The notes beneath the pieces were generated by a model. That model was given only the letters and a program-made list of their open reading frames with translations, had not been told where the DNA came from and did not search any database. A DNA stretch of 64,000 nucleotides, from positions 575 to 64,574 of the forward strand of contig CAYOLW010000003.1 of the NCBI GenBank assembly GCA_964404925.1, given 5' to 3'. Shown in pieces: positions 1 through 64,000 of the stretch. Both the position numbers and the translations under genes were made by a program. Source of the DNA: an uncultured Candidatus Saccharibacteria bacterium. Lineage in GTDB: Bacteria > Patescibacteriota > Minisyncoccia > Phycocordibacterales > UBA9973. The first letter of the stretch is position 1; the number at the start of each line of letters is the position of its first letter.

Positions 1-304
1 GGTCACGATAATAATCAAGTCCACATTCACCAATACATACAACCTTTGGGTTTTTGCCCAGTTCTTTATATTTCTCTAAATCAAATTCTTCTTCAATATT
101 GTCCGCCGGATGCTGCCCAACACCAGCCCAAATAAAATCAAATTTTTCAGCGATTTCTACTGCTTCTTTTGAAGTCTCATAATCAACACCAATTGTAATT
201 GTACCAACCTCATTCTCTACCATGCGACGAATCACCCCTTCCCTGTCATCCTTGAGGGGGTTTAGATTTAAATGCGAATGTATATCTATGTATTTAATTT
301 CCAT
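1..304 (-). CDS. TatD-family metal-dependent hydrolase (N-terminal part; gene continues beyond window start)
   Basis: Reverse-complement of 1-304 translates MEIKYIDIHSHLNLNPL...WAGVGQHPADN...VVCIGECGLDYYRD. These are the TatD signature motifs (HxH, GxHP, GE.GLDY). Not in the ORF track because it is truncated by the window edge. ATG at 302-304 (complement) abuts the metG stop. Confidence 0.75.
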   Translation of the reverse strand, partial: MEIKYIDIHSHLNLNPLKDDREGVIRRMVENEVGTITIGVDYETSKEAVEIAEKFDFIWAGVGQHPADNIEEEFDLEKYKELGKNPKVVCIGECGLDYYRD

Positions 305-305
305 A

Positions 306-1796
306 TTAATCCTTGCGTGCGAAAAGCGGAGTTTCTGGTTTTTTGTTGGCACGAATTAATGCTTTTAATTTTTCGTTTGTTTCAGGTAAAACTGGATTTA
401 ATAATCGTGCTATCTGATAAAGATCAAGCATCATAGCAGAGATAAGTTCTTTACCTTTTACCTCATCAACTTTAACAACTTTAAATGGTTCGGTAGTTTG
501 AATCATTTTGTCTAAGTCTTCAATTTTGTTCCAGATATAATCCATTACCTTTTTTAAATCAAAGGACTCATATAAAGCAAAGTACCCTGTGAAATCTGAA
601 ACCTCAGGAATCTCAGGACATTTATCTAAATATTTTTCTGAAAGGGTTAATACGCGTGAAGCCAGGTTTCCTAGACCATTAGCTAGATTAGCATTGTATG
701 CTTCTTTAAATCTTTCTTTAGAAAAAGGACTGTCTTCAAATGAAGAAATTTCACGTAAAAGGAAATAACGCAATGCATCTGTACCATACTCATCTACGAT
801 TTCTTTTGGATTCACCACATTGCCAAGAGTTTTGGACATTTTTACCCCACCATCACCCATCACAAAACCATTCACTACTATTTGGTAAGAATTAGGCACA
901 CCAGCCGCCATGAGCATTGCCTGCCACATTGCAGACTGAAACCTAGTATTATCTTTACCACAATATTGTGTTGGGTTACCTTCTACCCAGTATTTCTGAA
1001 ACAAATCTTCTGTGTCTCCTTCGCCTTTAGCTTCGGCGGACCGAGGCCAGCCAAGGGTGTTTATATAATTTGTGAGTGCGTCAAACCATACGTACATCAC
1101 ATGCTCTGAATCACCTGGAACTTCTATGCCCCACGGCATTTTACTTTTCAAACGTGATATAGAAAAGTCTTGCAATCCTCTTTCAAGAAAAGCTTTTACT
1201 TCATTAAAGCGAAATTCTGGTATAACAAAATCTGGACGTTTAGCATAAAATGCTAAAAGCTTAGGTCCAAACTCACTATATTTAAAAAAGTAATTTTCTT
1301 CTTCAATTATTTGAATCGGTCTACCTGGGTGATCTGGACATTCGCCATTTACCAAATCAGAATCAGTCTTCTCGCTCTCGCAACCAACACAGTATTTCGA
1401 TGCATAATTCTTTTTGTAAATATATCCATTTTCCTGAACCTTATTCCAAAAAGCCTGGGCTGATTTAATATGATGTTCGTCTGTAGTGCGGATGAAATGT
1501 ATATCTTTAGTGACACCAAAAATATCGAGACTTTGCTTAAAATTTTCAAAACCTTGATCAACAAAAGCTTGCGGATCTAATCCAGATTCAGCTGCCTTCT
1601 CATAGATTTTAGTACCATGCTCATCTGTCCCTGTGTTAAAAAAAACATCAAAACCGGCAAGCTTTTTGTATCGGACAATAGCATCAGCTCGTACAAATTC
1701 TAAAGCATGACCCATATGCAGCTCAGCATTCACATACGGCAAAGTGGTGGTTATATAAAAACTCTTTTTTGTGTTTCCTTCCATGTTATTTAGCAT
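306..1796 (-). CDS. metG: methionyl-tRNA synthetase (short form without the C-terminal tRNA-binding extension)
   Basis: TTTLPYVNAELHMGHA (HIGH-type motif), FNTGTDEHGTKI, KMSKTLGN (KMSKS). The overall class-I MetRS pattern is present. Confidence 0.9.
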   Translation of the reverse strand: MLNNMEGNTKKSFYITTTLPYVNAELHMGHALEFVRADAIVRYKKLAGFDVFFNTGTDEHGTKIYEKAAESGLDPQAFVDQGFENFKQSLDIFGVTKDIHFIRTTDEHHIKSAQAFWNKVQENGYIYKKNYASKYCVGCESEKTDSDLVNGECPDHPGRPIQIIEEENYFFKYSEFGPKLLAFYAKRPDFVIPEFRFNEVKAFLERGLQDFSISRLKSKMPWGIEVPGDSEHVMYVWFDALTNYINTLGWPRSAEAKGEGDTEDLFQKYWVEGNPTQYCGKDNTRFQSAMWQAMLMAAGVPNSYQIVVNGFVMGDGGVKMSKTLGNVVNPKEIVDEYGTDALRYFLLREISSFEDSPFSKERFKEAYNANLANGLGNLASRVLTLSEKYLDKCPEIPEVSDFTGYFALYESFDLKKVMDYIWNKIEDLDKMIQTTEPFKVVKVDEVKGKELISAMMLDLYQIARLLNPVLPETNEKLKALIRANKKPETPLFARKD

Positions 1797-2895
1797 CTAC
1801 TCCGGCACGAACTATTGTCTTGCGTTTTTCGATATCATTCATAATCTCCATAATAATAACTGCAACAGGGATAGCTAAGAAAACTCCCCACACTCCAGCT
1901 AATTCAAATCCGACTAACACAGATAAAATCACAACTAAAGGAGAAAGTCCAACCACCCTCTTAACCACAAGTGGAGTAAACAAGAACACCTCAAATTGAT
2001 GGATAATCATATAAGCACCGGTTACCGATAATGCAGAACCAATGCCTCCAGAGAAATATGACAATGCTGCAGCTGGCACAAGGGCAATAATCATTCCGTA
2101 CGGCACCATCTCCATCACCCCAGCAATGATTGCAAGTAAAAGTGCATACTGAATGCCCAGAATAGAAAGTACTAGATACGTAAGTATCGCCACTAAAAGA
2201 CCCAAGAACATCTGGCCTTTAATCCAATAAGCAATCTTGCGTCTTGAGCGATCCCATAAATCAACTGCATAGTCCTCTACAGACATCGGCAAAATAATCC
2301 TAAGAAAAGCTTCAATACCCTTTTCTTGTATAGAAAGATAAAAAGACAAAACCAGTATTAAAATAAAGTTGAAAATACTACCAAAGGCAGCCGCCAGAGT
2401 GGAAAGGAATCCACTCGAGAGGTTATTAACGAAGGCCTTGGAAACATCAAGCAGTGAGGCAATAGATAAATTATTAGACAGACTAACTACTACGTCTTTA
2501 GCGCCAGAGAAAGCATCATTTTGAAAGTAATCCAGGAAATTAAAGTTCGGAACGTACTTAGAAATAAATGTAGCAAAGTTATATACCTCAGTAATCAAAA
2601 GCGGTGCAAAAAGATAGAAAAGCCCTGACAAAAACAAAAGGCTCACTACATAAAAAATAACAACTCCGAAAACCCGACCAATCTTTATTTTCTTGAAGTA
2701 AGGTATTGTTGATTCAACAAAAGAAGCCACGATAATAGAAGTCAAAATAACCATCATCAGGTCACGCAAAAACCAGAATAGGTATACCCCCAAACTAACC
2801 AAAACGGCCCGAATCATCGTACCGGTAGTTATAGAAATTTTTGTGGCCTTACTATTATCAAACATACAAACATAATAACACAAAAAAAGCAGCAA
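1786..2895 (-). CDS. AI-2E family transporter (PerM/YhhT-like polytopic membrane protein)
   Basis: 369 aa with about 8 hydrophobic helices. The conserved C-terminal block ...HQFEVFLFTPLVVKRVVGLSPLVVILSVLVGFELAGVWGVFLAIPV... is typical of UPF0118/AI-2E. Start codon is uncertain (several in-frame Met). Confidence 0.65.
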   Translation of the reverse strand: MLLFLCYYVCMFDNSKATKISITTGTMIRAVLVSLGVYLFWFLRDLMMVILTSIIVASFVESTIPYFKKIKIGRVFGVVIFYVVSLLFLSGLFYLFAPLLITEVYNFATFISKYVPNFNFLDYFQNDAFSGAKDVVVSLSNNLSIASLLDVSKAFVNNLSSGFLSTLAAAFGSIFNFILILVLSFYLSIQEKGIEAFLRIILPMSVEDYAVDLWDRSRRKIAYWIKGQMFLGLLVAILTYLVLSILGIQYALLLAIIAGVMEMVPYGMIIALVPAAALSYFSGGIGSALSVTGAYMIIHQFEVFLFTPLVVKRVVGLSPLVVILSVLVGFELAGVWGVFLAIPVAVIIMEIMNDIEKRKTIVRAGVDAK

Positions 2896-2896
2896 A

Positions 2897-4165
2897 CTAT
2901 AACTTTAGTATTTTGATTAGTTTGGTTTTATCTTTTATTGGACCAACAATTGCTAGGTTAATATTGGAAGTTCTAAATATCTCCCTGGCTACGTCCCTCA
3001 CCTGCTCGGCAGTCACACTGCCAATCTCTTTTGCTTTTTGGTCGGCGGTTTTTATTTCTTTTTTCAAGACTTCTTGCAATCCGTGGAAATGCGCAATACT
3101 ATCACTGGATTCAAGGTCCAGCTTCATATTACCCACCAAATAATCCTTTACTTTTTGCAACTCTTCTTTAGACACAATCTCTTCGGTTAGCTTTTTACAT
3201 TCAGCTAAAACAGCGACCAATACTTCAGACACACGCTTGTTGTCTACCCCAGCTGAAACCTGGAAATATCCATGGTCAGTATATCCATCATCATAGGCAC
3301 GCACGTAATAGCCCACACCCATTTCTTCACGTAATTTTTGGAAAAGCCGCGAGCTCATTCCCCCACCCAGCACACTAGCTAACACTGAAAGTGCGGCATT
3401 CTTTTTACTGAAAATATCAAAACTACGAAAGGCTAAAACGAAATGAGATTGATCGGTTTTTTTATACTGTGTTATCACGGCTGGCTTTTTTTGCTTTTCT
3501 ACAACCTTTACCTTGGTTCCTTTGTTGCCTTTAGGTATATGACCAAAAACACGAGTAACCTCTGCTAACACTTCAGACTCTTTGACCTGACCTGCTACAA
3601 CCAAAGTAGTCGCGTTCGGTACATAATGCGCACCGTGGTAATTAATAAAATCACTTCTTTTCATCGCGCGCACGTTCTCGCGAGTACCGGCAATGTTCCA
3701 CCCGGCCGGCTCTCTACTATACAAAAGCTCCATAATCATATCCTGCACATGACGATGAGGCATGTCTTCATACATATTTATTTCTTCTACAATCACACCC
3801 TTCTCTTTCTCGATTTCTAAAGCAGGAAAGGTCGAATTCAAATAAACATCGGAAACAACATCAAAAATTTGTTTGAAGTGCCGTGCCTCAGACTTAGCAT
3901 AATACCCGGTAAATTCTTGAGAAGTAAAAGCATTATATTGGCTACCCAATGCATCTAGTTCCCTAGATATATCTATAGCTTTCGGCCTCTTTTCTGTACC
4001 CTTGAAACACATGTGTTCCAAGAAGTGTGATATACCGTTTAATTTTTTAGTCTCATATTTTGAACCTGTTTCTACTAATACCAACACTGTGACTGTTGGA
4101 TTGTCTACCATTGGAATGGTTACCACTGTAAGCCCGTTTTTAAGTTTCTTTTTGGAAAATTTCAT
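2897..4165 (-). CDS. M16-family zinc peptidase (insulinase/pitrilysin-like)
   Basis: Inverted zinc motif HFLEH near the N-terminus (GISHFLEHMCFKGT). Length 422 aa is typical of M16B. Confidence 0.8.
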   Translation of the reverse strand: MKFSKKKLKNGLTVVTIPMVDNPTVTVLVLVETGSKYETKKLNGISHFLEHMCFKGTEKRPKAIDISRELDALGSQYNAFTSQEFTGYYAKSEARHFKQIFDVVSDVYLNSTFPALEIEKEKGVIVEEINMYEDMPHRHVQDMIMELLYSREPAGWNIAGTRENVRAMKRSDFINYHGAHYVPNATTLVVAGQVKESEVLAEVTRVFGHIPKGNKGTKVKVVEKQKKPAVITQYKKTDQSHFVLAFRSFDIFSKKNAALSVLASVLGGGMSSRLFQKLREEMGVGYYVRAYDDGYTDHGYFQVSAGVDNKRVSEVLVAVLAECKKLTEEIVSKEELQKVKDYLVGNMKLDLESSDSIAHFHGLQEVLKKEIKTADQKAKEIGSVTAEQVRDVAREIFRTSNINLAIVGPIKDKTKLIKILKL

Positions 4166-4411
4166 GCGGGTATTGTACCATATACTGGAGGTAAATTTGA
4201 CTTTGATTATTCAGAATGTATACTGTCTCTGTATGAAAATAAACGTTGCAAAGAAGACAAAGAAGATCGCCAAGTGTGGCGTGATGCTTTTGTCTTAGCA
4301 AGTTTATTGAATAATATTAAAAGCTAAGCAAGGCATCCTATAAAGGATGTTTTTTATTTCCGCCTCTACGGCGGATCGCCGATGAGGCGATTTATTTATT
4401 AATTAAACAAT

Positions 4412-5644
4412 ATGAAAATAAACAATGTGGAAGTAAGCGATTTAGCAGCACAATATGGCACGCCGATTTTTATCTATGACGAGAAGAAGATAAAAGAAAA
4501 CTTCCGCAAGGTAACAGATGCATTTACTAAATATTATCCAAATTTCAAAATATACTACGCCATCAAAGCCAACAACAACCCGAGTATAGCGCGCATATTG
4601 ATAAACGAAGGTGTGGGCATCGATGCATCGAGTGAGAATGAAATAAAATTAGCCCGATATTTGGGTGTGACTGGTGAAGACATAATTTTCTCTGGTAACT
4701 TTTTATCCGATACTGATATACAAACAGGGATTACTGAAAAGGTACTTTTCAACCTAGACGATGTGTCACTACTCCCCCGAGTGTTAGCCTTTGGCAAACC
4801 AGAAGTATTGTCATTCCGTATAAATCCAGGCATAGGAAAAAGTAATGTAGGATATTTTGATGTTACTGGCGGACCAGAAGCAAAATTCGGAATACATATA
4901 AACGATGCAATTAATGCTTATCGCAGTGCTCAAGAATCCGGCATTAAAAGATTCGGTATACACATGATGGGAGGTAGCTGCGTAACAGATCCAGCTTATT
5001 TTGCTGACATTACTACCAGACTGTTTGACCTCATTGGTCAGATAAAAAAAGAACTTAATATTAATTTTGAATTTGTAGATTTAGGCGGGGGTCTGGGTAT
5101 AGCCTATCGTCCAGATGAAGTAGACCTCGACCTTGAGAAAACTGTGGAAGGAATAGCCAATGCTATTAATACAAAATGTAAAGAATATGATTTGGAAACT
5201 CCGCGTATTGTGATGGAACCTGGCCGATACCTAGTCGCCAATGCAGGGTACCTCATCGGGAAAGTCCTAGCACAGAAAAATACCTATAAAGAAATATGGG
5301 GATCTGACATTGGTATGAACATCACCCCTCGGGTAATACTCTATGAAGCATTTCATGAACTAGTGGTAAATGGTAAAGAAAACGAGTCATCCGAACCCAC
5401 CAATCTATGCGGGCAGATCTGTGAACAAACTGACTTATGGTGGCAGGGGCTACCTCTGCCGAAACTAGCAATCGGAGATATAATCGTTATGAAAAATGTA
5501 GGTGCTTACTGCTATGGCATGAGCTATCGATACAACGGCCGCCTACTACCTGCCGAGATACTAGTGCAGGAAAACAGCAGCACAAAAATAATCCGCCAAG
5601 CGGAAACATTTGAGGATACATTGAGGGGAACAGAAAAATTTTAA
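4412..5644 (+). CDS. PLP-dependent fold-III decarboxylase, diaminopimelate-decarboxylase-like (could instead be carboxynorspermidine/ornithine decarboxylase family)
   Basis: N-terminal YGTPIFIYDE...YYAIKAN (PLP-binding Lys region of alanine racemase/ODC fold), GGGLGI, EPGRYLVANAG, C-terminal CG..CE..D motif. Exact substrate is not assignable from sequence alone. Confidence 0.7.
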   Translation: MKINNVEVSDLAAQYGTPIFIYDEKKIKENFRKVTDAFTKYYPNFKIYYAIKANNNPSIARILINEGVGIDASSENEIKLARYLGVTGEDIIFSGNFLSDTDIQTGITEKVLFNLDDVSLLPRVLAFGKPEVLSFRINPGIGKSNVGYFDVTGGPEAKFGIHINDAINAYRSAQESGIKRFGIHMMGGSCVTDPAYFADITTRLFDLIGQIKKELNINFEFVDLGGGLGIAYRPDEVDLDLEKTVEGIANAINTKCKEYDLETPRIVMEPGRYLVANAGYLIGKVLAQKNTYKEIWGSDIGMNITPRVILYEAFHELVVNGKENESSEPTNLCGQICEQTDLWWQGLPLPKLAIGDIIVMKNVGAYCYGMSYRYNGRLLPAEILVQENSSTKIIRQAETFEDTLRGTEKF

Positions 5645-5646
5645 AA

Positions 5647-5678
5647 TAAAAAGACCGGATTAAATCCGGTTTTTTTAT
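5647..5678. terminator. bidirectional rho-independent terminator between convergent lysA-like and glyQS
   Basis: aaaagaccggattaaatccggttttttt: 8-bp GC-containing stem (gaccggat/atccggtc-like) flanked by A-run and T-run. Confidence 0.6.
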
Positions 5679-5686
5679 TTATAGTT

Positions 5687-7105
5687 TTAATTCAATTTAC
5701 TTTTCAAAAAATTTACTAGCTCAGAAACCTTTACTCTCTCTTGTGCTCCAGTATCTCGGTCGCGCACGGTGACTGTATCTTTGAGTTCTGGTTTCTCCTC
5801 TCCTAAAGTATCAAAATCTATAACTATACAAAACGGGGTGCCAATTTCATCTTGACGGCGGTAGCGCTTACCCACATTACCATTATCATCCCAAGCGATC
5901 TGGGGTATTTCTTTCTTCAGAGTAGCATAAACTTCACGCGCTTTGGTTACTAACTCTGTTTTATTCTTTAATAGAGGTGCAACCATTGCTTTTATTGGTG
6001 CCAAGTGTGGTGATAATTTCAAAACAACTCGTGTTTCTCCACCCAAGTCATCTTCATGATAAGCATCACATAGCACAGCCAGAAAGACCCGAGCCATCCC
6101 CATCGAGGTTTCAAGTATCCATGGTATATATTTTTCTCCAGTTCCAGAGTCGACATAATTCAAATCAACACCAGAGAATTGCATATGTTGAGTTAAATCA
6201 TAATTTGTACGGTCGTGTATTCCTTCAACTTCATCAAAACCCCAAGGGAATTTATACTCAATATCCCACGCATCTGAAGCATAGAAGACTAGATTCTCGT
6301 GCTGTTTCCAGTTTAAACTTTCTGGTTTTATACCAAGTGATAAGTACCAGTTCCATCTATCTTTTTTTATCTCTTCATAAGCTGCTTTATTTTCATTTGG
6401 CTTTACAAAAAATTGTGTGTCTGCCTGTTCAAACTCACGCTGTCGGAAAAGAAAGTTGCGAGGCGCTATTTCATTACGAAAAGCTTTACCAATCTGTACA
6501 ACACCAAAAGGAATTTTTGGGTGCATTGAGTCAACAATACCTTTATAATCAAGATAAATTCCCTGACATGCTTCACCAGGCAGATATACAGGCTCTGTCT
6601 CTTCCCCAGTAAAATCCCCTAAGTTAGATTTAACTAAAAGATTAAATTTTTTAACTTTTGAAAATTCTTTTGAACCACATTTTTCACACTTTATTTGTTC
6701 TCTATGTATATCAAATAAATTATTAATCTCAGTTTCGCTCATTTTTTCGTCAGCCGTCACTCCAATAGACTCTAGTACCTTGTCTACTCTAATGCGAGCG
6801 TTACACTTTTTACATTCAGCTAATGGGTCGGAAAATCCTTTAGTGTGGCCACTTGCCTCCCAAACTTTTGGGTTTTTAAACATTCCGGAGTCTATACCAA
6901 AATAATTTTCTTTCTGATACACATTCGCATTCCACCAAGATTTTTTTATATTATTCAAAAGTTCTACACCATTTGGACCGAAATCATACACACCTGCTAT
7001 TCCCCCATATATCTCAGACCCCGGGAATATAAAACCACGGCGTTTGCAAAGCGAAACTATTTTCTCCATTTCGGAATTTTCTTTTTGATTTTTTTCTTTT
7101 TCCAT
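5687..7105 (-). CDS. glyQS: glycyl-tRNA synthetase, dimeric class-II type
   Basis: RRGFIFPGSEIYGG, class II motifs (FRNEIAPR, GIGxxR-like), C-terminal anticodon-binding domain. 472 aa. Confidence 0.9.
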   Translation of the reverse strand: MEKEKNQKENSEMEKIVSLCKRRGFIFPGSEIYGGIAGVYDFGPNGVELLNNIKKSWWNANVYQKENYFGIDSGMFKNPKVWEASGHTKGFSDPLAECKKCNARIRVDKVLESIGVTADEKMSETEINNLFDIHREQIKCEKCGSKEFSKVKKFNLLVKSNLGDFTGEETEPVYLPGEACQGIYLDYKGIVDSMHPKIPFGVVQIGKAFRNEIAPRNFLFRQREFEQADTQFFVKPNENKAAYEEIKKDRWNWYLSLGIKPESLNWKQHENLVFYASDAWDIEYKFPWGFDEVEGIHDRTNYDLTQHMQFSGVDLNYVDSGTGEKYIPWILETSMGMARVFLAVLCDAYHEDDLGGETRVVLKLSPHLAPIKAMVAPLLKNKTELVTKAREVYATLKKEIPQIAWDDNGNVGKRYRRQDEIGTPFCIVIDFDTLGEEKPELKDTVTVRDRDTGAQERVKVSELVNFLKSKLN

Positions 7106-7107
7106 AA

Positions 7108-9051
7108 TTATTCTTGTACTCGTCCGGTAGCTGCAGCAGCGTTCGGATCAGTCTGCTTACCGATATTAGTATTAAGTGATGCTCGGTTAATCTGCACATC
7201 CACATTAGCAAAATCATCATGCCCCGTCAAAACTGAGTCATTGGTCAAAAGTGGCAGCTCACCCACCTGCACAAGTGATGGAGTAAATGATATTTGGAAT
7301 TCTACTTCTTTCGGAGGGTTTCCTTCCATGCCGGTTCCGCGACTTACTGTACCAGCGTTCCATATTACCTCTCGGCTAGCCGAATTATATGATACATCTT
7401 CTTGAGTAGGAGAAATATTGCCAGTGTATTTCACCCAAGTAGGCAGGGTTGAACGTACTTTTACATTCCTTAAATTATTAGAACTATTAGTAATAGTCCA
7501 GACCACACTGTATGTCGTCTCCTGTTCAGCTTTAGGTGGCACCTGACCAGTATTCTTTAATGCTGAATTATAGTAGGCAATCTTTGGTGTAAAAGTGGCA
7601 TCAGAAATAACTCGGATTATTTTAGTCTCAGAATTTTCTAGCTTTTTGGTTGAATTACCTTCTAATGCCTGTTTACCGGCAATAGACACATTGATTTGTA
7701 CTTGTGGGCTTTTCATTAATCCATCAGCAGACAAAAGTGGATTTACTTTAAAACTAAAAGATACAGATCCACTCTCCCCGGGTTCAATAGAAGTGAACTT
7801 TTCATTAGAATTTTTATCCCAAATAATCGTATCAATCAGTGAATTATAGAACCCGTCACGACTAGCAATAGTTTTCCTATTTAACGCATTGCCGGATAAA
7901 GTTGCTTTAATTTCTAAATCATTAATTTTAGTGCTTAGATTATTGTTCCATCTTATTTCTCCAGAAACTACATTCTGTGAAATAACTCCATATTCCCTAG
8001 AGTATTCTCCGTTCACCAATAACTGAGCATTAATAAATGGTTTTTTAATCCTTAAAGTGTGTGCCTGAGAATTATACACTACTCCGATTTCAGATTTTTC
8101 ATTTGGAGACTGTGCTCCAATCCAGACTTTGAAAGTCTTCTCTTCACCATCAAATACTTCAACGAACCTACCAACTACTGTTATAGACTTCTCATCCCCC
8201 GGTTTCATATCAGACAACTCCCACACGTTGTTGCCTATGTCTGAACTCGGACTTGCTGAAGTGAATTCAAAACCTACTGGGTAGTCTACTTTGACCGCAA
8301 TATTCTTTGTTGATGATTCAGTAGTATTCAAAGAAGTTCTAATTTTTAATGTTACGTCTTGATTTGGGGTTATTTCGCTCGGTGCATCTACCAGCAGGTT
8401 AATCGGGGTCGCATTAATTGTGACTTCGTAATCTTTTTCTTTTTCATAGATAGCATTAGAATCTTTGAAACGATATTCGACAGAAACTTTAACTGGCTGA
8501 ATCGAGCCCTGCTCACCAAACAACACAATAGATATATTCTCACTATGAACACCTCCAGAAGGTATAGTACCGATAGACACCCTTTGACGCTCCATGGTAT
8601 CTAGTGCTGTACCACTGCTACCCTTTGGGTATTCAGCCACCAGATCTACTAACTCAAGCGGGGCACTGTTCCTGTTGGTCACCTCCACCACAATTGGCAA
8701 CGGCTTGCCGCCATCGGTAAAAGTGTTACCGAGTATAACTATATCTATGTTTTCATTTGAAACAGTGTTGGTACCTTTAAAAGTACTGTACCCAACATAT
8801 AGTACAGCCAATACAAAAAAGATTATTGAGAACATGAAGAATTTTTTAAAAACTGAACTTTTCATATTGCTTTTGTGTGCCTGGTTTTCTTGTTCCCAAT
8901 TATCTTTAATTTCAAATTCTTTTTTGTGCGGGAAAGTATCATAAAACTCAATCTTGGTTTTATAACTACGACTCCAAAGTTTACCTTTGAGAGACTCTAA
9001 TCTGTTGAGATCCTCTCCATTATCAATTGCCATTGTAAAATTATAACACAA
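7108..9051 (-). CDS. hypothetical membrane-anchored protein (short cytoplasmic N-terminus, one TM helix, large beta-rich extracytoplasmic domain)
   Basis: TM segment FKKFFMFSIIFFVLAVLYVGY followed by ~580 aa of Thr/Ser/Asn/Val-rich sequence. No recognisable catalytic motif. Sits between recO and glyQS in the same operon. Confidence 0.45.
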   Translation of the reverse strand: MCYNFTMAIDNGEDLNRLESLKGKLWSRSYKTKIEFYDTFPHKKEFEIKDNWEQENQAHKSNMKSSVFKKFFMFSIIFFVLAVLYVGYSTFKGTNTVSNENIDIVILGNTFTDGGKPLPIVVEVTNRNSAPLELVDLVAEYPKGSSGTALDTMERQRVSIGTIPSGGVHSENISIVLFGEQGSIQPVKVSVEYRFKDSNAIYEKEKDYEVTINATPINLLVDAPSEITPNQDVTLKIRTSLNTTESSTKNIAVKVDYPVGFEFTSASPSSDIGNNVWELSDMKPGDEKSITVVGRFVEVFDGEEKTFKVWIGAQSPNEKSEIGVVYNSQAHTLRIKKPFINAQLLVNGEYSREYGVISQNVVSGEIRWNNNLSTKINDLEIKATLSGNALNRKTIASRDGFYNSLIDTIIWDKNSNEKFTSIEPGESGSVSFSFKVNPLLSADGLMKSPQVQINVSIAGKQALEGNSTKKLENSETKIIRVISDATFTPKIAYYNSALKNTGQVPPKAEQETTYSVVWTITNSSNNLRNVKVRSTLPTWVKYTGNISPTQEDVSYNSASREVIWNAGTVSRGTGMEGNPPKEVEFQISFTPSLVQVGELPLLTNDSVLTGHDDFANVDVQINRASLNTNIGKQTDPNAAAATGRVQE

Positions 9052-9633
9052 CTAAAGCTGTGTTTCGCGCAAAGCTTGGTTAATAGCCCTTATGGCATGC
9101 ATTCTTTTGTCTGACATATCGTAAACCAACTCTTCGTGGAACGGAGATTCCACTAAATCACGGAGTGTGGCTTGGTCACCAATATAGCCTAGATTATTCA
9201 ATATTCGTAAAGCCATAACTATCTCGACACTATCTATGTCTTTTTTACTATCTTTTGATTCTAGGACCAAAAGCCCACGGATAAAATCATCAAATAATGC
9301 TTCGTTGGCATCTTCACCTCGCAAAAGCTTATATAACAGATTGCATAATTTAACCATCACCTGAAAAGCTACACGGTTGGTGCGGATAGATTCAAGTTTA
9401 TTTGTTTTAGATGCACTTGTTAGTCGCCACACATCTTTACCTCGAACTAAATCCACCTTCACGTGCGAATAATCAGCCAGCACATAGCGCAAACGCGAAG
9501 ACATTTTACGCACACCCTGAGTCCGCGCATATACCAAACCTAAATCCCGAGTAAAAAGATAATAGTACTTCCCTGTCTCGCCAAAGTTTCTACTACCCAA
9601 TATTATCGCTTCAGTGTGATAAATGTGGTGCAT
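9052..9633 (-). CDS. recO: DNA repair protein RecO (compact form)
   Basis: N-terminal OB-fold pattern EAIILGSRNFGETGKYYYLFTRDLGLVYARTQGVRK. Position upstream of glyQS as in the Bacillus era-recO-glyQS arrangement. 193 aa is short for RecO. Confidence 0.65.
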   Translation of the reverse strand: MHHIYHTEAIILGSRNFGETGKYYYLFTRDLGLVYARTQGVRKMSSRLRYVLADYSHVKVDLVRGKDVWRLTSASKTNKLESIRTNRVAFQVMVKLCNLLYKLLRGEDANEALFDDFIRGLLVLESKDSKKDIDSVEIVMALRILNNLGYIGDQATLRDLVESPFHEELVYDMSDKRMHAIRAINQALRETQL

Positions 9634-9640
9634 TATAAAT

Positions 9641-10186
9641 CTATTTTAAGTTTTCAAGAATCTTTTTAATTAGTTCGTGTTGTGGAGTAAGTTCTATTTT
9701 GACAACATTAAGGCTAATGGCATTCCATTTTTCTTCAACTTTAAAGTTCAACATTTTAACCAAGTCTACAAAATCCATCTCCCTGGTATACCTAACAGCA
9801 TTCATAAAACCCTGAACTGAAGTAAATCGATAGCAGTCAGCGTTACAACAAACCTCAGATTCAATTGAATAAAAATTATTTGAACCATGGTGTTCTAAAA
9901 TACAGTGTCTAATATTTTCTTTATCTTCTTTCTGTAAAGGAAATTTTTCCATTAGCTCATTAGCCTTTTCTAGTCCCATTTGCACATGTTCAGGCAATCT
10001 ATTCTCGGCAATAGCTTGTGTTATTGCACAGTCCATCAGCAATGTACCCGCTTCAACAATGTCTATGTTAGCACCTATTTCTAAGGCTAGTTTTTTACCT
10101 TTTTCTGTAGCTAAATCTATCTGCGCCTTTGGCGGCACACTTTGGCTATATGCCAATTCCCTTGCTGCAATTAAAAATTCTTTCAT
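9641..10186 (-). CDS. HD-domain protein (putative phosphohydrolase)
   Basis: ILEHHGSNNFYS-type His/Asp cluster; weak but consistent with HD superfamily. Confidence 0.45.
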   Translation of the reverse strand: MKEFLIAARELAYSQSVPPKAQIDLATEKGKKLALEIGANIDIVEAGTLLMDCAITQAIAENRLPEHVQMGLEKANELMEKFPLQKEDKENIRHCILEHHGSNNFYSIESEVCCNADCYRFTSVQGFMNAVRYTREMDFVDLVKMLNFKVEEKWNAISLNVVKIELTPQHELIKKILENLK

Positions 10187-10195
10187 TCCCTTATT

Positions 10196-10822
10196 TTAAC
10201 ACAAGATTTTTTCTATTGTTGGCACGAGTTCACGAGGATCTTCTATAATAACAGCAGGGTTACCTGACTGTAAAAGTTCACGATTGTGTAGTCCCCAGGT
10301 TTCAGCAATAACAGGCACACCACAAGAGTTACCTTCCTCTATGTCACCTAATGTATCAGTCACAAACACCGCCTCAGTGGGTAGTAAGTTGTATTTCTCA
10401 AACAGAGATTTAATCCTTACTACTTTGCTTTTGTGGAATTCATAGCCCAGAATTTCTGAGAAGCAACCTCCAAGATTTTCTTTGTTTATGAAATTTGTCA
10501 CGACTGGCCCACTGCTTGAAGTTACTATTACTAGTATATATTTATCAGATAAATGTAAAACGGCATCATGCAGTATGTCATGTATTGTATAGCGGAAAAT
10601 ACCCTCTTCGTATTGTTTAAAGAATTCTTCATGCCCTGTTTCTACTAGATTATGTTTCACTTTTGCTTCTTGCCATTTTTCATGGAAATTACCATTTGAT
10701 ATTTCACTATATTGCTCAAACGTGAAATGCGGATTAACCCTCTGGTGTATCTCAAAAGACAAATCAGCTGTATTGATAAATACCCCATCGAAATCAAAGA
10801 TTACTAATTTTTTCTTATCCAT
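10196..10822 (-). CDS. HAD-superfamily hydrolase
   Basis: N-terminal motif I VIFDFDGVFINT (DxDG), later VTSSS (motif II-like) and an acidic motif IV. Confidence 0.75.
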   Translation of the reverse strand: MDKKKLVIFDFDGVFINTADLSFEIHQRVNPHFTFEQYSEISNGNFHEKWQEAKVKHNLVETGHEEFFKQYEEGIFRYTIHDILHDAVLHLSDKYILVIVTSSSGPVVTNFINKENLGGCFSEILGYEFHKSKVVRIKSLFEKYNLLPTEAVFVTDTLGDIEEGNSCGVPVIAETWGLHNRELLQSGNPAVIIEDPRELVPTIEKILC

Positions 10823-10825
10823 AAT

Positions 10826-11470
10826 TTATATTTCAAAATTTTTAAGTTCCTCTATATACGGTGCGGCAGTAGCATCATTTATGTCTTCTGGTTTAATGTT
10901 ACATTTAGCAAATATTTGGTTTTCTATTTCTTTACCACAATCTACCAAATGCTGACGCTCCAAGTTGTCAAAGCCGCTTCTGCCAGCATACCGCCTGCGG
11001 GCTTCTTCCATACGTTCTTCATACGAAACAATTCCAAAAGGGTTCACTCGCATATCAGCATGATGCATTATTTTTAGCAGCACATCATCGGATGCTGCGT
11101 GTTCACATAAAAGAGTGAAATGATTCTGATCAGCTAATGCCCCAATTTCTTCTGCTAATCCTAACTCCCGGATTATTTGTATGGTTGCATTATGTTCATT
11201 TTCACCATATTTTTCTCTATATTCACCCTGTACAGCTTGCCAATACTCCACCCCTTCTGGTTCAAACATATCTGGAAAAACATCAAACTTGAATTTGAGT
11301 ATATTACCCATATCATGCAGTAGGCATACGGTGACTATTTTATTTTTATCAATCGTATCTCCCTGCCAATTATCACAAATCATCGCTGCTACTGCTGCAA
11401 CCCGCAGCATGTGCATTTGCAGTGTAGGTGGGATTTTATAATTTTTATATATTTCAGAAATCGTCCGCAT
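10826..11470 (-). CDS. HD-domain phosphohydrolase
   Basis: HMLRVAA...LLHDMGN (H...HD motif) and a later H..D pair. 214 aa. Confidence 0.6.
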   Translation of the reverse strand: MRTISEIYKNYKIPPTLQMHMLRVAAVAAMICDNWQGDTIDKNKIVTVCLLHDMGNILKFKFDVFPDMFEPEGVEYWQAVQGEYREKYGENEHNATIQIIRELGLAEEIGALADQNHFTLLCEHAASDDVLLKIMHHADMRVNPFGIVSYEERMEEARRRYAGRSGFDNLERQHLVDCGKEIENQIFAKCNIKPEDINDATAAPYIEELKNFEI

Positions 11471-14400
11471 TATTTTTCAATCTTAATTTTAAATACTAGA
11501 TTTTCTACTTTAATCTCAACACCATCATTAGGGACGAAGGACAGGTCTTTGGCACCAACTGTCTTTACAAAATCATCTTTGAATTTTTCTACTAATTCCT
11601 TTCCGGTGTTATCTGTTTCAATCAACAGACTAACCATATCACTTGGTAATAGATTCATTTGTTTACGGATGTCTTGCACAGCGCGAACCAATTCTCGATA
11701 GTCCCCTTCTTGTTTTAATTCAGGAGTTATTTCTGTATCTATTTTAATTTCTCCAGCCTTCACTTCTTTTACATTCAATTCATCTTTTATAATTTCTATA
11801 TATGAAGCAGCTGGTAACTCAGGCATAAAGAAAGCGGCCAGAGGTTGCCTAACTGGCAAGTTATTTACTTGTCTTTCTTTCATTCCAAGCGAAATGAACT
11901 CTCGAACTTTCTGCATTTCCGCTGTGTCAAAGGCACCCTTTGGTATTTGTGGCCAATTAGACAAATGCACACTCTCTGCGTCACCATCTACTTTCAACTT
12001 CTGCCACACATCTTCGGCGGCAAATGGTGCAAATGGTGCAAGTAGTTTTGCAATATTCTTTAGTACGAAATACAACGTTGCTTTAGCATTAACATCACCT
12101 TCCTTTATTCGATCTCGTGAACGACGCAGATACCAAGTAGACAAATCGCCCATGAATTCGCGCATGGCACGGACTGGCTCAAGCACCTTGTACTCATCCA
12201 TGTTCTTAGTGGTAAGTTCTGTTAGTTCAGCAAGTTTTGCCAATATCCACTGATCAAGCACATTCGCTTCCCCGAGATTGGACCTCAAAGACCCCAGAGG
12301 TCCAACCTCTGCATCCTTTTCTAAATTTTTATCTCTGTACAATTCATAGAAGGCCAGCACATTATAGTAGAGTCCAAAAACTTGGCGATTTAAATCAAGT
12401 ACAGTCTTCTCATCAAAATTCTTAGACTCACCTGGTTGATTAACTGAATACATCCACAGACGCAGAGTATCAACTCCGTATTTTTCAATCATACTCCATG
12501 GGTCAACGATGTTACCTAATGATTTAGACATTTTCTTACCCTTGGCATCGAGCAAGTGACCAAGGCAGATAACATTGCGGTATGCTTTTCCGCGACCCAT
12601 TAGTACACCCACAGCATGTAGCGTGTAGAACCACCCTCGGGTCTGATCGATAGCTTCAGAAATGTAATCAGCTGGGTAGCCAGGACCATCGACGAAATCC
12701 TTGTTTTCAAATGGATAATGATCCTGAGCAAAAGGCATCGCACCCGAGTCGAACCACACATCCATCACTTCTTTAGTGCGATGAAATTCTTCTCCATCTT
12801 TTTCCAAAACAACCTCATCGATATATGGTCGATGGAAATCAAGTTCATAATCTTCATTATGTGGTATTGGTGCAAAATCAAGATCTCGGCATTCTGCATT
12901 TTTAAATCTTTCAAAACCTTTGATAAACACACCCCTGTCTTGATCGGGTACATAGTCATGGCTATTCGGCGTATGTATACCAGAGGCAACAAAGAAAAGC
13001 CAAGCTGTGCCACCATGGGTCACAAATAATATATTTTTATTTTTATATTTTTCTTCTATTTCATACAGTGCTGCGCCTACTCGCTTTAACACATCAGCGA
13101 ATGATTCCCCGCCTGGTATTTTATGTGTAAACCAGTTCGCACCAACGCTCGAAACATAATCATGATAATCACGCCAACTTTTACCATCAAGTTCCCCTGG
13201 GTTAATCTCACCCAAACGCGGGTCTTCTACGACTTGGTCTTGAGACAATCCTAATCTATCACGTAATATTTCGGTTGTTTCTAAGGTGCGAGTAAATGGT
13301 GAAGTTATAATAAGGTCTATTTTTTTATCAGCTAGACTCTCCGCTGTCTTGGCTACATCTGCGCGTCCTGTTTCGGTGAGGTTGTCTTCTGCTTGTTTAC
13401 TGTAGCTCACGAGTCCGCTTTGATTACCCTCGGTGCCGCCGTGGCGCATGACGAAATATTTGTTTCCAGATTTCTTGGTATATTTTTTTAGAGTGTCGAG
13501 TGAATCAACCACAATCTTTTTACCATCACTGGCAAGCCACACCGGCAGGGGTGTTCCCCAATACCTTTCACGTGATATAGCCCAGTCCTTCACTCCATCA
13601 ATCCATTCACCAAATCTTCCCTCGCGAATATGAGACGGCTCCCAGTTAATGGTTTTATTTTCTTCGATAAGTTTCTTTTTTATTTCTGGATCGGTCATAC
13701 GCACATACCAAGAATCGCGTGCGTAGTATATAAGCGCAGTCTTGCAACGCCAACAGTGCGGATATGAGTGCTCATATAGTTCTTTATTGAAATACAGATT
13801 ATTCTCCTGCAAATATTTTATGATATCTACATCAAGAGTTGGTTTACCTTCTTCATTTTTTTCTTTTACAAATCTGCCTTCGAGGAATCCAGTACCCGGG
13901 ATAAATTTACCTTCAAGGTTCACAAGGTGGTGTTTAGGTAGTCCAACCTCGGTGCCGAGAACAAAGTCATCCTGACCGTACATCACCGCCGTATGCACTA
14001 TACCAGTACCATCTTCGGTGGTAACAAAATCAGCTGCATATACTTTGTACGCCCTGCTTTCTAACTTTTCTTTTTCAGTATCTGAAATAGTATCCGCCAT
14101 GTATGGAAAAAGTGGTTCGTATTCAAGACCAACAAGGTCTGAGCCTTTAAATTCAGATAATATTTCATAACCATCCCCTAATATAGACAGCCGAGCTTTT
14201 GCTAAAATTAAACTCTCCGGCTCTTTGAGGTCGGACCTCAAAGATTCCCCGAGGTCCGACCTCTGCCCGCCGGCAATCCTAACTTTTACATAATCAATAT
14301 CCTTTCCCAATGCTAATGCCACGTTGCCAGGCAATGTCCACGGAGTAGTAGTCCAGGCAAGAATATAAGTATTTTCTTGTCCTTTAACTTTAAACTTCAC

Positions 14401-15021
14401 ATACAAAGACAAATCTTTTACATCTTCATACCCTTGAGCAAGCTCGTGTGAAGAAAGCGCAGTCCCGCAGCGAGGACACCAGGGTACAACCTTATAATCC
14501 TTATACAGCAAATTCTGATCGTCTATTCTTTTAACCACACTCCAGAGTGATTCAATATAGCTATTATGATATGTCACATATGGATGCTTCTGGTCTACCC
14601 AGTATCCAATGCGTTCGGTAAATTTGTTCCACTGGTCGAGATACATCCATACGTTTTCTTTACACTCTTTGTTGAATTGAGCTACTCCGTACTCCTCGAT
14701 CATTTTCTTGGAGTTTAATCCGAGCTTTTTCTCTACTTGCAATTCCACCGGTAATCCGTGTGTATCCCATCCGCCTTTACGACGAACATGGAATCCCTGC
14801 ATAGTTTTGTAGCGAGGAATGACGTCTTTGAATGCACGCGCTTCGAGGTGGTGAATGCCAGGGTTACCGTTAGCTGTTGGTGGACCTTCATAAAAGACAA
14901 ACTCTTTACCAGAATTTGCTCGCTCGTCCATCGACTTTTGGAAAATATTATTTTCTTTCCAAAATTCTAATACCATCTCCTCGTTTTGTGCATATGCACT
15001 TTTTTTTATTTCCTCGCTCAT
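11470..15021 (-). CDS. ileS: isoleucyl-tRNA synthetase (type-2/eukaryote-like) carrying an internal histidine-phosphatase-like insertion
   Basis: PPTANGNPGIHH (HIGH), WTTTPWTLPGN (CP1 editing), WGTPLPVW, DVWFDSG, KMSKSLGN (KMSKS). 1183 aa. The insertion is described in the findings. Confidence 0.95.
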   Translation of the reverse strand: MSEEIKKSAYAQNEEMVLEFWKENNIFQKSMDERANSGKEFVFYEGPPTANGNPGIHHLEARAFKDVIPRYKTMQGFHVRRKGGWDTHGLPVELQVEKKLGLNSKKMIEEYGVAQFNKECKENVWMYLDQWNKFTERIGYWVDQKHPYVTYHNSYIESLWSVVKRIDDQNLLYKDYKVVPWCPRCGTALSSHELAQGYEDVKDLSLYVKFKVKGQENTYILAWTTTPWTLPGNVALALGKDIDYVKVRIAGGQRSDLGESLRSDLKEPESLILAKARLSILGDGYEILSEFKGSDLVGLEYEPLFPYMADTISDTEKEKLESRAYKVYAADFVTTEDGTGIVHTAVMYGQDDFVLGTEVGLPKHHLVNLEGKFIPGTGFLEGRFVKEKNEEGKPTLDVDIIKYLQENNLYFNKELYEHSYPHCWRCKTALIYYARDSWYVRMTDPEIKKKLIEENKTINWEPSHIREGRFGEWIDGVKDWAISRERYWGTPLPVWLASDGKKIVVDSLDTLKKYTKKSGNKYFVMRHGGTEGNQSGLVSYSKQAEDNLTETGRADVAKTAESLADKKIDLIITSPFTRTLETTEILRDRLGLSQDQVVEDPRLGEINPGELDGKSWRDYHDYVSSVGANWFTHKIPGGESFADVLKRVGAALYEIEEKYKNKNILFVTHGGTAWLFFVASGIHTPNSHDYVPDQDRGVFIKGFERFKNAECRDLDFAPIPHNEDYELDFHRPYIDEVVLEKDGEEFHRTKEVMDVWFDSGAMPFAQDHYPFENKDFVDGPGYPADYISEAIDQTRGWFYTLHAVGVLMGRGKAYRNVICLGHLLDAKGKKMSKSLGNIVDPWSMIEKYGVDTLRLWMYSVNQPGESKNFDEKTVLDLNRQVFGLYYNVLAFYELYRDKNLEKDAEVGPLGSLRSNLGEANVLDQWILAKLAELTELTTKNMDEYKVLEPVRAMREFMGDLSTWYLRRSRDRIKEGDVNAKATLYFVLKNIAKLLAPFAPFAAEDVWQKLKVDGDAESVHLSNWPQIPKGAFDTAEMQKVREFISLGMKERQVNNLPVRQPLAAFFMPELPAASYIEIIKDELNVKEVKAGEIKIDTEITPELKQEGDYRELVRAVQDIRKQMNLLPSDMVSLLIETDNTGKELVEKFKDDFVKTVGAKDLSFVPNDGVEIKVENLVFKIKIEK
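12273..12308. repeat. in-frame palindromic mini-element inside ileS (gagattggacctc-aaagacccca-gaggtccaacctc)
   Basis: 13-nt arms that are reverse complements with one mismatch around a 10-nt spacer. Reads through in-frame as ...GSLRSNLGEA.... Confidence 0.6.
14225..14261. repeat. in-frame palindromic mini-element inside ileS (gaggtcggacctc-aaagattcccc-gaggtccgacctc)
   Basis: Perfect 13-nt inverted repeat around an 11-nt spacer. Shares the ggacctcaaaga core with the 12273 copy. Encodes ...SDLGESLRSDLKEP.... Confidence 0.65.
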
Positions 15022-15039
15022 AGTTTTTAAAATTTAATT

Positions 15040-15250
15040 AATAATTAAAAAAGCTCGCCCTTGAAAAACATAAATGTTTTCCAAGGGCGAGCTTGCAAGT
15101 TCGTTTATGGTGAACTTGTGAACCGCGGTACCACCTTAGTTTGATCTTTTTTATAGCTATTACGGGCCACCCGTCGGGTTCTAGTCAGCTTTCGCCTTTC
15201 TTCCCAAAGCATCAGACATGATGTGTCTTCAAGCGCTTGTATCTTCACAA
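15040..15250 (-). promoter_or_regulatory. T-box riboswitch leader upstream of ileS (probable Ile specifier)
   Basis: On the minus strand, AAACTAAGGTGGTACCGCGG (plus 15123-15142) matches the conserved T-box sequence AAnnnGGGUGGnACCGCG. It is followed by the terminator helix gctcgcccttgg...caagggcgagc + UUUUUU, ~30 nt before the ileS ATG. An AUC-A is present in the 5' half (plus 15219-15222) as a candidate specifier. Confidence 0.7.
15046..15092 (-). terminator. intrinsic terminator of the ileS T-box leader (attenuator)
   Basis: 11-bp stem gctcgcccttg/caagggcgagc with T6 on the transcribed (minus) strand. Confidence 0.7.
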
Positions 15251-15252
15251 TA

Positions 15253-16935
15253 CTACATTTTCTCTGGAGTTTCAATGCCGAGTAGATATAGGCCGTTTTT
15301 GAGCGTGGTATTAAACGCTTTTACAATAGCGAGGTTGTACTGCATTTCTGGGTTAGCTTCATCTATCACTCGCACCCGTCCATACCAAGAATTAAAGGCC
15401 TGAGAAAGCTCGAGTAGATATGCTACCAAATGGTGTGGTTCCCAAAGCGAAATACATTTCTCGACAACCTCCGGGAAACGAACCAAATGCTTTTCTATAT
15501 CGGTAATATTTTCTTTTGGCCCAAATTCAAAAGAAGCATTTGGAACTTTTTCCAAAACAGAATTAGACCGCACAGCGCTATACTGCAAGTACGGACCAGA
15601 GTCTCCCTCAAAAGAAAGTGAAGTCTCAGGATCAAAGTTTATATTTTTACCAGCCATACTTTTCAATATGGCAAATTTCAAAGCAGCCACAGATATCATT
15701 TCTTTAGTCTGCTCTGATAGATCTTTAGCTTTTTCTGTTACTTCTTCTGTTACTGCATCAAGCAAAGTGCTGGCAATCGGTACGCCACCTAAACGAGAAG
15801 ACATTTTCTGCCCCTTGAAGCTCATGCGCCCATGGGTACGATGCACTGTCTTGTCCTGCCAAGTTTTGTTTATTTTACCGGCTGCGTGCACTACAACTTT
15901 AAAATATTCAGACTGTTCGTGGTCAGTGATGAAAATAGATATATCTGGGTTGTATCTTGAGAACTTTAGGAACATTAAACCCACATCTTTCGCCTCATAA
16001 GTCGGATAGCCCTCCTTGTTTATAAACACGCGTGTATGTAGTCCGTCCTGTTCACCTTTGTAAATAGTAGCCCCATCAGACTCTTCAAAAACCTTCCCAA
16101 CGTTTTCGACAACCAACCTCTTGCCTTCTTTGCCGGCTTCACTTTCAAAAATATAAGCGTCAAATTTAGAACCAAGTTTGTCAGACATTGTTTTGAAATA
16201 CGACAAATTTATTTCTTTACCTATTTCATAAGCATCAAGTTCAGGACCTTGGATATGGTCGTAAATCATTTTTGTTATTTCACGTATGCGTGGCTCAATA
16301 CTTGAGTCTTCTTCCATCGCTCGAGTACCCCGTGCGTAACACTCACCAATATAAGTCAGCTTCTCACCCAAGGTATCCAGTGAATTGAGTTTATCCATAC
16401 CATCGAGAAGCATAATATAAATAGCCTTTCCGATACCGAGCGAGACATCTGAGGGGTACGAAATAGCGGTAACCTCTGCACCAGAAAACCGTGCAAAGCG
16501 TGTTATGGATTCTCCTATTGCATTGTTCATCAAGTGACCAATGTGAAAAGGTTTGAATAGGTTGATACTTGTGTGTTCGGTCAAAATTTCCTTACCTTTG
16601 TGTGTGTCTACCCTACCCCAATTTTCGCCCTGGGATAAAATGTTTTTTAGTTCATTAAAAAAATATTCGGATGATAAATAAAAATTAATAAACCCAGGAC
16701 CAGCAACTTCCACTTTGTCTATTTCTGTAATTTTATTTTTATTTAATTCTGCAACAATCTTTTCTGACAACTCTTTTGGGTTCTGTCCAAGTTTCTTTGC
16801 TAAAACCATTGATACATTGCACGAATAATCGCCCATCTTTAAATCAGACGGGTGCTCTAAGGTAATATTATCTACTTCGATATTCAACACTTGAAGTGCA
16901 GAAATTATTATGCTTTTTATTTTATCTTGTATCAT
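15253..16935 (-). CDS. argS: arginyl-tRNA synthetase
   Basis: N-terminal Arg_tRNA_synt_N pattern, HIGH-region PFHIGHLMNNAIG, KMSSRLGG (KMSK-like), C-terminal anticodon-binding domain ending in M. 560 aa. Confidence 0.9.
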   Translation of the reverse strand: MIQDKIKSIIISALQVLNIEVDNITLEHPSDLKMGDYSCNVSMVLAKKLGQNPKELSEKIVAELNKNKITEIDKVEVAGPGFINFYLSSEYFFNELKNILSQGENWGRVDTHKGKEILTEHTSINLFKPFHIGHLMNNAIGESITRFARFSGAEVTAISYPSDVSLGIGKAIYIMLLDGMDKLNSLDTLGEKLTYIGECYARGTRAMEEDSSIEPRIREITKMIYDHIQGPELDAYEIGKEINLSYFKTMSDKLGSKFDAYIFESEAGKEGKRLVVENVGKVFEESDGATIYKGEQDGLHTRVFINKEGYPTYEAKDVGLMFLKFSRYNPDISIFITDHEQSEYFKVVVHAAGKINKTWQDKTVHRTHGRMSFKGQKMSSRLGGVPIASTLLDAVTEEVTEKAKDLSEQTKEMISVAALKFAILKSMAGKNINFDPETSLSFEGDSGPYLQYSAVRSNSVLEKVPNASFEFGPKENITDIEKHLVRFPEVVEKCISLWEPHHLVAYLLELSQAFNSWYGRVRVIDEANPEMQYNLAIVKAFNTTLKNGLYLLGIETPEKM

Positions 16936-17357
16936 TTGTGTCCCGTACTACCCTCCCGGCCTTCGCCGCGAACTGTCTCTGACAGTAGGGATACCTCTAC
17001 AATATCACAATGTTCAAATTTTTGTATCAGCATCTGGGCCACTTTATGACCTGCCTCCATTACTACTTCCTCATTTTTAGTATTGTATAAACTCATGATT
17101 ATTTCCCCACGGTAGCTGGCATCGATCACCCCACCCATCACCTTGAGCCCCATGTTAAAAGATATCCCTGATTTATCCCAAATCAGACCCACGTGCCCAT
17201 CAGGAATTTCTATGGCTACCCCAGTAAGCACCCGCATTTGTGTCTGCGGAGGAAAAACAACCCGCTCATGTGCATAAAAATCCATACCCGCATCCCCTGG
17301 GTGCCCGTGTGTCGGCAACTTCGAATCTTCGTATAATTTTTTAACTTTGAGTTGCAT
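16932..17357 (-). CDS. dut: dUTP diphosphatase
   Basis: GDAGMDFYA, GLIWDKSG, GVIDASYRGE: dUTPase motifs 2-4. 141 aa. Confidence 0.85.
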   Translation of the reverse strand: MQLKVKKLYEDSKLPTHGHPGDAGMDFYAHERVVFPPQTQMRVLTGVAIEIPDGHVGLIWDKSGISFNMGLKVMGGVIDASYRGEIIMSLYNTKNEEVVMEAGHKVAQMLIQKFEHCDIVEVSLLSETVRGEGREGSTGHK

Positions 17358-17877
17358 GTAAATTATTTTTTATAATAGCAGAAATTTCTTTCATGTTTTG
17401 AAGTGAACCATTCAAAAAACCAGGAGTGAAGTCTTCTGGTTTTTTGTTTACCTGTTCTTCTAATTCTACTAGATTTATCCATTTTACCTCTGCCACTGCG
17501 TCTTTTTCTAAAATAAAATTTGTCGTGGAATCAACAACTACGTAGTATACACTGGCGAAACGTCTTGCGTTTTTTGTTTCATAGAAGTACTTTTTTGAAA
17601 ATACTGGGGTAATATCTTTTAAGCCAATTTCCTCTTCGGCTTCTTTTACTACAGTATCGTCATATTCAAAACCCTCAGCCACGGTACCCGCTACAGATGG
17701 ACCCCATTTATCAGGATCGATTTTTTTGGTCGGTCCCCTTTTTGCAAGCAAAACCTCTCCTTTTTCATTAAATACACACAGTCCAACGATTCGCTGAATG
17801 TCTTCACGTGTTGTTTCGTAACGCTCTTTATATGCAATTATTTCATCTTGCTCATTAACTATTGGTATTTTTTCCAT
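17341..17877 (-). CDS. NUDIX hydrolase
   Basis: Nudix-box-like GTVAEGFEYDDTVVKEAEEEIGL (Gx5Ex7[K/R]ExxEExG). Confidence 0.65.
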   Translation of the reverse strand: MEKIPIVNEQDEIIAYKERYETTREDIQRIVGLCVFNEKGEVLLAKRGPTKKIDPDKWGPSVAGTVAEGFEYDDTVVKEAEEEIGLKDITPVFSKKYFYETKNARRFASVYYVVVDSTTNFILEKDAVAEVKWINLVELEEQVNKKPEDFTPGFLNGSLQNMKEISAIIKNNLHATQS

Positions 17878-17879
17878 AA

Positions 17880-18560
17880 TTATTCTGTAAAAATATCTAA
17901 TAAAAGCTTTTTTAACTCCGGTCTCGCTTCACTAGTAAAGTTATGGTCTGTATCTATATGCATCTGGTTTATTTCGCTGGAAAGACTTTCCGGGTTGTTA
18001 GCCACAACTTCATCCTGATCAGCAAAAATAATCGTGGTGTTGTATTTCTGAACGAGATCGTTATATAAACCTATCGGCTCATATCTTTGCTTGTCTTGCC
18101 AAAACTCTTTTGGAACTATGGTTTTGCTACCATCTTTGCGACCAAGCACTGACTCGCCTTCTAAGTCTATATGAGTTTCTGGGTATTGTGAGAAGTACTT
18201 TATTGCTTTATTTATATCCTTACTCATTGATGGTGCGAGCAAAACAATCTGGTCAATTTTACCCAGTGTTGCAAGAGCGACAGGTATGGCTCCTTGTGAG
18301 TGGGTTATTATAGAAATCTGAGCTTCAGGATTCTGATCAATCAAGTTTGAGAAAACTTCAGTAAATTTCTTGCCTTGATCTGTTAATGAACTAGCAATGA
18401 TTGTATTCTCATCGGGCAGTTGGTTGTAATCAAAAAAAACACACCTATAACCTGGTAACCAGTCAGCTATTTCAGTAAACATCCCACGCGAATCCTTGCG
18501 TACACCGAACCCGTGTGAAAATATAACAAATTTATCCGTTTGTTTGTTGTTTGATTCCAT
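17880..18560 (-). CDS. alpha/beta-hydrolase fold protein
   Basis: Nucleophile elbow ITHSQGA (GxSxG-like); FSHGFG oxyanion region. Confidence 0.55.
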   Translation of the reverse strand: MESNNKQTDKFVIFSHGFGVRKDSRGMFTEIADWLPGYRCVFFDYNQLPDENTIIASSLTDQGKKFTEVFSNLIDQNPEAQISIITHSQGAIPVALATLGKIDQIVLLAPSMSKDINKAIKYFSQYPETHIDLEGESVLGRKDGSKTIVPKEFWQDKQRYEPIGLYNDLVQKYNTTIIFADQDEVVANNPESLSSEINQMHIDTDHNFTSEARPELKKLLLDIFTE

Positions 18561-18561
18561 T

Positions 18562-19263
18562 CTATTTAATTATTTTCTTAACTTCTTTATAAACCATTTC
18601 ATGAATAGCCTCGCGGGATAGTATATCGCCTTTTTTGGAACACTCTACCTTTATAAAATTTTTCAAAATCTTTGGCAACCACATCGCACTTCGGCGAGAA
18701 TTAGTAAGGAACGAAACATCACTCTCATGCACGTCTTTGTTCTTCTTTAAATATTTACGCTTCATCTGACTGCTTTCACGCTTATCTATAAGTTTCAAAA
18801 TTATTTCAATCGGCAGAGAAAGGTACAACGTCAGATCTGGGCGTGGAATCTTGAATGTTTCGTATTCCATTTCATCGAGCCATTTGATAAAAGCTTTGCG
18901 TTTGGCCGGGCTCGCAATTTTACCACCTTGGTGAATTTGGTTAGAGGACACATAACGATTAGATATAACAATGTTCCCTCCCCTCAACCATTTTTCAATT
19001 TTTTCTTTTGATTCCCACCTGTCAGCAGCATAGACAACGGAAGCTATTTTAGGATGAACCCCAAGCCAATTGTAATACTGTTCTGTCAGGCAGTGCCCAA
19101 TGAATTTACCAAAAAAATTATCATAATATTCCGGGAAATCTGCTACCTTCACTTTATACCCTTCATTTTTAAGCCTCTCGGCTAAAAGGGCAACCTGGGT
19201 AGCCTTGCCCGAACCATCAGTACCGTCAATAACTATGAATTTACCTTTTTTATTTTTCACCAT
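18562..19263 (-). CDS. tmk: thymidylate kinase-like nucleoside monophosphate kinase
   Basis: P-loop FIVIDGTDGSGKATQ (the dTMP kinase IEGxDGxGKST pattern). DRW/lid-like region is present. Confidence 0.7.
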   Translation of the reverse strand: MVKNKKGKFIVIDGTDGSGKATQVALLAERLKNEGYKVKVADFPEYYDNFFGKFIGHCLTEQYYNWLGVHPKIASVVYAADRWESKEKIEKWLRGGNIVISNRYVSSNQIHQGGKIASPAKRKAFIKWLDEMEYETFKIPRPDLTLYLSLPIEIILKLIDKRESSQMKRKYLKKNKDVHESDVSFLTNSRRSAMWLPKILKNFIKVECSKKGDILSREAIHEMVYKEVKKIIK

Positions 19264-19266
19264 AGA

Positions 19267-19881
19267 TTAATGCAGTTTAAAACTAGCAGTTTTTTCACGA
19301 ATCTCTTCTTTCATTTTTAAATACTTTTCATACACATCTGGTCGAGTGACCCGCAAACACTCTGCCACCTTGCCTGGAATTTTATTTACAACGTCTAGCC
19401 CGTAATGTTTAGCAAATTTTATTATTTTTTGTTCAGCAGTATTTATCTTTTTTTCATTTTTTACCTTTAGCTCTATTTCACATACAGTGTGCCCAAAATC
19501 TGTTTCATCAATATCTATAATAAAACCTTTTTTATGGTACTTAAATCTTTTTGTTTTTATAATGCATAATTCTTTCATATATTCAGACACAAGAACCTCC
19601 AAATCAGCACCTTCTGGAAAATTTAAATGCTCCAATATCCTTGGCACATCTTCTATCTCTTCATAATATGAATTTTCTGTGTTTTCTGGATTTTGCTTCT
19701 TTATTTTAAGTTCCCATGTATCGTTGCGTTTTCGGAGACGGCAACCTTTTTTTGTAAAATCAAAATCTGGAGTATCATAATAATAGTCCGTATGCTCTTT
19801 AAAGCCATCAGAGCGAGCACCTTTTAAAAGCGCATTTAATTGTTCAGTTGTGGGCTTAAATTTCTTTTCTACTTCAATCAT
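19267..19881 (-). CDS. CYTH-domain protein (triphosphate tunnel metalloenzyme)
   Basis: N-terminal EVEKKF (ExExK) and later acidic E..E motifs typical of the CYTH/class IV adenylate cyclase fold. Confidence 0.65.
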   Translation of the reverse strand: MIEVEKKFKPTTEQLNALLKGARSDGFKEHTDYYYDTPDFDFTKKGCRLRKRNDTWELKIKKQNPENTENSYYEEIEDVPRILEHLNFPEGADLEVLVSEYMKELCIIKTKRFKYHKKGFIIDIDETDFGHTVCEIELKVKNEKKINTAEQKIIKFAKHYGLDVVNKIPGKVAECLRVTRPDVYEKYLKMKEEIREKTASFKLH

Positions 19882-20459
19882 ATTTTTTTATTTCTTCTTC
19901 TAAAAGAGATTATACTAATTTCTATAGAATTACCAACAATGAGATAGAAACCGAATCCGGCCGTCAAGAAAGTAAGTTCGGGTAGAACCAATAATCCTAA
20001 AATATAGTTAAATATACCAATACCGTACGGCCAAGGATTTTCGGTTTCTGGATTTTTCCAAGACTTAATATATGTAGGTACATATGCAATACCGTCAGCC
20101 AAAATAGCAAAAATTACTGCTAGCACTCCTTCGTGCCAAATAAACCAACACGCTAAGGCGCTTAGAGACAACGCAAGGCAAAGGTAATCAATTTTGGAAA
20201 GTTTCCAAAATGAGTTTTTATAAAACAGAGAAAATACAAGCACCAACAATGGGCCAAATCCAGCAAGAAAAACAGGTAAAATCGCTACCCCAGCCCCACT
20301 AACAAAACCGACCAACGAAGCCACCATCGGTGCCAAAAACCACATAAACCAAGAAGCCAGATTGGGTCTGGTGTTCCCTTTCACGATACTACGAATATAA
20401 GAAAATATTCCAATAAGAGATGTAAATAGGGTTATATAAATAACGTAGGTCGGTAGCAT
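19878..20459 (-). CDS. hypothetical polytopic membrane protein
   Basis: About 6 hydrophobic helices. No recognised motif. Confidence 0.4.
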   Translation of the reverse strand: MLPTYVIYITLFTSLIGIFSYIRSIVKGNTRPNLASWFMWFLAPMVASLVGFVSGAGVAILPVFLAGFGPLLVLVFSLFYKNSFWKLSKIDYLCLALSLSALACWFIWHEGVLAVIFAILADGIAYVPTYIKSWKNPETENPWPYGIGIFNYILGLLVLPELTFLTAGFGFYLIVGNSIEISIISFRRRNKKI

Positions 20460-21647
20460 TTATTTAGAACGCAAAACTTTATCAATCTTTTTGGCAATTG
20501 TGATCATATCTTTTTCCTTTTTATTTCGAGTTGTTTCTGCACAAGTACCTAATCGGATACCAGATGGGTCCATAGGCCCACGAGGGTCACCCGGAATAGT
20601 ATTCATATTTACTATTATCCCCGCCTTCTCAAGCTTCTCACTAGCAATTTTGCCTGGCACTCCAACACCGTTCATCCATGTGTCCATTAGTAAGAGGTGT
20701 GAATCTGTACCACCGGATACAATACGCCAACCAAGCTTTTGTAATTCACTGGATAAAGCTTTTGCATTTTTTACAACTTGTTTTGCATACTTTTTAAAAG
20801 CAGGGGTAGATGCTTCTTTAAGTGCCACAGCCACAGCAGCAATTGTGTTCTCGTGTGGTCCGCCAAACAGTCCGGGTATTACAGCTTTGTCTAATTTTTT
20901 ATCAAATTCTCTACTGTCTTTTTTTACAAAAAGTAGTGCATGCCGTGGACCACGGAGAGATTTGTGAGTAGTGGTCATAACAGAGTCTGCATACGGAAAT
21001 GGTGATGGATATTCTAGACCAGCTACCAACCCCGCAAAGTGTGACATGTCTACATGCAATATTGCCCCACATGCGTCTGCAATCTCGCGAAACTTTTTAA
21101 AATTAACAATACGAGGATATGCAGTAAACCCAGCAACGATTAACTTTGGTTTTTCGGCTATGGCCAATTGCTTCAATGCTTCGTAATCAATTTCTTCGTT
21201 CTCAACAGTTATTTCAAACTGGGCAGAATTCCATAGTTTACCAGTCAGTGATGCAGGGTATCCGTGAGTTAGATGTCCACCGGAAGAAAGCTTCATCCCC
21301 ATTATTTTCTCCCCAATTGGCACGAGCGCAGTATATAAAGCAAAGTTCGCCGGGGAGCCAGAAAGCAACTGTACATTCACATGCCAATCCCCCTCCTTCA
21401 ATTTAAAAAGTTTTAAAGCTCGATCAATACACAGAGTCTCTACCTGGTCTATTATTTTATTACCCCCATAGTATCTCCTACCTGGATAACCCTCGGCATA
21501 TTTGTTAGTAAGTTCACTACCTAATGCAGCTAGTACGTCTTTGGAAACATAGTTCTCTGAAGCTATTAAATTAATAACACTTTTCTGCCGTGTCGCCTCT
21601 CCTTTAATTAGTTTTTCTATTTGTTTATCTTTCATTTTTGCTTGCAT
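20460..21647 (-). CDS. glyA: serine hydroxymethyltransferase
   Basis: INLIASENY, YAEGYPGRRYYGG, TTTHKSLRGPR (PLP-Lys region). 395 aa. Confidence 0.9.
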   Translation of the reverse strand: MQAKMKDKQIEKLIKGEATRQKSVINLIASENYVSKDVLAALGSELTNKYAEGYPGRRYYGGNKIIDQVETLCIDRALKLFKLKEGDWHVNVQLLSGSPANFALYTALVPIGEKIMGMKLSSGGHLTHGYPASLTGKLWNSAQFEITVENEEIDYEALKQLAIAEKPKLIVAGFTAYPRIVNFKKFREIADACGAILHVDMSHFAGLVAGLEYPSPFPYADSVMTTTHKSLRGPRHALLFVKKDSREFDKKLDKAVIPGLFGGPHENTIAAVAVALKEASTPAFKKYAKQVVKNAKALSSELQKLGWRIVSGGTDSHLLLMDTWMNGVGVPGKIASEKLEKAGIIVNMNTIPGDPRGPMDPSGIRLGTCAETTRNKKEKDMITIAKKIDKVLRSK

Positions 21648-22495
21648 GCACCCATTGTATCACAGTTAAGTACTATGGTTCCAAGCAGGTCTGTACGGAA
21701 TATTTGAACACCCAATTTGGCTAATGTATCCAGTGTTTCCTTATGCGGATGTCCATATTTATTGGATTTACCACTAGAAATCAAAGAATATTTAGGCCTC
21801 ACAGCATTCACAAATTCTGGTGAAGTAGAAGTATTTGACCCATGGTGTCCAACTTTTAGAATCATACTTTGCAAATTGTTTGGATGGGTTTGAGACAATA
21901 CTAACCTCTCAGTGTACTTTGTCGCATCACCGGTGAGCATGATTTTGGTATCACCGTATACAAGTCTCGCCACCACTGAACCATCGTTCGGCGACCAGTC
22001 CGTAACATCCCGATCCGGAAACAAAAATTCTATATACGCCCCACCACCTATATCTACACTCATTCCCTTGCGAACGAGAATATCCGGAATGTTTTTATTT
22101 TTAATAAAAGATTCTAAGTTTTTATAAGTAGAAGAAGGATTAATTGTGCCTGATTCAAAAACAGTATTTATTTTGTACATTTTCAAGACATCTAAAAACC
22201 CAGAGATGTGGTCTGCATCGGGGTTGGTTATAACCACCGCATCAATAGTACGATCCCAAAACGGCATTACTTTAGGAAGTTCACGCAATATTGTATTTCC
22301 CGGACCTGCATCAAAAAGTATCTGAGTACCCGATGGGGATTCTATAAAAATCGCATCTCCCTGCCCTATATCAAGGGCAGCAATAGTGATTTCTTTATTT
22401 TGAGAATTGAAATCAACGTATATTAAGCAGGCAACCAGCATGAAGAGAAAAGCTGCAAAATAGAATAGCAAAAAGTCTTTATGCTTAAACTGCAT
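21632..22495 (-). CDS. metallo-beta-lactamase-fold protein, ComEC C-terminal (nuclease) domain homologue with one N-terminal TM helix
   Basis: LDIGQGDAIFIE...ITNPDADHISG (HxHxDH-like), later GDA and HHGS motifs of the MBL fold. TM anchor FLLFYFAAFLFMLVACLIYV. Confidence 0.7.
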   Translation of the reverse strand: MQFKHKDFLLFYFAAFLFMLVACLIYVDFNSQNKEITIAALDIGQGDAIFIESPSGTQILFDAGPGNTILRELPKVMPFWDRTIDAVVITNPDADHISGFLDVLKMYKINTVFESGTINPSSTYKNLESFIKNKNIPDILVRKGMSVDIGGGAYIEFLFPDRDVTDWSPNDGSVVARLVYGDTKIMLTGDATKYTERLVLSQTHPNNLQSMILKVGHHGSNTSTSPEFVNAVRPKYSLISSGKSNKYGHPHKETLDTLAKLGVQIFRTDLLGTIVLNCDTMGACKQK

Positions 22496-22497
22496 GA

Positions 22498-22503
22498 TAT
22501 AAT
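22498..22503 (+). promoter_or_regulatory. candidate -10 box (TATAAT) 9 nt upstream of the sodA start codon; implies a leaderless or very short-leader transcript
   Basis: A perfect TATAAT lies in the 17-bp divergent spacer between the MBL gene and sodA. No Shine-Dalgarno would fit. Confidence 0.3.
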
Positions 22504-22512
22504 GTTAGCATT

Positions 22513-23130
22513 ATGCAAAACTTCACACAAAAAACATTTAACCTGCCTACCGGACAGGCAGGCATTAATGAGCTTTCAGGTATATCAGCTCAAAACATTG
22601 AGGAACATTTAAAACTGTACGCTGGATATGTTAAAAACGCGAACTTTATTCAAGAAAAAGTAGCCGAACTCATGCACGATGCAGATAATAATGCATACAT
22701 ATTAGGAGAACTTGAGCGCCGGTTTTCTTTTGAATTCAATGGCATGCGCAATCATGAATACTACTTTACCTCACTCGAAGGCGGACCAAGCACTCTCGCA
22801 AACGACTCAAAATTAAAGCAAAAAATTGAAACACAGTTTGGAACATTTGATGCATGGCTCGACGGATATAAAAGGCTAGCCATGACTCGCGGAGTCGGCT
22901 GGGCAATGCTGTACTATGATAAACACACAGACAAATTAGTCCATGCATGGGTAGACGAGCAACATCTAGGCCAGCTCAATGGCTGCCAAGTAATCCTCGC
23001 CCTCGACATGTGGGAACACGCTTATGTGTACGACTACCCTACTAGTGAAAAAAAGAAGTATGTAGAAACTTTCTTTCAAAATTTGAATTGGAATATTATA
23101 GAAAATAACTTCCTAGAAGCCACAAAATAA
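22513..23130 (+). CDS. sodA: Fe/Mn superoxide dismutase
   Basis: HH.KHH-type N-terminal region, DMWEHAYY signature. 205 aa. Confidence 0.9.
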   Translation: MQNFTQKTFNLPTGQAGINELSGISAQNIEEHLKLYAGYVKNANFIQEKVAELMHDADNNAYILGELERRFSFEFNGMRNHEYYFTSLEGGPSTLANDSKLKQKIETQFGTFDAWLDGYKRLAMTRGVGWAMLYYDKHTDKLVHAWVDEQHLGQLNGCQVILALDMWEHAYVYDYPTSEKKKYVETFFQNLNWNIIENNFLEATK

Positions 23131-23133
23131 AAA

Positions 23134-23166
23134 ACGGGTTATGCTTGTATTGCAAAGCATAACCCG
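23134..23166. terminator. bidirectional terminator between convergent sodA and aconitase
   Basis: acgggttatgctt...aagcataacccgt: 13-bp stem flanked by A-run and T-rich run. Confidence 0.6.
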
Positions 23167-23193
23167 TGTGTCACTGTTTTAAACAAAAAATCC

Positions 23194-25458
23194 TTACTTT
23201 ACGTTGAGAGCAGAACCGGCACGTAGCCATTCAATTTGGCTTGCGTTATAGGTGTTTACTAATTTAATTATCTCGTACATACCATCTGCATGATCAAGGC
23301 GCAGATAAATCGGTATGTCTGGCATTAAAGTTTCAAAACCTATCAAACTCACTTTGTCATCCTGTCTAATTTCGTCATAGTCGCTAGGATCATCGAAAGT
23401 GAAAGCAAAAATACCTTGCTTCTTCAGGTTGGTCAGGTGTATGCGAGCAAATGATTTCGCAACTACCACCTTCACTCCCATATAGCGCGGCTCCATAGCA
23501 GCATGTTCACGACTACTTCCCTCACCCAGGTTTTCTTCGGCAAAAACAATTGTGCCGATACTATTATCTTGGTAAATTGAAGCACTTTCGTGAACTGTCC
23601 TATAATCCCCAGTGACAGCATTCCATACATTATTCTTTTCACCGTTGAAAAAGTTTTCCGCTCCCATATACAAGTTGCGGGAAATATTTGCAAGGTGTCC
23701 CCGGTATTTTAACCATGGACCGGCCATAGAAATGTGGTCTGTGGTGCATTTACCTTTGGCTTTAATCAATACATGCATGTCTGTGAGATCAGCAGCCGTA
23801 ATAGGCTTGAACGGTTCAAGTAACTGCAATCTTTCTGAAGCCAAATCAACAAACACATCAACCTTTGAACCATCTTTTGCAGGTGCAATGTAACCACGTT
23901 CACCCACATCAAATCCATCATCAGGTAATTCAATTCCTTCTGGTGCACTAAAGCAACGCCAATTGCCATCAATGAAAAATTCAAGAGTTCCCTGCTGGTG
24001 ATCATACTTGAATTTAGACAAATCACCCGCTAAAGCAAAGGCTGTCACTATTTCAGGGCTGGCTACAAATGCATGTGTCTTTGGATTACCATCATTACGC
24101 GAAGTAAAGTTTCGATTGAAACTTGTCATTATTGAATTTGGACGTTCTTTATCATCAATATGCCGCGACCATTGTCCAATACACGGGCCGCAAGCATTGG
24201 ACAGCACTACGCCGCCAATTTTTTCAAAATCACGCAATATGCCATCTCGTTCGGCCGTATACCGAATCTGTTCAGAACCCGGGGTAACAGTGAACTCAGA
24301 GATAAAACTCAATCCTTTTTCATGCGCCTGCCAGACTACATCTACCGCTCGGGTCAAATCTTCGTATGAAGAGTTGGTGCATGATCCGATAAGCCCCACT
24401 TCCAATTTTACTGGCCAGTTATTTTCTTCAACTGCAGCGGCAAATTTCGAAAGTGGCCAAGCCAAATCTGGTGTGAACGGACCATTAATGTGAGGCTCAA
24501 GTTCAGAAAGATTTATTTCAATTACCTGATCAAAGTATTGTTCTGGGTTTGCATAACATTCGGAATCTCCATTTAGGTACGGAACTAAACCTTTGCATAT
24601 ATTGGCAACTTTCTCACGACCAGTGGCTCGCAGATAACGGTCCATACTTTTGTCATACCCAAAGGTAGATGTTGTGGCACCAATCTCTGCACCCATATTG
24701 CATATTGTGGCTTTACCAGTTGCACTGATATTGTGTACGCCAGATCCGAAATATTCCACAATACAATCCGTGCCACCTTTGACGGTCAGAATGCCTGCCA
24801 AATGCAAAATTACATCTTTCGGCGAAGTCCAACCATGAAGTTTACCGGTAAGTTTTACCCCAATCAATTTAGGCATTTGTAATTCCCATGGCATTGCAGT
24901 CATGACATCCACCGCGTCAGCACCACCAACACCAATAGCAATCATGCCAAGGCCGCCAGCGTTAACTGTGTGCGAGTCTGTTCCGATCATCATACCACCA
25001 GGGAAGGCGTAATTTTCTAATACAATCTGGTGAATAATACCAGATCCAGGTTTCCAGAATCCGATGCCATATTTTTGTGATACAGATTGCAAGAAATCAA
25101 ATACTTCCTTGTTTTTGTTCAAAGCATTTGGTAAATCTTCAGTGGCTCCTTTTTCTGCCTGAATCAGGTGATCGCAGTGAACCGTGCTGGGCACAGCCAC
25201 CTTTTTACGGCCGCAGGTCATGAATTGCAATAGCGCCATTTGCGCTGTTGCATCTTGCATGGCCACACGGTCAGGTGAAAAAAACACGTAATCCCTTCCA
25301 CGCTGGTAATCAGTGACCGAGTTATCGGGATGCAAATGGGCGTAGAGGATTTTTTCAGTAAGGGTCAGAGGTCGCTTGAGTTGTTTTTTTGCGGCATCTA
25401 CACGAGTCTGAAAAGTCGAATAGAATCCTTTGATCATTTTAATGTCGAACATAATCAA
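23194..25458 (-). CDS. acn: aconitate hydratase, mitochondrial-type (Aco2/AcnA-like monomeric)
   Basis: [14 protein letters not shown]...[18 protein letters not shown]...[13 protein letters not shown], Fe-S ligating Cys regions ([22 protein letters not shown]), C-terminal swivel domain. 754 aa matches the mitochondrial-type size. Confidence 0.85.
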
Positions 25459-25538
25459 TGAGTTGAAATTAGAAATGAAAAGAAAGCGTTATGCGTCCAG
25501 GCCACGCCGCTTTCTAGGGTCAATGCCTGTTAATCTTT

Positions 25539-26711
25539 TTATACTTCAATCAAGTATTCTGAGCGTTCTGCTACATACTGAATCATTCTTTCTGTGTCAC
25601 GCTCTGCTGAATCTGTATCATTAAGATAGTCCAGGGTTGCAGCACGAACAAAACCAAAAAAGTCTTTTTGTTCAGGATTAACTTGCTCAAAAGCACTACA
25701 CATAGCAAAGATGATTCCTGCAGGATTCAAAAACTTGTCACCGTAAAGAGGCCCTACTGTTTTACCGTCGGCAGTACCACCTGGCAACTCCTCATAGGTA
25801 AACCAACCTTCGTCCGACATGCAGTACACAGTGCTTCCCATTACACGATTTCCGTGTTGAATATCAACAATGTCGGAAGCAGTGTCGCCATTCGGGTTGT
25901 CGCAGACCATAAGGAATCCACCTTTTGCATAAACACTTTCTCCATCACCATTTTGAATAGGTAATGAAGCCAAAGCGATATCAGTAAGTTCGTGATGCCA
26001 CGTGTCATCACTCCATAAATCTTTGGCAGTGATTTCCGTTAAACCAAGTTCACGCCAAACATTTTCGATCGTTTCGCGAAAGGTAAGTTCAGACTTAGCA
26101 ATTGTGCTTTTACTAGCCAATACAAGGTGTAAACCTTTTTCCTGAGCAATTTTATAAGCAAGCCGGGCAAATTCTTCGAGCTTAGTCAGGTTCATTCTCT
26201 GGGTAATAATCAAGTTTTTCTCATTACCAGATTGAACATCTGCACTAAGTTCCTCATAAAATCCTCCGCTAGCGAAACGCAAGACACCGCAAGGGTTTTG
26301 ATAACGCCCAGGGCCCTGCAAAAAACGCAGCATTGCAAAAGCATTCGCCAGAGGCCTCATTGCGATATTTGCACTTTTCCAACCTTTGGCTTTGATTAGC
26401 GGGTCATTTGAAGCGGTCGAATTTTTGAAACCTGCGCCACATTTACGGAGGGCAGCAACGGCTGAGGTAATGCAATCATCGTTGGTTTCGAGTCGAGCGG
26501 CAACAGACATAGGCACATCTACAGTCGGAAAACTTTTAAAAATAATTTCCCGAACCATCTGTGCACCACGTGCAACGCCACCGTCACCGTTGAGGAATGC
26601 GATTGGTTTGAGTTCTTTTTTCATAATCGTTAAAGTTGAGTGAATGAAAAATGAGTTTCGTAAGGATTTCAAAGAGCAAAGGAGTCTTTTAAAAATCCTT
26701 AATCTGGACAT
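25539..26711 (-). CDS. icd: NADP-dependent isocitrate dehydrogenase, eukaryote-like subfamily II (possibly with a shortened clasp region); likely true start at 26624 (MKKELKP...)
   Basis: Collinear similarity to IDH1/2: NGDGGVARGAQMVREIIF (cf. [20 protein letters not shown]), TNDDCITSAVAALRK, WKSANIAMRP, EEFARLAYKIAQEKGLHLVLASKSTIAK, GGFLMVCDNPNGDTASD (cf. GGFIWACKNYDGDVQSD). Confidence 0.6.
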   Translation of the reverse strand: MSRLRIFKRLLCSLKSLRNSFFIHSTLTIMKKELKPIAFLNGDGGVARGAQMVREIIFKSFPTVDVPMSVAARLETNDDCITSAVAALRKCGAGFKNSTASNDPLIKAKGWKSANIAMRPLANAFAMLRFLQGPGRYQNPCGVLRFASGGFYEELSADVQSGNEKNLIITQRMNLTKLEEFARLAYKIAQEKGLHLVLASKSTIAKSELTFRETIENVWRELGLTEITAKDLWSDDTWHHELTDIALASLPIQNGDGESVYAKGGFLMVCDNPNGDTASDIVDIQHGNRVMGSTVYCMSDEGWFTYEELPGGTADGKTVGPLYGDKFLNPAGIIFAMCSAFEQVNPEQKDFFGFVRAATLDYLNDTDSAERDTERMIQYVAERSEYLIEV

Positions 26712-26747
26712 GATATTACAATAAAATCACAGAAAAACAAGGGACGT

Positions 26748-28082
26748 CTACCAAACTATTTCTTCTTCTTTTTTAAAAGAATTTTGAATATCTCTATAGA
26801 AAAGCCTATAAGCAAACCAGGTATAAATTAATATAACCAAAACAAGTGGAAACCGAGATATGGCAATAGAGGCAAATGGTAAAATCGCAAATTTTTCGAT
26901 AATAAAAAGCTCATAGGCAAGCAGCTGACCAGTAACATACCCAGGCACGACAGAAATAATTGGATAGATTATCCCAGCAAATCCAGTTATGAATCCAAGC
27001 AGCATAGTAATCGGTATTAAAGGCAGAACAAGGAAATTCGCCGGCAAGGCAACGAGTGACAGGTTCCCCATTTTATACAATATAAATGGTAGCATGAATA
27101 CATAGACAGTGGTGGTAACATTGATAATATCCCTAAGGCCGAATTTAGTTGGCACCCAGTAGAAATATTTGATAGTTTTTGGAGTTATATAAATCACGGC
27201 AAAGGTTGCAAGGAACGAAAACTGAAAAGATACATCGTATAGTAGTATCATTGGATTCCAAATAATCATTATTACTCCAGCGAGGACCAACCCTCGCCCG
27301 GCTTCATACATACGGCCTGTTTTACGTGCAACAAGTGCGAGCACTGCCATAATGCCCGCGCGTATACCAGTGGATGCACCACCAGTCATAATGATAAAAA
27401 ATAAAATTCCAAATATGCCGAAGTAAATACTAGACGCTCCAGTAAATGCAAATAAACTCATAATCCACTCTGCTACGATGGTGACGTTGTACCCAGAAAG
27501 TGCCACTATGTGTATTGTACCCGTACGAATAAAAGCATCATTTAATTCCTGTGAGAAATTAGACTTCTCCCCTAGTATGAGGCCAGCTAATAAATATGAT
27601 TCTGGAGGATTAATGGCGAAATTAATTTTATCTAAGAAAAAATTTTTAACTTTAAATAAATACTTCTTAATCCAGAATCCATGATTTTTAGAAATCACTT
27701 CTACTTTGGCGAAGCTTACAGTATAGAGGACGTTGTCTTTCTTTAAATAATTTATATAATCAAATTCTTTTCCCTGATCGGTGATGAAGTTTTCTGCTTT
27801 TTTGAGAGTACCTATAACCTCAACTTCATCCCCATATTCTATTCCGTTATTTACTGTAGTAACTAAAATATTAAATTCTTTTTCTGCTTTGATACTAACT
27901 AAAAACCGATTATTAGTGTTCCTAATACTCGGTGCGTCAGTAACTATACCAGATAATTTTACCTTTTCATCTACATGTGATTCAAAGGCTTGAGGCGGGG
28001 TGAGATCTAAAAAATAAAATCTAATCCCCCATACAGCAAGGCCAGCAACAAGAATAAATAATGTGCTATTGCGAAATTTCAT
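26748..28082 (-). CDS. comEC: ComEC/Rec2 N-terminal portion (DUF4131 + competence membrane-channel domain), no MBL domain
   Basis: N-terminal TM, OB-like soluble region (VKLSGIVTDAP...), LAGLILGEKSNFSQELNDAFIRTGTIHIVALSGYNVTIVA (competence domain signature), then multiple TM helices. Ends without the beta-lactamase domain. Confidence 0.7.
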   Translation of the reverse strand: MKFRNSTLFILVAGLAVWGIRFYFLDLTPPQAFESHVDEKVKLSGIVTDAPSIRNTNNRFLVSIKAEKEFNILVTTVNNGIEYGDEVEVIGTLKKAENFITDQGKEFDYINYLKKDNVLYTVSFAKVEVISKNHGFWIKKYLFKVKNFFLDKINFAINPPESYLLAGLILGEKSNFSQELNDAFIRTGTIHIVALSGYNVTIVAEWIMSLFAFTGASSIYFGIFGILFFIIMTGGASTGIRAGIMAVLALVARKTGRMYEAGRGLVLAGVIMIIWNPMILLYDVSFQFSFLATFAVIYITPKTIKYFYWVPTKFGLRDIINVTTTVYVFMLPFILYKMGNLSLVALPANFLVLPLIPITMLLGFITGFAGIIYPIISVVPGYVTGQLLAYELFIIEKFAILPFASIAISRFPLVLVILIYTWFAYRLFYRDIQNSFKKEEEIVW

Positions 28083-28542
28083 TCCTTAAATCTACTGGAT
28101 CTTGGTCGGCAAAGCTGGTAGCAATAAGGTCAACTCTGTCATTCCATTCGTGCCCGCTGTGTCCGGCAACGTAGAACCATTTTGGTTTTAATTCTTGATT
28201 AAGTTTATGTAATTCCTGCCAAAGTTCTTGATTAAGTACCGGCTTTTTAGCAGCAGTCCGCCAGCCATTTTTAATCCAATTATGAATCCATTCATTCACA
28301 CCATTAATCACGTACTTAGAATCAGAATGAATTTCTATCTCTCCTATAATCTTATTTTTTATCAAAAATTCCATCGCTTTAATCGGCGCCGTAAGCTCCA
28401 TGATGTTGTTTGTCGAATGGTCCGCTCGTCCACCAAGCTCAGTACATTTACCGCCTAAACAAATAGCCACCCCCCAACCCGAAGGGCCAGGATTCCCCCT
28501 CGCTGCACCGTCTGTATATATTATTATCTTATTCTGATTCAT
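28066..28542 (-). CDS. rnhA: ribonuclease HI
   Basis: IYTDGAARGNPGPSGWGV, NNIMEL, HSDSKYVI, AGHSGHEWNDRVD: canonical DEDD RNase H1 motifs. Confidence 0.85.
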   Translation of the reverse strand: MNQNKIIIYTDGAARGNPGPSGWGVAICLGGKCTELGGRADHSTNNIMELTAPIKAMEFLIKNKIIGEIEIHSDSKYVINGVNEWIHNWIKNGWRTAAKKPVLNQELWQELHKLNQELKPKWFYVAGHSGHEWNDRVDLIATSFADQDPVDLRNEISQ

Positions 28543-28550
28543 TTCAATTA

Positions 28551-30224
28551 TTATACTATATCAACAATTCTAAGACGTAACTCTTCTCTACCTCGGAAAC
28601 GAGACAAATCAAAAGTCGCGTATAAATCCACATGCGCACCTTGAGAAATATCTGCTTTAAATGATTCAGGATTAGAGAAAAATGATATTGCTTCGACTTC
28701 TTTGCCTTGTTCATTAACCACAGTAATAGATAAATGTTCCCCGCTGTTATTTTTCCCGAACTGTCGAGCTTTTGTTATTTTTACCTTTTCAAATAAAAAA
28801 ACAGGCTTTGGATTACCCAGACCAAACGGTGCCATTTTACCTATTTCTTTCCAATTCTTCATTGTTACCATGTTTAAATCAAGTTTCAAATCAAAATTTA
28901 TTTCACTTCCTTCAGATGGCTTTTTGACTTTATGAAAGCTTTCGTTTAATGATTCTTCCAGAAAATGAATCTTGTTTGTATGCACACTAAATCCACCTGC
29001 CAGTTCATGCCCACCATAATTAATAAAATATTCAGTACTCTGAGACATCAACTCGACTACAGACACAGACCCAGGAGAACGGCATGAACCCTTAATGACA
29101 TCATTTTCATCTTTGGCCCAAACAAAGACTGGCTTATCGTATTCATCCATAACCTTCCCTGCCACAAGCCCAAGCACCCCCACCTTCCACTTGGGATTAC
29201 CTATTACCACCACATCACCCAACTCACGCTTCTCAAAGCTGTGTTTAACTTCTTTCATGATTGAAAGTACAGTATGCTTACGCTCGTCATTAATTTTTGT
29301 CAGGTGCTCTGCCAAACCTACCGCCTTTTTGTCATCCTTTGATGCCAGTAATTCATACGCCCGCATCGGGTCGTCCATGCGTGAAGCTGCATTGATTCGT
29401 GGAGTCAGCATAAATCCAACATCATCTTCGTTCAAATATTTCTGATCTATCTTCATAATACTCAGCAGTTTTTGCAATCCTGGACGGGGAGATTTACGCA
29501 GAACCATCAATCCAAAATATGCTATAGCCCGATTTTCACCAGTGAGCGGAACCATATCAGAAAGAGTTGCAAGTCCAGCCATATCAAGCAACCACTTTTC
29601 CCAACCTTCTGGAGTTCCCGGACGTTGGACGTCGAGACTCCCAGACGTCCAACGTCCGGGAACCAACCCTTGTACAAGTTTAAACACTACCCCTGCACCA
29701 CACAGCATGGACTCAGGATATTCATCTGTTTTTGGATTTAAAATAGCGAAAGCTTTCGGCAATTTTTCGTGAGGTAAATGGTGATCGGTTACGATGACAT
29801 CTATGCCATACGAATTAGCCAAATCAATTTCTTCTATGGCAGTGGTGCCTAGGTCGATGGTGATTATTAAATTTACATCTTTATCTTTGAACTCCTCTAT
29901 GGCCTCTATGTTTAACCCGTAGCCTTCAGCGTTGCGGCTCGGTATATATATTTCAAAGTTTTTAAAACCAATTTTTTCAAAAAAATCATGTATAATTACC
30001 GCCCCTGGTATACCGTCCGCATCATAATCGGCGTACACCACCACTTTTTCATTAGCATTTATGGCGTGCATTATTCGGGTACAAGCTTTTTCCATATCAC
30101 GCATTAAAAAAGGATCGTGCATATCGCGTTCATAATCTGGGTTTAAAAAAATATCTGCTTCCGCTTCAGTCTTTATCCCTCTCTTTATCAAAAGTTCCCG
30201 TAGTAGTTCATGAAATTTACCCAT
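28551..30224 (-). CDS. recJ: single-stranded-DNA-specific exonuclease RecJ
   Basis: DHH motifs: VVYADYDADGIPG, DVIVTDHH, DHH-associated DHHA1 C-terminal region (GGHELAGGFS). 557 aa. Confidence 0.85.
   Translation of the reverse strand: MGKFHELLRELLIKRGIKTEAEADIFLNPDYERDMHDPFLMRDMEKACTRIMHAINANEKVVVYADYDADGIPGAVIIHDFFEKIGFKNFEIYIPSRNAEGYGLNIEAIEEFKDKDVNLIITIDLGTTAIEEIDLANSYGIDVIVTDHHLPHEKLPKAFAILNPKTDEYPESMLCGAGVVFKLVQGLVPGRWTSGSLDVQRPGTPEGWEKWLLDMAGLATLSDMVPLTGENRAIAYFGLMVLRKSPRPGLQKLLSIMKIDQKYLNEDDVGFMLTPRINAASRMDDPMRAYELLASKDDKKAVGLAEHLTKINDERKHTVLSIMKEVKHSFEKRELGDVVVIGNPKWKVGVLGLVAGKVMDEYDKPVFVWAKDENDVIKGSCRSPGSVSVVELMSQSTEYFINYGGHELAGGFSVHTNKIHFLEESLNESFHKVKKPSEGSEINFDLKLDLNMVTMKNWKEIGKMAPFGLGNPKPVFLFEKVKITKARQFGKNNSGEHLSITVVNEQGKEVEAISFFSNPESFKADISQGAHVDLYATFDLSRFRGREELRLRIVDIV
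29615..29662. repeat. in-frame palindromic mini-element inside recJ (ttcccggacgttggacgtc-gagactccca-gacgtccaacgtccgggaa)
   Basis: Perfect 19-nt inverted repeat around a 10-nt spacer. Translated in-frame as ...PGRWTSGSLDVQRPGTPEG.... Same arm-spacer-arm architecture as the two ileS elements. Confidence 0.65.
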
Positions 30225-30260
30225 GAACCCAATTTTAACACATTTTGGTATAATAAAATT

Positions 30261-30668
30261 ATGGACAATAATACATGCGTTTTTTGTAAAATAGTTGCTG
30301 GTGAGATTCCAAGTTATAAAATATATGAAGATGAAAAATTCTTGGCCTTTCTGGATATTTTCCCCGCTACTGAAGGATATACGTTAGTAATACCTAAAGA
30401 CCATTTCCGCTGGGTATGGGACGTAACAAATATTGGTGAATATTTTGAAGTATGCAAAAAAGTGGCTAAACATTTGGGTGAAGTTGCTGGCACACCAGTG
30501 TACTCGATGACCCTCGGCGAAGAAGTACCTCATGCGCATGTACGCCTCTTCCCCGCTAATCAGAATATCAAAGATGCACTAGTAAAGTTCGTCGCTGACA
30601 CCAAAACACCTGCCCCCCTTGATAACGAAAGTCTCCAAAAGATTCAAGAAAAATATAAAATAATATAA
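30261..30668 (+). CDS. HIT-family (histidine triad) nucleotide hydrolase
   Basis: CVFCKIVAGEIP...LVIPKDHF...EVPHAHVRLFP (HxHxHxx). I prefer the start at MDNN (30261) rather than track start 30210, which would overlap the divergent recJ start. Confidence 0.8.
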   Translation: MDNNTCVFCKIVAGEIPSYKIYEDEKFLAFLDIFPATEGYTLVIPKDHFRWVWDVTNIGEYFEVCKKVAKHLGEVAGTPVYSMTLGEEVPHAHVRLFPANQNIKDALVKFVADTKTPAPLDNESLQKIQEKYKII

Positions 30669-30670
30669 AA

Positions 30671-31735
30671 TTATTTCAATGCTTTTATCCCAGGCAAAGT
30701 GCCTTTGGCCAAGAAGTCGAGAGTGGCACCGCCGCCGGTGGAGACAAAGGTAAATTTTTTCTCCATTTTCATTTCAGAAATCATTTCTACGGTGTCACCT
30801 CCGCCGATGATACTTTTAGCATTACCTTTAGCAATTAATTTCAATATTTGTTTAGTACCATCACCTCCCCCAACCTCATATTTACCAAGTGGTCCGTTCC
30901 ATAGTATCATCTTGGACTTTTTTATATATTTAGAAAGTTCGTCTATTGATACCGGTCCCAAGTCTAATATATTTTCACCATTTTGAATTTCATTAATATT
31001 TCGAAGAATCTTTTTGTCTTTTGATATAACAAAAGAATCCTTGGGTAAAATTATCTTTTTATTTTTTAAAATATTCTTTGGAACAGATATTGTGTTATCA
31101 ACGAGAGATGAACCCACATTAATACCCAATGTCTCAAGGAAGTCATTAGCTAGCGCCCCACCGACGTATACATAGTCAGCGATGCTCAAGTATTTTTTAA
31201 TAAGTGGTAATTTAGTAGAAAACTTAGCACCACCCAAGATAAACAAAAATGGATGTTTCGGATTTTTAAATACACTGGAAAGGTGTTTTATTTCTTCCTC
31301 TAGTTGTAATCCTGCGTAACTTGGCAAATATTTAGGAATACCAACAACTGATGTGTGGAAACGGTGTGATACAGAAAAAGCATCATTCACGTATATATCA
31401 CAATCTTTAGCAAATTGTTTAGCCAGATTTTTATCATTCTCTTCTTCACCTTTAAAGCTACGTACATTCGGCATAAATTCTACTGAAGATTTTGGCAGTT
31501 TAGATAACCGGAAAAATTCTCGAGCCACCGGTGCGATATCTGCACTACCATCTTTACCTAAGTGTATTAGAATTTTTACCTTAGCACCTTTTTTAACCAA
31601 ATATTCTATGGTAGGTATACCCTTTTTTATTCTAAAGTTATCTATAATTTTATTATCCTTAATGGGTACATTAAAATCCGCACGTAATAAAACTATCTTA
31701 CCCTTTAAGCTCTTTAATGATTTAACGTTCTGCAT
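30671..31735 (-). CDS. pgk: phosphoglycerate kinase (compact)
   Basis: VLLRADFNVP, NDAFSVSHR, FILGGAKFSTKL, GGGDT..., STGGGA. 354 aa. Confidence 0.9.
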   Translation of the reverse strand: MQNVKSLKSLKGKIVLLRADFNVPIKDNKIIDNFRIKKGIPTIEYLVKKGAKVKILIHLGKDGSADIAPVAREFFRLSKLPKSSVEFMPNVRSFKGEEENDKNLAKQFAKDCDIYVNDAFSVSHRFHTSVVGIPKYLPSYAGLQLEEEIKHLSSVFKNPKHPFLFILGGAKFSTKLPLIKKYLSIADYVYVGGALANDFLETLGINVGSSLVDNTISVPKNILKNKKIILPKDSFVISKDKKILRNINEIQNGENILDLGPVSIDELSKYIKKSKMILWNGPLGKYEVGGGDGTKQILKLIAKGNAKSIIGGGDTVEMISEMKMEKKFTFVSTGGGATLDFLAKGTLPGIKALK

Positions 31736-32489
31736 TTTCTGTTAGTTCAATAATTTTAATTAATTTTTTCGAATCCAAGCTTGCCCTTCCTACCAAAAAT
31801 CCATCGGCTTTACCGTCTAATAAAAACGGCAGAGTGTCTTCGGGTGTAACTGAGCCACCGTATATAATCCTAATTCCTTCAACATTCTTACCCCCAAATT
31901 TATCGTTCAAAACTTTTCGTATAAAAATACTCATTTCAAAGAACTCTGCTGGTGTGGCAGGTCTTGGTGCATTATTGCCTATTGCCCAAATAGGTTCATA
32001 AGCTATAACAACACTGTTTAGCGCACTCTTTGAAACACCCTCTAAGCATTCTTCAATCTGAGTTTTAACAAAACCTAAATAGGTATGCTCTGGGTCACGC
32101 TCTTTCTCACCGAGACAAAGCACGGGTACTATTCCATTTGAAAGTAATGATTTAATCTTTTTATTTATATCTTCGTTTTTCTCACCCATAGCCCTGCGCT
32201 CTGAGTGTCCGACTATTGTGTACTTAACTTTCAAATTAATTAGCATAGCTGTCGATACCTCCCCTGTCTCTGCACCCACATCTCCTGGATACACATTTTG
32301 TGACCCTAATTTTAGTTTACCCATACTGTCTTTCTTTAACCCATCCAGAAAAACAAACGGGGCACAAGCTACCGTATCAATCTTTTTTATTTTAGATAGA
32401 CCATCTTTAATTTCTTTAAAGAGTTTAGTAGCCTCCTTGCTACTAACTGGATTCATTTTCCAATTACCAATGACAATTCTTTTTTGCAT
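31722..32489 (-). CDS. tpiA: triose-phosphate isomerase
   Basis: IVIGNWKMN, VGHSERR, AYEPIWAIG, IIYGGSV. Confidence 0.9.
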   Translation of the reverse strand: MQKRIVIGNWKMNPVSSKEATKLFKEIKDGLSKIKKIDTVACAPFVFLDGLKKDSMGKLKLGSQNVYPGDVGAETGEVSTAMLINLKVKYTIVGHSERRAMGEKNEDINKKIKSLLSNGIVPVLCLGEKERDPEHTYLGFVKTQIEECLEGVSKSALNSVVIAYEPIWAIGNNAPRPATPAEFFEMSIFIRKVLNDKFGGKNVEGIRIIYGGSVTPEDTLPFLLDGKADGFLVGRASLDSKKLIKIIELTENAER

Positions 32490-32510
32490 GGGTAAATTAT
32501 ACCATAGTCC

Positions 32511-34289
32511 CTATTCAGTCTCTTTCCAATCGGACAAATTTATCACAGGTACATTAGTAGTAGGTCCAGAAGTAAATGAAACATGTGCTAATCCAGAATC
32601 ATATCTGACCGTAGAATTCCCAGAAACAACCAACCTATAAGCTGTAGCCTCCTGCACATCTGCTCCACCTGAAATATTCATTGTTCCGTTTGGCGCGTAT
32701 AATATTACAGCCCCGGAACCTCCAGAGAGACTAACAGCTGATCCAGAAGAACTAGTAGTTAAAAGCATGATATAACTTTCAGGGTCTCCTGATCCAGTTG
32801 CATCAGATCCACCACCGATAGTTATAGTTCCGTCAGATACAATAACTCCATCAGAAGATCCATAGCTAGAGGAAAGTCTAATCTGACTGCCTCCAGTCAG
32901 GCTAATATTACCAGCTACCCATAAAGTACCAGCTACAGTTAATATTGCACCTCCCCCTACTGTCAGATTACCTGTAATTTTAGTGGGTCCAATAGTTGCA
33001 CTACCACTTGGTAAATTATAATTACCAGCCACTATTCCTCCGGCTTCTGCCTCTGTCTTCCATCCGGTTATTGTTGCATCTGAAATTGGGTAATCTATGT
33101 ATTGTGGATCTGATTGTGAGGTACAAGATTTATTATTTCCTGTACCTGATTGGCAATATATAAGCCCAGTCGCATTAGTATAATTAACAGTATTTGCCTG
33201 AGCTGTTCCTAAGGTTGTACCAACACGTAAAGGATTCCATTGACTACCCGAAGACCCTGCAATACGACCTGTTAACCCTCCTAAATATAACTTAAAGAAA
33301 TAATCATAACCAAGGTTAGCCCAAGGACCGTTAAATTGACCAGTTAGACCAATACCAGCAGAATAAGAAGTCATACCATCATCACTCGCTCCAATCACAT
33401 AGTATCTACTAGCATTGGTTGTAGAAGAATCAATTACCAACCAATAAGGTGTACCTATGCTTAAAATCGGGTTAGAATTAAACGAAACTTCAACCCAACT
33501 ATATGCAGTAGATACAGAAGAAGCAGGTAATGTACCACTAGCATAAATAGTAGTACCTGGAACTCCAGCAGAGTTGTTAACTATCTTAACAGTCAAATTA
33601 CTAGGGGAATTAACTTTTTTTATATAAAATTGGACTTTGCTTAAAGGAGCAGAGGTATTAACCATAAAACCCTGAGCTATGTCTTGTGTGCTATTAGTGT
33701 TACCAAAAGCCCTGTCATAAATCTGGATACCTGTACCATTAGACTGATCTATATAAGAAACAGCACTACTAGCTGAAACAGCTGTTCCTGTAATAGAAGA
33801 GGAGCTGTCTCCAGTTATTGGACCATTAGCATAAACATTACCAACAATAGTACTACTAGTTAAATCAACTCCACCTAAACCAACTTGCACACCATAATAA
33901 AATGGCACATCTACCGACCAACTAAATTGAGTTGCTATCTTTCTTTGATAACTATTAACACTACTTAATGAAACTATATCTATAGGTGTGGTTGGTGTAA
34001 TAATATCTGGTATTATTGTTGTAACTGTATTATCCCCAATTGTAATAACCTCACTAGTGCCTATTGTAATATGATTTTTAAATCGATAGAGAGCATCCTC
34101 ACTACCAGATTCAGCTAAAAAATATGCATCCTTAGAGTCTAAATTCAAACGTCCAGTAGCATAATCACGCACTGTTGGAGAAACTAACCCAGCTATTGTT
34201 GTAAGTGATATAAATAAAAATACAACCACTGATAACATCATTGCTTGACCCCCGTTTGTTTTTATTTTTTTTATTGTGTTTCTTTCCAT
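32511..34289 (-). CDS. PilX-N-like pilus-associated giant protein (paralog 3 of 3), glycine-rich beta-solenoid-like C-terminal region
   Basis: N-terminus NGGQAMMLSVVVFLFISLTTIAGLVSP (PilX_N-type hydrophobic segment, no E5). Shares motif blocks with the next two ORFs: GPITGDSSSSITG.AVSA, AGVPGTT, YWLVID, LWVAGNISL.GG, AVILYAPNGTMNISGGAD, C-terminal W-K-E. Confidence 0.6.
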   Translation of the reverse strand: MERNTIKKIKTNGGQAMMLSVVVFLFISLTTIAGLVSPTVRDYATGRLNLDSKDAYFLAESGSEDALYRFKNHITIGTSEVITIGDNTVTTIIPDIITPTTPIDIVSLSSVNSYQRKIATQFSWSVDVPFYYGVQVGLGGVDLTSSTIVGNVYANGPITGDSSSSITGTAVSASSAVSYIDQSNGTGIQIYDRAFGNTNSTQDIAQGFMVNTSAPLSKVQFYIKKVNSPSNLTVKIVNNSAGVPGTTIYASGTLPASSVSTAYSWVEVSFNSNPILSIGTPYWLVIDSSTTNASRYYVIGASDDGMTSYSAGIGLTGQFNGPWANLGYDYFFKLYLGGLTGRIAGSSGSQWNPLRVGTTLGTAQANTVNYTNATGLIYCQSGTGNNKSCTSQSDPQYIDYPISDATITGWKTEAEAGGIVAGNYNLPSGSATIGPTKITGNLTVGGGAILTVAGTLWVAGNISLTGGSQIRLSSSYGSSDGVIVSDGTITIGGGSDATGSGDPESYIMLLTTSSSGSAVSLSGGSGAVILYAPNGTMNISGGADVQEATAYRLVVSGNSTVRYDSGLAHVSFTSGPTTNVPVINLSDWKETE

Positions 34290-36058
34290 TTTCCTACTGA
34301 AAAACCAGCCTCACTTCCAGAGGCAAAATGCATATCAGCTAAACCAGATTCATAAGTCACATCCGAACCTCCCGATACCACTATGCGCTTTGCGGTACCT
34401 CCTTTCAAATCAGCTCCACCAGAAATATTCAATGTACCTTCTGCTGCATATAATATAACGGCCCCCGAACCCCCAGAAACAGAAGCGGCACTACCGGATG
34501 TGCTTTCACTTAAAAGTAAAAGATAACTACCAGCTTCTCCTGACCCAGTTGCATCAGCACCACCAGAAATACTTATGTTTCCACCCGCAACTGCTACGCC
34601 ATCATCTTCACCATAATCAGCAGAAAGCTTCATTAATGCGCCTCCGGAGATACTTATGTTTCCAGTAACCCACAGCGTACCAGTTACAGTTAGAGTTCCA
34701 CCTCCAGAAATACTTAAATTACCTTCAATTTTTTTAGGGCCCAAAGTTGCACCGGCCCAACCAACAGAGTAATTACCACTATGTATGCCGCCGGCTTCTG
34801 CCTCACTTTTCCAAGCACCGATAGTAGCATCATCTATTGGCATATCAGCATAAGTTGGGTCAGTTCCCGGAGAACAGCTTTTGTTATTACCCGTACCTTC
34901 TTGGCAGTTTAGAGTACCTGTTACGTTTACATAATTTACTGTATGCGCTGCTGCATTACCAGACACAGTACCTATATGTAATTGATTCCATTGACTCTCC
35001 CCTTGGATAGACCCAGCCGCACCACCTGTATAAATTCTAAAGAAATAATCTATTCCCGATGGAGCTGTATCCGTCCAAGCACCAGAATACTGTCCAGTTT
35101 TACCAACACCGCTAGCATAGCCATTAGCATTTCCACCAATCATATAGTATTTGGTATTACTTACACTTGCATCTAGCACCAGCCAATATGTTGTTCCAGC
35201 TGTGAGTGTTGGGCTTGTGCCAAAGCTAACTGTTACCCAAGTATAAGAACTAGACACCGAGACAGCAGTCAGTGTTGTACTAGCAATAGTCGTGGTCCCA
35301 GGAACACCGCTTGAATCATTAACCAAACGGACCGTTATGTTGTTTGGAGTACTTACTTTTTTTAAGTAAAACTGTGCTTGATTTAAAGTAGTATTAGTAG
35401 GTACTGAAAAACTCTCCGCAACATCCTGATTGGCACTAGTCTTACCAAAAATTACATTATAAGTTGGCGTACCTGTTCCGTTAAACTGATTAAGTCCAAA
35501 ATCAGGGCTATTAGCTGAAACAGCTGAACCTGTAATAGAAGAAGAGCTGTCTCCAGTTATTGGACCATTAGCAAATACGCTACCTATTACATTACTTCCT
35601 CCGGTAACATCAAATCCACCTGTTCCGGACTGCAAACTATAATCAAAAGAAGCTGTTGTGCCTTCCTCAAGGGTCAAATCAATTTCTCGGTTAATATTAT
35701 TTTTATCACCAAAAGAACTAATATGCATAACACCATCAATACGCCCAGCATTAGTAGTAACCTCACCATTATTTAAAGCTAGGATTTCTGTCTCATCAAC
35801 CTCTATATTGTTTAGCAATCTATACAAAACATCTTCTGTGCCTGATTCACTTAAATAATAAGTTTGTTTTGATTCTGTATCCAGACTCACAATCTTATAT
35901 CCACGGGCAACTGGCGATACTAAACCAGAAATAACAACCAAGGACAACAAAATAAAAAACAAAACAGAAAACAACATGGCTTGTCCACTGTTTTTAGATA
36001 ATTGATTGTATTTCTTAATGTACATTTTTATATTTCTTTCCACTCTTTTATATCCCAA
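34271..36058 (-). CDS. PilX-N-like pilus-associated giant protein (paralog 2 of 3)
   Basis: KNSGQAMLFSVLFFILLSLVVISGLVSP N-terminus. Same repeat blocks as 32511..34289. Ends ...KWKETQ. Confidence 0.6.
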   Translation of the reverse strand: MGYKRVERNIKMYIKKYNQLSKNSGQAMLFSVLFFILLSLVVISGLVSPVARGYKIVSLDTESKQTYYLSESGTEDVLYRLLNNIEVDETEILALNNGEVTTNAGRIDGVMHISSFGDKNNINREIDLTLEEGTTASFDYSLQSGTGGFDVTGGSNVIGSVFANGPITGDSSSSITGSAVSANSPDFGLNQFNGTGTPTYNVIFGKTSANQDVAESFSVPTNTTLNQAQFYLKKVSTPNNITVRLVNDSSGVPGTTTIASTTLTAVSVSSSYTWVTVSFGTSPTLTAGTTYWLVLDASVSNTKYYMIGGNANGYASGVGKTGQYSGAWTDTAPSGIDYFFRIYTGGAAGSIQGESQWNQLHIGTVSGNAAAHTVNYVNVTGTLNCQEGTGNNKSCSPGTDPTYADMPIDDATIGAWKSEAEAGGIHSGNYSVGWAGATLGPKKIEGNLSISGGGTLTVTGTLWVTGNISISGGALMKLSADYGEDDGVAVAGGNISISGGADATGSGEAGSYLLLLSESTSGSAASVSGGSGAVILYAAEGTLNISGGADLKGGTAKRIVVSGGSDVTYESGLADMHFASGSEAGFSVGKWKETQ

Positions 36059-37407
36059 GTATATAATATTGGTGAAAAAGAAACAGTAGTAGTGGTGGAT
36101 CTACTAGATAATATTGTATTCATACTAGTTAGTGTTGCTTTATAACCAGAAGTTATCCGAGTAAATCCTTCTTCATCGTTCGACTGAACATCTATATGAC
36201 CGTGTGGTGCATAAACTATTAAAGCAGAAGCAGAAGAACCCGTACTAATCAAATCTACAGCATCCATTGCGCCCCCATTTTCCGCATCATTATTCTGCGA
36301 TACTAATACAACAAAAGAGTCAGGTCCAATACCCGTCGAAGCAGAACGCGTATTAATTGAAATCTGACTGCTAGTTGTTCGATTGGTTGGCTTATCAGCT
36401 ATAACCATAACACTGCTGCCAACTGGAATACTAGGACCCACTAACAATCGCGAAGAACCAGTCATATTAATATTACCTTTTACCCAAACAGGACCATTAA
36501 TAGTCACTTGAGCTGTATCCGAAATATTCACAGAATCGCAGTTAATCATAATGGGACCCAAGACTGTATTAGTATTTAGATTGTAAGGACAAACACCTTT
36601 GTAAATTCCACCAGCTAAAGCTGCTTGTTCCATAAATTCTATTGCCGAGTCGGTAATTGGTAATGGATATTCTTGAGTATCTGGTGAGTTATCAAAACAC
36701 CTTGGATTAGGACACAATGCCCCAGAAACAAGAGATGTACCATCAATGCTTTGGTAATAAGCAGAGCCAGCGATGACAGAATTTATTATTGTGTGGGCTA
36801 CCGCATTGTATGAACTATTTATAATTCTTAAATTACTAATAAGTCCACTAGATCCACTAGAAGTGATTCCACCACTATTTACTATATTAGAATTTGAACC
36901 AGTCACTGGGCCTTGTGAAGTAATGGTACCGAATACTGAAGAATTTCCTCCTTGTGCCAACAATCCTCCTTTTCCAAACTGGAGGCCTGACTGGAACACT
37001 ATTCCAAATGGAACTTGAATTTCAAAAACAATCTTTCTATTTCGGTTAGATATATTAGCGGAAGAAATTACATTTATCTGACCATCAACCATTGAGTCAA
37101 TTTCTACATTGGCACTATCATACCCAAGAGATAAATTGTAACTACCAGTATTTATTAAAGGTAAATTTTGTAAAAGACGGTAATAAACATCTTCAACACC
37201 AGATTCAGCCAAATAATAACTACGCCCAGATAGCCAGGAATCTCTAACTATTCGGTAATCACGCACAGTAGGAGAAACAAGCCCAGCCATTGTAGTAAGT
37301 GTTATGAAAATAAAAAGCACCACAGAAAACAACATGGCTTGTCCACTGTTTTTAGATATATTATTTGTTTTTTCTTTCAGCTTATTTATTAAAAAAAAGT
37401 TAGACAT
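36028..37407 (-). CDS. PilX-N-like pilus-associated protein (paralog 1 of 3)
   Basis: KNSGQAMLFSVVLFIFITLTTMAGLVSP N-terminus, encoded by DNA identical to paralog 2 over 36 nt. Ends ...KEWKEI. Confidence 0.6.
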   Translation of the reverse strand: MSNFFLINKLKEKTNNISKNSGQAMLFSVVLFIFITLTTMAGLVSPTVRDYRIVRDSWLSGRSYYLAESGVEDVYYRLLQNLPLINTGSYNLSLGYDSANVEIDSMVDGQINVISSANISNRNRKIVFEIQVPFGIVFQSGLQFGKGGLLAQGGNSSVFGTITSQGPVTGSNSNIVNSGGITSSGSSGLISNLRIINSSYNAVAHTIINSVIAGSAYYQSIDGTSLVSGALCPNPRCFDNSPDTQEYPLPITDSAIEFMEQAALAGGIYKGVCPYNLNTNTVLGPIMINCDSVNISDTAQVTINGPVWVKGNINMTGSSRLLVGPSIPVGSSVMVIADKPTNRTTSSQISINTRSASTGIGPDSFVVLVSQNNDAENGGAMDAVDLISTGSSASALIVYAPHGHIDVQSNDEEGFTRITSGYKATLTSMNTILSSRSTTTTVSFSPILYTWDIKEWKEI

Positions 37408-37904
37408 TAATAACTTCCCCTCAGAACCAAAGTATTGTTAAAGTCCTCGGTACGAGTTGAACCATAACGATTAGACTTAACAGTCATAGTAATCCTAATG
37501 GCTATGCTGTTAGTTGTAGTGATTTGGGTAAAATTAAGAGCTGAAATAGCTAAATTAGTAGAATTTAAATTACCAGTCAACACATCATTTTCACGTAACT
37601 CTAAATTAGTGCCATTTAAAGTAAATGTTATAGTTTTTGGGTTATCACTAGAATCTTCGGTATTTAATTTTAAACTACTTGAGCTAATAGTATTAACACT
37701 ATTAGCTAGTCGTATTTCTCTTGATATACGTTCAAGCACTTGATTAGTTTGATTAATATCAGCAGTAACTTGAGTGTCCCTGAACGCAGAGATCATTGTT
37801 AATGTTGCTCTAACAAGAATTAATGATACAATCGCGAAAAGTGAAATATAAAAAAGCGTTTCTATTAAAGAAAAACCTTTATTTTTTTTATTTAAATTAA
37901 TCAT
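37407..37904 (-). CDS. type IV (pre)pilin
   Basis: Class III signal: MINLNKKNKG|FSLIETLFYISLFAIV (Gly-1, Glu+5). 165 aa. Confidence 0.8.
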   Translation of the reverse strand: MINLNKKNKGFSLIETLFYISLFAIVSLILVRATLTMISAFRDTQVTADINQTNQVLERISREIRLANSVNTISSSSLKLNTEDSSDNPKTITFTLNGTNLELRENDVLTGNLNSTNLAISALNFTQITTTNSIAIRITMTVKSNRYGSTRTEDFNNTLVLRGSY

Positions 37905-38407
37905 TCAAATAAATCAGTTAAATATAATGACAGCGTCTTGGTTTTAATATTACCGCCTTCGGGCCAAGAAACAGACACAGTAACAAGTCTCGTACCAGCA
38001 TCTTCTGTTCCACCAGAAGAAACTATATCACCTGTAGTACTATCGCGATTTACATACGCAAAATTTATTGTTCGAGTAAAAATACCATTTGAAGTGGCTT
38101 CATTTTTATCAGTTGTGTATAACCACTCTGTTCCATTAAATTTTAAATAATGAGTAGTCCCTACTGTAGCATCGGATAATGTTGTCCAATTTTTATCTCT
38201 AATAACTCTAACAACTTCAGCTCCTTCTTCTAAAAGAAAAGAGGCTTGTGCGTAGTGAGTGGACTGTCTAGCAACAAAAACAGATTTATTGGCGACAGCC
38301 ATAGCCGATAAAACAGCAATAGTAACAATAGTCACAGCCACTAGAATTTCTATAGAAAGAGAGCCTTTTTTATTTTTTAAAAAAAAATTCATTATTTTAA
38401 TTAACAC
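37901..38407 (-). CDS. type IV (pre)pilin / minor pilin
   Basis: ...KNKKG|SLSIEILVAVTIVTIAVL (Gly-1, Glu+5). 168 aa. Confidence 0.75.
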   Translation of the reverse strand: MLIKIMNFFLKNKKGSLSIEILVAVTIVTIAVLSAMAVANKSVFVARQSTHYAQASFLLEEGAEVVRVIRDKNWTTLSDATVGTTHYLKFNGTEWLYTTDKNEATSNGIFTRTINFAYVNRDSTTGDIVSSGGTEDAGTRLVTVSVSWPEGGNIKTKTLSLYLTDLFE

Positions 38408-38891
38408 TAATTATCCCAGTGGCACCTATTGTTATTGTTTTAGTTGCGTTTGGTACAGCCACAGTTATTGTACCAGTCTTGTTGGGCACACCAGTCAGCC
38501 TAGAAAAATACACGTCATTACCTCCACCAGATAAACTTATATTTGAAATATATGCAGGTAAAGCAATATTTATAGTTTCATCAGTACCAGATGGATAACT
38601 AGAGCCTTTAAATATTATAAGGGCATTGGTACTAAAATGCACGCCATAAGTCGAAGAATCTATTGAAGCAAGTGTTTGAGAGTTTGCTTTTTTTAATACA
38701 GAAATTATTTCAGTAGTTGCTGATTGAAGAGATTGACGATTGCGTAAGGTAGAAAAACTTGTCAAAACGACGGCCAGTATAACTAACAAAATTACTACAG
38801 CAACAAGAATCTCAATTAGAGAGACACCCTGTAGTTTTGACTTATTAATCATGGTCAAATTATAACTTGATTTAACTTTTTTACCAAGCAA
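38397..38891 (-). CDS. type IV (pre)pilin
   Basis: ...KSKLQG|VSLIEILVAVVILLVILAVV (Gly-1, Glu+5). 164 aa. Confidence 0.8.
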   Translation of the reverse strand: MLGKKVKSSYNLTMINKSKLQGVSLIEILVAVVILLVILAVVLTSFSTLRNRQSLQSATTEIISVLKKANSQTLASIDSSTYGVHFSTNALIIFKGSSYPSGTDETINIALPAYISNISLSGGGNDVYFSRLTGVPNKTGTITVAVPNATKTITIGATGIISVN

Positions 38892-40109
38892 TTAAATACT
38901 GTCTAGAACACTGTAAAGTGGTGTAATCATTGAGATAGCAAAAAAACCAACAGCTGCACCAATAAAAACCATGAGTATTGGTTCAATGACAGTCGATAGA
39001 TTTTTTGTTTTGTTTTCTATTTCAGTTTCATAATATGTAGCTATTTGAACAAGCATCTCAGATAATTTACCTGTTTCTTCACCAACTTGAATCATTTCAG
39101 ACATCATTATCGGGTACAGTTTAACATTTTCTTCAAAAACTTTAGAAAAAGGTGCACCTTTTTCTACCTGGTCACGAGATTCAGTAAGGACCCTTTTATA
39201 GTATATATTTTGTACCACGTCTCGGGTTATTTCTATAGCTCTAGTGATAGCCACACCTGATACTAAAAGCGAGGCTAATGTTCGGGCTGTTCGAGCGGTA
39301 TTTAATTCTTTAGCAATATTGCCAACTATAGGGATTCTAATAACGATATAATCTAAATAAGGCTTCATGAATGAAGCACGCAATAAAAAAACGACACTTA
39401 CGATTAAAAAAACAACAACCCCAAATGCCAGAATTGGACTCTGTGAAACAAAATTAGCTATATTGATTACAAATTGAGTTGAAGCGGGTAATTTGGCATT
39501 AAGTTCATCGAAGGTTTTAGCTAAAGTTGGTACAACAAAAATAAACATAAGGACACCAATAATCAACATAGCAGACATAATAACACCAGGATAAATCAAT
39601 GCTCCTTTTACTTTTTTTGTTAGAGCATTTGCCTTGTCTAAATTTTGACCAACTTCATTTAGAGACTCAGCCAAATTACCAGATTCCTCCCCTGCTCTAG
39701 CCATGGATATAAACAAAGGTGAAAAAACTTTTGGATATTTAGCAAGACCAGATGATAGAGTGCCTCCAGCATTTATTTCAGCCGACAAAGAAACTAATAT
39801 GTCATTTAACTTTTTATTTTTTGTTTGTTTTTGAAGAACAGAGAGGGCCCGAGACAAAGACAGTCCAGCCTTGATCATCCCACTTAAGTTCTTGGTCATA
39901 AGAACCAAATCTCCTGTTTTTACACTACCGAATATATTACCAAAGTTAGCCAAAAACTTATCCATACCTGCCTTGTGTTTTATTTCTATAGAAATAGGAA
40001 TATTACCACGAGAATGGAGTTCTCTGGAAACAGAAAATTTATCAAGTGATTCGATCTCGCCTGAAATTATTTCCCCTGTTTTTAGTTTTGCTTTATATGT
40101 AAATAACAT
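38892..40109 (-). CDS. pilC: type IV pilus platform protein PilC (GspF family)
   Basis: 405 aa, two T2SSF-type repeats with 3 TM segments. Directly downstream of the PilB ATPase. Confidence 0.85.
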   Translation of the reverse strand: MLFTYKAKLKTGEIISGEIESLDKFSVSRELHSRGNIPISIEIKHKAGMDKFLANFGNIFGSVKTGDLVLMTKNLSGMIKAGLSLSRALSVLQKQTKNKKLNDILVSLSAEINAGGTLSSGLAKYPKVFSPLFISMARAGEESGNLAESLNEVGQNLDKANALTKKVKGALIYPGVIMSAMLIIGVLMFIFVVPTLAKTFDELNAKLPASTQFVINIANFVSQSPILAFGVVVFLIVSVVFLLRASFMKPYLDYIVIRIPIVGNIAKELNTARTARTLASLLVSGVAITRAIEITRDVVQNIYYKRVLTESRDQVEKGAPFSKVFEENVKLYPIMMSEMIQVGEETGKLSEMLVQIATYYETEIENKTKNLSTVIEPILMVFIGAAVGFFAISMITPLYSVLDSI

Positions 40110-40118
40110 TTTATTCTT

Positions 40119-41867
40119 TTATTCTGAAACAACTCTGAATACTTCCTCTATAGTAGTATTACCTAAAACACATTGAAATATACCATCCTCAATCATAGTC
40201 ATCATTCCTTCTTTTTTAGCTTGCACTTCTATATCATCCTGAGAAGCACCTTTACTGATAAGTTCACGAATAGTCGTGCTGACTTTTAACACTTCATGAA
40301 TACCAACACGACTATGATAACCATCTTCTGATTCATCATTCTTTACTGCTTTAAAGAAAGGAACTTTTTCCCAAGTAGTTTTTTCATCAATAAGTTTTTC
40401 TTTTTTCAAAAAAGACATCATACGGTCTAAATCTACTAGTTTGCTCAGATTTTTTATCTCAGCTGGAGATAAAAAATACTGTTCTTTAATTTTTGTTAAT
40501 CGACGAACCAATCGCTGCGCAATAATCGTCTTTACAGTCGAAACAATCAAAAAAGGTAGTACACCCATATCTATCATTCTAGGTATTGCGCCTGCAGCAG
40601 AATTAGTGTGGATAGTGGACAAAACTAAGTGTCCAGTCAAAGATGCATTCACTGCTAAACTAGCCGTCTCTGTGTCTCGTATTTCACCAACCATGATTAT
40701 GTCGGGATCTTGACGTAGTAGACTACGCAGACCATTAGCAAAAGTTAATCCAATTTCAGGCTTTACTTGAGTTTGATTGACGCGTGGCATTTGATATTCA
40801 ACAGGGTCTTCAACTGTTGAAATATTTACGTCTGGTTTATTAAGGATCTCAAGCATAGTATATAAAGTCGTAGTTTTACCACTACCAGTAGGTCCAGTTG
40901 CCAAAATCATTCCTGTTTTTTGTCGCATGGATTCATATATCCTTTCTAGACCTTCACCATGAAAACCAAGCCCTTCAAGTGAAAAACCTCCCCCTCCCTC
41001 ATGCAAAATACGCATTACGGTCTTCTCTCCAAAAAAGGTTGGCAACGTTGAAACACGGAATGAAACCTTATCACCGTTTTGATCAATTTTGAAACGACCA
41101 TCTTGTGGTAAACGCTTCTCATCAAGTTTAAGGTTAGAAAGTACTTTAATACGGGCAGTAATACCTGAGGAAGCAGATTTATCTAGTATCATTGCTTCAT
41201 GTAACAAACCATCAATACGGTATCTAACAATTAGATCATGTTCTCCCGGTTCAATGTGAATGTCAGAAGCATTTTGCAAAATTGCGTGAAAAATAAGAGA
41301 ATCAACTATTTTGACCACCGGCAAATCTTCAGCCATTTTTTTTAACTCTTCTTCAGATTTTTCTCCCACATCCTCTTTTGAGATAGATAGCGATGCAACT
41401 TCTTTTTGTATTAAATTATCGAATTCTGCCTGTAGGCTACGCTTGTATTGCAAAAGGGAAGATTTTATTGAAGCAACATCAGTTAACCTTGGTAATATCC
41501 TAAGCTCAGATTTCTTTTTCACGAAATCTATAACAGACAAATTATCAACGTCGAGCATTGCAACTTCTAGTCCTTTGTCACTTTTTTTATAAGCAATAAT
41601 ATTGTATTTACGAGCTAATGGTTCCGGAATTAGAGACAGTATATTGAAATCAATTTTTTCGTTTACTAAGCTAACATATGGAATACCCAACACAAAAGCC
41701 TCCATTCTTTTTAAATCGTTTTCAGAAATTTTACCTTCAGACAAAAGAAGGTCAGTGAACTTTTCTTTTTTCTCGGCAGCTTTTTTACCAAGCTGGTCTA
41801 AAACATCACCATTTACCAAACCAGCATCGAGTATATATTTTTTTAGTTGTTCTTCGTTAACTTGCAC
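40119..41867 (-). CDS. pilB: type IV pilus assembly ATPase PilB (GspE family)
   Basis: N-terminal GSPII_E_N-like domain, Walker A GPTGSGKTTTLY, Asp box, Walker B/His box (VGEIRD...), no tetracysteine at the end. 582 aa. Confidence 0.9.
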   Translation of the reverse strand: MQVNEEQLKKYILDAGLVNGDVLDQLGKKAAEKKEKFTDLLLSEGKISENDLKRMEAFVLGIPYVSLVNEKIDFNILSLIPEPLARKYNIIAYKKSDKGLEVAMLDVDNLSVIDFVKKKSELRILPRLTDVASIKSSLLQYKRSLQAEFDNLIQKEVASLSISKEDVGEKSEEELKKMAEDLPVVKIVDSLIFHAILQNASDIHIEPGEHDLIVRYRIDGLLHEAMILDKSASSGITARIKVLSNLKLDEKRLPQDGRFKIDQNGDKVSFRVSTLPTFFGEKTVMRILHEGGGGFSLEGLGFHGEGLERIYESMRQKTGMILATGPTGSGKTTTLYTMLEILNKPDVNISTVEDPVEYQMPRVNQTQVKPEIGLTFANGLRSLLRQDPDIIMVGEIRDTETASLAVNASLTGHLVLSTIHTNSAAGAIPRMIDMGVLPFLIVSTVKTIIAQRLVRRLTKIKEQYFLSPAEIKNLSKLVDLDRMMSFLKKEKLIDEKTTWEKVPFFKAVKNDESEDGYHSRVGIHEVLKVSTTIRELISKGASQDDIEVQAKKEGMMTMIEDGIFQCVLGNTTIEEVFRVVSE

Positions 41868-41904
41868 ATAGTAATTATAACAAAATAATACACACTCTCA
41901 AAAC

Positions 41905-41938
41905 AAAAACATCCCGACATAACGTCGGGATGTTTTTA
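41905..41938 (-). terminator. rho-independent terminator after the 815-aa secreted-protein gene (also separates it from the pil operon promoter region)
   Basis: aaaaacatcccgacataacgtcgggatgttttt: 9-bp stem, symmetric A/T runs. Confidence 0.6.
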
Positions 41939-41951
41939 AAAATTCTAAATT

Positions 41952-44399
41952 TTATTGCCACTGACCTGTTAAGTCTGCATGCACTGATGGATTGGCTGCA
42001 TCAACAACTGTAGTTCCAGTAGGAAGTGGTAAATTAAACTTAAATGCACCTGGGTCAGCGGATAAGTTACCAAAAACATAGAATATGTCAGTTCCGGTAT
42101 AAGGCGTACTTTCATTACTGTAACCAGTAGCACCAGTAGATACAATCTTGAATACAGGAAGAACGTTTTGAGGGCTTTGAATTGTTATCGGTTTACTGAA
42201 GTTCACAGTGACTATCATTGATTTAGGGAAATTACCACTATCCCAAACCTTAGTAATTGATAAAACCTTTGGTGCATCAGCATTTTGCACAGTTACAAAA
42301 ACACTGTTTAATGTAAATTGCCCAACCGTGTTAGTGCAACTTAGTTGAAAAATTGTATCCTGTGTTAAGTTATTTATAACAATAGAACCACTTGCAACCT
42401 TCTGCCCCGTCCAAGTAGAAACAGGTGAGCTAGTAGCAGTACAAGGGTTTGAGCCGTTCATATTAGTAGTACTCCAAGTTAATGTAGTGCTACCATTCGT
42501 AACCGGATTAGGGTCTGCAGATAGTGTAATTACTGGATCTGGACCTTGTTGGACTGTTACAATTACAGATTCTGAGATTGAACCTCCTGGACCACTGCAA
42601 TCTATGCTAAATGTTGTATCTGAAGTTAGTGCAGCTTGCGTGTCCCAATTACCACTTGCTGGTCTAGAATAACCTGTAGTTGCCCATCCAGATGAACCAC
42701 CGGTAGATTTACAAGCAGTTACATTTGTAGTTATCCACGTTATTTTTGTTGTACCGTTTGCGTTAGTACTTGAAGTAAGCGACAATGTTGGTTTTATACT
42801 TACAACCACAGAATCAGAAACCATAATACCGTTTGCATTTGTACAATTAATAGTGAAGGTTGTTTGAACATTTAAACCATTAATTGTAGCTGAACCAGCG
42901 GCAACTTCGTGTGCAGTATTCCAAGAAGCTTTGTTTGGCGAACTAGTTCCGAAGCAAGTACTAACATTATTGTTAGTCCAGTACAAACTAAAACTTTCTC
43001 CAGCATCTATAGATAGAGTGTCCACACCCTCTGCTTTTAAATCAACCTCTGACATAATATTTGGAATTGCTACTCCACCATTCTGAAGTGTGTAAATAGC
43101 AATTTTTTTTAGCCCAGGTTCTACTGCTTTTATCCATGCAGCTTCATCAAAACTATGATCATTTTCATCTTCTATAAATACTCCCCATGGATCTGTACCG
43201 TAAAATCCAATGACCTCTGTAGGCCTAAACGTTCCAGTATTTATTTCATTAGAAATTTGTGTAGTAGAAAAATCCTTCGTATTTGGTGTAATGGTAGAAT
43301 TGCTTACCACATAACGCCAAGCGTAATCTTGAGAATAATATTTATTACCTATAATTTCAATTGTACCAATCCAGGCACCTGCCGTTACACCATTATCCCC
43401 TACAGCCAGGGCTAAATTATAATCTTGCGGCAAAGTAAACTTAGTACATTTTTTGTAGTTTTTCCAAGTTGGAATACCATATATTGCTACATTCATGTTT
43501 TTGCAGATAGGTTGTAAATCTGCCACCTTACCATTAGCACCAATTTTATAAGAATATAAAGTAAATACAGCATCAGCAGAAATTTTAAACTCAAAAGGAT
43601 ATCCTGAAAGTGGAATACTCGCATTTGGATTGTTGTAATTAGTCGTTATAGTATTTGACTGCCACCAAGGAGTTGTAGTTGTAGCTAAAATGTTATTGCC
43701 ATTAAGGTAGTAAACAGGCGAAGAAGTAGCAGCTCCAGTGTTAGTAAAATTTTGTGTAAGGTTCTGAGTAAGACCTGAGGTTAGTTGTGATGTGTTTTGT
43801 CCAAAGCTTAAATTCTGACTTTGTGTACTAATGTTTATAGATGAATTTGTGTTTATAGAATTATTAACCAACTGACTGGCGCCTGTTGAATTAACATCGA
43901 TACCAGTATTAGTACTCTGAGTTTGGTTAGTGCTAGACAAAGCTAGTATTGTTGGTTTACTTGCTACGGTCAAAACACTATTTAAGACTTGTTGAGCTGT
44001 TGGATTTAAAGAAGCCTTCCTTAAATTCTGATTTTGGGTTTGATATAAGGAACGCAAATAGGTAAGCGTTTTATTATTTGCAGTACTCAACTTAATACCT
44101 GGATAAATGTTCATGAATTTGAACGTATGTGGTCCAGCAGAACCATCGGGGACCAAACCAGCAAGTTTCTGATAAGCAATAACTGCAGATTTAGTTCCAG
44201 GTCCAAATTTACCATCAACTTTTTTATTATAAAGACCTTGGTTTACTAGATAAGCTTGAAGTGCAGATACTGCTGGACCAAAACTACCAACCTTTAAAAA
44301 CTTTACCCCGGAGTCATTATTCAAAAAAGATGAATCTGTAGCTGCACTGGCAGATATTGAGAGCAAAGAAATAATTAAAATAAAAAGATATTTTTTCAT
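41952..44399 (-). CDS. secreted protein: signal peptide + peptidoglycan-binding domain (PG_binding_1-like) + S/T/N/Q-rich linker + three tandem ~70-aa Cys-pair Ig-like repeats
   Basis: MKKYLFILIISLLSISASA. PGBD: LKVGSFGPAVSALQAYLVNQGLY..DGKFGPGTKSAVIAYQKLAGLVPDG. Ig-like repeats LYWTNNN..C...INCTN, KITWITTNVTAC...IDCSG, TLTWSTTN..C...LSCTN. Confidence 0.6.
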   Translation of the reverse strand: MKKYLFILIISLLSISASAATDSSFLNNDSGVKFLKVGSFGPAVSALQAYLVNQGLYNKKVDGKFGPGTKSAVIAYQKLAGLVPDGSAGPHTFKFMNIYPGIKLSTANNKTLTYLRSLYQTQNQNLRKASLNPTAQQVLNSVLTVASKPTILALSSTNQTQSTNTGIDVNSTGASQLVNNSINTNSSINISTQSQNLSFGQNTSQLTSGLTQNLTQNFTNTGAATSSPVYYLNGNNILATTTTPWWQSNTITTNYNNPNASIPLSGYPFEFKISADAVFTLYSYKIGANGKVADLQPICKNMNVAIYGIPTWKNYKKCTKFTLPQDYNLALAVGDNGVTAGAWIGTIEIIGNKYYSQDYAWRYVVSNSTITPNTKDFSTTQISNEINTGTFRPTEVIGFYGTDPWGVFIEDENDHSFDEAAWIKAVEPGLKKIAIYTLQNGGVAIPNIMSEVDLKAEGVDTLSIDAGESFSLYWTNNNVSTCFGTSSPNKASWNTAHEVAAGSATINGLNVQTTFTINCTNANGIMVSDSVVVSIKPTLSLTSSTNANGTTKITWITTNVTACKSTGGSSGWATTGYSRPASGNWDTQAALTSDTTFSIDCSGPGGSISESVIVTVQQGPDPVITLSADPNPVTNGSTTLTWSTTNMNGSNPCTATSSPVSTWTGQKVASGSIVINNLTQDTIFQLSCTNTVGQFTLNSVFVTVQNADAPKVLSITKVWDSGNFPKSMIVTVNFSKPITIQSPQNVLPVFKIVSTGATGYSNESTPYTGTDIFYVFGNLSADPGAFKFNLPLPTGTTVVDAANPSVHADLTGQWQ

Positions 44400-44426
44400 T
44401 GTCTAATGATTAATGCTAATAATAAA

Positions 44427-47400
44427 TTAGTGAGTATGCTGGTATAAAGAATTAATAGCAGCTATATCAATAGAACTTGGGTGCAAATTGTCTAATGTAC
44501 CAAAATTCGTATTTGGGTGACTTGGAAAACTATGAGTACCTCCGCCTGGAGCTCTTGAATAATCAGAACATGTGCCAAGGTTCATATTATAGTTATTTAC
44601 ATCTGCATGACCCATACCGATCGAGTGTCCTAATTCATGACACACTAAAAACTGTATATAATCTGGGGTGTTTAAATTAAGTTCGTCCATTTTCTTTTTA
44701 TTAAAACCAACTTCTGTTTGGTATTGATGTCCGCCACTTGCTGGATACCACCAAGCTGCACCTATCCATTGAGCTGGGCTTACACCATCGTCATCCTTAA
44801 AATCATCTCTATAATGTATAGGTACAGTATAACCTGGCCCACCTAAAGATATTTTTAACTTGCGCGCAAGGTTCCAGTCCTTCTTAGTTTGAATCAAATA
44901 TTCTTCCCAAGAAGCAGGTACACTCACGTTTTGCCAATTTACTAGAACTGGTTTACCTGAACCTGGCACATGATCTATAACTGGTTGTTGATGGTTTGTA
45001 CCAGGAGATAAAATACCGCCTTCACAGCTTCCACCGGTATCTACTGAATCTTCATTGCCATTTTTTATACCGTCACTACAAGTACCGTCTGATACAGGAG
45101 GTGTGCCACTACCCCCTCCCCCATTAGAGTTTTCTGAATCATCACTTGATGATGAACATCCAGGATCTACTGGGTAGTCTGTTTTTCCATCAGCATCGTT
45201 ATCTATTCCATCTGAACACTGTTTAGGAAGGATTATTCCACCAGGATTTACACCAGTCGATCCATTAACACTTTTTACTGTACCATCTGGACCGATTACA
45301 CCAATAAATCCATTACCGTAAGAAGGCATAGTACATTTTGGTAGGTTCGGATCATTTAATTTAGACCAGTCAAAAGAATAGTATTTCTTGCCATCAGGAG
45401 ACAAAGTAAATATTTTGTCTTTATTTAGAATCTCTAATGATAAATTTATATTTTCATCAATAAGAACGGACGGTATTGCGTTAGCAGGTATACCATCATT
45501 GTCCTTTTGTACATAAGAGAAATAAAGTCCGCTTTTTCCAGCTCCATCTAAAATTTTCATAGTTGGGTATGGCCCAGCTATATTAGGAATTTGATATTTT
45601 AAAGTAGGAGTGACATCCTTTACCCAAAATATTTTGTCTGTGCCTATTATTACCCTAACACTAGAAAGTGTAGGTGAAACTTTTGTACTTGTAATTCTTT
45701 TACAATAAACCTGACCGATGTCAGAGGCCGTGCCTACACCACCATCAGTTGGAGTTAGCGCTTGTGAAGCTTGAGCTACTTGAGATGATCCTACTTGGGC
45801 TAATGATTGAAACGCACTACTCAGTGTATCACTGAAACTATTGTTACTTGTACTAGTAACAGATGCGGATTCTGGCATGGTATGTGTATGCACAACAAAT
45901 GATCTTGGTTTTCCACGTGAATCCGTACCATAATTCTTGACATACCATTGGCTTGTAGGTGAATCTATAACCGCCTGACCCCAAGTTTTTGGCTTATTTA
46001 TATCGAACTGTTTTTTAATTACAGTTGTAATAAAACTTTGATTTTCTTGCTCATAAGCAGTATTTCGAATGTTAATAACATTATTCAATAAAGAAACATT
46101 GCTTGATTTCTTGTCTAATTCTTTCTGCAAAGCTTCGAAAGTTGCCCGGCCAATAACTCCATCTGGGGTTAGATTTTTATCTTTCTGGAAATCAATGATT
46201 TCATTTTTTGTTTGAGTGCCGAATACACCATCAGCTGAAACAGCATAATTGAGTGTAACTAAAGCCTTTTGTACTTCTTTTACTAAGCTACGATCTGTTT
46301 CTTGTGGTTTTATTACACCTAAATATTTGTTGGAATCTTCTTCGTTGAATGAAAGACCGTTAGGGCAAAGTGCTCCTGTGGCTTTAGCCGTCTTCAAATT
46401 CACAACCTTACCTTCCAGGCAAACTTCATCACTCAATGTAGCTGCAATTTGACTTTGATTATTAGAACTAGCACCCCCACAAGCATTTGTTCTATTCCAC
46501 CAGGACTGATCTGTTACGCTTGTGTTACCGTTCTCATCAACATACACAGACGGGCAATTCCCTACTTGCGTAGTGCCACCAGCACGAGCAGCTAATACAC
46601 CTTCTAAATCAAGAGTACCTGAATCTATTTGTGCAACCTCATCTAAGCTAAGTAAATAACATTGGTTCACTCCGTCTTTTACGCCACACACATATTTAGT
46701 ATTAACTGTACTAATAGGAGAACTAAAATTAGTGTTAAAATTAGACCCATTGGTTCCAGACTGAGCACCTGAAGCGGCAACGTTATATATACCCACATTT
46801 GAAAAGACTGAAAAATTAGATTTTGGTTTGGATGTTATTTTTTTAGCAGCAGTTGAGGTGTCTAGCACCAAACCAGACTGTGGTTTGAGTGCCCGGGTTA
46901 ACACATTTTTTGGTAGAGATGGTATAGATATTTTATTTGTACTACCAGAAACATTGTTAGTATTAGTACCTGTTGTAACCACAGCCTCTCCCTTAGACAA
47001 AGATTCAATGTAACTCATTGTCCTTGGCCCAGCTACACCGTCGGCTGTTAACTGTCCATTAGTTGTAGACTGAAATGCCTTCACAGCTTCCTTGGTTTTT
47101 GGACCATATACACCATCAATAGATCCATTATAAATTCTCTGGTTGTATAAGAAAGCTTGCAGGAGTACAACTTCTTGTTTAGCTACCGCCCCTGGTTTTA
47201 ATACAGAGTCAGTACTAACAGATGTATTCTGATCAGAAATTTCTGTATTGATTTTTATCTTTGGGACCACCACCTTTTGCACAGTAGAAGCAGTTGTTAA
47301 TTGAGCTGTTTCTGTTGAATGTGCACCCACTATATACGGTGCCAAAACCAACACAAGGACGACAATAAAAATTAAATATCTTTGCATGGATTGATAATAA

Positions 47401-47438
47401 ATGTTTAATAATAATACTTTACAGGTATTATACCCCAC
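44427..47438 (-). CDS. secreted multi-domain protein: 2x peptidoglycan-binding domain + Asp-rich Cys-bracketed (TSP3/calcium-binding-like) repeats + C-terminal metzincin zinc protease domain
   Basis: PGBDs (LLQAFLYNQRIY.GSIDGVYGPKTKEAVKAFQ; VQKALVTLNYAVSADGVFGTQTKNEIIDFQ). CSDGIDNDADGKTDYPVDPGC and GTCSDGIKNGNEDSVDTGGSC. HELGHSIGMGH = HExxHxxGxxH. True start probably at 47387 (MQRYLIFIVV signal peptide). Confidence 0.65.
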   Translation of the reverse strand: MGYNTCKVLLLNIYYQSMQRYLIFIVVLVLVLAPYIVGAHSTETAQLTTASTVQKVVVPKIKINTEISDQNTSVSTDSVLKPGAVAKQEVVLLQAFLYNQRIYNGSIDGVYGPKTKEAVKAFQSTTNGQLTADGVAGPRTMSYIESLSKGEAVVTTGTNTNNVSGSTNKISIPSLPKNVLTRALKPQSGLVLDTSTAAKKITSKPKSNFSVFSNVGIYNVAASGAQSGTNGSNFNTNFSSPISTVNTKYVCGVKDGVNQCYLLSLDEVAQIDSGTLDLEGVLAARAGGTTQVGNCPSVYVDENGNTSVTDQSWWNRTNACGGASSNNQSQIAATLSDEVCLEGKVVNLKTAKATGALCPNGLSFNEEDSNKYLGVIKPQETDRSLVKEVQKALVTLNYAVSADGVFGTQTKNEIIDFQKDKNLTPDGVIGRATFEALQKELDKKSSNVSLLNNVINIRNTAYEQENQSFITTVIKKQFDINKPKTWGQAVIDSPTSQWYVKNYGTDSRGKPRSFVVHTHTMPESASVTSTSNNSFSDTLSSAFQSLAQVGSSQVAQASQALTPTDGGVGTASDIGQVYCKRITSTKVSPTLSSVRVIIGTDKIFWVKDVTPTLKYQIPNIAGPYPTMKILDGAGKSGLYFSYVQKDNDGIPANAIPSVLIDENINLSLEILNKDKIFTLSPDGKKYYSFDWSKLNDPNLPKCTMPSYGNGFIGVIGPDGTVKSVNGSTGVNPGGIILPKQCSDGIDNDADGKTDYPVDPGCSSSSDDSENSNGGGGSGTPPVSDGTCSDGIKNGNEDSVDTGGSCEGGILSPGTNHQQPVIDHVPGSGKPVLVNWQNVSVPASWEEYLIQTKKDWNLARKLKISLGGPGYTVPIHYRDDFKDDDGVSPAQWIGAAWWYPASGGHQYQTEVGFNKKKMDELNLNTPDYIQFLVCHELGHSIGMGHADVNNYNMNLGTCSDYSRAPGGGTHSFPSHPNTNFGTLDNLHPSSIDIAAINSLYQHTH

Positions 47439-47505
47439 TACCCAAAGAAAAACACCCTGAGGAGAGTCCAGAGTGTTTCCTTGTGTGTCCTTATATATTT
47501 ATATT

Positions 47506-50337
47506 TTAATTTAAAAGCGGGTTGTCAAACACAACACTTGCTGGAATCGTTGTGTCTGCGTTTATACCAAAAGCATCTACAATGCTACCGCCATTTAAAT
47601 CAAAAATACCAGTACCCTCATAATCAATATCCCAGGCCGTTGTTCCAGATGAGCTACTTTCACTTGCATGGAATTGCAATGTTGTAGTACCAGAACCAGA
47701 TACATAATTCGCGCTAACCTTTTGTTGACCGTTAAAATCGTTAATAATCTTTAATTTAGGTGTACCAATAACTAGAACAGGAGTATCAAAAGTTAAGTTA
47801 TAGTCAACTCTAAAATCTCCAACAACTTCGCCCTGCATTGGAAGTGGCCTATAATTAGCTGTACCAGACAATATTTTAGATGAAGAATTTATAGTTGTAC
47901 ACACATCAGAGAAAGAGAATGCACCGGCAACTGTTGGCACATTTTGTCCAGCAACATTTTTAATTGAAGAACCATTAATAAAAGATAAGTTTGCAACACC
48001 TTCATAATATTGGCCCCCTATTCCAGTATTTAAACCAGAACCAGTCTCTGCAATAAATTTTAGGGTTGTGAGGTCTGTTCCATCATATCCATTATAGGTA
48101 GCAGTTACTATTGGTGAACTAGAGTTTTTCTGAATTTTTAATTCCGGTACCCCAACAACAGTCACTGGCTCACTAAATTTTAGAAGATAAACATATGATT
48201 TTCCGCTTGATATCATACACAAATCAGAGACAGTTGTTTCATTTCCACCATTAGAAGAACAAGTGTCGCTAGAAACTCCCATATCAGGATCTGCGTCACC
48301 TCCACCAGAGCTACCAACAGACCCTAAAGCTGAATTGATAGTAAACACTCGAGAGGGAGGATCTACTTGAAGCCAATAATGACCAGTATAATCACTTATT
48401 AAATTAGTTGCTGCTGGTGCACTAAAATAAAGGTGATGTTCGTCATAATTTGTAAGGTTTGCTATTACATCTGGTGCAGAAGGGTTAAGTGGTTCAATTT
48501 TTAATCTAATTGAATTGTTATTTGCATTAGTTACATCAAGTTTTCTTGTATAATAGACAGTATATTTTGCTTCACTACCCACTAAATCAAGACATGGCTG
48601 ACCAATATATTTCATAGCACAAGTTCCACCAGTTGAATCAGCTCCTGATAGCATGTTAAGCAACATATTTTTACCAGAAGAGCCTTTCACACTACCACTG
48701 TTTGGATCAAAACTAAAGTTACCTAATATATTACTCCAACTAGAACCAGTAGTTAAATTAAAATGAAATGTAAGGGTGTCGCTAGGTACAGTACCAGATA
48801 CCAGTTTTCCAATAGCGGTTCCACCAGAATCTGATGGGTTCATTACAAGATTTAAAGCAGCTGTAGGAATAACAGGTTCTTTAAATTTAAGATTTACATT
48901 AAGACGAGGGCTGTCAAAACTTTCTCCACTGTATAGTTGGCTTGGTAATAAATCCACACTTGTATCAATAATATCATAAGAGCTACCTGAATTACTGCAC
49001 GTGTTTGAAAACCGGAATATATCAGTAAGTAAATTTAAGTCGACAGCCTCACCGGTACCGGATACTACTATTTTTGCTCCTCCAGTAGATTTCAAGGTAG
49101 CCTCTCCTTCATAATATATAGAACTCATTTGTCCAGCTGGGGCATGAAAACGAATTGTCTTACCAGACAAAGTACCATCTGGAGCACCAACATAAGTTGC
49201 TACAATCTTTTTGCTTGGTGCGTTATAATAACGAATAATTTCTAGCTTAAGACCAGAAGAGTACATAACATTAATTGGTTTATCAAAAGTTATTTCGTAA
49301 GCTACATTTCCTGTGCCACGGGCCGGGTAATCTACACACATATTCACTATGTTAGCGGCGTTCACTACAGTCGGTCCGGTCGGTATTATAGGACCACTGC
49401 TTTCACCTCCTGAAATAACACCCAGGTCTCCATTTTCATCCAAAAAACATTGGATACAGATATCTCCATTAGCTGATTTGGAGGCTAAATATTGTTCGAG
49501 AGTTAAAACCCCACTATTAATAGCATCAGCTACTTCAAATGACACTGGTACACAAATAGAGGTGTTTTTTACATTACCACACACATATACATTAGTAGCT
49601 TCAGAATTAGTACTTGAAAAATTTGTCCTAAAAGAGTTATTACCAGCAAGACTACTAACACCACTTGGTGAAATTGTGTAAAGTGCAACCCTTGCACCAT
49701 TCTTGGTTATTTTTGGTTTTGCTGTAACTTTTTTACCAGAAACTAATCCTTCTGAAACCTGAGTTAGCCCAACAGATGCTAAACTCTTCGAGAGAACCTG
49801 ATTAATTCCTTTTGGAGTAAATGGTATAGTAGCTAGCTTTGTTGTCTTAGTTGAGACATTAGTATTGTTTGCAGTGGTGGAAGATCCAACTAATTGAGAA
49901 GCAGTGTATTTTCTGAGAGCAATACGTATTACCGGATTTGCTTCACGTATGGAACTGTTTATAGGTAAAACTGCAAAAAGATTTTGAGATTCTTTTCCAT
50001 AAACACCGTCAGCTTTTATACCAAAAAATCGCTGTACTTCTTGAAGTGCTTTTTTGGTCTTTATACCACTAACTCCATCAACAGGACCTGGGTCTGTGCC
50101 TAGGTTTGTTAATTTTGCCTGTAGCAAAGCTATTAATGGATCATACCCTTTCTTTTTACCTAAAGAAGTTGCTGGTGCATCATCTTGTGCCATCACAGGA
50201 GTTGGGGTGTATTTTTTTACAACAGGATTAACTATCTTTGATACAGTAGAAGAATAAAGCTGACCATAAGAAATAAATGGAACAAACAAGCAAAACAAAA
50301 ATATAATTAGGTATTTTTTCACAAAATTAATATTCAC
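47506..50337 (-). CDS. secreted PGBD-family protein (paralog of 50892..53258)
   Basis: Signal peptide, PGBD (LIALLQAKLTNLG.DPGPVDGVSGIKTKKALQEVQ...DGVYG), shared linker ...KPKITKN...FRTNFSS...YVCG. C-terminal ...IFDNPLLN matches ...IFDNLLLN of 50892. Confidence 0.55.
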   Translation of the reverse strand: MNINFVKKYLIIFLFCLFVPFISYGQLYSSTVSKIVNPVVKKYTPTPVMAQDDAPATSLGKKKGYDPLIALLQAKLTNLGTDPGPVDGVSGIKTKKALQEVQRFFGIKADGVYGKESQNLFAVLPINSSIREANPVIRIALRKYTASQLVGSSTTANNTNVSTKTTKLATIPFTPKGINQVLSKSLASVGLTQVSEGLVSGKKVTAKPKITKNGARVALYTISPSGVSSLAGNNSFRTNFSSTNSEATNVYVCGNVKNTSICVPVSFEVADAINSGVLTLEQYLASKSANGDICIQCFLDENGDLGVISGGESSGPIIPTGPTVVNAANIVNMCVDYPARGTGNVAYEITFDKPINVMYSSGLKLEIIRYYNAPSKKIVATYVGAPDGTLSGKTIRFHAPAGQMSSIYYEGEATLKSTGGAKIVVSGTGEAVDLNLLTDIFRFSNTCSNSGSSYDIIDTSVDLLPSQLYSGESFDSPRLNVNLKFKEPVIPTAALNLVMNPSDSGGTAIGKLVSGTVPSDTLTFHFNLTTGSSWSNILGNFSFDPNSGSVKGSSGKNMLLNMLSGADSTGGTCAMKYIGQPCLDLVGSEAKYTVYYTRKLDVTNANNNSIRLKIEPLNPSAPDVIANLTNYDEHHLYFSAPAATNLISDYTGHYWLQVDPPSRVFTINSALGSVGSSGGGDADPDMGVSSDTCSSNGGNETTVSDLCMISSGKSYVYLLKFSEPVTVVGVPELKIQKNSSSPIVTATYNGYDGTDLTTLKFIAETGSGLNTGIGGQYYEGVANLSFINGSSIKNVAGQNVPTVAGAFSFSDVCTTINSSSKILSGTANYRPLPMQGEVVGDFRVDYNLTFDTPVLVIGTPKLKIINDFNGQQKVSANYVSGSGTTTLQFHASESSSSGTTAWDIDYEGTGIFDLNGGSIVDAFGINADTTIPASVVFDNPLLN

Positions 50338-50386
50338 TAATAATTAATACTAATATATCAAATTCACCCACAATAAAAATCTACCT

Positions 50387-50860
50387 TCATTTTCTTGACA
50401 GAATTACATAATCATTTGGAGAAAAAGTCGCTTTATCAGGATATGAGTAAAGTTTCCAAGCATTGTCTTTCAAAACACACCTAAACAATGAGTTAATTTC
50501 TGTGCCAGAATTAATAGGAGTAGTTATAACTACAAAACTTTTTACAGGTTCTTTTGGTGGTTTTCTTTTAATTTGAAGAAAAAGTGCTGGGCCGACTTGA
50601 TGAGGACAAGGAACGTATCCTTTATCTTTAGCCAAATTAATAATTTTTTCTAAATTCATGTCTTCTTTTAAGCCTAATTCACTACAAGTGAGTAAGATTA
50701 CTCTATCTTCAAAAGATCTTTTTTCTTTAACCATATTCTGTAGCATTGAATAAGCTGCTTCAGAACAAAAAGGTTTTATCTCTTCTTCTACTTGAGTATT
50801 AGATATATTAGGATCAACCTTGAATTCAGGTTGATGAATGTTGTTTTTAAGTTTTTCCAT
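50387..50860 (-). CDS. hypothetical small cytoplasmic protein embedded in the secreted-protein array
   Basis: 157 aa, no signal peptide or TM segment. Conserved Cys pairs (FCSEAA..., YVPCPH). No recognised motif. Confidence 0.4.
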   Translation of the reverse strand: MEKLKNNIHQPEFKVDPNISNTQVEEEIKPFCSEAAYSMLQNMVKEKRSFEDRVILLTCSELGLKEDMNLEKIINLAKDKGYVPCPHQVGPALFLQIKRKPPKEPVKSFVVITTPINSGTEINSLFRCVLKDNAWKLYSYPDKATFSPNDYVILSRK

Positions 50861-50891
50861 TACTACCTACAACTCTCTAAGAGTTTTTAAA

Positions 50892-53258
50892 TTAATTAAG
50901 AAGCAAATTATCAAATATAATTTGCGGAGGTAATGTAGTGTCAACGACAGCACTGTTTAAGTCTGTAATAGCACCACCATTCAACTCAATCTCACCAACC
51001 CCCTCATAGTCGACCTCCCATGATGTACCGGTTATATCTGGATCATCCCAGGCACGAAAAACAATAGCATTTGTACCAGAACCTCGATTATAAGGAGCTA
51101 CAACTTTACTTTCTCCAGTAGTATCGTTAGTAATTCTAATCCTTGGTTGCCCTGTTATAAACACTGGTTCACTAAATTGAATAGTGTACTCAGCACGATA
51201 CTCGACATCTGTTCCACTTACTGTATAGAGGCGATAGGATGCATAACCAGAAATAGGTTTAACATGGTTACCTGATGGTAAACAATTTTGTACTAAAGAA
51301 AATGTTCCTACACTTAGACTTACATCTTTACCGCTAACAGCTTTTATATTAGAACCATTAACTAAGCTTAGAGTTCCTGAACCGTAGTATTCAAGACCAT
51401 CTTCAATTTCTGTTCGGAATTTTAAAGAAGTATGTTCTGCGTCATCATAACCTAAAAATACAGCTGTTATAGGTTGAGATGCTGGGGAAGGTTTAATCAA
51501 TAAATTAGGCACACCAGTAACAACAACTGGCTCAGCAAACACAACCCTATAAGTAACACCTCCATTCATAGGATTACCATACTCATCATTTCTGTAATTC
51601 ATGCATATTCCAGAAACATTAACTGGAGGGTTGACTATTTCGTCACAAATTTTTAATCGATATATTTCGTAATTAGCCATTTTACCTTCTGGATCCCAGT
51701 CACTGCCTTCAAAAATCCATTTAGCAGTTGATGAAATACCAGGTATATCACCCCAAGGATATACACCGTGATCACCGATTGCAAATGTCTGTGCCCAAAC
51801 TGCACTTTTAATTTGGTTTAATACATCACTTAGGTTGAAATCAGCTGGATGTACAGGAACTGGTGTTGTTGTTTTTGTAACTTCAAAAACAGGAGTTCCA
51901 GTTTCATAGCTTTCTTCTCCAACTTTCAAACTGGCTAGAAATCCGTGTGTTACCCACCCATCATGAGCAGCCGCGAAATAAATATTTTTTGCATTAGTTG
52001 GTGCAGTTCCAGTATATTTTTCTGAACTTTTCCAACCTGGTTGAGTTCCGTTAGAGTTAGGGGTTGCTTCATCCCAATTCATATCAGAGCCTATTGATAA
52101 TAAACTTTCATTACCGCTTGAATCCCTTAGCCCCCAATAAGCATGAAATACATTATCACTTGTTACATTAAGATCATAAGATTTACCAAGAATATCACTT
52201 GCTGGAATACATGCCTCTGGATCAATTCCAACCGGAGTACCAGGAGGAGTTATAAATTCACCACTACCTGGACCACCTCCACCTCCACAACCACCGCCAG
52301 AAGTAATTGTTATGTTTCCATCATCATCCTTAGTACAAAAAGGGCAAGTTCCACCATCATCTGAACCTAATATTTCTGCAATAACAGCAGCTGCATCCAA
52401 CTGCCCCGCCTTAATTGCTTCAGCAATAGCCAAAGAAACAGCAACACAAGTATTGTCACCTTGATATTCAGCACATATGTTATATAAAGAAACTTCATCA
52501 ATAGCTTGATTGTAGTTTGAACCAAATCCATTAAAAGCTACGGTATTTACACCACTAGCTGTTACTAGTTTTACATTAGCCTTAGCTAATAAATCAGCTA
52601 TGGCCGCTTTGGGTTTTTTGGTAACAGTTTTTGGGTTAGTTGTTTTACTTACCACCTGCACTGTAGTAAATTTTGGAGCTTGAGGTAATGCCTTTGATAA
52701 AACAGAACTTACATCTTTGGGTAATTTTGCCAAAACTATTTTTGGTGTTGATACACTAGTTGCTGGATTTTTGGTTGGACTAGATGTTGTTATTTTATTA
52801 TTGTTTTTTCCAGAAAGAATGGTGAGTTGTTGTTGTTTTAAATACTGAACAACACCGTTATCGAGATTTTTAAGAGCAATACCTGTTGGTGCGTTCGCTA
52901 CATATAAGGCTGTTTTAGGACCAAATACTCCGTCAGCTGTTAGCACTTGTGTTTTTTTCTGAAAGTCTATCAAAGCTTTTTTCGTCTGAGGTCCAAAAGA
53001 TCCATCAATACCAATATTATATCCTTGGTTAAAAAGCCAGGCTTGAAGATATCGCACATCTTCTCCTTTCATTCCGACCTTCAAAACAGAACGTGCCGCA
53101 GCAGGCTTAGAAGACTCTCCTTGCTTAATGGCTTGGGAGTAAGATTTCTTTAGAACCGGGACAACCTGATGTGATACGGTCGAGCTAAACTGTGCTTTAG
53201 AGATTGCCGGGACCAGCAGTATTCCGAACAATATAAGAATGCTTAAATATTTTTTCAT
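50892..53258 (-). CDS. secreted PGBD-family protein: signal peptide + 2 PGBD-like segments + Gly-rich hinge + beta-rich C-terminal domains
   Basis: LKVGMKGEDVRYLQAWLFNQGYNIGIDGSFGPQTKKALIDFQKK..DGVFGPKT. CGGGGGPGSG hinge. C-terminal blocks paralogous to 47506..50337. Confidence 0.55.
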   Translation of the reverse strand: MKKYLSILILFGILLVPAISKAQFSSTVSHQVVPVLKKSYSQAIKQGESSKPAAARSVLKVGMKGEDVRYLQAWLFNQGYNIGIDGSFGPQTKKALIDFQKKTQVLTADGVFGPKTALYVANAPTGIALKNLDNGVVQYLKQQQLTILSGKNNNKITTSSPTKNPATSVSTPKIVLAKLPKDVSSVLSKALPQAPKFTTVQVVSKTTNPKTVTKKPKAAIADLLAKANVKLVTASGVNTVAFNGFGSNYNQAIDEVSLYNICAEYQGDNTCVAVSLAIAEAIKAGQLDAAAVIAEILGSDDGGTCPFCTKDDDGNITITSGGGCGGGGGPGSGEFITPPGTPVGIDPEACIPASDILGKSYDLNVTSDNVFHAYWGLRDSSGNESLLSIGSDMNWDEATPNSNGTQPGWKSSEKYTGTAPTNAKNIYFAAAHDGWVTHGFLASLKVGEESYETGTPVFEVTKTTTPVPVHPADFNLSDVLNQIKSAVWAQTFAIGDHGVYPWGDIPGISSTAKWIFEGSDWDPEGKMANYEIYRLKICDEIVNPPVNVSGICMNYRNDEYGNPMNGGVTYRVVFAEPVVVTGVPNLLIKPSPASQPITAVFLGYDDAEHTSLKFRTEIEDGLEYYGSGTLSLVNGSNIKAVSGKDVSLSVGTFSLVQNCLPSGNHVKPISGYASYRLYTVSGTDVEYRAEYTIQFSEPVFITGQPRIRITNDTTGESKVVAPYNRGSGTNAIVFRAWDDPDITGTSWEVDYEGVGEIELNGGAITDLNSAVVDTTLPPQIIFDNLLLN

Positions 53259-53290
53259 ATAACTTGTAAATAATTAATAATACCTAAAAA

Positions 53291-54640
53291 TTACTGTCCC
53301 ATACCCGGTAGAATAACAGTGAAATATACTTCATCATCTGGTTCAAGCGGAGTGCTTCCGCCGGGTGCAACACCCATTGTATAAACATTAAATTCAATTC
53401 GATCTGCTGTATTAGTATTTGAAAGAAGAATATATTTACCAGTAACTCCCTTACGTATAAACTGTGTTGATAATATATTATTTGAATCAATATTCAACCC
53501 TGTGCTTGCATTACAACCTGCACCAATACTATCAAAATGGGCTTTAAATTCAAAATTAGCGAGTGAACCATTAAAATTACATATGGTAACTTCTTTGTTA
53601 ATATCCGCTGGATTATTAGAAGAAAGTACCTTCGTTTTTACAATTTCCAAATTACTACCATTTAATCTAACAGAAAAAGCAAGCAAGCGATCTATACCAG
53701 TAAACACATTATCTGGTGAAGTAAACTGAACCCACCTTGCTCCACCAGGGAAACCTTCGTTATATATAAGAGTTATAGTTTGATTAGGTCTGAGTTTTAG
53801 ATCTTCGCCACCTGATAATTTAATTCGATTAGTTAAATTACATAATGAACTATTATTTTTTATGGTGAAAGTATTGCTTTGATTATTGTTGGTTATGTAT
53901 ACAATCCTCCCGTTAATATGTGAACCACCGGATGGTGGGGCAAATCCTTCAATCGTCATGGAGTTAGATCCATCCAGCTTAAAATAAGTCGCATTACCAA
54001 GTTCAAGGTTTGTTGTGTTACCAGTATTTACAGTAATTGCAAGAGTTGAGAGTAATAATTTTTTACCTATTTTAAAATCACTATCAGCTAAAATCAAATT
54101 ACCATTATCGCTAATACTAGAATTACCTAGAGTGTTCAATCCTGTAAATTTAGAAAGAAAATTAGCTTGTCCTGTACCATCATTGACTAAACCTCCTCCC
54201 CCTCCACCACCTCCACCAGTTCCAACTGGAACCCAGAATGATCCATCAAAGAAATAAAAACCTGGAGTATTGTCTGTTTGATATATTAAAAGTCCGATAG
54301 CAGGTGTTGCAATAAGGTCTCTCTGTGCTTTGTTCATACGTGGAGGTAAGAAACCTTTGGTAGTTGAACGAAGTTCTAATACAGATGAAGCGTTAGGAAC
54401 ATCTAATGCACCGAATATTCCATTCTCAACACCAACAATACTTGTATCAGAACGTAGTGCTCCAGCGATTAGTGCTCCTGATTTACGTTGAGCTGTTAGA
54501 CTTACATTTACTGGTGGTTCTGGATTAGCTCCTGGTGGAGTTGCAGTTGGATCTGTCCACACAGCCAATGCATGGAATGACAAAGCTAGTAGTGCTAGTA
54601 CTAGGGTGGACCTTAGGATTGTTTTAATATTTTGATACAT
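53291..54640 (-). CDS. hypothetical secreted protein with poly-Gly (G9) hinge
   Basis: Signal peptide MYQNIKTILRSTLVLALLALSFHALA. Motif region IGLLIYQTDNTPGFYFFDGSFWVPVGTGGGGGGGGG followed by beta-rich domain. No catalytic motif recognised. Confidence 0.4.
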   Translation of the reverse strand: MYQNIKTILRSTLVLALLALSFHALAVWTDPTATPPGANPEPPVNVSLTAQRKSGALIAGALRSDTSIVGVENGIFGALDVPNASSVLELRSTTKGFLPPRMNKAQRDLIATPAIGLLIYQTDNTPGFYFFDGSFWVPVGTGGGGGGGGGLVNDGTGQANFLSKFTGLNTLGNSSISDNGNLILADSDFKIGKKLLLSTLAITVNTGNTTNLELGNATYFKLDGSNSMTIEGFAPPSGGSHINGRIVYITNNNQSNTFTIKNNSSLCNLTNRIKLSGGEDLKLRPNQTITLIYNEGFPGGARWVQFTSPDNVFTGIDRLLAFSVRLNGSNLEIVKTKVLSSNNPADINKEVTICNFNGSLANFEFKAHFDSIGAGCNASTGLNIDSNNILSTQFIRKGVTGKYILLSNTNTADRIEFNVYTMGVAPGGSTPLEPDDEVYFTVILPGMGQ

Positions 54641-54705
54641 TGAATAATTATACTCTCTATTATTTTAATAATAAATACAAAACTGCTTTATTGTTGATTA
54701 TACCC

Positions 54706-55776
54706 TTATTTTTTTAAATCAACAAAGATAACTGATAAATTCCTTTTTCCATTCTTTGGGTCATCTCCGTAGTCTTTCAAGAAAATAATTGGTTGTCCTG
54801 TTTTTTTATCAAAAGCTACTGGCTCACCAAAGGTAGCCATTTCGTTAAAGTCTATACTTCGATCAATTTCAGTTGGAGCCATATACTCTTCAGTTGATTC
54901 GCCAGGTTTATTGGTTAAACCAAGTACCTCGCAGTTTGGACCTCTACAATAGTAACTATTTGAACTTCCTCCAGACAATGAAGTATTGGTACATTCCTCT
55001 GTGTGCTCACTGGTTGTGACACAAGTATACTTAGAGTTTGCAGGATCGGAAGATCCTTCAAAATTAGTATTAAATTCAGAAGATCCTGTGATAGTGTTGC
55101 CACCTGCAGTTATATTTATTGTATTAGACTGACTAGTGCCAAAATTCGTTTTTGGTTTTTTTGTTAAACTTGCTACCAGCGAACCAACGAAAGAAGAAGA
55201 ATTATTATTAGACCCTTCAGCGCCAGGTTGGTTCTTAGATAAAACATAAGTCAGAACACCCTTTGGAGTTGTTGGTAACTGAAAATTAGTGATTCCAATG
55301 AAACTATTCTTATTGGATGCTACTTGTTTACTGTTTTGCTTTAACTTATTTTTAAAGTCAGCAAATTCATCTGGTAGCACACTTTTAACATCAGATACTT
55401 TTTGATTAGTAAAACGATCAGAGAACATTCTGAGTGCACTGGCAGTAGCTGGTCCAAATACTCCATCAGATTTTATACCCAAATCTTTTTGTAGTTTTTT
55501 AATTGCTTGAATTGTTTTAGGTCCCACAACACCATCTGGTTCTCCAGGATTATATCCAGCATTTATGAGACCTACCTGAAGAAGCACATTCAGAGAATTA
55601 CTGTCGGAACTTTTCTTTATTACCTTACTGTCGCTCACATTATCTACCCCTCTATAAGAAGTTATAGTTTTACTAACGGTTGATTCTGTCTGACCAAAAA
55701 CAATCGTGGGTAACAGGAACAATCCTAATATAATTGTGCTTAAATATTTTTTCATATATTTTCTAAGATTTAACAT
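54706..55776 (-). CDS. secreted PGBD-family protein (short member)
   Basis: Signal peptide ...LLPTIVFGQ. PGBD LLQVGLINAGYNPGEPDGVVGPKTIQAIKKLQKDLGIKSDGVFGPAT. Shared linker KPKTNFG...FNTNFEGSS...YTC. Confidence 0.55.
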   Translation of the reverse strand: MLNLRKYMKKYLSTIILGLFLLPTIVFGQTESTVSKTITSYRGVDNVSDSKVIKKSSDSNSLNVLLQVGLINAGYNPGEPDGVVGPKTIQAIKKLQKDLGIKSDGVFGPATASALRMFSDRFTNQKVSDVKSVLPDEFADFKNKLKQNSKQVASNKNSFIGITNFQLPTTPKGVLTYVLSKNQPGAEGSNNNSSSFVGSLVASLTKKPKTNFGTSQSNTINITAGGNTITGSSEFNTNFEGSSDPANSKYTCVTTSEHTEECTNTSLSGGSSNSYYCRGPNCEVLGLTNKPGESTEEYMAPTEIDRSIDFNEMATFGEPVAFDKKTGQPIIFLKDYGDDPKNGKRNLSVIFVDLKK

Positions 55777-55781
55777 AAAAT

Positions 55782-57068
55782 TTAAGGTATATTTGCATAA
55801 GCGTCGGTAAGAGCTTTAATGTCGTTTGGGTTTGGGTGTTCGTTGCTTATACCAAAATTAACTGACTGTCCGTCACAATTTTGAGTACCGCCAACTATTG
55901 AATACGCGTAGTCCATTACACTACCCGTGTTTGGATTACAAAATTCAACGTCTTGATGATCTAATCCAAAAGAATGACCTAATTCATGACTAACGACGTA
56001 TTGTTGCTGAATGTGATTATTGTAAGAAGCAGTTTTCATCCAATGATCATTAATATAAACAGGCGCACTTATTATCTTATTACCATTCAAATTAACTTGA
56101 GTAACACCTACCCAGCCAGTTTCTCCGAAGTCACAGTTTTGAATTGATACTTTAATTGAATCACTACCATCTTGAGTGACAACTATTGGAGCTGCCTGAT
56201 TCCAGTCACGAAGAGCACGAGGTATAAATTGTGAATACACGGGTGACAACTGGTCATCTATACTTATCTTTACAGGTCTGGTCTGTGATGGCCAGTGACC
56301 AAAAAAGGCAACATTACTACCAGGACCCACGCCACCAAGCATTGCAGGGCTACATCTACCACCAGAATCAACACCAGTTTCATTACTATTTTTTATACCA
56401 TCAGAACACGTGCCTAATTCCTGCGCGGTAGGACCCCATGTTCCACAAGCTGCACCACCAGAACTACCCCCACCGCTTGTACCACCACCACTGGTACCAC
56501 CGCTACTACTGGTCGATGGTTTAACGCATTCTGGTAATTTTTCATTCAAATTTGAAAAATCTACTGGATAGTATTTCCTTGGATCTTCTGTCCCTGAACC
56601 CAAGGTATGTATTAATCCAGATTTTAATATAATTAAATCTGCGTTTGAATCAGTAAAATAATCTTTTGCACTTCTAGTACCGTTATGTTTATCGTAATAT
56701 ACAAAAGTAATTGGATTAGCAATCATACCATTACTTGGGCCAGAGAATTTTAACTCTGGGTGAACTAGCTTACCGTCGTAATTAGAATCTTTGGCATATA
56801 GAGATGGTAAATTGTTCTCAACGTAAAAATATCTTCCGTATGAAGTACCAATTTCATAAGTTATCATTATTGAGTCTGATTTAGAATCAACTTTTTTAGT
56901 TAAACAAGTTATCTGAGCATTCTTTTGTGCATCACCAGGACCACCATTTATTGGTTTATTTTTTAAACCAACAAAATTGACAGGCCCCAATGCATTGACA
57001 CTAGATTTTCCCAATGCAAAAAACATTACTATAACAACCAGACTTATCACAAAAAATAATTTTTTCAT
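55782..57068 (-). CDS. secreted metzincin-type zinc metalloprotease (paralogous catalytic domain to the C-terminus of 44427..47438)
   Basis: Signal peptide. Gly/Ser linker GGTSGGGTSGGGSSGG. GTCSDGIKNSNETGVDSGGRC. HELGHSFGLDH (HExxHxxGxxH) followed by SVMDY (Met-turn candidate). Confidence 0.65.
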   Translation of the reverse strand: MKKLFFVISLVVIVMFFALGKSSVNALGPVNFVGLKNKPINGGPGDAQKNAQITCLTKKVDSKSDSIMITYEIGTSYGRYFYVENNLPSLYAKDSNYDGKLVHPELKFSGPSNGMIANPITFVYYDKHNGTRSAKDYFTDSNADLIILKSGLIHTLGSGTEDPRKYYPVDFSNLNEKLPECVKPSTSSSGGTSGGGTSGGGSSGGAACGTWGPTAQELGTCSDGIKNSNETGVDSGGRCSPAMLGGVGPGSNVAFFGHWPSQTRPVKISIDDQLSPVYSQFIPRALRDWNQAAPIVVTQDGSDSIKVSIQNCDFGETGWVGVTQVNLNGNKIISAPVYINDHWMKTASYNNHIQQQYVVSHELGHSFGLDHQDVEFCNPNTGSVMDYAYSIVGGTQNCDGQSVNFGISNEHPNPNDIKALTDAYANIP

Positions 57069-57095
57069 ATTTTTATTAAAAATACATTCTATTTA

Positions 57096-58778
57096 CTAAT
57101 TCTCAGTATATTTTGGTCTAACAGTACTAAATGTCCCCCCACTTCCTTCATTCATTTGAATTTCGGCTATGTACTGCTCGCCTGAGTATTTACCAGTACA
57201 TGTTAATCTATATATTGTGTAATCTGGTGCAGTAACAGGCACAATAACTCCAATCTGTTCCCCGGGAGGGCCAGATTTTTGTCCAGGCCAGTTTGGCCCA
57301 CCATCAGTTGCAACACATGATCCAGTCTCCATATTTACAGCAGACCAAGAGAAATCACTGGTGTACTCACTGGTTGGTCCGAGCACCACTTCTGTTGCTT
57401 TCAAAGTTAAAGATTCAAGCAAACTACCCCGAATAACTGAAATTTGAGAAGTTATAGAATTACCCGCCACGTCTTTGCATGTAAGTTTAAAATTTGTTGG
57501 GTTGTAATCTGCATGAATTGGTGACTGCCAGGTGATTTGCGGTGCAACAGGTGCATCGTCTACTGGACCATCCCAGCCAACAACCGGCGCAGCGTTCAAC
57601 GGTGGAGCACTTTCTGCTACACAATTTGTAAGTGGATCATCAGAATTTAATGCTTGCCATTTAAGGGTAGTTGTAAAATCTGGAGGATATACCGTTGCTG
57701 GGTCAGCAAAGAAATTTAGCGATGAGGCTGCCCCAACTATAACTTTAGCAGTTGCTACGTTTGAAAGAGTTACACCATCTGATCCAAGGCATTGGATTGA
57801 ATAGTTATATACTCCATCAGCCAAAACACCTGTAGTAAAGGCACCAAGCGGAGAAGCTTTAGAAGTTCCTTGTCCATTGGTTCCATACCAATCTGCTCCA
57901 GTATTTGAAGATCCAGATGTCTGACATCCAGTCGGGCTGGTCAAAAGATTTTCACCAAGCCAACTAATAACTGTACTACCACCGGTTGGAACATATTTAG
58001 GATTAGCAGATATTGTCACAGATGGAGCTGAAAGGTAATTTACATTAGTGAATTTTATCCATCCAACTGAGTTTCTACCCGAATCATTACCGCCCCACGC
58101 CCATCCAGTTAATTGACCCGGTGTACCAAAAGAACCATCTGCTGTTGTAAAAGATAAGCCATAATTATTGCCCTGGTTTGGTGCACCACCCCCAGGAATA
58201 ACAGTACCTTTTAGGCTTACCCATCCATCCCATCCACCTTTTTTATTATCATCAGGGATAGCTGTTCCTAAACAAGTAACAGGATTAAGGGCTGCGGAAC
58301 AAAATCTTGCCCAGCCTGTTACAGATCCAGTTTTTGGATCAATTTTTGCATTAGACTCAATATTACCAGTACCTTTTGGAAAATCAGCTAAGCCGCCAAA
58401 TTTAAGCCATCCATAGTTAGATGACCAGGCATAGCCAACCATGTCGCCTGTAGCAACGTCTATATCAACACCATAATCATTATTTGCGCAAGTACCATTG
58501 TTTGTACAGTTAAAAGAAATCCAGCCTACTCCCCCTAATTTATCGGTTATTTCAACGGAAGACTCACCTGGATCTTGTTTCAAATTTCCATTCAAGTCCA
58601 CCCAAGAGTTTTGTGTGCCATTTTTATCTAAATCACTCCAGTTATCAGCTTCCCAAGCCCAACCTACAAAGTTTTGTGTAGCATTCGAGCTTACCTGCTT
58701 AAAAGAAAATACATACAGTATGGAAATTGCCACTAAAGCAATTATTCCAAAATGTTTTTTATAATTAAGCTTTTTCAT
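57096..58778 (-). CDS. secreted protein with N-terminal Trp-rich repeats (GWAW...GW[IL]KF) and two C-terminal Cys-pair Ig-like domains
   Basis: Repeats: VGWAWEADNW, GVGWISF, GYAWSSNYGWLKFGG, TGWARF, GWDGWVSL, TGWAWGGNDSGRNSVGWIKF. Ig-like: TVISWLGE..C...IQCLG and FSWSAVN..C...LTCTG. Confidence 0.45.
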   Translation of the reverse strand: MKKLNYKKHFGIIALVAISILYVFSFKQVSSNATQNFVGWAWEADNWSDLDKNGTQNSWVDLNGNLKQDPGESSVEITDKLGGVGWISFNCTNNGTCANNDYGVDIDVATGDMVGYAWSSNYGWLKFGGLADFPKGTGNIESNAKIDPKTGSVTGWARFCSAALNPVTCLGTAIPDDNKKGGWDGWVSLKGTVIPGGGAPNQGNNYGLSFTTADGSFGTPGQLTGWAWGGNDSGRNSVGWIKFTNVNYLSAPSVTISANPKYVPTGGSTVISWLGENLLTSPTGCQTSGSSNTGADWYGTNGQGTSKASPLGAFTTGVLADGVYNYSIQCLGSDGVTLSNVATAKVIVGAASSLNFFADPATVYPPDFTTTLKWQALNSDDPLTNCVAESAPPLNAAPVVGWDGPVDDAPVAPQITWQSPIHADYNPTNFKLTCKDVAGNSITSQISVIRGSLLESLTLKATEVVLGPTSEYTSDFSWSAVNMETGSCVATDGGPNWPGQKSGPPGEQIGVIVPVTAPDYTIYRLTCTGKYSGEQYIAEIQMNEGSGGTFSTVRPKYTEN

Positions 58779-58782
58779 TAAA

Positions 58783-59109
58783 TTATTCCTGGCTAGCTGC
58801 AGAATTATCTTTTAAAAGACCGTCTAGTATTGTCTGTCTATCAGTTGGAGATAGCTGTGGTGCATCTTTACTGTTGTAAATTAACTCACTTTTCATTTTC
58901 TTAAGCTCAGCCTGTGTATACACAGGATTAGGCTCAGTCTCAATCAGGTCTTTGATTAAAGCATCGTGAGCAGCTTTTTTATTAGCTTCATCAATTTCTC
59001 TTTGACGCTTTTGATAGAATAAATACATAGTAGCTCCAGCTACAACTAGCAAAAGTAGAATCCATAAAATTAGATTTCGTTTCCAATGTCCCATTTCTAA
59101 ATTATACAT
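58783..59109 (-). CDS. hypothetical small single-pass membrane protein
   Basis: 108 aa, one TM helix (LILWILLLLVVAGATMYLFY) then charged coiled region. First minus-strand gene at the strand switch. Confidence 0.4.
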   Translation of the reverse strand: MYNLEMGHWKRNLILWILLLLVVAGATMYLFYQKRQREIDEANKKAAHDALIKDLIETEPNPVYTQAELKKMKSELIYNSKDAPQLSPTDRQTILDGLLKDNSAASQE

Positions 59110-59139
59110 TATATATGTATATCAAAATAATTATTGAGC

Positions 59140-59148
59140 TGTGGATAA
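59140..59148 (-). promoter_or_regulatory. perfect DnaA-box consensus (TTATCCACA on minus strand) in the AT-rich divergent intergenic region
   Basis: Plus-strand ctgtggataac. Lies in the 128-bp spacer where gene orientation flips from minus to plus. I saw only a single box. Confidence 0.3.
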
Positions 59149-59237
59149 CCTTGCTTTTCTGTGAATTCGTGATATACTTTGGTACGTAAGAGTCTGGTCG
59201 CAAACCGGACTTTTTTTATTAAATAAAATTAAATATT

Positions 59238-60395
59238 ATGTTAGACATAAAAGCTTTCAAAACTGCACTCGAGCAATTAGAAACCGAGCGCAAAATACCA
59301 AAAGAGAAAATTCTAGACGCAATCGAACAAGCCATGGCGGCCGCTTATAAAAAAGACTACGGAAAGAAAGGCCAGATAGTTAGGGCTAAGTTTGATATTG
59401 AAACAGGTAAAACTGATTTTTATCAGGTTAAAATTGTTGTTGATGAAACTATTGCAAAAATAGTTGACGAAGAAGAGGCAGAAGAGGCTGAACACGATGA
59501 AGGAGACGAGAGGGTTCGATTTAATTCTGAACACCACATTCTGCTCGAAGACGCTCAAAAAATTAAAAAAGACGCTGAATTAAACGATGAAATCGTATTT
59601 CCATTAGAAGAGAAAGACGATTACGGACGTATTGCTGCTCAAACAGCTAAGCAGGTTATCATTCAACGCATTCGTGAAGCAGAAAGAACTTCTGTTATGG
59701 ATGAATATGGTGGCAAAGAAGGAGAAATAATCACAGGATTAGTTCAGAAAGTTGAACGCGGTAATGTATACATTGATTTCAATCGAGCCACAGGTATTCT
59801 GCCAGTTGAAGAACAAATTCCTGGAGAGTACTTTACCCGAGGTGGTAGAATCCGTGCATATTTGTACTCAGTCGAAGATACACCTCGAGGTATTAATCTA
59901 CGACTGTCTCGAACTCATCCAAAATTTGTTGAGAAATTGTTTTCTATCGAAGCACCTGAAATAGAAAGTGGAGTTGTTGAAATAAAATCTATTGCTCGAG
60001 AAGCCGGTGCTCGCACAAAAATTGCCGTACACTCCAACGACGAACACATTGATCCCGTTGGTTCTTGTGTGGGACAAAAAGGAACTCGTGTAAACACTAT
60101 TACCCAAGAATTGGGTGGAGAGAAAATTGATATTATCCCATGGAGTGAAGATCCCAAGGTTTATGTTTCCAATGCCCTTTCACCAGCAAAAGTAAATTCA
60201 ATAGAAGTTATTGAAAATGAACACAAAGCAGTAATTGAAGTTTCTGATGATCAGCTGTCACTCGCTATTGGTAAAGGTGGTCAAAACGTCCGCCTTGCTG
60301 CTAAATTAACCGGCTGGAGAATTGACATAAAAGGCGGTGCCGAAGGTTCTGCTTCAGAAGAAATTCCTACAGATGTTGAAGCAACCGAAGAATAA
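59238..60395 (+). CDS. nusA: transcription termination/antitermination factor NusA (N-terminal domain + S1 + KH1 + KH2, no AR repeats)
   Basis: EKILDAIEQAMAAAYKK, S1 region GEIITGLVQKVERGNVYIDF, KH GxxG motifs (CVGQKGTRV; IGKGGQNVRLA). 385 aa. Confidence 0.9.
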   Translation: MLDIKAFKTALEQLETERKIPKEKILDAIEQAMAAAYKKDYGKKGQIVRAKFDIETGKTDFYQVKIVVDETIAKIVDEEEAEEAEHDEGDERVRFNSEHHILLEDAQKIKKDAELNDEIVFPLEEKDDYGRIAAQTAKQVIIQRIREAERTSVMDEYGGKEGEIITGLVQKVERGNVYIDFNRATGILPVEEQIPGEYFTRGGRIRAYLYSVEDTPRGINLRLSRTHPKFVEKLFSIEAPEIESGVVEIKSIAREAGARTKIAVHSNDEHIDPVGSCVGQKGTRVNTITQELGGEKIDIIPWSEDPKVYVSNALSPAKVNSIEVIENEHKAVIEVSDDQLSLAIGKGGQNVRLAAKLTGWRIDIKGGAEGSASEEIPTDVEATEE

Positions 60396-60413
60396 GCATA
60401 TAATTTATAAATT

Positions 60414-61001
60414 ATGGCAAACATAAATCACAAACCTTCGAAATACATGTTAAATTTACAGCATGTACTGCCGGCTTTCGCAGATGTAGAAAAGAATGTT
60501 TTAAATTGTTTAGTTGAAATTAATGCAAATTCTATAAACAAATACGAATTTATTACTGAGACTGGTCAATTAAAACTCGACAGAGTTGGTTACTCTTCAT
60601 TGGCCTACCCGGTTTCTTATGGACTAGTGCCTCAAACTTGGGATCAAGATAATGACCTATTAGACGTGGTTATAGCAAATGTTACAGAAGACCTGGTGCC
60701 TGGTTCACTAGCTGAAGTACGAATAATAGGTGTAATGCTTTTTGAAGACGGAGGAGAAAGGGATGACAAAATCATAACTGTTTTATCCGATGACAAAAGG
60801 ATGAACCACATAAATTCATTCAAAGACCTTGGCGAACACTGGCAAAAAGAAACAGAACACTATTTTGAACATTATAAAGACCTAAAAAAACCTGGTACAT
60901 GTAAGGTGCTAGGTTTCTATGAAATAGACAAAGCGCTCGAAATAATCAAAGAGTGTATGGACAGATACGAAAAAGAATACAAGCCTAAACTAGAAGAATA
61001 A
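60414..61001 (+). CDS. ppa: inorganic pyrophosphatase, family I
   Basis: EINANSINKYEF...LKLDR, YPVSYGLVPQTWDQDNDLLDVVIA (the DGDPLD-like metal site), ...KIITVLSDD. Confidence 0.85.
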   Translation: MANINHKPSKYMLNLQHVLPAFADVEKNVLNCLVEINANSINKYEFITETGQLKLDRVGYSSLAYPVSYGLVPQTWDQDNDLLDVVIANVTEDLVPGSLAEVRIIGVMLFEDGGERDDKIITVLSDDKRMNHINSFKDLGEHWQKETEHYFEHYKDLKKPGTCKVLGFYEIDKALEIIKECMDRYEKEYKPKLEE

Positions 61002-61010
61002 TCCAAAATA

Positions 61011-61046
61011 AAATCACCTACTCACCAGTAGGTGATTTTATTTTTA
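61011..61046 (+). terminator. rho-independent terminator after ppa
   Basis: aaatcacctactcaccagtaggtgattttatttttag: 10-bp stem + T-run. Confidence 0.6.
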
Positions 61047-61097
61047 GTAGTATAATAGAGGGTATAAGTATTATCAGCATAATTTATATATAAAAAT

Positions 61098-61910
61098 ATG
61101 AAAAAGAATTTAAGTTTATTAATAATGGTAGCGTTCTTAGCATCTTCTGGATTTGCCTTTGCTGAAGAAACAATGCCTATGCCGGGAAACGGCCTGCCTA
61201 AAGGAGTGCGTCCAGCCAAAGAAGCAGTTGAAAAACTGCGAACAGAGAAAAAAGAAGCTGTACAAACACGAATAGAAGAACGTAAGGGGTTAATGGAAGA
61301 ACGTAAAGAACTGATGGATCAGAGGAAGGCCAGCATAACAGAACGCATGGAGGCAAGATCTGAGATGAAAAATATGACAGAAGAAGAAAAATCTGAAATG
61401 AAAGCCAAATTTGAGGAAGCTCGGGAAGCCCTAAAAGAAAAGCGTGAGGCCCTAAAAGAAAAAGCTGAAACACTACGAGAATCAGCCAAGACTAAGATGG
61501 AAGCATTAAAAGGAAAAATCAAAGATGCTGCTAGCATGAAACGCTACGAGAGTAGAGAAAATGCTTTACACCGTTTTGATAATCAAGTTGAAAAAGTAAC
61601 CAAACTTCGAGATCGTGTAAACGCAAAAATAACTGAAGTAGAAGCAAAGGGTACAGATGTGTCTGTTGCTAAAACACATATAGCAACAGCAGATGTAAAA
61701 TTCGAAGAAGCAAAAACCAAAATTGCCGAAATGAATACTATTTTCGCAAGTGGCACTAACGAAATTTCAGCTGAAAACAAAACTAAACTACAGACTCTAG
61801 CTAAAGAAGCTGGATCTCTTTTGAAAGAAGCTTACAGCGAACTTAAACTAGCTGTTAAAGCACTCAAGGATGCTTTATTAGCAAGTAGCACAACAACGAC
61901 AACTCAATAA
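61098..61910 (+). CDS. secreted Lys/Glu-rich coiled-coil protein (hypothetical)
   Basis: Signal peptide MKKNLSLLIMVAFLASSGFAFA. Heptad-like charged repeats (ERKGLMEERKELMDQRK; REALKEKREALKEKAETLRE). C-terminal TTTTTQ. Confidence 0.5.
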   Translation: MKKNLSLLIMVAFLASSGFAFAEETMPMPGNGLPKGVRPAKEAVEKLRTEKKEAVQTRIEERKGLMEERKELMDQRKASITERMEARSEMKNMTEEEKSEMKAKFEEAREALKEKREALKEKAETLRESAKTKMEALKGKIKDAASMKRYESRENALHRFDNQVEKVTKLRDRVNAKITEVEAKGTDVSVAKTHIATADVKFEEAKTKIAEMNTIFASGTNEISAENKTKLQTLAKEAGSLLKEAYSELKLAVKALKDALLASSTTTTTQ

Positions 61911-61936
61911 ATATTATTAATTAAGTAAAAATTTAA

Positions 61937-62191
61937 ATGGAACCAAATCAAGACAAAAAATCATATGGCGCATTAATAGGGTCAGCTGTAGTAATAATTA
62001 TATTGGTATTAGGTGGTATATACTTCTGGATGTCTAAGCAAGCAAAACCTGAAGTACAAGCACCAGCACAAGAAAACACCCAATTACAGACTGAAAATAA
62101 TACAACTACAATCGAGCTAAATACTCTTGAAGCAGAAATAGAATCAGGATCATCTGCTGACACGGCGTTTGATATTAGCACAGTAGAATAG
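61937..62191 (+). CDS. hypothetical small membrane protein
   Basis: 84 aa, one TM helix (ALIGSAVVIIILVLGGIYFW). Confidence 0.4.
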   Translation: MEPNQDKKSYGALIGSAVVIIILVLGGIYFWMSKQAKPEVQAPAQENTQLQTENNTTTIELNTLEAEIESGSSADTAFDISTVE

Positions 62192-62208
62192 AGCCTTCTA
62201 TTCTTTAA

Positions 62209-62240
62209 AAACCTCCCAATAAAACTGGGAGGTTTTTTAT
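62209..62240 (+). terminator. rho-independent terminator
   Basis: aaacctcccaataaaactgggaggtttttt: 7-bp GC-rich stem + T6. Confidence 0.65.
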
Positions 62241-62275
62241 TTGAAAAATATGATTAATTAGTATAATATAGCGGC

Positions 62276-63349
62276 ATGCAAATAAAAATAAACAAACTAC
62301 CGAAAAGTGAGATAGAAATTGAGGGAGAACTCGCAGCAGAGATACTAGAACAGTTTTTTACCCAAGCTTTAAAGAAAATAGCTGAAACAGCCGAAATTGA
62401 TGGATTTCGTAAGGGTAAAGTTCCAGAAAGTATCCTTTTATCAAAAATACCAGAAATCCAGATCTTAGAAGAAGCAGCTGAGATGGCTCTCGGTGAGCAT
62501 TATCCAAAAATAATTGCAGAACAGAACCTAGATGTGATTAGTCGCCCGGCTATCACAATAACTAAACTAGCTCGTAACAACCCCCTGGGATTTAAAATCC
62601 TAACCACAACATTGCCTGAAGTAAAACTTCCTGATTACAAGGACAGAGCCAAGAATATTAAAAGCGGACTGACTGAAAAAGATTTAGACACAGCAGTGAC
62701 CTCAGAGGAAATTGAAAATACAATAATGGATATTCGTAAATCTCGCGCACCGAAAAAAACAATGCCCGAGGTTGCAGCAGAGCAAGATGAAAATAATGAA
62801 AATCCACAAATACCAGAAGCATCAGAAGAAAACCTACCACCATGGAATGATGAATTTGTACAAACCTTAGGTGACTTTAAAGACATTGCAGAATTCCGTA
62901 CCAAGCTAGAGGCAAATCTCCAAGTTGAAAAACAAAATCTAGTAAGAGAAAAAACACGACTAAAAATTATTGAAGACATCATAGAAAAATCAGAGATTGA
63001 TGTTCCAGAAGTTTTAATTGATCTAGAAGTTGATAAAATCCTTTATCGCATGGAATCTGACATCGCACAAATGGGACTTCAGTTTGAAGACTATTTAAAA
63101 CACCTAAACAAAAGCGTAGAAGATTTACGAAATGATTTTAGAAACGATGGTGAAAAAAGAGCCAAGCTTGCTTTGGTATTAAACGAAATCAGCAAAGCTG
63201 AAAAAATCCTAGCTGACGAAGAAGAGGTAGCCAAAGAAGTCGCACACATTCTAGAACACTACAAAGACGCAGATCCTGAGAGAGCTCGCATCCATGCCGA
63301 GAACATGCTAACCAACGAAAAGATTTTCCAATTTTTGGAGAATTTGTAA
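62276..63349 (+). CDS. tig: trigger factor lacking the central FKBP-type PPIase domain
   Basis: N-terminal ribosome-binding signature IDGFRKGKVP. C-terminal helical arm domain. Only 357 aa and no FKBP motifs. Conserved tig-clpP order. Confidence 0.8.
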   Translation: MQIKINKLPKSEIEIEGELAAEILEQFFTQALKKIAETAEIDGFRKGKVPESILLSKIPEIQILEEAAEMALGEHYPKIIAEQNLDVISRPAITITKLARNNPLGFKILTTTLPEVKLPDYKDRAKNIKSGLTEKDLDTAVTSEEIENTIMDIRKSRAPKKTMPEVAAEQDENNENPQIPEASEENLPPWNDEFVQTLGDFKDIAEFRTKLEANLQVEKQNLVREKTRLKIIEDIIEKSEIDVPEVLIDLEVDKILYRMESDIAQMGLQFEDYLKHLNKSVEDLRNDFRNDGEKRAKLALVLNEISKAEKILADEEEVAKEVAHILEHYKDADPERARIHAENMLTNEKIFQFLENL

Positions 63350-63378
63350 AATACATAATTAAGTTATAAAATTGACTT

Positions 63379-63984
63379 ATGTTAATTCCAACCGTTATTG
63401 AAAAATCACAATTTGGTGAGCGTGCTTATGATATATATTCACGCCTTTTAAGAGATCGTATTATATTCCTAGGTGGCCCAATCGATGATCATGTGGCAAA
63501 CATTGTAATTGCCCAAATACTTTTCCTTGCCAACGAAGATGCAAAGAAAGATATTTATCTGTATATCAATTCCCCTGGTGGTTCAGTATCTGCTGGACTT
63601 GCAATCTATGACACAATGCAGTTTGTAAAACCAGATATATCAACAATCTGTGTTGGTATGGCAGCTTCAATGGGTGCATTCTTGCTCGCAGGTGGTACCA
63701 AAGGTAAAAGGTTTACTCTCCCTAATTCCGAAGTTATGATTCACCAGCCTCATGGTGGCGCAGATGGTCAAGCAACAGACATAGAAATTTCCGCTAAACA
63801 TATTTTGAAACTCCGAGCCCAATTAAATGATATTTTAGCTAAAAATACTGGACAGAAATTAGCTACAATTGAAAAAGATGTTGAACGAGATAATTGGATG
63901 GATGCGTCTGAAGCAAAAAAATACGGCATAGTAGATGACATAGTAACAAAAGACAAAACACCCAACATTAAAACTGATAAATAG
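63379..63984 (+). CDS. clpP: ATP-dependent Clp protease proteolytic subunit
   Basis: [11 protein letters not shown], catalytic triad context [11 protein letters not shown] (Ser), MIHQPHGG (His), ...RDNWM (Asp). 201 aa. Confidence 0.9.
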
Positions 63985-64000
63985 AAAATCTAAAATTTAA

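What the first reader, a model, noticed from the sequence alone, without database searches (positions are those of the whole stretch)
29615..29662. Third in-frame palindromic element, inside recJ, with the same arm-spacer-arm architecture
ttcccggacgttggacgtc-gagactccca-gacgtccaacgtccgggaa is a perfect 19-nt inverted repeat with a 10-nt spacer. It is inserted in-frame into recJ and translated as PGRWTSGSLDVQRPGTPEG, between the DHH and DHHA1 regions. The arm core GGACGTC / GACGTCC parallels GGACCTC / GAGGTCC of the ileS elements, and the spacer gagactccca resembles aaagaYYCCC. This suggests a family of hairpin elements that tolerate or prefer in-frame insertion in essential genes.
Basis: seen in the sequence. 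Interest (0 to 1): 0.55.

Follow-up and report, generated by a model that had tools for sequence, protein, structure and literature searches.

The report
In-frame palindromic repeat inside recJ
A 50-base perfect DNA hairpin inside the DNA-repair gene recJ belongs to an apparently undescribed family of small palindromic repeats that sit in frame inside housekeeping genes of ultra-small (CPR) bacteria, much like the "selfish" palindromes known from Rickettsia.

Summary
Window 29614-29663 is a perfect 20-nt inverted repeat with a 10-nt spacer. It lies inside an intact recJ gene (minus strand) and is read through without a stop.

It is one copy of a repeat family. The unit is a mini-hairpin, GASGT-YGG-ACSTC, usually present as an inverted pair 9-11 nt apart (modal length 36 nt). 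The two ileS hairpins in the window belong to the same family.

All but two are in Patescibacteria/CPR MAGs.
- About 70% lie mid-gene in long housekeeping ORFs, including uvrA, uvrB, uvrC, ligA, topA, gatB, murE, atpG, cysS and tgt.
- They occur in both orientations and all three frames.

In RecJ, the element-derived 18 residues replace an 11-residue variable loop between two helices. This is the lowest-confidence stretch of the AlphaFold model and a gap against solved RecJ. Relatives carry other palindromes at the same loop.

Three results point to mobility:
- a 94%-identical GatB with an empty site;
- identical 36-mers at non-homologous loci;
- dominance of one core variant per genome.

No target-site duplication, GTAG tag or transposase was found.

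Best reading: a new, REP/RPE-like, translated palindromic element family. How it is mobilised is unknown.

The parts
29614..29663 (.). Whole palindromic element in recJ: 20-nt perfect arms and a 10-nt spacer. It is read on the minus strand as V188..T204 of RecJ.
29614..29633 (.). Left arm GTTCCCGGACGTTGGACGTC. The outer stem is GTTCCCG and the conserved 13-nt core unit is GACGTTGGACGTC (29621-29633), which is itself a mini-hairpin GACGT-TGG-ACGTC.
   Evidence: The same outer stem GTT(C)CCGG occurs in L001/L028 and L124.
29634..29643 (+). Spacer/loop GAGACTCCCA. It fits the family spacer consensus WAGARNYCCM on the + strand and encodes G-S-L on the minus strand.
29644..29663 (.). Right arm GACGTCCAACGTCCGGGAAC. 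The core unit is GACGTCCAACGTC (29644-29656), followed by the outer stem.
29607..29660 (-). Codons for RecJ residues 189-206 (PGRWTSGSLDVQRPGTPE). This is the element-derived segment that replaces the ancestral 11-residue loop KKYGEYFKIKD.
28551..30224 (-). Host gene recJ. It is intact, 557 aa, with DHH, DHHA1 and RecJ_OB domains. The model matches solved RecJ structures.
14217..14273 (.). Sister element in ileS. Core 14227-14263 is GAGGTCGGACCTC-AAAGATTCCCC-GAGGTCCGACCTC, with an outer helix CCGGC/GCCGG. It is translated as GGQRSDLGESLRSDLKEPE.
12274..12309 (.). Sister element in ileS: GAGATTGGACCTC-AAAGACCCCA-GAGGTCCAACCTC, with one arm mismatch. It is translated as EVGPLGSLRSNLG.
11470..15021 (-). 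Host gene ileS (1183 aa), which carries the two sister elements in variable loops.

Best explanation
The recJ hairpin is one copy of a family of small, non-coding-origin palindromic repeats that proliferate in Patescibacteria (CPR; Paceibacteria/Nomurabacteria-type genomes).

Shown:
- The building block is a 13-nt mini-hairpin, GASGT-YGG-ACSTC, with core variants GACGT/ACGTC and GAGGT/ACCTC. A possible third variant, GAAGT/ACTTC, was inferred only from a peptide back-translation (P0341) and not checked in DNA.
- The usual form is an inverted pair of units separated by 9-11 nt. The modal length is 36 nt, which is 12 codons. Some copies have extra outer stem.
- The arms have no stop codon in any of the six frames.
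- Most copies found lie in frame within variable loops of housekeeping proteins and leave the ORF continuous.
- In recJ, the element-derived 54 nt now occupy the place of a 33-nt variable inter-helix loop.

Inferred:
- These genomes have almost no intergenic space. Copies therefore survive mainly where they land in frame in tolerant surface loops, and they are translated as part of the protein.
- The elements are mobile or recently mobile. I infer that they are moved in trans, recognised as hairpins in single-stranded DNA, as REP/REPIN elements are by HUH tyrosine transposases. They may also spread by recombination after DNA uptake.
- The enzyme and the insertion chemistry are not identified.
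For: Family and specificity
- There are three copies in the window against 0 expected.
- A genome-collection scan gave about 45 fully palindromic copies. All but two are in CPR MAGs. One-strand matches in high-GC genomes look like chance.
- Four more copies with the same CCGG-extended arms were found in metagenomes, in at least two unrelated long ORFs.

In-frame and read through
- 33 of 48 copies lie at least 20 codons inside ORFs of at least 120 aa.
- Both orientations occur (18 forward, 10 reverse, 12 ambiguous) and all three codon phases are used.
- Host genes include LigA, GatB, UvrA, UvrB, UvrC, TopA, MurE, ATP synthase subunits, MnmA, TGT, ComEC, GuaA and CysS.
- Elements have a mean of 5.1 of 6 frames open.

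Lineage-specific, in loops
- RecJ.
- IleS.
- GatB.

Mobility
- GatB P0241, 94% identical to the filled L085 copy, has an empty site. The difference is 39 nt around a 36-nt core.
- The exact 36-mer GAGGTCGGACCTC-AAGGGGTCCC-GAGGTCCGACCTC occurs in uvrB, in uvrC and at a second uvrB site, in different contigs and genomes.
- The same GACGT unit sits at the same recJ codon in two clades separated by relatives that keep the ancestral loop.
- Genomes are dominated by one core variant: 11 of 11 GACGT in CAZKWN01 and 5 of 5 GAGGT in JAGOSH01.

Hairpin unit
- The two S positions within each arm are always self-complementary in CPR copies.
- Monomers and both dimer arrangements exist.
Against: - No transposase or other associated gene was found next to any copy.
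- No transposase was found in the parts of the window scanned with Pfam, which cover about 20 of the 54 ORFs of at least 150 aa.
- No IS200/RAYT-like ORF was found in 495 kb of fetched CPR DNA. This search covers only fragments of genomes, and the query sequences were recalled from memory.
- There is no target-site duplication and no GTAG tag.
- The recJ and ileS copies are not clean insertions: ancestral loop residues are missing.
- At orthologous sites the arms are far better conserved (153/156) than the flanking coding DNA (952/1264) or the spacers (39/61). This fits a constrained functional signal better than decaying junk. However, these loci were selected by exact arm matches, so the comparison is biased. 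At least one decayed copy is seen in an unbiased sample (P0290).
- Translation of the insert is inferred from ORF continuity only.
Confidence: 0.7

Rival explanations
1. Host-functional cis-element. The conserved double mini-hairpin would be a DNA or RNA signal recognised by a lineage-specific trans factor. Possible roles are a recombination, uptake, nucleoid or RNase-processing site, or a terminator when intergenic. It would be kept by selection and would sit inside genes only because there is no intergenic room.
For: - Arms are nearly invariant at orthologous sites, while flanks differ by about 25% and spacers by about 36%.
- One orthologous pair shows a compensatory T>C / A>G double change (G1).
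- The two S positions covary so that both the mini-hairpins and the long hairpin are preserved.
- One core variant dominates per genome, as expected if a binding protein co-evolves with its site.
- About 30% of copies sit at gene ends or between genes, like terminators.
Against: - The conservation statistic is biased because loci were selected by exact arm match.
- A 94%-identical GatB lacks the element, and none of the 119 other IleS homologues examined has either ileS copy.
- Positions are arbitrary loops of unrelated proteins. Orientation relative to transcription is mixed.
- Density is low, about 1 copy per 20 kb in the window.
- A decayed copy exists (P0290).
- There is no match to any Rfam family.
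Confidence: 0.17
2. Locally generated palindrome. Template switching or quasi-palindrome correction in an indel-prone loop would create the inverted repeat de novo, with no mobility.
For: - The ancestral loop was replaced rather than simply interrupted.
- Outer stems vary between copies yet are complementary, as palindrome extension by strand switching would produce.
- The same loops of RecJ and GatB hold many unrelated palindromes.
Against: - The 13-nt core, and even whole 36-mers, are identical at non-homologous loci and in different genomes.
- The outer stem GTT(C)CCGG of the recJ copy recurs in other genes.
- Local template switching cannot produce a shared sequence. It may contribute to arm perfection or extension after insertion.
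Confidence: 0.05
3. The inserted stretch is not translated. It would be an RNA-level intervening sequence, or a translational bypass element like T4 gene 60 or the mitochondrial byp elements.
For: The size (36-50 nt), the GC-rich hairpin and the location inside essential genes resemble bypass elements. This comparison is from my own knowledge and was not tested.
Against: - All 33 mid-gene copies keep one continuous reading frame through the element, although cores of 35, 36 and 37 nt occur. This would not be required if the segment were skipped.
- Arms lack stops in all frames.
- No matching take-off and landing codon pattern was seen.
Confidence: 0.04
4. Assembly or amplification artefact (a chimeric fold-back).
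For: Palindromes can arise from MDA or assembly errors.
Against: - The same family appears in dozens of independent assemblies from different projects, at orthologous codon positions and always in frame.
- The ileS copies are identical in an independent Logan assembly.
Confidence: 0.01

Closest known systems
Rickettsia palindromic elements (RPE-1 to RPE-10; Ogata et al. 2000 and 2002, from my own knowledge; summarised in PMC3733652)
   Same: Both are repeated palindromic DNA in a reduced genome. Both are inserted in frame in housekeeping ORFs that stay intact, at sites interpreted as tolerant surface positions. Neither has a known transposase.
   Different: RPE-1 type elements are about 100-150 bp (from my own knowledge), against 36-50 nt here. 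The sequences are unrelated and the phylum is different (Alphaproteobacteria versus Patescibacteria). This family is built from a 13-nt mini-hairpin unit used as an inverted pair.
REP / REPIN elements and their RAYT transposases (GTAG-tagged REPs)
   Same: Both are short GC-rich hairpin units that mostly occur as inverted dimers folding into a longer hairpin (REPIN-like). Neither produces a target-site duplication. Both show genome-specific sequence variants.
   Different: No GTAG tag is present (1 of 55 copies). No RAYT or IS200-like gene was found in the DNA examined. REPs are overwhelmingly extragenic, whereas about 70% of these copies are intragenic.
CGTC/CCTC-tagged REPs, including intragenic copies in repair and tRNA-synthetase genes (Di Nocera et al. 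2013, PMC3733652)
   Same: Units here end in CGTC or CCTC. Head-to-head dimers predominate. There is no dedicated transposase. Intragenic copies encode 10-30 aa, notably in uvrA/B/C, recB, polymerases and tRNA synthetases. This parallels recJ, ileS, uvrABC and cysS here.
   Different: The published units have 8-9 bp stems starting with A/T pairs, 4-5 nt loops, a CCA tail, and the CGTC tag outside the stem. Here CGTC/CCTC is part of a 5-bp stem around a YGG loop. The family was not reported from CPR.
Mitochondrial GC clusters, double-hairpin elements and byp elements (from my own knowledge)
   Same: Both are small GC-rich palindromes invading AT-rich compact genomes, including coding regions.
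   Different: The mitochondrial elements are organellar, and the byp elements are bypassed rather than translated. No sequence relationship is evident.

Membership tests
RPE-like in-frame palindromic repeats (defined by behaviour) | Multi-copy palindromic element within one genome and its relatives | tested here: met
   There are 3 copies in the window. There are at least 11 in the CAZKWN01 fragments and 5 in JAGOSH01.
RPE-like in-frame palindromic repeats (defined by behaviour) | Inserted inside ORFs that keep their frame and conserved motifs, and absent from orthologues | tested here: met
RPE-like in-frame palindromic repeats (defined by behaviour) | The inserted segment is expressed as part of the protein | not testable with these tools
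   This is inferred only from ORF continuity in 33 of 33 mid-gene copies.
Rickettsia RPE families proper | Sequence and size match to RPE-1..10 (about 100-150 bp; Rickettsiales) | tested here: not met
   The elements here are 36-50 nt and the hosts are Patescibacteria. A direct sequence comparison with RPE consensus sequences was not run.
GTAG REP / REPIN | Conserved GTAG tetranucleotide at one end of the unit | tested here: not met
   GTAG/CTAC lies near an end in 1 of 55 copies.
GTAG REP / REPIN | Inverted dimer of hairpin units forming a longer hairpin | tested here: met
GTAG REP / REPIN | Cognate RAYT (HUH Y1 transposase) in the genome, typically flanked by the repeats | tested here: inconclusive
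   No hit was found in 495 kb of fetched fragments. The window ORFs that were scanned, about 20 of the 54 of at least 150 aa, showed none. Whole genomes were not available.
GTAG REP / REPIN | Predominantly extragenic location | tested here: not met
   33 of 48 copies are mid-ORF.
CGTC-tagged REP (Di Nocera 2013) | Terminal CGTC (or CCTC/TGTC) tag | tested here: inconclusive
   Units end in ACGTC or ACCTC, but the tag is base-paired inside the stem rather than external to it.
CGTC-tagged REP (Di Nocera 2013) | 8-9 bp stem starting with A/T pairs, 4-5 nt loop, CCA tail | tested here: not met
   The unit here has a 5-bp stem and a 3-nt YGG loop. The dimer spacer is 9-11 nt.
MITE | Terminal inverted repeats of an IS element plus a target-site duplication | tested here: not met
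   Flanking direct repeats are at most 3 nt, which is chance level. The filled/empty GatB pair shows no duplication.
Known structured RNA (Rfam) | Match to a curated covariance model | tested here: not met
   Only chance-level matches were found.

The most novel reading that the evidence does not exclude
The 13-nt double mini-hairpin may not be junk. It could be a genome-wide signal read by a CPR-specific protein that co-evolves with it, with GACGT and GAGGT as alternative specificities. Possible roles are a hairpin-recognising recombinase or nuclease, a DNA-uptake or nucleoid factor, or an RNase site controlling mRNA fate. On this reading it is kept perfect by selection even inside essential coding sequences, so that protein loops in these minimal genomes double as carriers of nucleic-acid signals.
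Probability: 0.15. Interest if true: 0.8.

Novelty: new member of a known kind. Interest (0 to 1): 0.52.

Why it matters
In-frame 'selfish' palindromes have been a curiosity tied mainly to Rickettsia, plus scattered intragenic REPs. This result shows that an unrelated, very compact family (a 36-nt module) has colonised housekeeping and DNA-repair genes across many Patescibacteria genomes.

That extends the phenomenon to the largest uncultured bacterial radiation. It suggests a general rule for minimal genomes: with no intergenic room, small repeats persist by being translated in tolerant loops.

It also has practical consequences:
- it explains odd hydrophilic inserts (RSDLKGSRGPTS, DVGRQxxQTSDV, RWTSGxxDVQRP) seen in CPR protein alignments;
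- it provides insertion/deletion markers for strain tracking;
- it flags sites where very stable hairpins (-45 kcal/mol) sit in essential mRNAs.

If a trans-acting partner exists, the two core variants give a direct route to finding it by phylogenetic profiling.

Tried and rejected
- Rfam search of the locus and of the whole window found nothing above chance.
- The viral contig scan gave only non-palindromic chance hits in high-GC contigs.
- I looked for a common neighbouring gene at intergenic copies and found none. The neighbours are unrelated housekeeping genes.
- A Pfam scan of about 20 of the 54 window ORFs of at least 150 aa found no transposase or integrase.
- A local phmmer search with IS200 TnpA and E. 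coli RAYT sequences, recalled from memory, against 1,699 ORFs from 495 kb found nothing below E = 0.5.
- Checks for target-site duplications and GTAG tags were negative.
- Orientation relative to transcription showed no strict bias, which argues against an orientation-dependent RNA motif.
- Literature searches, including searches for the exact core sequences, found no description of this family.
- I considered a loxP/FRT-like 13-spacer-13 recombinase site, a CRISPR repeat, an integron attC site and an SD/anti-SD hairpin. I dropped all four because the copies are dispersed singly, there are no extrahelical bases, and the GACGT variant loses any SD resemblance.
- The comparison of arm versus flank conservation is reported, but I discount it because the loci were ascertained by exact arm matches.
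- The look-up of encoding contigs found no record for RecJ P0001 or for the 788-aa window protein.
Full report
**1. The observation**

The window reads ...gGTTCCCGGACGTTGGACGTC-GAGACTCCCA-GACGTCCAACGTCCGGGAACc... at 29614-29663. The repeat finder reports two 20-nt arms, 100% complementary, 10 nt apart. This is the longest perfect inverted repeat in the window.

With up to three mismatches allowed, the arm occurs nowhere else in the window, and shuffles give none.

A hairpin scan of all 64 kb for GC-rich stems of at least 10 bp returns essentially four things:
- this element;
- two hairpins in ileS (12274-12309 and 14227-14263);
- the palindrome at 15051-15094, which is a terminator (section 9).

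Folded as RNA, the recJ element gives -45.2 kcal/mol (z = -7.6). As DNA it gives about -27 kcal/mol (z about -8).

The window is about 37-40% G+C, so the element is a GC-rich island.

**2. Host gene and organism**

The element lies in a 557-aa ORF on the minus strand (28551-30224) with DHH, DHHA1 and RecJ_OB domains. The catalytic motifs are intact, and the AlphaFold model (mean pLDDT 86) superposes on solved bacterial RecJ structures.

The closest homologues are RecJ proteins of Candidatus Nomurabacteria / Paceibacterota MAGs. The window therefore comes from a CPR (Patescibacteria) bacterium.

The element is translated as V188-PGRWTSGSLDVQRPGTPE-G207.

**3. Lineage-specific replacement of a variable loop**

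In an alignment of 120 RecJ homologues, the segment between GF(I/V) and G(W/A)EKW is normally 11 residues (consensus KKYGEYFKIKD). The window has 18 unrelated residues there.

At the DNA level, the close relative L004 (P0003, 85% identical) has 33 nt where the window has 54 nt, with no residual similarity.

Solved S. aureus RecJ (8y30) aligns with a gap exactly opposite GRWTSGSLDVQRP.

In the model, residues 188-207 are coil between helices 176-187 and 208-223. The block 191-200 has the lowest confidence in the N-terminal half, 57.

The same loop carries different insertions in other relatives:
- P0002 has another palindrome, AAGGACTGTCCTT-GAAATCTGGG-AAGGACAGTCCTT;
- P0013, P0014, P0022, P0023 and P0070 have an FLSAELA..KQSSAAK type;
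- P0097 has a clean 12-aa insert.

The loop is therefore a permissive hot spot.

**4. A family, not a one-off**

The three window hairpins share the core GASGT-YGG-ACSTC / GASGT-CCR-ACSTC and a purine-then-pyrimidine spacer.

RecJ of P0007 (L001/L028; 76% identical overall in the homologue search, 78% with the loop masked) carries two units:
- a monomer of the recJ-type unit, GTTTCCGGACGTTGGACGTCTGGA, starting at the same codon as in the window;
- immediately downstream, a dimer with exactly the arms of the window's ileS element: GAGGTCGGACCTC-TAGAGAGCCC-GAGGTCCGACCTC.

I scanned one genome per species for 185,579 species with GGACSTC-N10-11-GASGTCCRACSTC.
- Hits matching on both strands (full palindromes) number about 45.
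- All but two (Raoultibacter and Nocardia, both with non-self-complementary S positions) are in MAGs labelled Paceibacterota, Nomurabacteria, Liptonbacteria, Patescibacteria or Saccharibacteria.
- Some 'Saccharibacteria' labels are doubtful, because those loci are 75-80% identical in DNA to Paceibacterota loci.
- One-strand hits lie in high-GC Actinomycetota and similar genomes and are what chance predicts.

A metagenome scan for the CCGG-extended arms of the recJ copy found four more copies. At least two lie in unrelated long ORFs of 943 and 293 aa, provisionally read as PurL- and PyrF-like from sequence motifs and not checked against Pfam. One of these shares the outer stem GTT-CCGG.

Monomers, 9-nt spacers and the reverse arrangement (CCR arm first) also occur.

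In every CPR copy the two S positions within an arm are complementary. The mini-hairpin, a 5-bp stem around YGG, is therefore a conserved feature in addition to the long hairpin.

**5. Behaviour in genes**

Of 48 dimers, 33 lie at least 20 codons inside ORFs of at least 120 aa and are read through. The rest sit at gene ends or in short spacers.

Pfam identifies the following host proteins:
- DNA repair and topology: NAD-ligase, UvrA (two sites), UvrB (two sites), UvrC (two copies in one gene), topoisomerase I, a Xer-like recombinase;
- translation and tRNA: GatB, MnmA, TGT, CysS;
- other: MurE, ATP synthase alpha/beta and gamma subunits, ComEC, GuaA, a SAM methyltransferase.

RecJ and IleS in the window add to this list.

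Both orientations and all three phases are used. This gives recurrent peptides such as RSDLKGSRGPTS, DVGRQ..QTSDV and RWTS..DVQR.

The arms contain no stop in any of six frames. Whole elements average 5.1 open frames, against 4.7 for spacer-shuffled controls.

The modal span is 36 nt, or 12 codons. The recJ copy, at 50 nt, is among the longest.

Both ileS copies are absent from all 119 other IleS homologues examined and lie in indel-prone loops.

**6. Evidence for mobility**

(a) *GatB.* An unbiased sample of 120 homologues of a filled copy shows the ancestral loop KH-DRGD-FS in most of them.
- The 94%-identical P0241 has an empty site.
- About ten others carry GACGT-type units in slightly different registers.
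- One looks decayed (P0290, DVGQQNSPLSDV).
- Several carry other palindromes.
- The filled and empty DNA differ by 39 nt around a 36-nt core, with no duplication.

(b) *Identical copies at different loci.* The identical 36-mer with spacer AAGGGGTCCC occurs in uvrB (L029, L094), in uvrC (L053) and at another uvrB site (L119).

(c) *Independent gains in recJ.* A RecJ tree with the loop masked places the window next to P0002, P0003 and P0004. P0003 and P0004 keep the ancestral loop, and P0006/P0007 lie outside this group. The shared GACGT unit at the same codon therefore reflects two gains or a lateral transfer.

(d) *One variant per genome.* Genomes tend to carry a single core variant: 11 of 11 GACGT in CAZKWN01, and 5 of 5 GAGGT dimers in JAGOSH01.

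**7. What remains open**

No target-site duplication or GTAG tag is present.

No neighbouring or nearby transposase was found. However, only fragments of genomes were visible, and only part of the window's ORFs were scanned.

At seven orthologous sites the arms are 153/156 identical, against 75% for flanking coding DNA and 64% for spacers. One pair shows a compensatory change. Taken at face value this would suggest constraint or concerted evolution. Because the loci were retrieved by exact arm matches, I treat it only as a lead.

A functional-signal reading therefore cannot be excluded. I give it about 0.15-0.2.

Translation of the insert is inferred from frame continuity, not shown.

**8. Comparison with known systems**

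The behaviour matches Rickettsia palindromic elements and the intragenic REPs catalogued by Di Nocera et al. They noted CGTC/CCTC-tagged units, head-to-head dimers, no dedicated transposase, and a striking presence in repair genes and tRNA synthetases.

The architecture here fails the specific definitions of the GTAG-REP, CGTC-REP, RPE and MITE families. It has a 5-bp/3-nt mini-hairpin, the tag lies inside the stem, the module is 36 nt, and about 70% of copies are intragenic.

Full-text searches, including the exact core sequences, found no description in CPR.

I classify it as a new member of a known kind.

**9. Verdict**

The finding is real and correctly interpreted in outline. The element is best explained as a translated copy of a REP/RPE-like palindromic repeat family that is widespread in Patescibacteria. 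Its mobilisation mechanism is unknown.

Interest is moderate. The phenomenon is not categorically new, but it is a clean, apparently unreported extension to a major uncultured lineage, and it comes with a testable route to the trans-acting partner.

Noticed in passing:
- IleS in this clade carries an internal histidine-phosphatase domain.
- The 15051-15094 palindrome is the terminator of a probable divergent T-box leader for ileS.

Noticed in passing
window 11470-15021 (minus), roughly aa 520-720 of IleS: The isoleucyl-tRNA synthetase carries an internal histidine-phosphatase (PF00300 His_Phos_1) domain. All 120 closest IleS homologues in Paceibacteria-type genomes list the same domain, so it is a clade-wide fusion or insertion.
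   Followed up: partly
window 15051-15094 and 15080-15242 (minus strand): The 21-nt inverted repeat AAGCTCGCCCTTGAAAAACAT/ATGTTTTCCAAGGGCGAGCTT is followed by a T-run and lies just upstream of the ileS start. It follows a GGTGGTACCGCG T-box motif. Rfam T-box scores 24 bits (E 0.0012), well below the gathering score of 93. This is probably a divergent T-box leader with its terminator.
   Followed up: partly
RecJ loop (window 29607-29660) and orthologues P0002, P0012-14, P0022-23, P0070, P0097, P0114; GatB loop in P0244-P0346: The same surface loops of RecJ and GatB are occupied in different relatives by several unrelated palindrome families. Examples are FLSAELA..KQSSAAK, AAGGACTGTCCTT..AAGGACAGTCCTT, and a GAAGTTGAACTTC type inferred from EVELRG..KFNFG. 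Many small palindromic families therefore seem to share this lifestyle in these genomes.
   Followed up: partly
window 41952-55776 (minus): A tandem cluster of five proteins of 356-1003 aa, each with a PG_binding_1 domain (near the N-terminus in four of them) and otherwise unannotated. They lie next to a type IV pilus gene set (T2SSE, T2SSF, N_methyl pilins at 37407-41867).
   Followed up: no
loci L010, L016, L089, L096, L097, L104 (assembly CAZKWN01) versus L011, L029, L037, L053 (JAGOSH01): Each genome is dominated by one core variant: 11 of 11 GACGT type versus 5 of 5 GAGGT type. The window itself has both, with two GAGGT in ileS and one GACGT in recJ.
   Followed up: partly
L016 about 1219-1260 (gatB): Upstream of the full element there is a partial extra unit, CCAGACGTTGGAAAAATTACA, that duplicates the start of the arm. 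It suggests local slippage or nested insertion at the element border.
   Followed up: no
L020 408-444 versus L075 5787-5822: Orthologous methyltransferase genes carry different core variants (GACGT versus GAGGT), in different reading phases, at the same protein position just before KFLNLFGYTG. This implies independent insertions or replacement at one site.
   Followed up: no

What the first reader, a model, noticed from the sequence alone, without database searches (positions are those of the whole stretch)
32511..41867. Secretin-less type IV pilus operon ending in three tandem giant PilX-N-like proteins with beta-solenoid-like repeats (candidate pilus-tip adhesins)
Gene order on the minus strand is pilB - pilC - three prepilins (all with Gly-1/Glu+5 class-III signals) - three paralogous 459/595/592-aa proteins. 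The three paralogs have an N-terminal hydrophobic PilX_N-like segment (..SGQAMLFSV..LVSP, no Glu+5). Their C-terminal regions share ordered blocks GPITGDSSSSITGSAVSA, AGVPGTT, YWLV(L/I)D, LWV(A/T)GNIS(L/I)(T/S)GG, AVILYA(P/A)(N/E)GT(M/L)NISGGAD, and a conserved C-terminal W-K-E tail. The glycine-rich x-G-N-I-S-x-S-G-G periodicity suggests a parallel beta-helix or solenoid, as in adhesins. No pilM/N/O/Q, pilD or pilT are in the operon, consistent with a monoderm/CPR architecture. Triplication of a large minor-pilin-like component is unusual and fits diversified host-attachment tips for an episymbiont.
Basis: partly seen in the sequence, partly recalled or inferred. Interest (0 to 1): 0.6.

Follow-up and report, generated by a model that had tools for sequence, protein, structure and literature searches.

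The report
Modular pilus-tip proteins in a Patescibacterium
A tiny uncultivated bacterium's pilus operon ends in three large proteins that look like pilus-cap subunits carrying a beta-solenoid and, in two of them, a sugar-binding-like module; the type has precedents (Thermus ComZ, Saccharibacteria PilX), so this is a new variant, not a new kind.

Summary
On the minus strand lie pilB, pilC, three small prepilins (Gly-1/Glu+5) and three paralogous large ORFs (459, 584-595 and 592 aa).

The large proteins have a basic leader, an invariant Gly, then a hydrophobic helix with no Glu+5, as in GspK/PilX. AlphaFold models (pLDDT 82-83) show a ~59-residue N-terminal helix, a small beta-sheet and a run of short strands. 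For both models the only full-length PDB match is Thermus ComZ, a GspK-like competence pilin with an inserted beta-solenoid.

It scores above threshold for NCBIfam choice-of-anchor R and resembles CBMs and phage tail proteins.

The order pilB-pilC-3 prepilins-Z-tpiA-pgk-recJ-rnhA-comEC recurs in most of about 80 Paceibacteria-type loci. Among 63 loci with both flanks, 55 have one large gene and 4 have the triplet. The short paralog belongs to a separate, older subfamily.

The wider family has over 4,700 50%-identity clusters. Other members carry LVIVD, LamG or DUF4082 inserts at the same site.

Best reading: alternative cap minor pilins of a type IV pilus. The ligand (glycan or DNA) is untested. 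New variant of a known kind.

The parts
41874..41901 (-). Best promoter-like site (TTGAGA-16-TATAAT with extended -10 TG) in the gap just upstream of pilB. Likely operon start.
   Evidence: 11 of 12 matches, the top site in the region. The total number of such sites is not above chance, so this is suggestive only.
40119..41867 (-). pilB, the extension ATPase (MshEN N-domain plus T2SSE)
   Evidence: T2SSE E 2.9e-120, MshEN E 5.9e-9. TIGR02538 PilB E 2.8e-153 (511 bits, below the 675-bit equivalog cut-off); GspE 499 bits.
38892..40109 (-). pilC, the platform protein (two T2SSF domains)
   Evidence: T2SSF E 1.3e-54, two stretches. GspF E 1.1e-90, PilC E 3e-80, both below the equivalog cut-offs.
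38397..38891 (-). Prepilin 1 (164 aa, G|VSLIE). GspH/FimU/ComGE-like by weak HMM hits; a major-pilin role is not excluded.
   Evidence: N_methyl 22.4 bits (cut-off 21.2). ComGE 6.4e-8, GspH 7.5e-6, GspG 2.9e-4, all below cut-offs; the profile matches only the N-terminal helix of major pilins and GspG (best E 3e-9).
37901..38407 (-). Prepilin 2 (168 aa, G|SLSIE). PilV/GspI-like.
   Evidence: TIGR02523 PilV 1.4e-6, GspI 2.8e-4, both below cut-offs; weak N-terminal pilin matches.
37407..37904 (-). Prepilin 3 (165 aa, G|FSLIE). ComGF-like (GspJ position).
   Evidence: N_methyl 26.4 bits. ComGF 3.5e-5, below cut-off. N-terminal pilin matches.
36028..37407 (-). Zs459: short large minor pilin (leader + Gly, no Glu+5; helix, pilin sheet, solenoid). 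No central insert. Distinct deep subfamily.
   Evidence: model pLDDT 81.7, pTM 0.69, helix 21-79. ComZ 6QVI_A is the only near-significant PDB hit (E 1.4e-3, prob 1.00, 540 columns, TM 0.33); about 30% identity to the long forms, 33-38% to short or LVIVD forms elsewhere; profile family of 4,712 clusters.
34271..36025 (-). Zl595: long large minor pilin (584 aa from the ATG at 36025; the ORF extends to a TTG at 36058). Same scaffold plus a central choice-of-anchor R beta-sandwich (about aa 189-335 of the 584-aa form).
   Evidence: NF041539 40.4 bits (cut-off 30); pLDDT 83.4, helix 13-71. ComZ E 1.7e-4 across the full length; central domain vs phage 812 baseplate chain E 1.9e-7, plus CBMs; 43 viral hits at E<=1e-3.
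32511..34289 (-). Zl592: second long paralog with the same architecture. Slightly closer to the single-copy proteins of other genomes.
   Evidence: NF041539 36.5 bits; weak DUF7305 (18.4 bits, cut-off 27) over aa 445-568; 54-58% identity to single-copy long forms, 52.7% to Zl595.

Best explanation
The operon encodes the motor (PilB), the platform (PilC) and a four-part minor-pilin set of a secretin-less type IV filament in a Paceibacteria-type Patescibacterium. The three small prepilins take the GspH/I/J (FimU/PilV/PilW) roles. The large proteins take the GspK/PilX/ComZ role, as the subunit that enters first and ends up capping the filament tip.

Each large protein is a modular pilin. It has a class-III-like leader ending in Gly, a hydrophobic helix without Glu+5, a small pilin sheet, and a bulky beta-solenoid too large to sit in the filament shaft. 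The two long paralogs have a lectin/CBM-like beta-sandwich (choice-of-anchor R) nested inside the solenoid region.

Only one cap fits per filament, so the three genes would give three alternative tips. I think the most likely job of the tip module is binding a conserved surface polymer, a glycan on a partner cell or substrate. Capture of DNA, as by ComZ, is the main alternative.

Shown: gene content, paralogy, N-terminal features, domain composition, synteny and copy-number distribution. Inferred: tip location, one cap per filament, the ligand, and processing by a prepilin peptidase.
For: - Machinery and prepilins are identified by HMMs and by direct reading.
- The Z proteins have an invariant Gly after a Lys-rich leader (101 of 101 untruncated homologues). 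Position +5 is I/V/F, Pro sits at about +24, and the motif E-S-G-x-E-D-x-x-Y-R is invariant.
- Both AF2 models show a ~59-residue N-terminal helix, a 4-strand sheet and many short strands.
- The two models independently pick ComZ (6QVI) as the best full-length PDB match (E 1.7e-4 and 1.4e-3). Ice-binding-protein solenoids appear among weaker hits. ComZ is a GspK-like tip pilin with an inserted IBP-like solenoid, encoded after pilA1-pilA2-pilA3 (PMC6561018).
- Tip complexes of four minor pilins are general to type IV filaments (PMC12153270).
- The central domain passes the NCBIfam threshold. It resembles CBMs, gingipain adhesin domains and many phage tail proteins.
- Other family members carry LamG/ConA-like, LVIVD, DUF4082 or lectin-like inserts. 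In the profile matches, the break between matched stretches falls in the same scaffold region, roughly profile positions 105-180.
- Large accessory-domain 'PilX' pilins with non-canonical signals are candidate tip adhesins in Saccharibacteria, and pilX2 deletion lowers host binding (PMC11623550).
- The Z proteins are acidic (pI 4.5-5.1), which mildly disfavours DNA as ligand.
Against: - There is no sequence-level match to ComZ or to any PDB chain.
- Foldseek TM-scores to ComZ are low (0.19-0.33).
- No PilX_N hit for the window proteins.
- Neither a major pilin nor PilD is in the window, so assembly into a filament is assumed. Prepilin 1 could itself be the major pilin, which would leave only three minor pilins.
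- The pilin sheet, which presumably contacts the partner pilins, is only 22% identical between the two long paralogs although they must share the same partners.
- The ligand-binding regions are highly conserved across species. That is not what host-specific adhesins usually show.
Confidence: 0.65

Rival explanations
1. The operon is a DNA-uptake (competence-type) filament and the Z proteins are ComZ-like tip DNA receptors. They would feed DNA to ComEC for nucleotide salvage or transformation.
For: - ComZ is the only full-length solved match for both models, and ComZ binds DNA at the tip (PMC6561018).
- The operon has an ATPase, a platform and pilins but no PilT or PilMNO, like comG operons.
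- recJ, rnhA and comEC lie 2-5 kb downstream on the same strand, in most of about 80 loci.
- The solenoid and central domains are highly conserved, which fits a universal ligand.
Against: - The Z proteins are acidic (net charge -7 to -22).
- The glycolytic genes tpiA and pgk, and an opposite-strand HIT gene, separate the operon from recJ-comEC, so the linkage may be inherited gene order only.
- In more distant lineages the cassette is not near comEC (L087).
- PilB and PilC score far better as T4aP/T2SS types than as ComGA/ComGB.
- The inserted modules across the family are lectin-like, not nucleic-acid-binding folds.
Confidence: 0.22
2. The Z proteins are not filament subunits. They are membrane-anchored surface adhesins or enzymes (beta-helix glycan binders or lyases, like tapirins or pectate-lyase-fold proteins) that are merely co-transcribed with the pilus genes.
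For: - No Glu+5 and no PilX_N hit.
- Beta-helix enzymes and adhesins (putative pectinase, RbmB lyase, IgA1 protease, tapirin, tailspikes) appear among weak fold hits.
- L052 has an unrelated beta-helix-like secreted protein right after its Z gene.
Against: - Those fold hits are insignificant (E>1, probability <=0.06), whereas ComZ scores probability 0.99-1.00.
- The invariant Gly after a basic leader, the ~59-residue helix and the pilin-type sheet are pilin hallmarks.
- Z always follows three prepilins, even where pilBC are absent.
- Some family members do reach PilX_N.
Confidence: 0.08
3. The system is a short pseudopilus, like a type II secretion system. It would push the adjacent peptidoglycan-binding proteins and proteases through the cell wall, with Z as the GspK-like cap that contacts the cargo.
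For: - PilB and PilC score nearly as well as GspE and GspF.
- The gene order resembles gspE-F-(G/H)-I-J-K.
- A 17-kb array of secreted PG_binding_1 proteins and metalloprotease-like proteins lies directly upstream and is also present in L004.
Against: - No secretin, GspC, GspL or GspM in the window.
- The upstream neighbours differ in other relatives.
- A lectin-like module on the cap fits external binding better than cargo pushing.
Confidence: 0.05

Closest known systems
ComZ of Thermus thermophilus (PDB 6QVI; PMC6561018)
   Same: - A large (~550 aa) minor pilin not recognised by standard pilin predictors.
- A GspK-like pilin domain plus a big beta-solenoid.
- Encoded directly after three small prepilins.
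- Argued to sit at the tip because it is too bulky for the shaft.
- It is the best and only full-length PDB fold match for both models here.
   Different: - No detectable sequence similarity and low TM-scores.
- ComZ has no nested beta-sandwich module.
- ComZ is single copy, in a diderm with a secretin.
- ComZ has a shown DNA-binding role; the proteins here are acidic and untested.
PilX1 and PilX2 of Nanosynbacter lyticus TM7x (Saccharibacteria; PMC11623550)
   Same: - Patescibacterial type IV pilus loci.
- The largest pilin of the locus carries an accessory lectin-like module (beta-jelly-roll or beta-propeller).
- No canonical PilD signal is predicted.
- Proposed as a tip adhesin; pilX2 deletion lowers host binding.
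   Different: - The paper does not mention a beta-solenoid or beta-helix (0 text occurrences), and it describes the modules as C-terminal additions.
- A different class of Patescibacteria.
- Homology to the present family was not tested here, although a Saccharimonadales locus (L079) does carry a Z homologue.
GspK / PilX core minor pilins (T2SS GspHIJK; T4aP FimU-PilVWX)
   Same: - Last and largest gene of a four-pilin cassette.
- A leader ending in Gly but no Glu+5.
- Expected to cap the filament and prime assembly.
   Different: - GspK carries an alpha-helical insert, not a solenoid plus beta-sandwich.
- No family HMM (PilX_N, GspK) hits the window proteins.
Modular pilins PilB (vWA module) and PilC (lectin module) of Streptococcus sanguinis (PMC8179133, PMC9934059)
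   Same: - A monoderm-type type IV pilus.
- A pilin scaffold grafted with a binding module.
- A glycan-binding complex of minor pilins (PMC9934059, per its title). Its tip location and the lectin nature of the PilC module are from my own knowledge of that work.
   Different: Different modules and no solenoid. Those pilins keep canonical class III signals (from my own knowledge).

Membership tests
Type IV pilin (class III signal peptide protein) | Short basic leader ending in Gly, followed by a ~20-residue hydrophobic segment | tested here: met
   All three Z proteins read K/N-x-G|QAM(L/M)(F/L)SV... The Gly is present in 101 of 101 untruncated homologues and is >=90% conserved in the short-form alignments.
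Type IV pilin (class III signal peptide protein) | Glu at position +5 of the mature protein | tested here: not met
   position +5 is F/L in the window proteins and I/V elsewhere in the family. GspK/PilX-class minor pilins also lack it (established knowledge). The three small prepilins do have Glu+5.
Type IV pilin (class III signal peptide protein) | Long N-terminal alpha-helix packed on an antiparallel beta-sheet | tested here: met
   Predicted helices 13-71 and 21-79, each followed by four strands, at pLDDT mostly 75-90. This is a prediction, not an experimental structure.
Type IV pilin (class III signal peptide protein) | Cleavage and N-methylation by a prepilin peptidase, and incorporation into a filament | not testable with these tools
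   No PilD gene in the window. Needs proteomics or N-terminal sequencing.
Pfam PilX_N (PF14341) | HMM match above the gathering threshold | tested here: not met
   no hit at E<=1 for any of the three; 2 of 55 family representatives hit at E<=0.01 (best 8.9e-6), so the link is transitive only.
GspK/PilX-position core minor pilin | Last and largest gene of a conserved cassette after three smaller prepilins | tested here: met
   The order prepilin1-2-3-Z holds in most of about 80 loci, including a standalone cassette (L087).
GspK/PilX-position core minor pilin | Forms a tip or priming complex with the I- and J-type pilins | not testable with these tools
   No multimer prediction was available. 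Needs AF3 co-folding or pull-downs.
ComZ-like solenoid pilin | Fold similarity to 6QVI over the whole chain | tested here: inconclusive
ComZ-like solenoid pilin | Sequence homology to ComZ | tested here: not met
   Profiles of the long and short forms find no PDB chain at E<=1 and E<=10 respectively.
ComZ-like solenoid pilin | Solenoid inserted into the pilin sheet (the chain returns to the pilin domain) | not testable with these tools
   Model coordinates could not be inspected. The family-wide C-terminal W-x-E strand would be compatible with such a return.
ComZ-like solenoid pilin | Binds DNA and is required for natural transformation | not testable with these tools
   Indirect evidence only: an acidic pI and a conserved position near comEC.
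NCBIfam choice-of-anchor R domain (NF041539) | HMM score above the curated cut-off of 30 bits | tested here: met
   40.4 bits (595-aa form, aa 201-327) and 36.5 bits (592-aa form, aa 192-318). No hit in the 459-aa paralog. Several homologues carry this name at NCBI.
Pfam DUF7305 (PF23981) | HMM match above the gathering threshold of 27 bits | tested here: not met
   18.4 bits for the 592-aa protein only (aa 445-568); 4 of 55 representatives at E<=0.01 (best 1.4e-6).
Type IVa pilus machinery | PilB and PilC together with PilD, PilT, PilM/N/O (and PilQ in diderms) | tested here: not met
   Only PilB and PilC are present in the 64-kb window. The rest of the genome was not available.

The most novel reading that the evidence does not exclude
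Paceibacteria-type Patescibacteria use a ComZ-class solenoid cap pilin as a swappable receptor platform. A single insertion site in the solenoid accepts different lectin-like modules (choice-of-anchor R, LamG, LVIVD propeller, DUF4082), some sharing a fold with phage tail receptor-binding domains. In this clade, three caps from two ancient subfamilies are kept in tandem, so one pilus machine can display alternative tips: one for DNA capture feeding the nearby ComEC, and others for binding the partner's cell-wall glycans.
Probability: 0.15. Interest if true: 0.7.

Novelty: new variant of a known kind. Interest (0 to 1): 0.45.

Why it matters
Most Patescibacteria are uncultivated and thought to live attached to other cells. 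How they recognise partners or scavenge DNA is largely unknown outside a few Saccharibacteria.

This work gives a large 'hypothetical protein' family (over 4,700 clusters at 50% identity) a concrete, testable role: the cap subunit of the pilus, with a defined site where binding modules are exchanged. It also links the family structurally to the one solved solenoid pilin, ComZ.

The family offers candidate markers for predicting host or substrate range in Paceibacteria. It also gives clear constructs for binding assays, namely the soluble central domain and the solenoid without the N-terminal helix. It does not reveal a new type of machine.

Tried and rejected
- **PDB sequence-profile searches.** Long-form and short-form profiles found nothing.
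- **Typing the three small prepilins as H/I/J through PDB profile searches.** Only N-terminal helix matches came back. The H/I/J labels therefore rest on sub-threshold NCBIfam hits and gene order.
- **Naming the source organism.** Exact look-ups of the window's proteins gave no record name.
- **Possible major pilin in L086.** I checked the extra ORF between pilB and pilC and the ORF upstream of pilB. Neither is pilin-like.
- **L052 as a fifth triplet.** Its large gap holds one Z plus an unrelated 893-aa secreted protein.
- **Recent in-situ triplication, with the short copy as a deletion derivative.** Rejected on scaffold-only identities.
- **Literature on DUF7305.** No paper in the library mentions it.
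- **ComZ together with CPR, Patescibacteria or Parcubacteria.** None of the ten papers listed mentions ComZ. The full set of matching papers was not inspected.
- **Charge of the small prepilins as a hint for ComGD/ComGF-like DNA binding.** Their apparent basicity seems, on a manual count, to come mostly from Lys residues in the cleaved leader, so I dropped this line.


Full report
**1. What is in the sequence**

Window 32511-41867 holds eight co-directional, tightly packed ORFs on the minus strand.

- ORF 40119-41867 is a PilB/GspE-type ATPase: T2SSE E 2.9e-120, an N-terminal MshEN domain, and TIGR02538 E 2.8e-153.
- ORF 38892-40109 is a PilC/GspF platform protein with two T2SSF domains.
- Three ORFs of 164-168 aa follow. 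Their leaders end in Gly and their mature N-termini read VSLIE, SLSIE and FSLIE, which are classic class III signals with Glu+5.
- These three hit GspH/ComGE, PilV/GspI and ComGF models respectively. All hits are below the curated cut-offs.
- PDB profile searches match only their N-terminal helices.
- The best promoter-like site in the region lies in the gap just upstream of pilB.
- No pilD, pilT, pilM/N/O/Q or other pilin-like ORF occurs anywhere in the 64 kb.

**2. The three large proteins**

They are genuine paralogs. The 592- and 595-aa proteins are 53% identical, and the 459-aa protein is 33% identical to the 592-aa one. The 459-aa protein lacks a central block of about 145 aa. The 595-aa ORF most likely starts at the ATG at 36025, giving 584 aa.

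An alignment of 117 homologues shows the following N-terminal features:

- a Lys-rich leader;
- a Gly present in every untruncated sequence (101 of 101);
- then A/Q-A-M and about 20 hydrophobic residues;
- no Glu at +5 (I/V/F instead);
- a conserved Pro near +24;
- an invariant E-S-G-x-E-D-x-x-Y-R motif.

This is the GspK/PilX pattern. Even so, Pfam PilX_N does not hit the window proteins at E<=1.

NCBIfam's choice-of-anchor R domain (NF041539) hits both long paralogs above its cut-off, at 40.4 and 36.5 bits against 30.

**3. Predicted structure**

The AF2 model of the long form has pLDDT 83.4. It shows a helix at 13-71, four antiparallel strands at 79-121, then short strands, a compact beta-sandwich at about 189-335, a helix at 399-411, and a long run of 3-5-residue strands to the C-terminus. 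The short form (pLDDT 81.7, pTM 0.69) has the same layout without the sandwich.

Foldseek against the PDB gave these results:

- Long form: the only full-length match is ComZ of Thermus thermophilus (6QVI, E 1.7e-4, probability 0.99, about 690 columns). The strongest local matches, about 180 columns on the central domain, are a phage 812 baseplate chain (E 1.9e-7), a PBCV-1 capsid protein, a mycobacteriophage central fibre, CBMs, PHR domains and gingipain adhesin domains. Ice-binding-protein solenoids appear lower down.
- Short form: ComZ is the sole hit near significance (E 1.4e-3, probability 1.00, TM 0.33). The next hit has E 0.7.

Against viral models, 43 hits at E<=1e-3 are mostly matches of about 150-220 columns, a length that fits the central domain. 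Where named, they are phage tail, minor-tail or virion proteins, and one is a CenC-like carbohydrate-binding protein.

**4. What ComZ is**

According to PMC6561018, ComZ is a competence-associated pilin. Its GspK-like pilin domain carries a ~380-residue beta-solenoid resembling the ice-binding protein FfIBP. It is not recognised by PilFind and is encoded next to pilA1-pilA2-pilA3. It binds the GspI-like PilA2 and binds DNA. The authors argue on steric grounds that it caps the pilus.

The gene order here, three prepilins followed by a large solenoid pilin, is the same.

**5. Comparative genomics**

The long form has hundreds of full-length homologues at about 50% identity in Nomurabacteria/Paceibacterota/Patescibacteria MAGs. 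They are mostly unnamed. Some are called 'choice-of-anchor R domain-containing protein', and one JGI record is called 'Tfp pilus assembly protein PilX'.

A scan of species-representative genomes gave 80 loci. A tblastn map shows the order pilB-pilC-prepilin1-2-3-Z-tpiA-pgk-recJ-rnhA-comEC in most of them.

Copy number among the 63 loci that keep both prepilin 3 and tpiA:

| Arrangement | Loci |
|---|---|
| Triplet (short-long-long, same order as the window) | 4 (L004, L005, L006, L037) |

Other points on family structure:

- Each long paralog has 1:1 orthologues in the triplet genomes. On scaffold columns the two long forms are 52.7% identical to each other and 49-58% identical to single-copy long forms.
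- The short paralog is about 30% identical to all long forms, and 33-38% identical to short or LVIVD-bearing forms of other lineages. The 'triplication' is therefore one long-form duplication plus a member of an older subfamily.
- In another Nomurabacterium the same syntenic slot holds a single short Z (L086).
- In a more distant genome, three prepilins plus a 773-aa Z with LVIVD repeats form a standalone cassette with no pilBC nearby (L087).

**6. Size and modularity of the family**

A profile of the short form finds 4,712 clusters (50% identity representatives) at E<=1e-3, and 1,000 at E<=1e-30. Most top hits are 415-460 aa. Others are 583-781 aa and match in two stretches, mostly separated near profile positions 160-180.

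Among 55 representatives scanned against Pfam:

- 2 reach PilX_N (best E 8.9e-6) and 4 reach DUF7305 (best E 1.4e-6);
- other domains found, probably the inserts, include LVIVD repeats (3 members), Laminin_G_3/ConA-like (E 5.4e-27), DUF4082 (2 members) and a lectin-like domain.

The C-terminal W-x-E and the ExGxEDxxYR motif are conserved across all of these.

**7. Conservation pattern and charge**

Within the long-form family the pilin sheet (aa 72-126) is the most variable part, with mean entropy 1.87. The solenoid and central domain are the most conserved, at 0.85-1.07. A Cys pair at positions 374 and 384 is invariant. This does not look like a rapidly diversifying receptor-binding surface. 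It fits a common ligand better.

The Z proteins are acidic, with pI 4.5-5.1. Only the central domain is near neutral to basic.

**8. Interpretation**

Best reading (confidence about 0.65): the Z proteins are the GspK/PilX/ComZ-position cap subunits of a type IV filament. The three small prepilins would form the rest of the four-member tip complex that is general to type IV filaments (PMC12153270). The solenoid with its nested lectin-like module would be the ligand-binding head.

The concept already exists for Patescibacteria. In TM7x, PilX1 (beta-jelly-roll module) and PilX2 (beta-propeller module) lack canonical signals, and pilX2 deletion lowers host binding (PMC11623550).

I favour a glycan or surface polymer as the ligand for three reasons: the folds of the inserted modules, the resemblance to phage tail proteins, and the acidic charge. 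A ComZ-like DNA-receptor role remains a serious rival (about 0.22). It is supported by the fold match, the comG-like operon composition and the conserved proximity to recJ-rnhA-comEC. Non-pilin surface adhesin and pseudopilus-secretion readings are less likely.

**9. Uncertainties**

- No major pilin or PilD is in view, and prepilin 1 might be the major pilin.
- Tip location, one cap per filament, and the ligand are all inferred.
- The ComZ relation rests on predicted structures with modest global scores.

**10. Verdict**

This is a new variant of a known kind, the modular tip minor pilin. It is notable for the ComZ-like solenoid in Patescibacteria, the nested exchangeable lectin-like module, and the clade-specific tandem set of three caps.

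Noticed in passing
window 41952-58778 (minus strand): Directly upstream of pilB lies a ~17-kb array of nine mostly large ORFs, several with signal-peptide-like N-termini by eye. Five carry an N-terminal PG_binding_1 domain (41952-44399, 44427-47438, 47506-50337, 50892-53258, 54706-55776). One of these also has a Peptidase_M57-like HExxH C-terminus, and 55782-57068 has reprolysin/matrixin-like metalloprotease hits. A close relative (L004) has the same PG_binding_1 giants upstream of pilB; other relatives do not. This may be a cell-wall-targeting arsenal.
   Followed up: partly
window 26748-28082 and 21632-22495 (minus strand): comEC appears split. The DUF4131 + Competence part is one ORF. A separate 287-aa ORF about 4 kb downstream contains a DIGQGDAIFIE stretch that I recognise from my own knowledge as the ComEC metallo-beta-lactamase motif; it was not scanned here. 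Relatives have a separate Lactamase_B gene in the same neighbourhood.
   Followed up: no
Z family, C-terminus (window 32514-32522, 34274-34282, 36031-36042): A C-terminal W-K-E (W-x-E) motif is conserved in more than 90% of 55 family representatives that are only 26-36% identical to the 459-aa query. Its role is unknown. It may be a strand returning to the pilin domain, or a sorting or assembly signal.
   Followed up: no
L052 6978-9659: In one relative, an unrelated 893-aa secreted protein sits between the single Z gene and tpiA. By eye its sequence looks like right-handed beta-helix repeats; no domain search was run.
   Followed up: no
L064, L065, L047, L059 (between prepilin 3 and tpiA): Four relatives have a 2.5-2.7 kb interval instead of 1.8 kb. 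In L064 and L065 the extra sequence gives partial Z-like and second prepilin-3-like tblastn hits. These may be remnant or additional minor pilin genes.
   Followed up: no
L087 16497-19196: A DnaB helicase gene in a distant relative carries an intein with a LAGLIDADG endonuclease domain (Pfam list). Unrelated to the finding.
   Followed up: no
loci list: Many MAGs labelled 'uncultured Candidatus Saccharibacteria bacterium', one 'Burkholderiales' (L075) and one 'Sphingobacteriales' (L062) carry this Paceibacteria-type locus with full synteny. This suggests mislabelled or contaminated bins in the public records.
   Followed up: no

Follow-up and report, generated by a model that had tools for sequence, protein, structure and literature searches.

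Gene content of the locus

In the window, i.e., the whole stretch of 64,000 nucleotides analyzed here, an array of co-directional minus-strand genes (41952-58778) ends 84 bp from pilB and runs on, in the same direction, into pilB-pilC and the genes for three minor pilins and for PilX-like proteins. Its bearer is a tiny, uncultured Paceibacterota bacterium (Nomurabacteria-like, candidate phyla radiation). The features of the region are the following:

32511..40109, minus strand: block downstream of pilB, with PilC (38892-40109) followed by minor-pilin-like genes at 38397-38891, 37901-38407 and 37407-37904 and by three large proteins whose N-termini resemble PilX (36028-37407, 34271-36058, 32511-34289)
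40119..41867, minus strand: PilB-type assembly ATPase, T2SSE plus MshEN domain (Pfam E 2.9e-120)
41874..41901, minus strand: promoter-like site, the best in the region (11/12 matches, extended -10), between A and pilB, which are 84 bp apart
41952..44399, minus strand: A, signal peptide, PGBD, S/T/N-rich spacer, D-type β-sandwich, Cys-pair Ig-like repeats; final gene before pilB
44427..47438, minus strand: B, signal peptide, PGBD1, linker/Cys module, PGBD2, a region of unknown type, F-like N-domain, acidic double-disulfide repeats (acid_disulf_rpt), C-terminal metzincin-like domain
47506..50337, minus strand: C, signal peptide, PGBD, linker/Cys module, string of Ig-like "F.EPV" domains, end VFDNPLLN
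50387..50860, minus strand: s157, small ORF without signal peptide
50892..53258, minus strand: D, signal peptide, PGBD, linker/Cys module, β-sandwich (residues 331-542), two Ig-like "F(S/A)EPV" domains, end IFDNLLLN
53291..54640, minus strand: pG, signal peptide, G11 run
54706..55776, minus strand: E, signal peptide, PGBD, linker, reduced Cys module, 65-aa tail; the shortest with the module
55782..57068, minus strand: F, signal peptide, β-rich N-domain, Gly-rich hinge, CSDGIKN disulfide repeat, mini-metzincin; no PGBD
57096..58778, minus strand: G, signal peptide, Trp-rich repeats (GWAW / GWISF / GWLKF type), then Cys-pair Ig-like repeats
58783..59109, minus strand: tm108, small, one N-terminal transmembrane segment by hydrophobicity; opens the slot, 128 bp from the divergent nusA
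59238..60395, plus strand: nusA, divergent, upstream boundary of the variable slot

A preliminary description of this DNA had placed ORFs A to E where we also find them, together with a Trp-repeat protein (G), a poly-Gly protein (pG) and a small signal-less ORF (s157), all of which are present. It had called the five ORFs consecutive, but other genes are interspersed among them. The adjoining type IV pilus operon and the nusA-pilB slot, the most telling context of the array, do not figure in it. All five PGBD ORFs begin with M(K/Q)(K/R)YL, and the signal peptides it reported correspond to a hydrophobic, signal-like N-terminal segment in every member (s157 aside). No further transmembrane segment, LPxTG motif or lipobox cysteine was detected in any member. 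The true starts of B (ATG 47387), C (GTG 50322) and E (ATG 55755) probably lie later than those of the longest ORFs, since orthologs and the NCBI protein P0012, equivalent to residues 6-943 of C, begin there.

Choice-of-anchor R domains occur in two of the three large PilX-like proteins. Searches of Pfam, NCBIfam and PHROG gave no family match above threshold for tm108, G or s157, and G had no match in PDB either; its repeats show weak similarity to the Ig-like part of A (E 3.8e-8). For pG there was a weak Phage_depo_C match below the cut-off (19.3 versus 25 bits), and its ortholog in the related locus L004 bears a precomputed PTL_trimer label that hmmscan did not reproduce. The GC content of the array is that of its flanks, and no tRNA genes were found within the window. 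There are no long DNA repeats among the array paralogs, which thus appear to be old.

A shared N-terminal module with divergent C-termini

The peptidoglycan-binding domains proposed earlier were upheld by profile searches, with all five ORFs exceeding the Pfam PG_binding_1 gathering score of 23 bits (A, 57.2; B, 99.6 for two copies; C, 46.3; D, 44.9; E, 48.8). These PGBDs match those in solved structures of L,D-transpeptidase, DD-carboxypeptidase, endolysin and SleB, and they are also kept in the orthologs. The linker said to be common to the five ORFs is real for four of them: its landmarks (LPK..VL, TKKPK, NTNFS and Y.C-x8-C...C-x2-C) align across B, C, D and E, but A has no linker/Cys module, the module HMM matching only the other four even at E<=10 (protein E at E 6e-31). 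The linker regions are rich in S/T/N/Q/G/P/K/A. The module is rare: 1.84 billion representative proteins yielded just 14 clusters that have it. Alignments therefore bear out a common targeting or anchoring module followed by divergent C-terminal domains, and the claimed paralogy of C and D is equally clear, both in their C-terminal blocks (37% over 279 aa, E 4e-47) and in their N-terminal modules (33%, E 2e-25).

The AF2 model of residues 331-542 of D is all-β (pLDDT 81.6, pTM 0.83) and had no Foldseek match at E<=1e-3 in PDB or BFVD. The mid-domain of A aligns with it (23% identity). The predicted β-sandwich common to D and A is novel, without a detectable structural relative in these two databases. 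Only about 7 full-length relatives of D were found among 5.8 billion proteins. Given that structure searches consisted of Foldseek on PDB and BFVD, we call these domains adhesin-like solely for their β-sandwich and Ig-like character.

Two members had been described as carrying metzincin motifs. HExxHxxGxxH is indeed present in B (HELGHSIGMGH) and F (HELGHSFGLDH), and the two domains are paralogous (32% over 219 aa, E 9e-23), but F lacks a PGBD, which leaves B as the sole PGBD member with a metzincin-like domain. F scored just at the Pfam gathering thresholds (Reprolysin_5, 27.0 bits, cut-off 27; M10, 23.3 bits, cut-off 24), so no family-level assignment is possible. Its motifs (HELGHSFGLDH and the Met-turn SVMDY) are invariant across 7 homologs. 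The AF2 model of F has a mean pLDDT of 55.5 (58-73 in the catalytic core, as 10-residue block means), and its best Foldseek match in PDB was snapalysin 1kuh (E 1.7e-4, TMt 0.68), the other top matches being almost all metzincins (serralysin, MMPs, myroilysin and astacins). Among the families compared (snapalysin M7, matrixins M10, serralysins, astacins and reprolysins M12) snapalysin is the closest by structure. F resembles metzincins in HExxHxxGxxH(x)D, in the SxMxY-type Met-turn and in the predicted topology of β-sheet, active-site helix and C-terminal helix. The model thus gives F a metzincin fold with intact motifs, and F would act as a protease. Matrixins combine a PGBD-like prodomain with a metzincin domain, a pairing that B recalls; no PRCG cysteine switch was found. 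B departs from metzincins in having no Met-turn methionine (TCSDY versus SVMDY in F). Its ortholog P0018 keeps HEFGHSIGMGH and TCSDY, and the B' orthologs have QExxH, with the first zinc-binding histidine lost. With catalytic motifs altered across its lineage, B may not be a protease.

A variable slot between nusA and pilB

The pilB-pilC-pilin backbone is syntenic across related loci, and nusA-pilB synteny is present in 31 of them. The space between both genes spans 17.4 kb here and 72-7,733 bp in the 31 related species, several of which have nusA directly beside pilB (gaps of 72-230 bp). Elsewhere the slot is often filled by large proteins with hydrophobic N-termini that match PKD, CARDB, β-helix, TSP1 or, weakly, M10, and G-like proteins occupy it in L016, L019, L021 and L023. 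Across the 80 related pilB loci examined, the region ahead of pilB contained neither a PGBD protein nor a linker protein.

An orthologous array lies directly upstream of pilB in three loci, L001, L004 and L007, whose PilB is 85-86% identical to that of the window (at most 78% in GTDB species representatives). Against 85% for PilB, the array proteins are only 38-74% identical, gene order has changed and C-terminal tips have been replaced. Most paralogs still have recognizable orthologs, and their divergence is mosaic: N-modules and proximal domains are 50-86% identical, distal tips 17-37%. Identities are 34-38% for A, 63-65% for C, 74% for E in L004, and about 51% for pG in L004 and L088, pG being conserved among relatives in its N-terminal two-thirds. 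s157 is present only in the array of this genome, and in L001, L004 and L007 the D' and C' orthologs adjoin. The cluster is accessory and variable, a point that the preliminary description had put forward for testing.

The number of promoter-like sites in the region was not above the shuffled expectation, so the site at 41874..41901 is only suggestive of a separate promoter for pilB. A site this strong before pilB suggests separate transcription, which weakens the case for co-regulation.

Comparison with known protein families

A close biological parallel comes from the same bacterial class. In host-attached Paceibacteria ("Ca. Yanofskyibacterium", Microsyncoccus and Minisyncoccus), highly expressed extracellular proteins with signal peptides have been described in which PGBDs appear together with Ig-like folds; genes for secreted peptidases lie close by, and the proteins were proposed as attachment factors (Kuroda et al. 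2024, PMC10936435). For at least one of them, PMX_810_sub_00350 (2,079 nt, about 690 aa), a Sec signal peptide is predicted (PMC10936435). Since the linker/Cys module of the array occurs in only 14 clusters worldwide, both are probably different families. Unlike here, neither a link to the nusA-pilB slot nor a tandem array was reported (PMC10936435).

The array would also work like the Cwp proteins of Clostridioides difficile and other wall-anchored families of monoderms, combining one non-covalent wall anchor with varied domains that include a protease. Like the array, Cwp-type families (with CWB2, SLH or LysM anchors) are Sec-exported, and a single variable locus groups many of their paralogs. 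The array does not belong to them: its anchor is PG_binding_1 plus a unique linker/Cys module instead of CWB2 or SLH, it adjoins pilus genes, and neither an S-layer protein nor SecA2 was identified in the locus.

Possible function of the array

On balance we think it probable that the array encodes lineage-specific, paralogous, Sec-exported surface proteins that are held non-covalently by the wall and display adhesin-like domains and one or more proteases, beside the pilus genes. The signal peptide would be cleaved once the protein is exported, and the N-terminal PG_binding_1 domain would grip peptidoglycan non-covalently, the simplest candidate being the wall of the cell itself. The low-complexity S/T/N/K linker and the small 4-Cys domain would form a stalk spanning the wall, with the distal part (novel β-sandwich, Ig-like string or metzincin-type protease domain) facing outward. 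The stand-alone secreted metzincin F and protein G would accompany the PGBD family. The genes would be accessory cargo of the nusA-pilB slot, possibly co-regulated with the type IV pilus; being empty or otherwise filled in related species, the slot places them outside the pilus machine. No peptidoglycan synthesis genes were found in the window, so an own wall is not evident from it, and the sequence does not discriminate between own and host wall as the target of the PGBDs.

Alternatively, the proteins might be released and attach through their PGBDs to the peptidoglycan of a host bacterium, whose envelope would be attacked or remodeled by the metzincins and the distal domains. No membrane, lipid or sortase anchor binds them to the producer, their PGBDs are typical of wall-acting enzymes, proteases are included, diversified tips suit host-specific recognition, and Paceibacteria PGBD proteins were proposed as host-attachment factors (PMC10936435). 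We nevertheless regard this as rather unlikely, for no peptidoglycan-cleaving domain is present, most members have Ig-like or β-sandwich domains alone, and a wholly released protein could not tether an epibiont to its host. Methanogenic archaea are not known to have murein. The Paceibacteria hosts reported to date are methanogenic archaea (PMC10936435). The wall remodeling suggested earlier is left without support, no peptidoglycan hydrolase domain having been found. A role in the pilus itself, either anchoring or guiding it through the wall or as T2SS-like cargo expelled by the pilus or pseudopilus machinery, seems more doubtful still. In every locus that extends to pilB, four in all (the window, L001, L004 and L007), the array is directly upstream of, and co-directional with, pilB-pilC-pilins, and the slot holds secreted proteins in many species. 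T2SS, too, has accessory proteins that contain a PGBD (ExeA/GspA). TcpF of Vibrio cholerae and CofJ of ETEC, secreted factors from type IV pilus operons, are models for pilus-expelled cargo, and the array likewise has Sec-signal proteins encoded in the gene cluster of pilus machinery. However, it shares no sequence similarity with them and is missing from most related pilus loci; the 0/80 count and the gaps of 72-230 bp indicate that the pilus machine does not need these proteins. In addition, no more than 14 protein clusters contain the module, none of the array proteins has a pilin-like N-terminus, pilB may be transcribed separately, and its adjacency could merely mark a permissive insertion site.

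The likeness to polymorphic effectors noted in the preliminary description holds only for architecture, since the array shares with polymorphic toxin systems, as defined by Zhang et al. 2012 (PMC3482391), a constant N-terminal trafficking part and variable C-termini. A system of that type, in which C-terminal toxins are swapped and matched by immunity genes, is very improbable: no toxin domains were found, the C-termini being Ig-like, β-sandwich or metzincin domains, there are no immunity pairs, orphan cassettes or long DNA repeats, and the one small cytoplasmic ORF inside the array (s157) stands alone, is missing in relatives and has no family match. Equally hard to credit is a cluster of housekeeping enzymes for wall synthesis or turnover (L,D-transpeptidases, amidases and carboxypeptidases). 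The array PGBDs find their closest counterparts in such enzymes, but the matches cover the PGBD portion only and all NCBIfam matches are far below the cut-offs. The preliminary description had considered an L,D-transpeptidase/amidase set; YkuD, amidase, M15 and NlpC/P60 domains were not found in the array proteins (Pfam and NCBIfam), and without such catalytic domains it is not a set of this kind. The cluster is also missing from related species and the family is tiny. The array is thus neither a polymorphic toxin system, nor a housekeeping wall enzyme set, nor a core part of the pilus.

Returning to the wall-held surface proteins that we favor, the replacement of tips between close relatives is, judging from the alignments, as expected for surfaces of contact or recognition. 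Filling a highly variable slot upstream of the type IV pilus genes, the array is a plausible, if unproven, toolkit for cell contact, and it represents a lineage-specific form of a known kind of system, not a new one.

An array of secreted proteins beside the pilus operon

Ten ORFs lie back-to-back on the minus strand (41952-59109), transcribed in the order listed here.

ORFs of the array in order of transcription
58783-59109, minus strand: tm108, small ORF
57096-58778, minus strand: G, Trp-repeat protein
55782-57068, minus strand: F, metzincin-type protein
54706-55776, minus strand: E, PG_binding_1 (PGBD) protein
53291-54640, minus strand: pG, poly-Gly protein
50892-53258, minus strand: D, PGBD protein
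50387-50860, minus strand: s157, small ORF
47506-50337, minus strand: C, PGBD protein
44427-47438, minus strand: B, PGBD protein with two PGBD copies
41952-44399, minus strand: A, PGBD protein

All except s157 have a hydrophobic N-terminal segment, which we read as a TM anchor in tm108 and as a signal peptide in the others. In none of the ten was there a TM segment past the N-terminus, and with no LPxTG motif and no lipobox Cys at the predicted cleavage sites they do not classify as sortase-anchored proteins or lipoproteins. The true starts of B, C, and E, as indicated by their orthologs and one NCBI protein, are of the type M(Q/K)(R/K)YL, so that all five PGBD proteins (A to E) begin alike. 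Around the starts of D (53230-53269) and E (55727-55766), 40 nt that take in the ribosome-binding stretch upstream are 85% identical, the sole notable likeness at the DNA level among the array paralogs. Located between D and C, s157 has 157 aa and lacks a signal peptide, and neither Pfam, NCBIfam, nor PHROGs gave a match for it; it is missing from the orthologous arrays of the related loci L001, L004, and L007, in which the orthologs of D and C (D' and C') are adjacent. The N-terminal two-thirds of pG is conserved and is followed by a run of 11 Gly, with a weak, subthreshold match to Phage_depo_C. The precomputed label PTL_trimer of the pG ortholog in L004 was not recovered with hmmscan. Sequence searches of the PDB gave no match for G and pG, nor did PHROGs for pG, G, and tm108.

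The gene pilB (T2SSE and MshEN domains) is found 84 bp past the end of the array on the same strand, followed by pilC, three minor-pilin-like genes, three large genes with a PilX-like N-terminus and then TIM and PGK. Upstream, and divergent, are nusA, an inorganic pyrophosphatase, a coiled-coil ORF, the trigger factor and clpP; housekeeping genes make up the remainder of the window. Of the promoter-like sites in the region, the best sits directly before pilB, in scans for terminators and promoters whose counts were no higher than in shuffled sequence. A mobile-element origin was considered and rejected: tRNA genes are absent from the window, the GC content is uniform, being the same in the array as in its flanks, flanking DNA repeats and long internal ones are both lacking, and no slot ORF (i.e., none in the nusA-pilB interval) has an integrase or transposase match in Pfam.

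Several neighboring genes deserve a comment. At its N-terminus, the PilB ATPase (40119-41867, minus strand) has an MshEN domain (E 5.9e-9), a type known from c-di-GMP-binding pilus ATPases. The three large PilX-like paralogs (32511-37407, minus strand; 459, 595, and 592 aa) have the N-terminus KNSGQAML... in common, and a choice-of-anchor R domain is found in two of them (E 3e-10 and 4e-9). In related loci, the number of such genes varies from one to three. The three proteins may be pilus-tip or minor-pilin-like adhesins. Downstream of the pilus genes, at a distance of a few kb (26748-30224, minus strand), are ComEC (the competence channel) and RecJ; taken with the ComG-like minor pilins, they hint at a possible role of the pilus in DNA uptake. 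Farther away, an IleRS-like class I tRNA synthetase of 1,183 aa (11470-15021, minus strand) contains a histidine phosphatase domain (His_Phos_1, residues 523 to 676, E 5e-33), whose insertion separates two stretches of the catalytic core. An aconitase gene (E 1e-145) adjoins a weak isocitrate/isopropylmalate dehydrogenase-like gene (both within 23194-26711, minus strand) in a neighborhood that is otherwise reduced and of the CPR type. A DUF11-repeat protein of 647 aa found among the housekeeping genes (7108-9051, minus strand, E 9e-7) may be another surface protein.

Predicted wall-binding domain and linker/Cys module

Using the Pfam gathering score of PG_binding_1 (PF01471, 23 bits) as the cutoff, all five PGBD proteins passed, with 57.2 (A), 99.6 (B, two copies), 46.3 (C), 44.9 (D), and 48.8 bits (E), and so did their orthologs. 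The PG_binding_1-like domains described for five ORFs from the sequence alone are therefore borne out (45 to 100 bits), and these segments also match the PGBDs of solved wall-enzyme structures in the PDB. B, C, D, and E coalign from an N-terminal peptide (SSTVSK.V.P..KK) through the PGBD and a low-complexity linker, with the landmarks LPK..VL, TKKPK, and NTNFS, to a segment of ca. 60 aa with four conserved Cys (Y.C-x8-C ... C-x2-C). An HMM of this linker/Cys module matched these four proteins and their orthologs, with no match in A or its orthologs; the linker, which had been described as common to all five, thus belongs to four of them. A and D have in common the signal peptide, the PGBD, and a domain of ca. 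210 aa, and C and D are alike over their last ca. 280 residues (37% identity, E 4e-47).

Metzincin-type domains of F and B

B and F end in metzincin-type domains that are paralogs of each other (32% identity, E 9e-23), and the N-domain of F, a protein with no PGBD, aligns with an internal region of B. The extended zinc motif HExxHxxGxxH/D is present in both, as HELGHSFGLDH in F and HELGHSIGMGH in B. In F, this motif and the Met-turn SVMDY are invariant across the seven sequences of the family. The AF2 model of F is of low confidence (mean pLDDT, 55.5), with secondary-structure elements in metzincin order, and its top Foldseek matches in the PDB were almost all metzincins, snapalysin being the first (1kuh, E 1.7e-4, probability 1.0, TMt 0.68). 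The catalytic domain of F is hence predicted, from this low-confidence model, to have a metzincin fold. Pfam scores sit at the thresholds (27.0 for Reprolysin_5 and 23.3 for M10, with cutoffs of 27 and 24), and for this reason we did not assign F to a metzincin family. The score of B against M57 was 21.7 (cutoff, 21).

At the position of the Met-turn, B has TCSDY, with Ser instead of Met, and so does its ortholog P0018 (55% identical); HExxH is retained in both. In the B orthologs of other relatives (B'; L001:638-3946, L004:2703-6014, L007:530-3739, and also P0017 and P0019), the Met of the Met-turn is kept and the first zinc-binding His is replaced by Gln (QExxHxxGxxH or QExxH). One protease lineage therefore displays two complementary “defects,” and both losses, judged from the motifs, make catalysis in the B lineage doubtful. 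Of the two metzincins proposed in the preliminary description, F has the motif, the Met-turn, and the predicted fold; B retains the motif and lacks the Met of the Met-turn. An MMP-like zymogen reading of B was rejected because the PRCG cysteine switch is absent. The replacement of the C-terminal domain between B and B' that we had considered was also revised, as B' has a homologous metzincin-like domain with altered motif, plus an extra C-terminal extension.

Divergence of the distal domains

By sequence, both the repeats at the C-terminal ends of C and D (F(S/A)EPV...G.P.L.I) and the Cys-pair repeats found in A and G look Ig-like, with no match in Pfam. Divergence along the orthologs is mosaic: the N-module (PGBD plus linker/Cys domain) and the proximal domains are 50 to 86% identical, and the C-terminal tips 17 to 37%. 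Among the low-identity tips are the final Ig-like domain of D and the C-terminal third of C; in B, the second PGBD, the unknown region, and the metzincin part are examples. The tip of D is closer to that of C in the same genome than to the tips of D orthologs. Since there are no long DNA repeats inside the array, the paralogs must be old and any exchange between them not recent.

Distribution and the nusA-pilB slot

The family is very restricted. We found ca. seven full-length relatives of D among 5.8 billion proteins and ca. seven relatives of F, and the linker/Cys profile recovered 14 clusters (E < 1e-10) among 1.84 billion representatives, all of them B-, C-, D-, or E-type proteins. Relatives are annotated as “Candidatus Paceibacterota/Pacebacteria,” and by PilB, the nearest GTDB species are Paceibacterota, Nomurabacteria, and Minisyncoccia MAGs (≤78% identity). 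Exact-sequence look-ups of D and of P0002 in the contig index gave no match, and the gene neighborhoods of the relatives were obtained through P0003, P0005, P0006, and P0018. In L001, L004, and L007, an orthologous array is located directly upstream of pilB-pilC; PilB is 85 to 86% identical to that of the window, and the array proteins only 38 to 74%. Gene order also varies, being pG-D-s157-C-B-A in the window, pG-B'-D'-C'-A' in L004, and pG-B-X-D in another related locus (L088).

We scanned 80 pilB loci of GTDB species representatives with HMMs built from the PGBDs and linker module of the window. None of these related loci had a PGBD or linker protein upstream of pilB, nor did Pfam reveal a PGBD in nine slot proteins from six of them. 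The backbone is conserved (TF-PPase-nusA, the slot, then pilB-pilC-pilins-TIM-PGK). Where both borders were seen (31 loci), the slot spans 72 to 7,733 bp, and six of these slots are essentially empty (nusA-pilB gap of 72 to 230 bp); the 17.4-kb slot of the window is the largest seen. Filled slots mostly contain large ORFs with hydrophobic N-termini, and their tenants in relatives include PKD/CARDB, β-helix/TSP1, and InlB-B-repeat proteins, a weak M10 match, and Trp-repeat proteins similar to G. The latter occur in the slot of more distant species (L016:5905-8349, L019, L021:7212-8699, and L023:7738-9861), and G may be the oldest tenant. The variability of the slot and the absence of the array from related pilB loci indicate that the array is accessory cargo beside the pilus operon and not part of the pilus machine. 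Among related loci, the cluster varies both in presence and in gene order.

Interpretation of the array

The most economical explanation of the array is a family of wall-held, Sec-exported surface proteins. After export by Sec, the N-terminal PGBD would hold the proteins on the peptidoglycan, the low-complexity stalk and small disulfide domain would reach across the wall, and the cell surface would display the variable distal domains, accompanied by one clearly intact secreted metzincin (F). The position beside pilB suggests that the array might be used during cell contact. The CWB2-, SLH-, and LysM-anchored families of monoderm bacteria have the same build, i.e., a wall anchor with distal domains. 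The array resembles these Cwp/SLH/LysM families in function and architecture only, as no CWB2, SLH, or LysM repeats were found in it with Pfam. It also differs from the PGBD proteins of the ExeA/GspA type of the T2SS, which combine an AAA ATPase, a TM segment, and a periplasmic PGBD, whereas the array proteins have neither the ATPase domain nor an internal TM segment. Highly expressed PGBD/Ig-like proteins with signal peptides have been reported in host-attached Paceibacteria (PMC10936435), in agreement with the proposed mechanism.

Other explanations share some of this evidence. The preliminary description saw an epibiont's arsenal for attachment to, and remodeling of, the host cell wall; the observation behind it is real and mostly accurate, but its interpretation is supported only in part, and targeting of the host wall by the PGBDs is the less likely reading, since the array has no domain that would cleave a wall. 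Proximity to pilB could speak for a core role in the pilus, but related pilus loci lack the array, which contradicts it: a core or accessory pilus component would co-occur with pilB/pilC across pilus-bearing lineages, and 0 of the 80 related pilB loci have a PGBD or linker protein upstream.

A common N-terminal module with differing C-termini also recalls polymorphic-toxin systems, but this explanation fails, since there is no match to a toxin family in the array, no spare cassettes or long repeats, and the sole small ORF in question, s157, is specific to the window, has no family match, and forms no immunity pair. Housekeeping wall enzymes, such as L,D-transpeptidases or amidases, would have PGBDs too, and here the PGBDs do pass profile searches; yet this reading fails as well, because the catalytic domains are absent (no YkuD, amidase, or M15 domain), only the PGBD portions match, NCBIfam scores are far under the cutoffs, and the distribution of the array is also against it.

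A more ambitious proposal, which we consider improbable, is that the slot is a dedicated hot spot for the diversification of host specificity in Paceibacterota. The adjacent pilus or pseudopilus machinery would help to export and position the cargo (PGBD-module proteins, F, and G), which would bridge the pilus or wall of the epibiont to the host envelope, and tip swapping would set the host range. If true, the locus would encode an adhesin/protease system of cassette-like build, coupled to the pilus of an ultrasmall bacterium of the monoderm type. Should these turn out to be surface proteins of the ordinary wall-anchored sort, what remains is the annotation, useful in itself, of a family specific to this lineage, plus a new β-sandwich domain, with no new principle.

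Wall-held surface proteins being the preferred explanation, the finding is a lineage-specific variant of modular wall-anchored surface proteins, whose new details are the narrow linker/Cys module, a β-sandwich without detectable relatives, and the hypervariable nusA-pilB cargo slot. Candidate phyla radiation bacteria need contact with other cells and, to our knowledge, hardly any of their contact proteins are known except for type IV pili. The locus supplies candidate surface proteins with a defined predicted wall-binding module, open to purification and testing, and the pair formed by the intact F and the altered B/B' suits a comparison of protease activity. The nusA-pilB slot, in which related species keep different large secreted proteins, is a simple genomic landmark that can be mined for determinants of host range.
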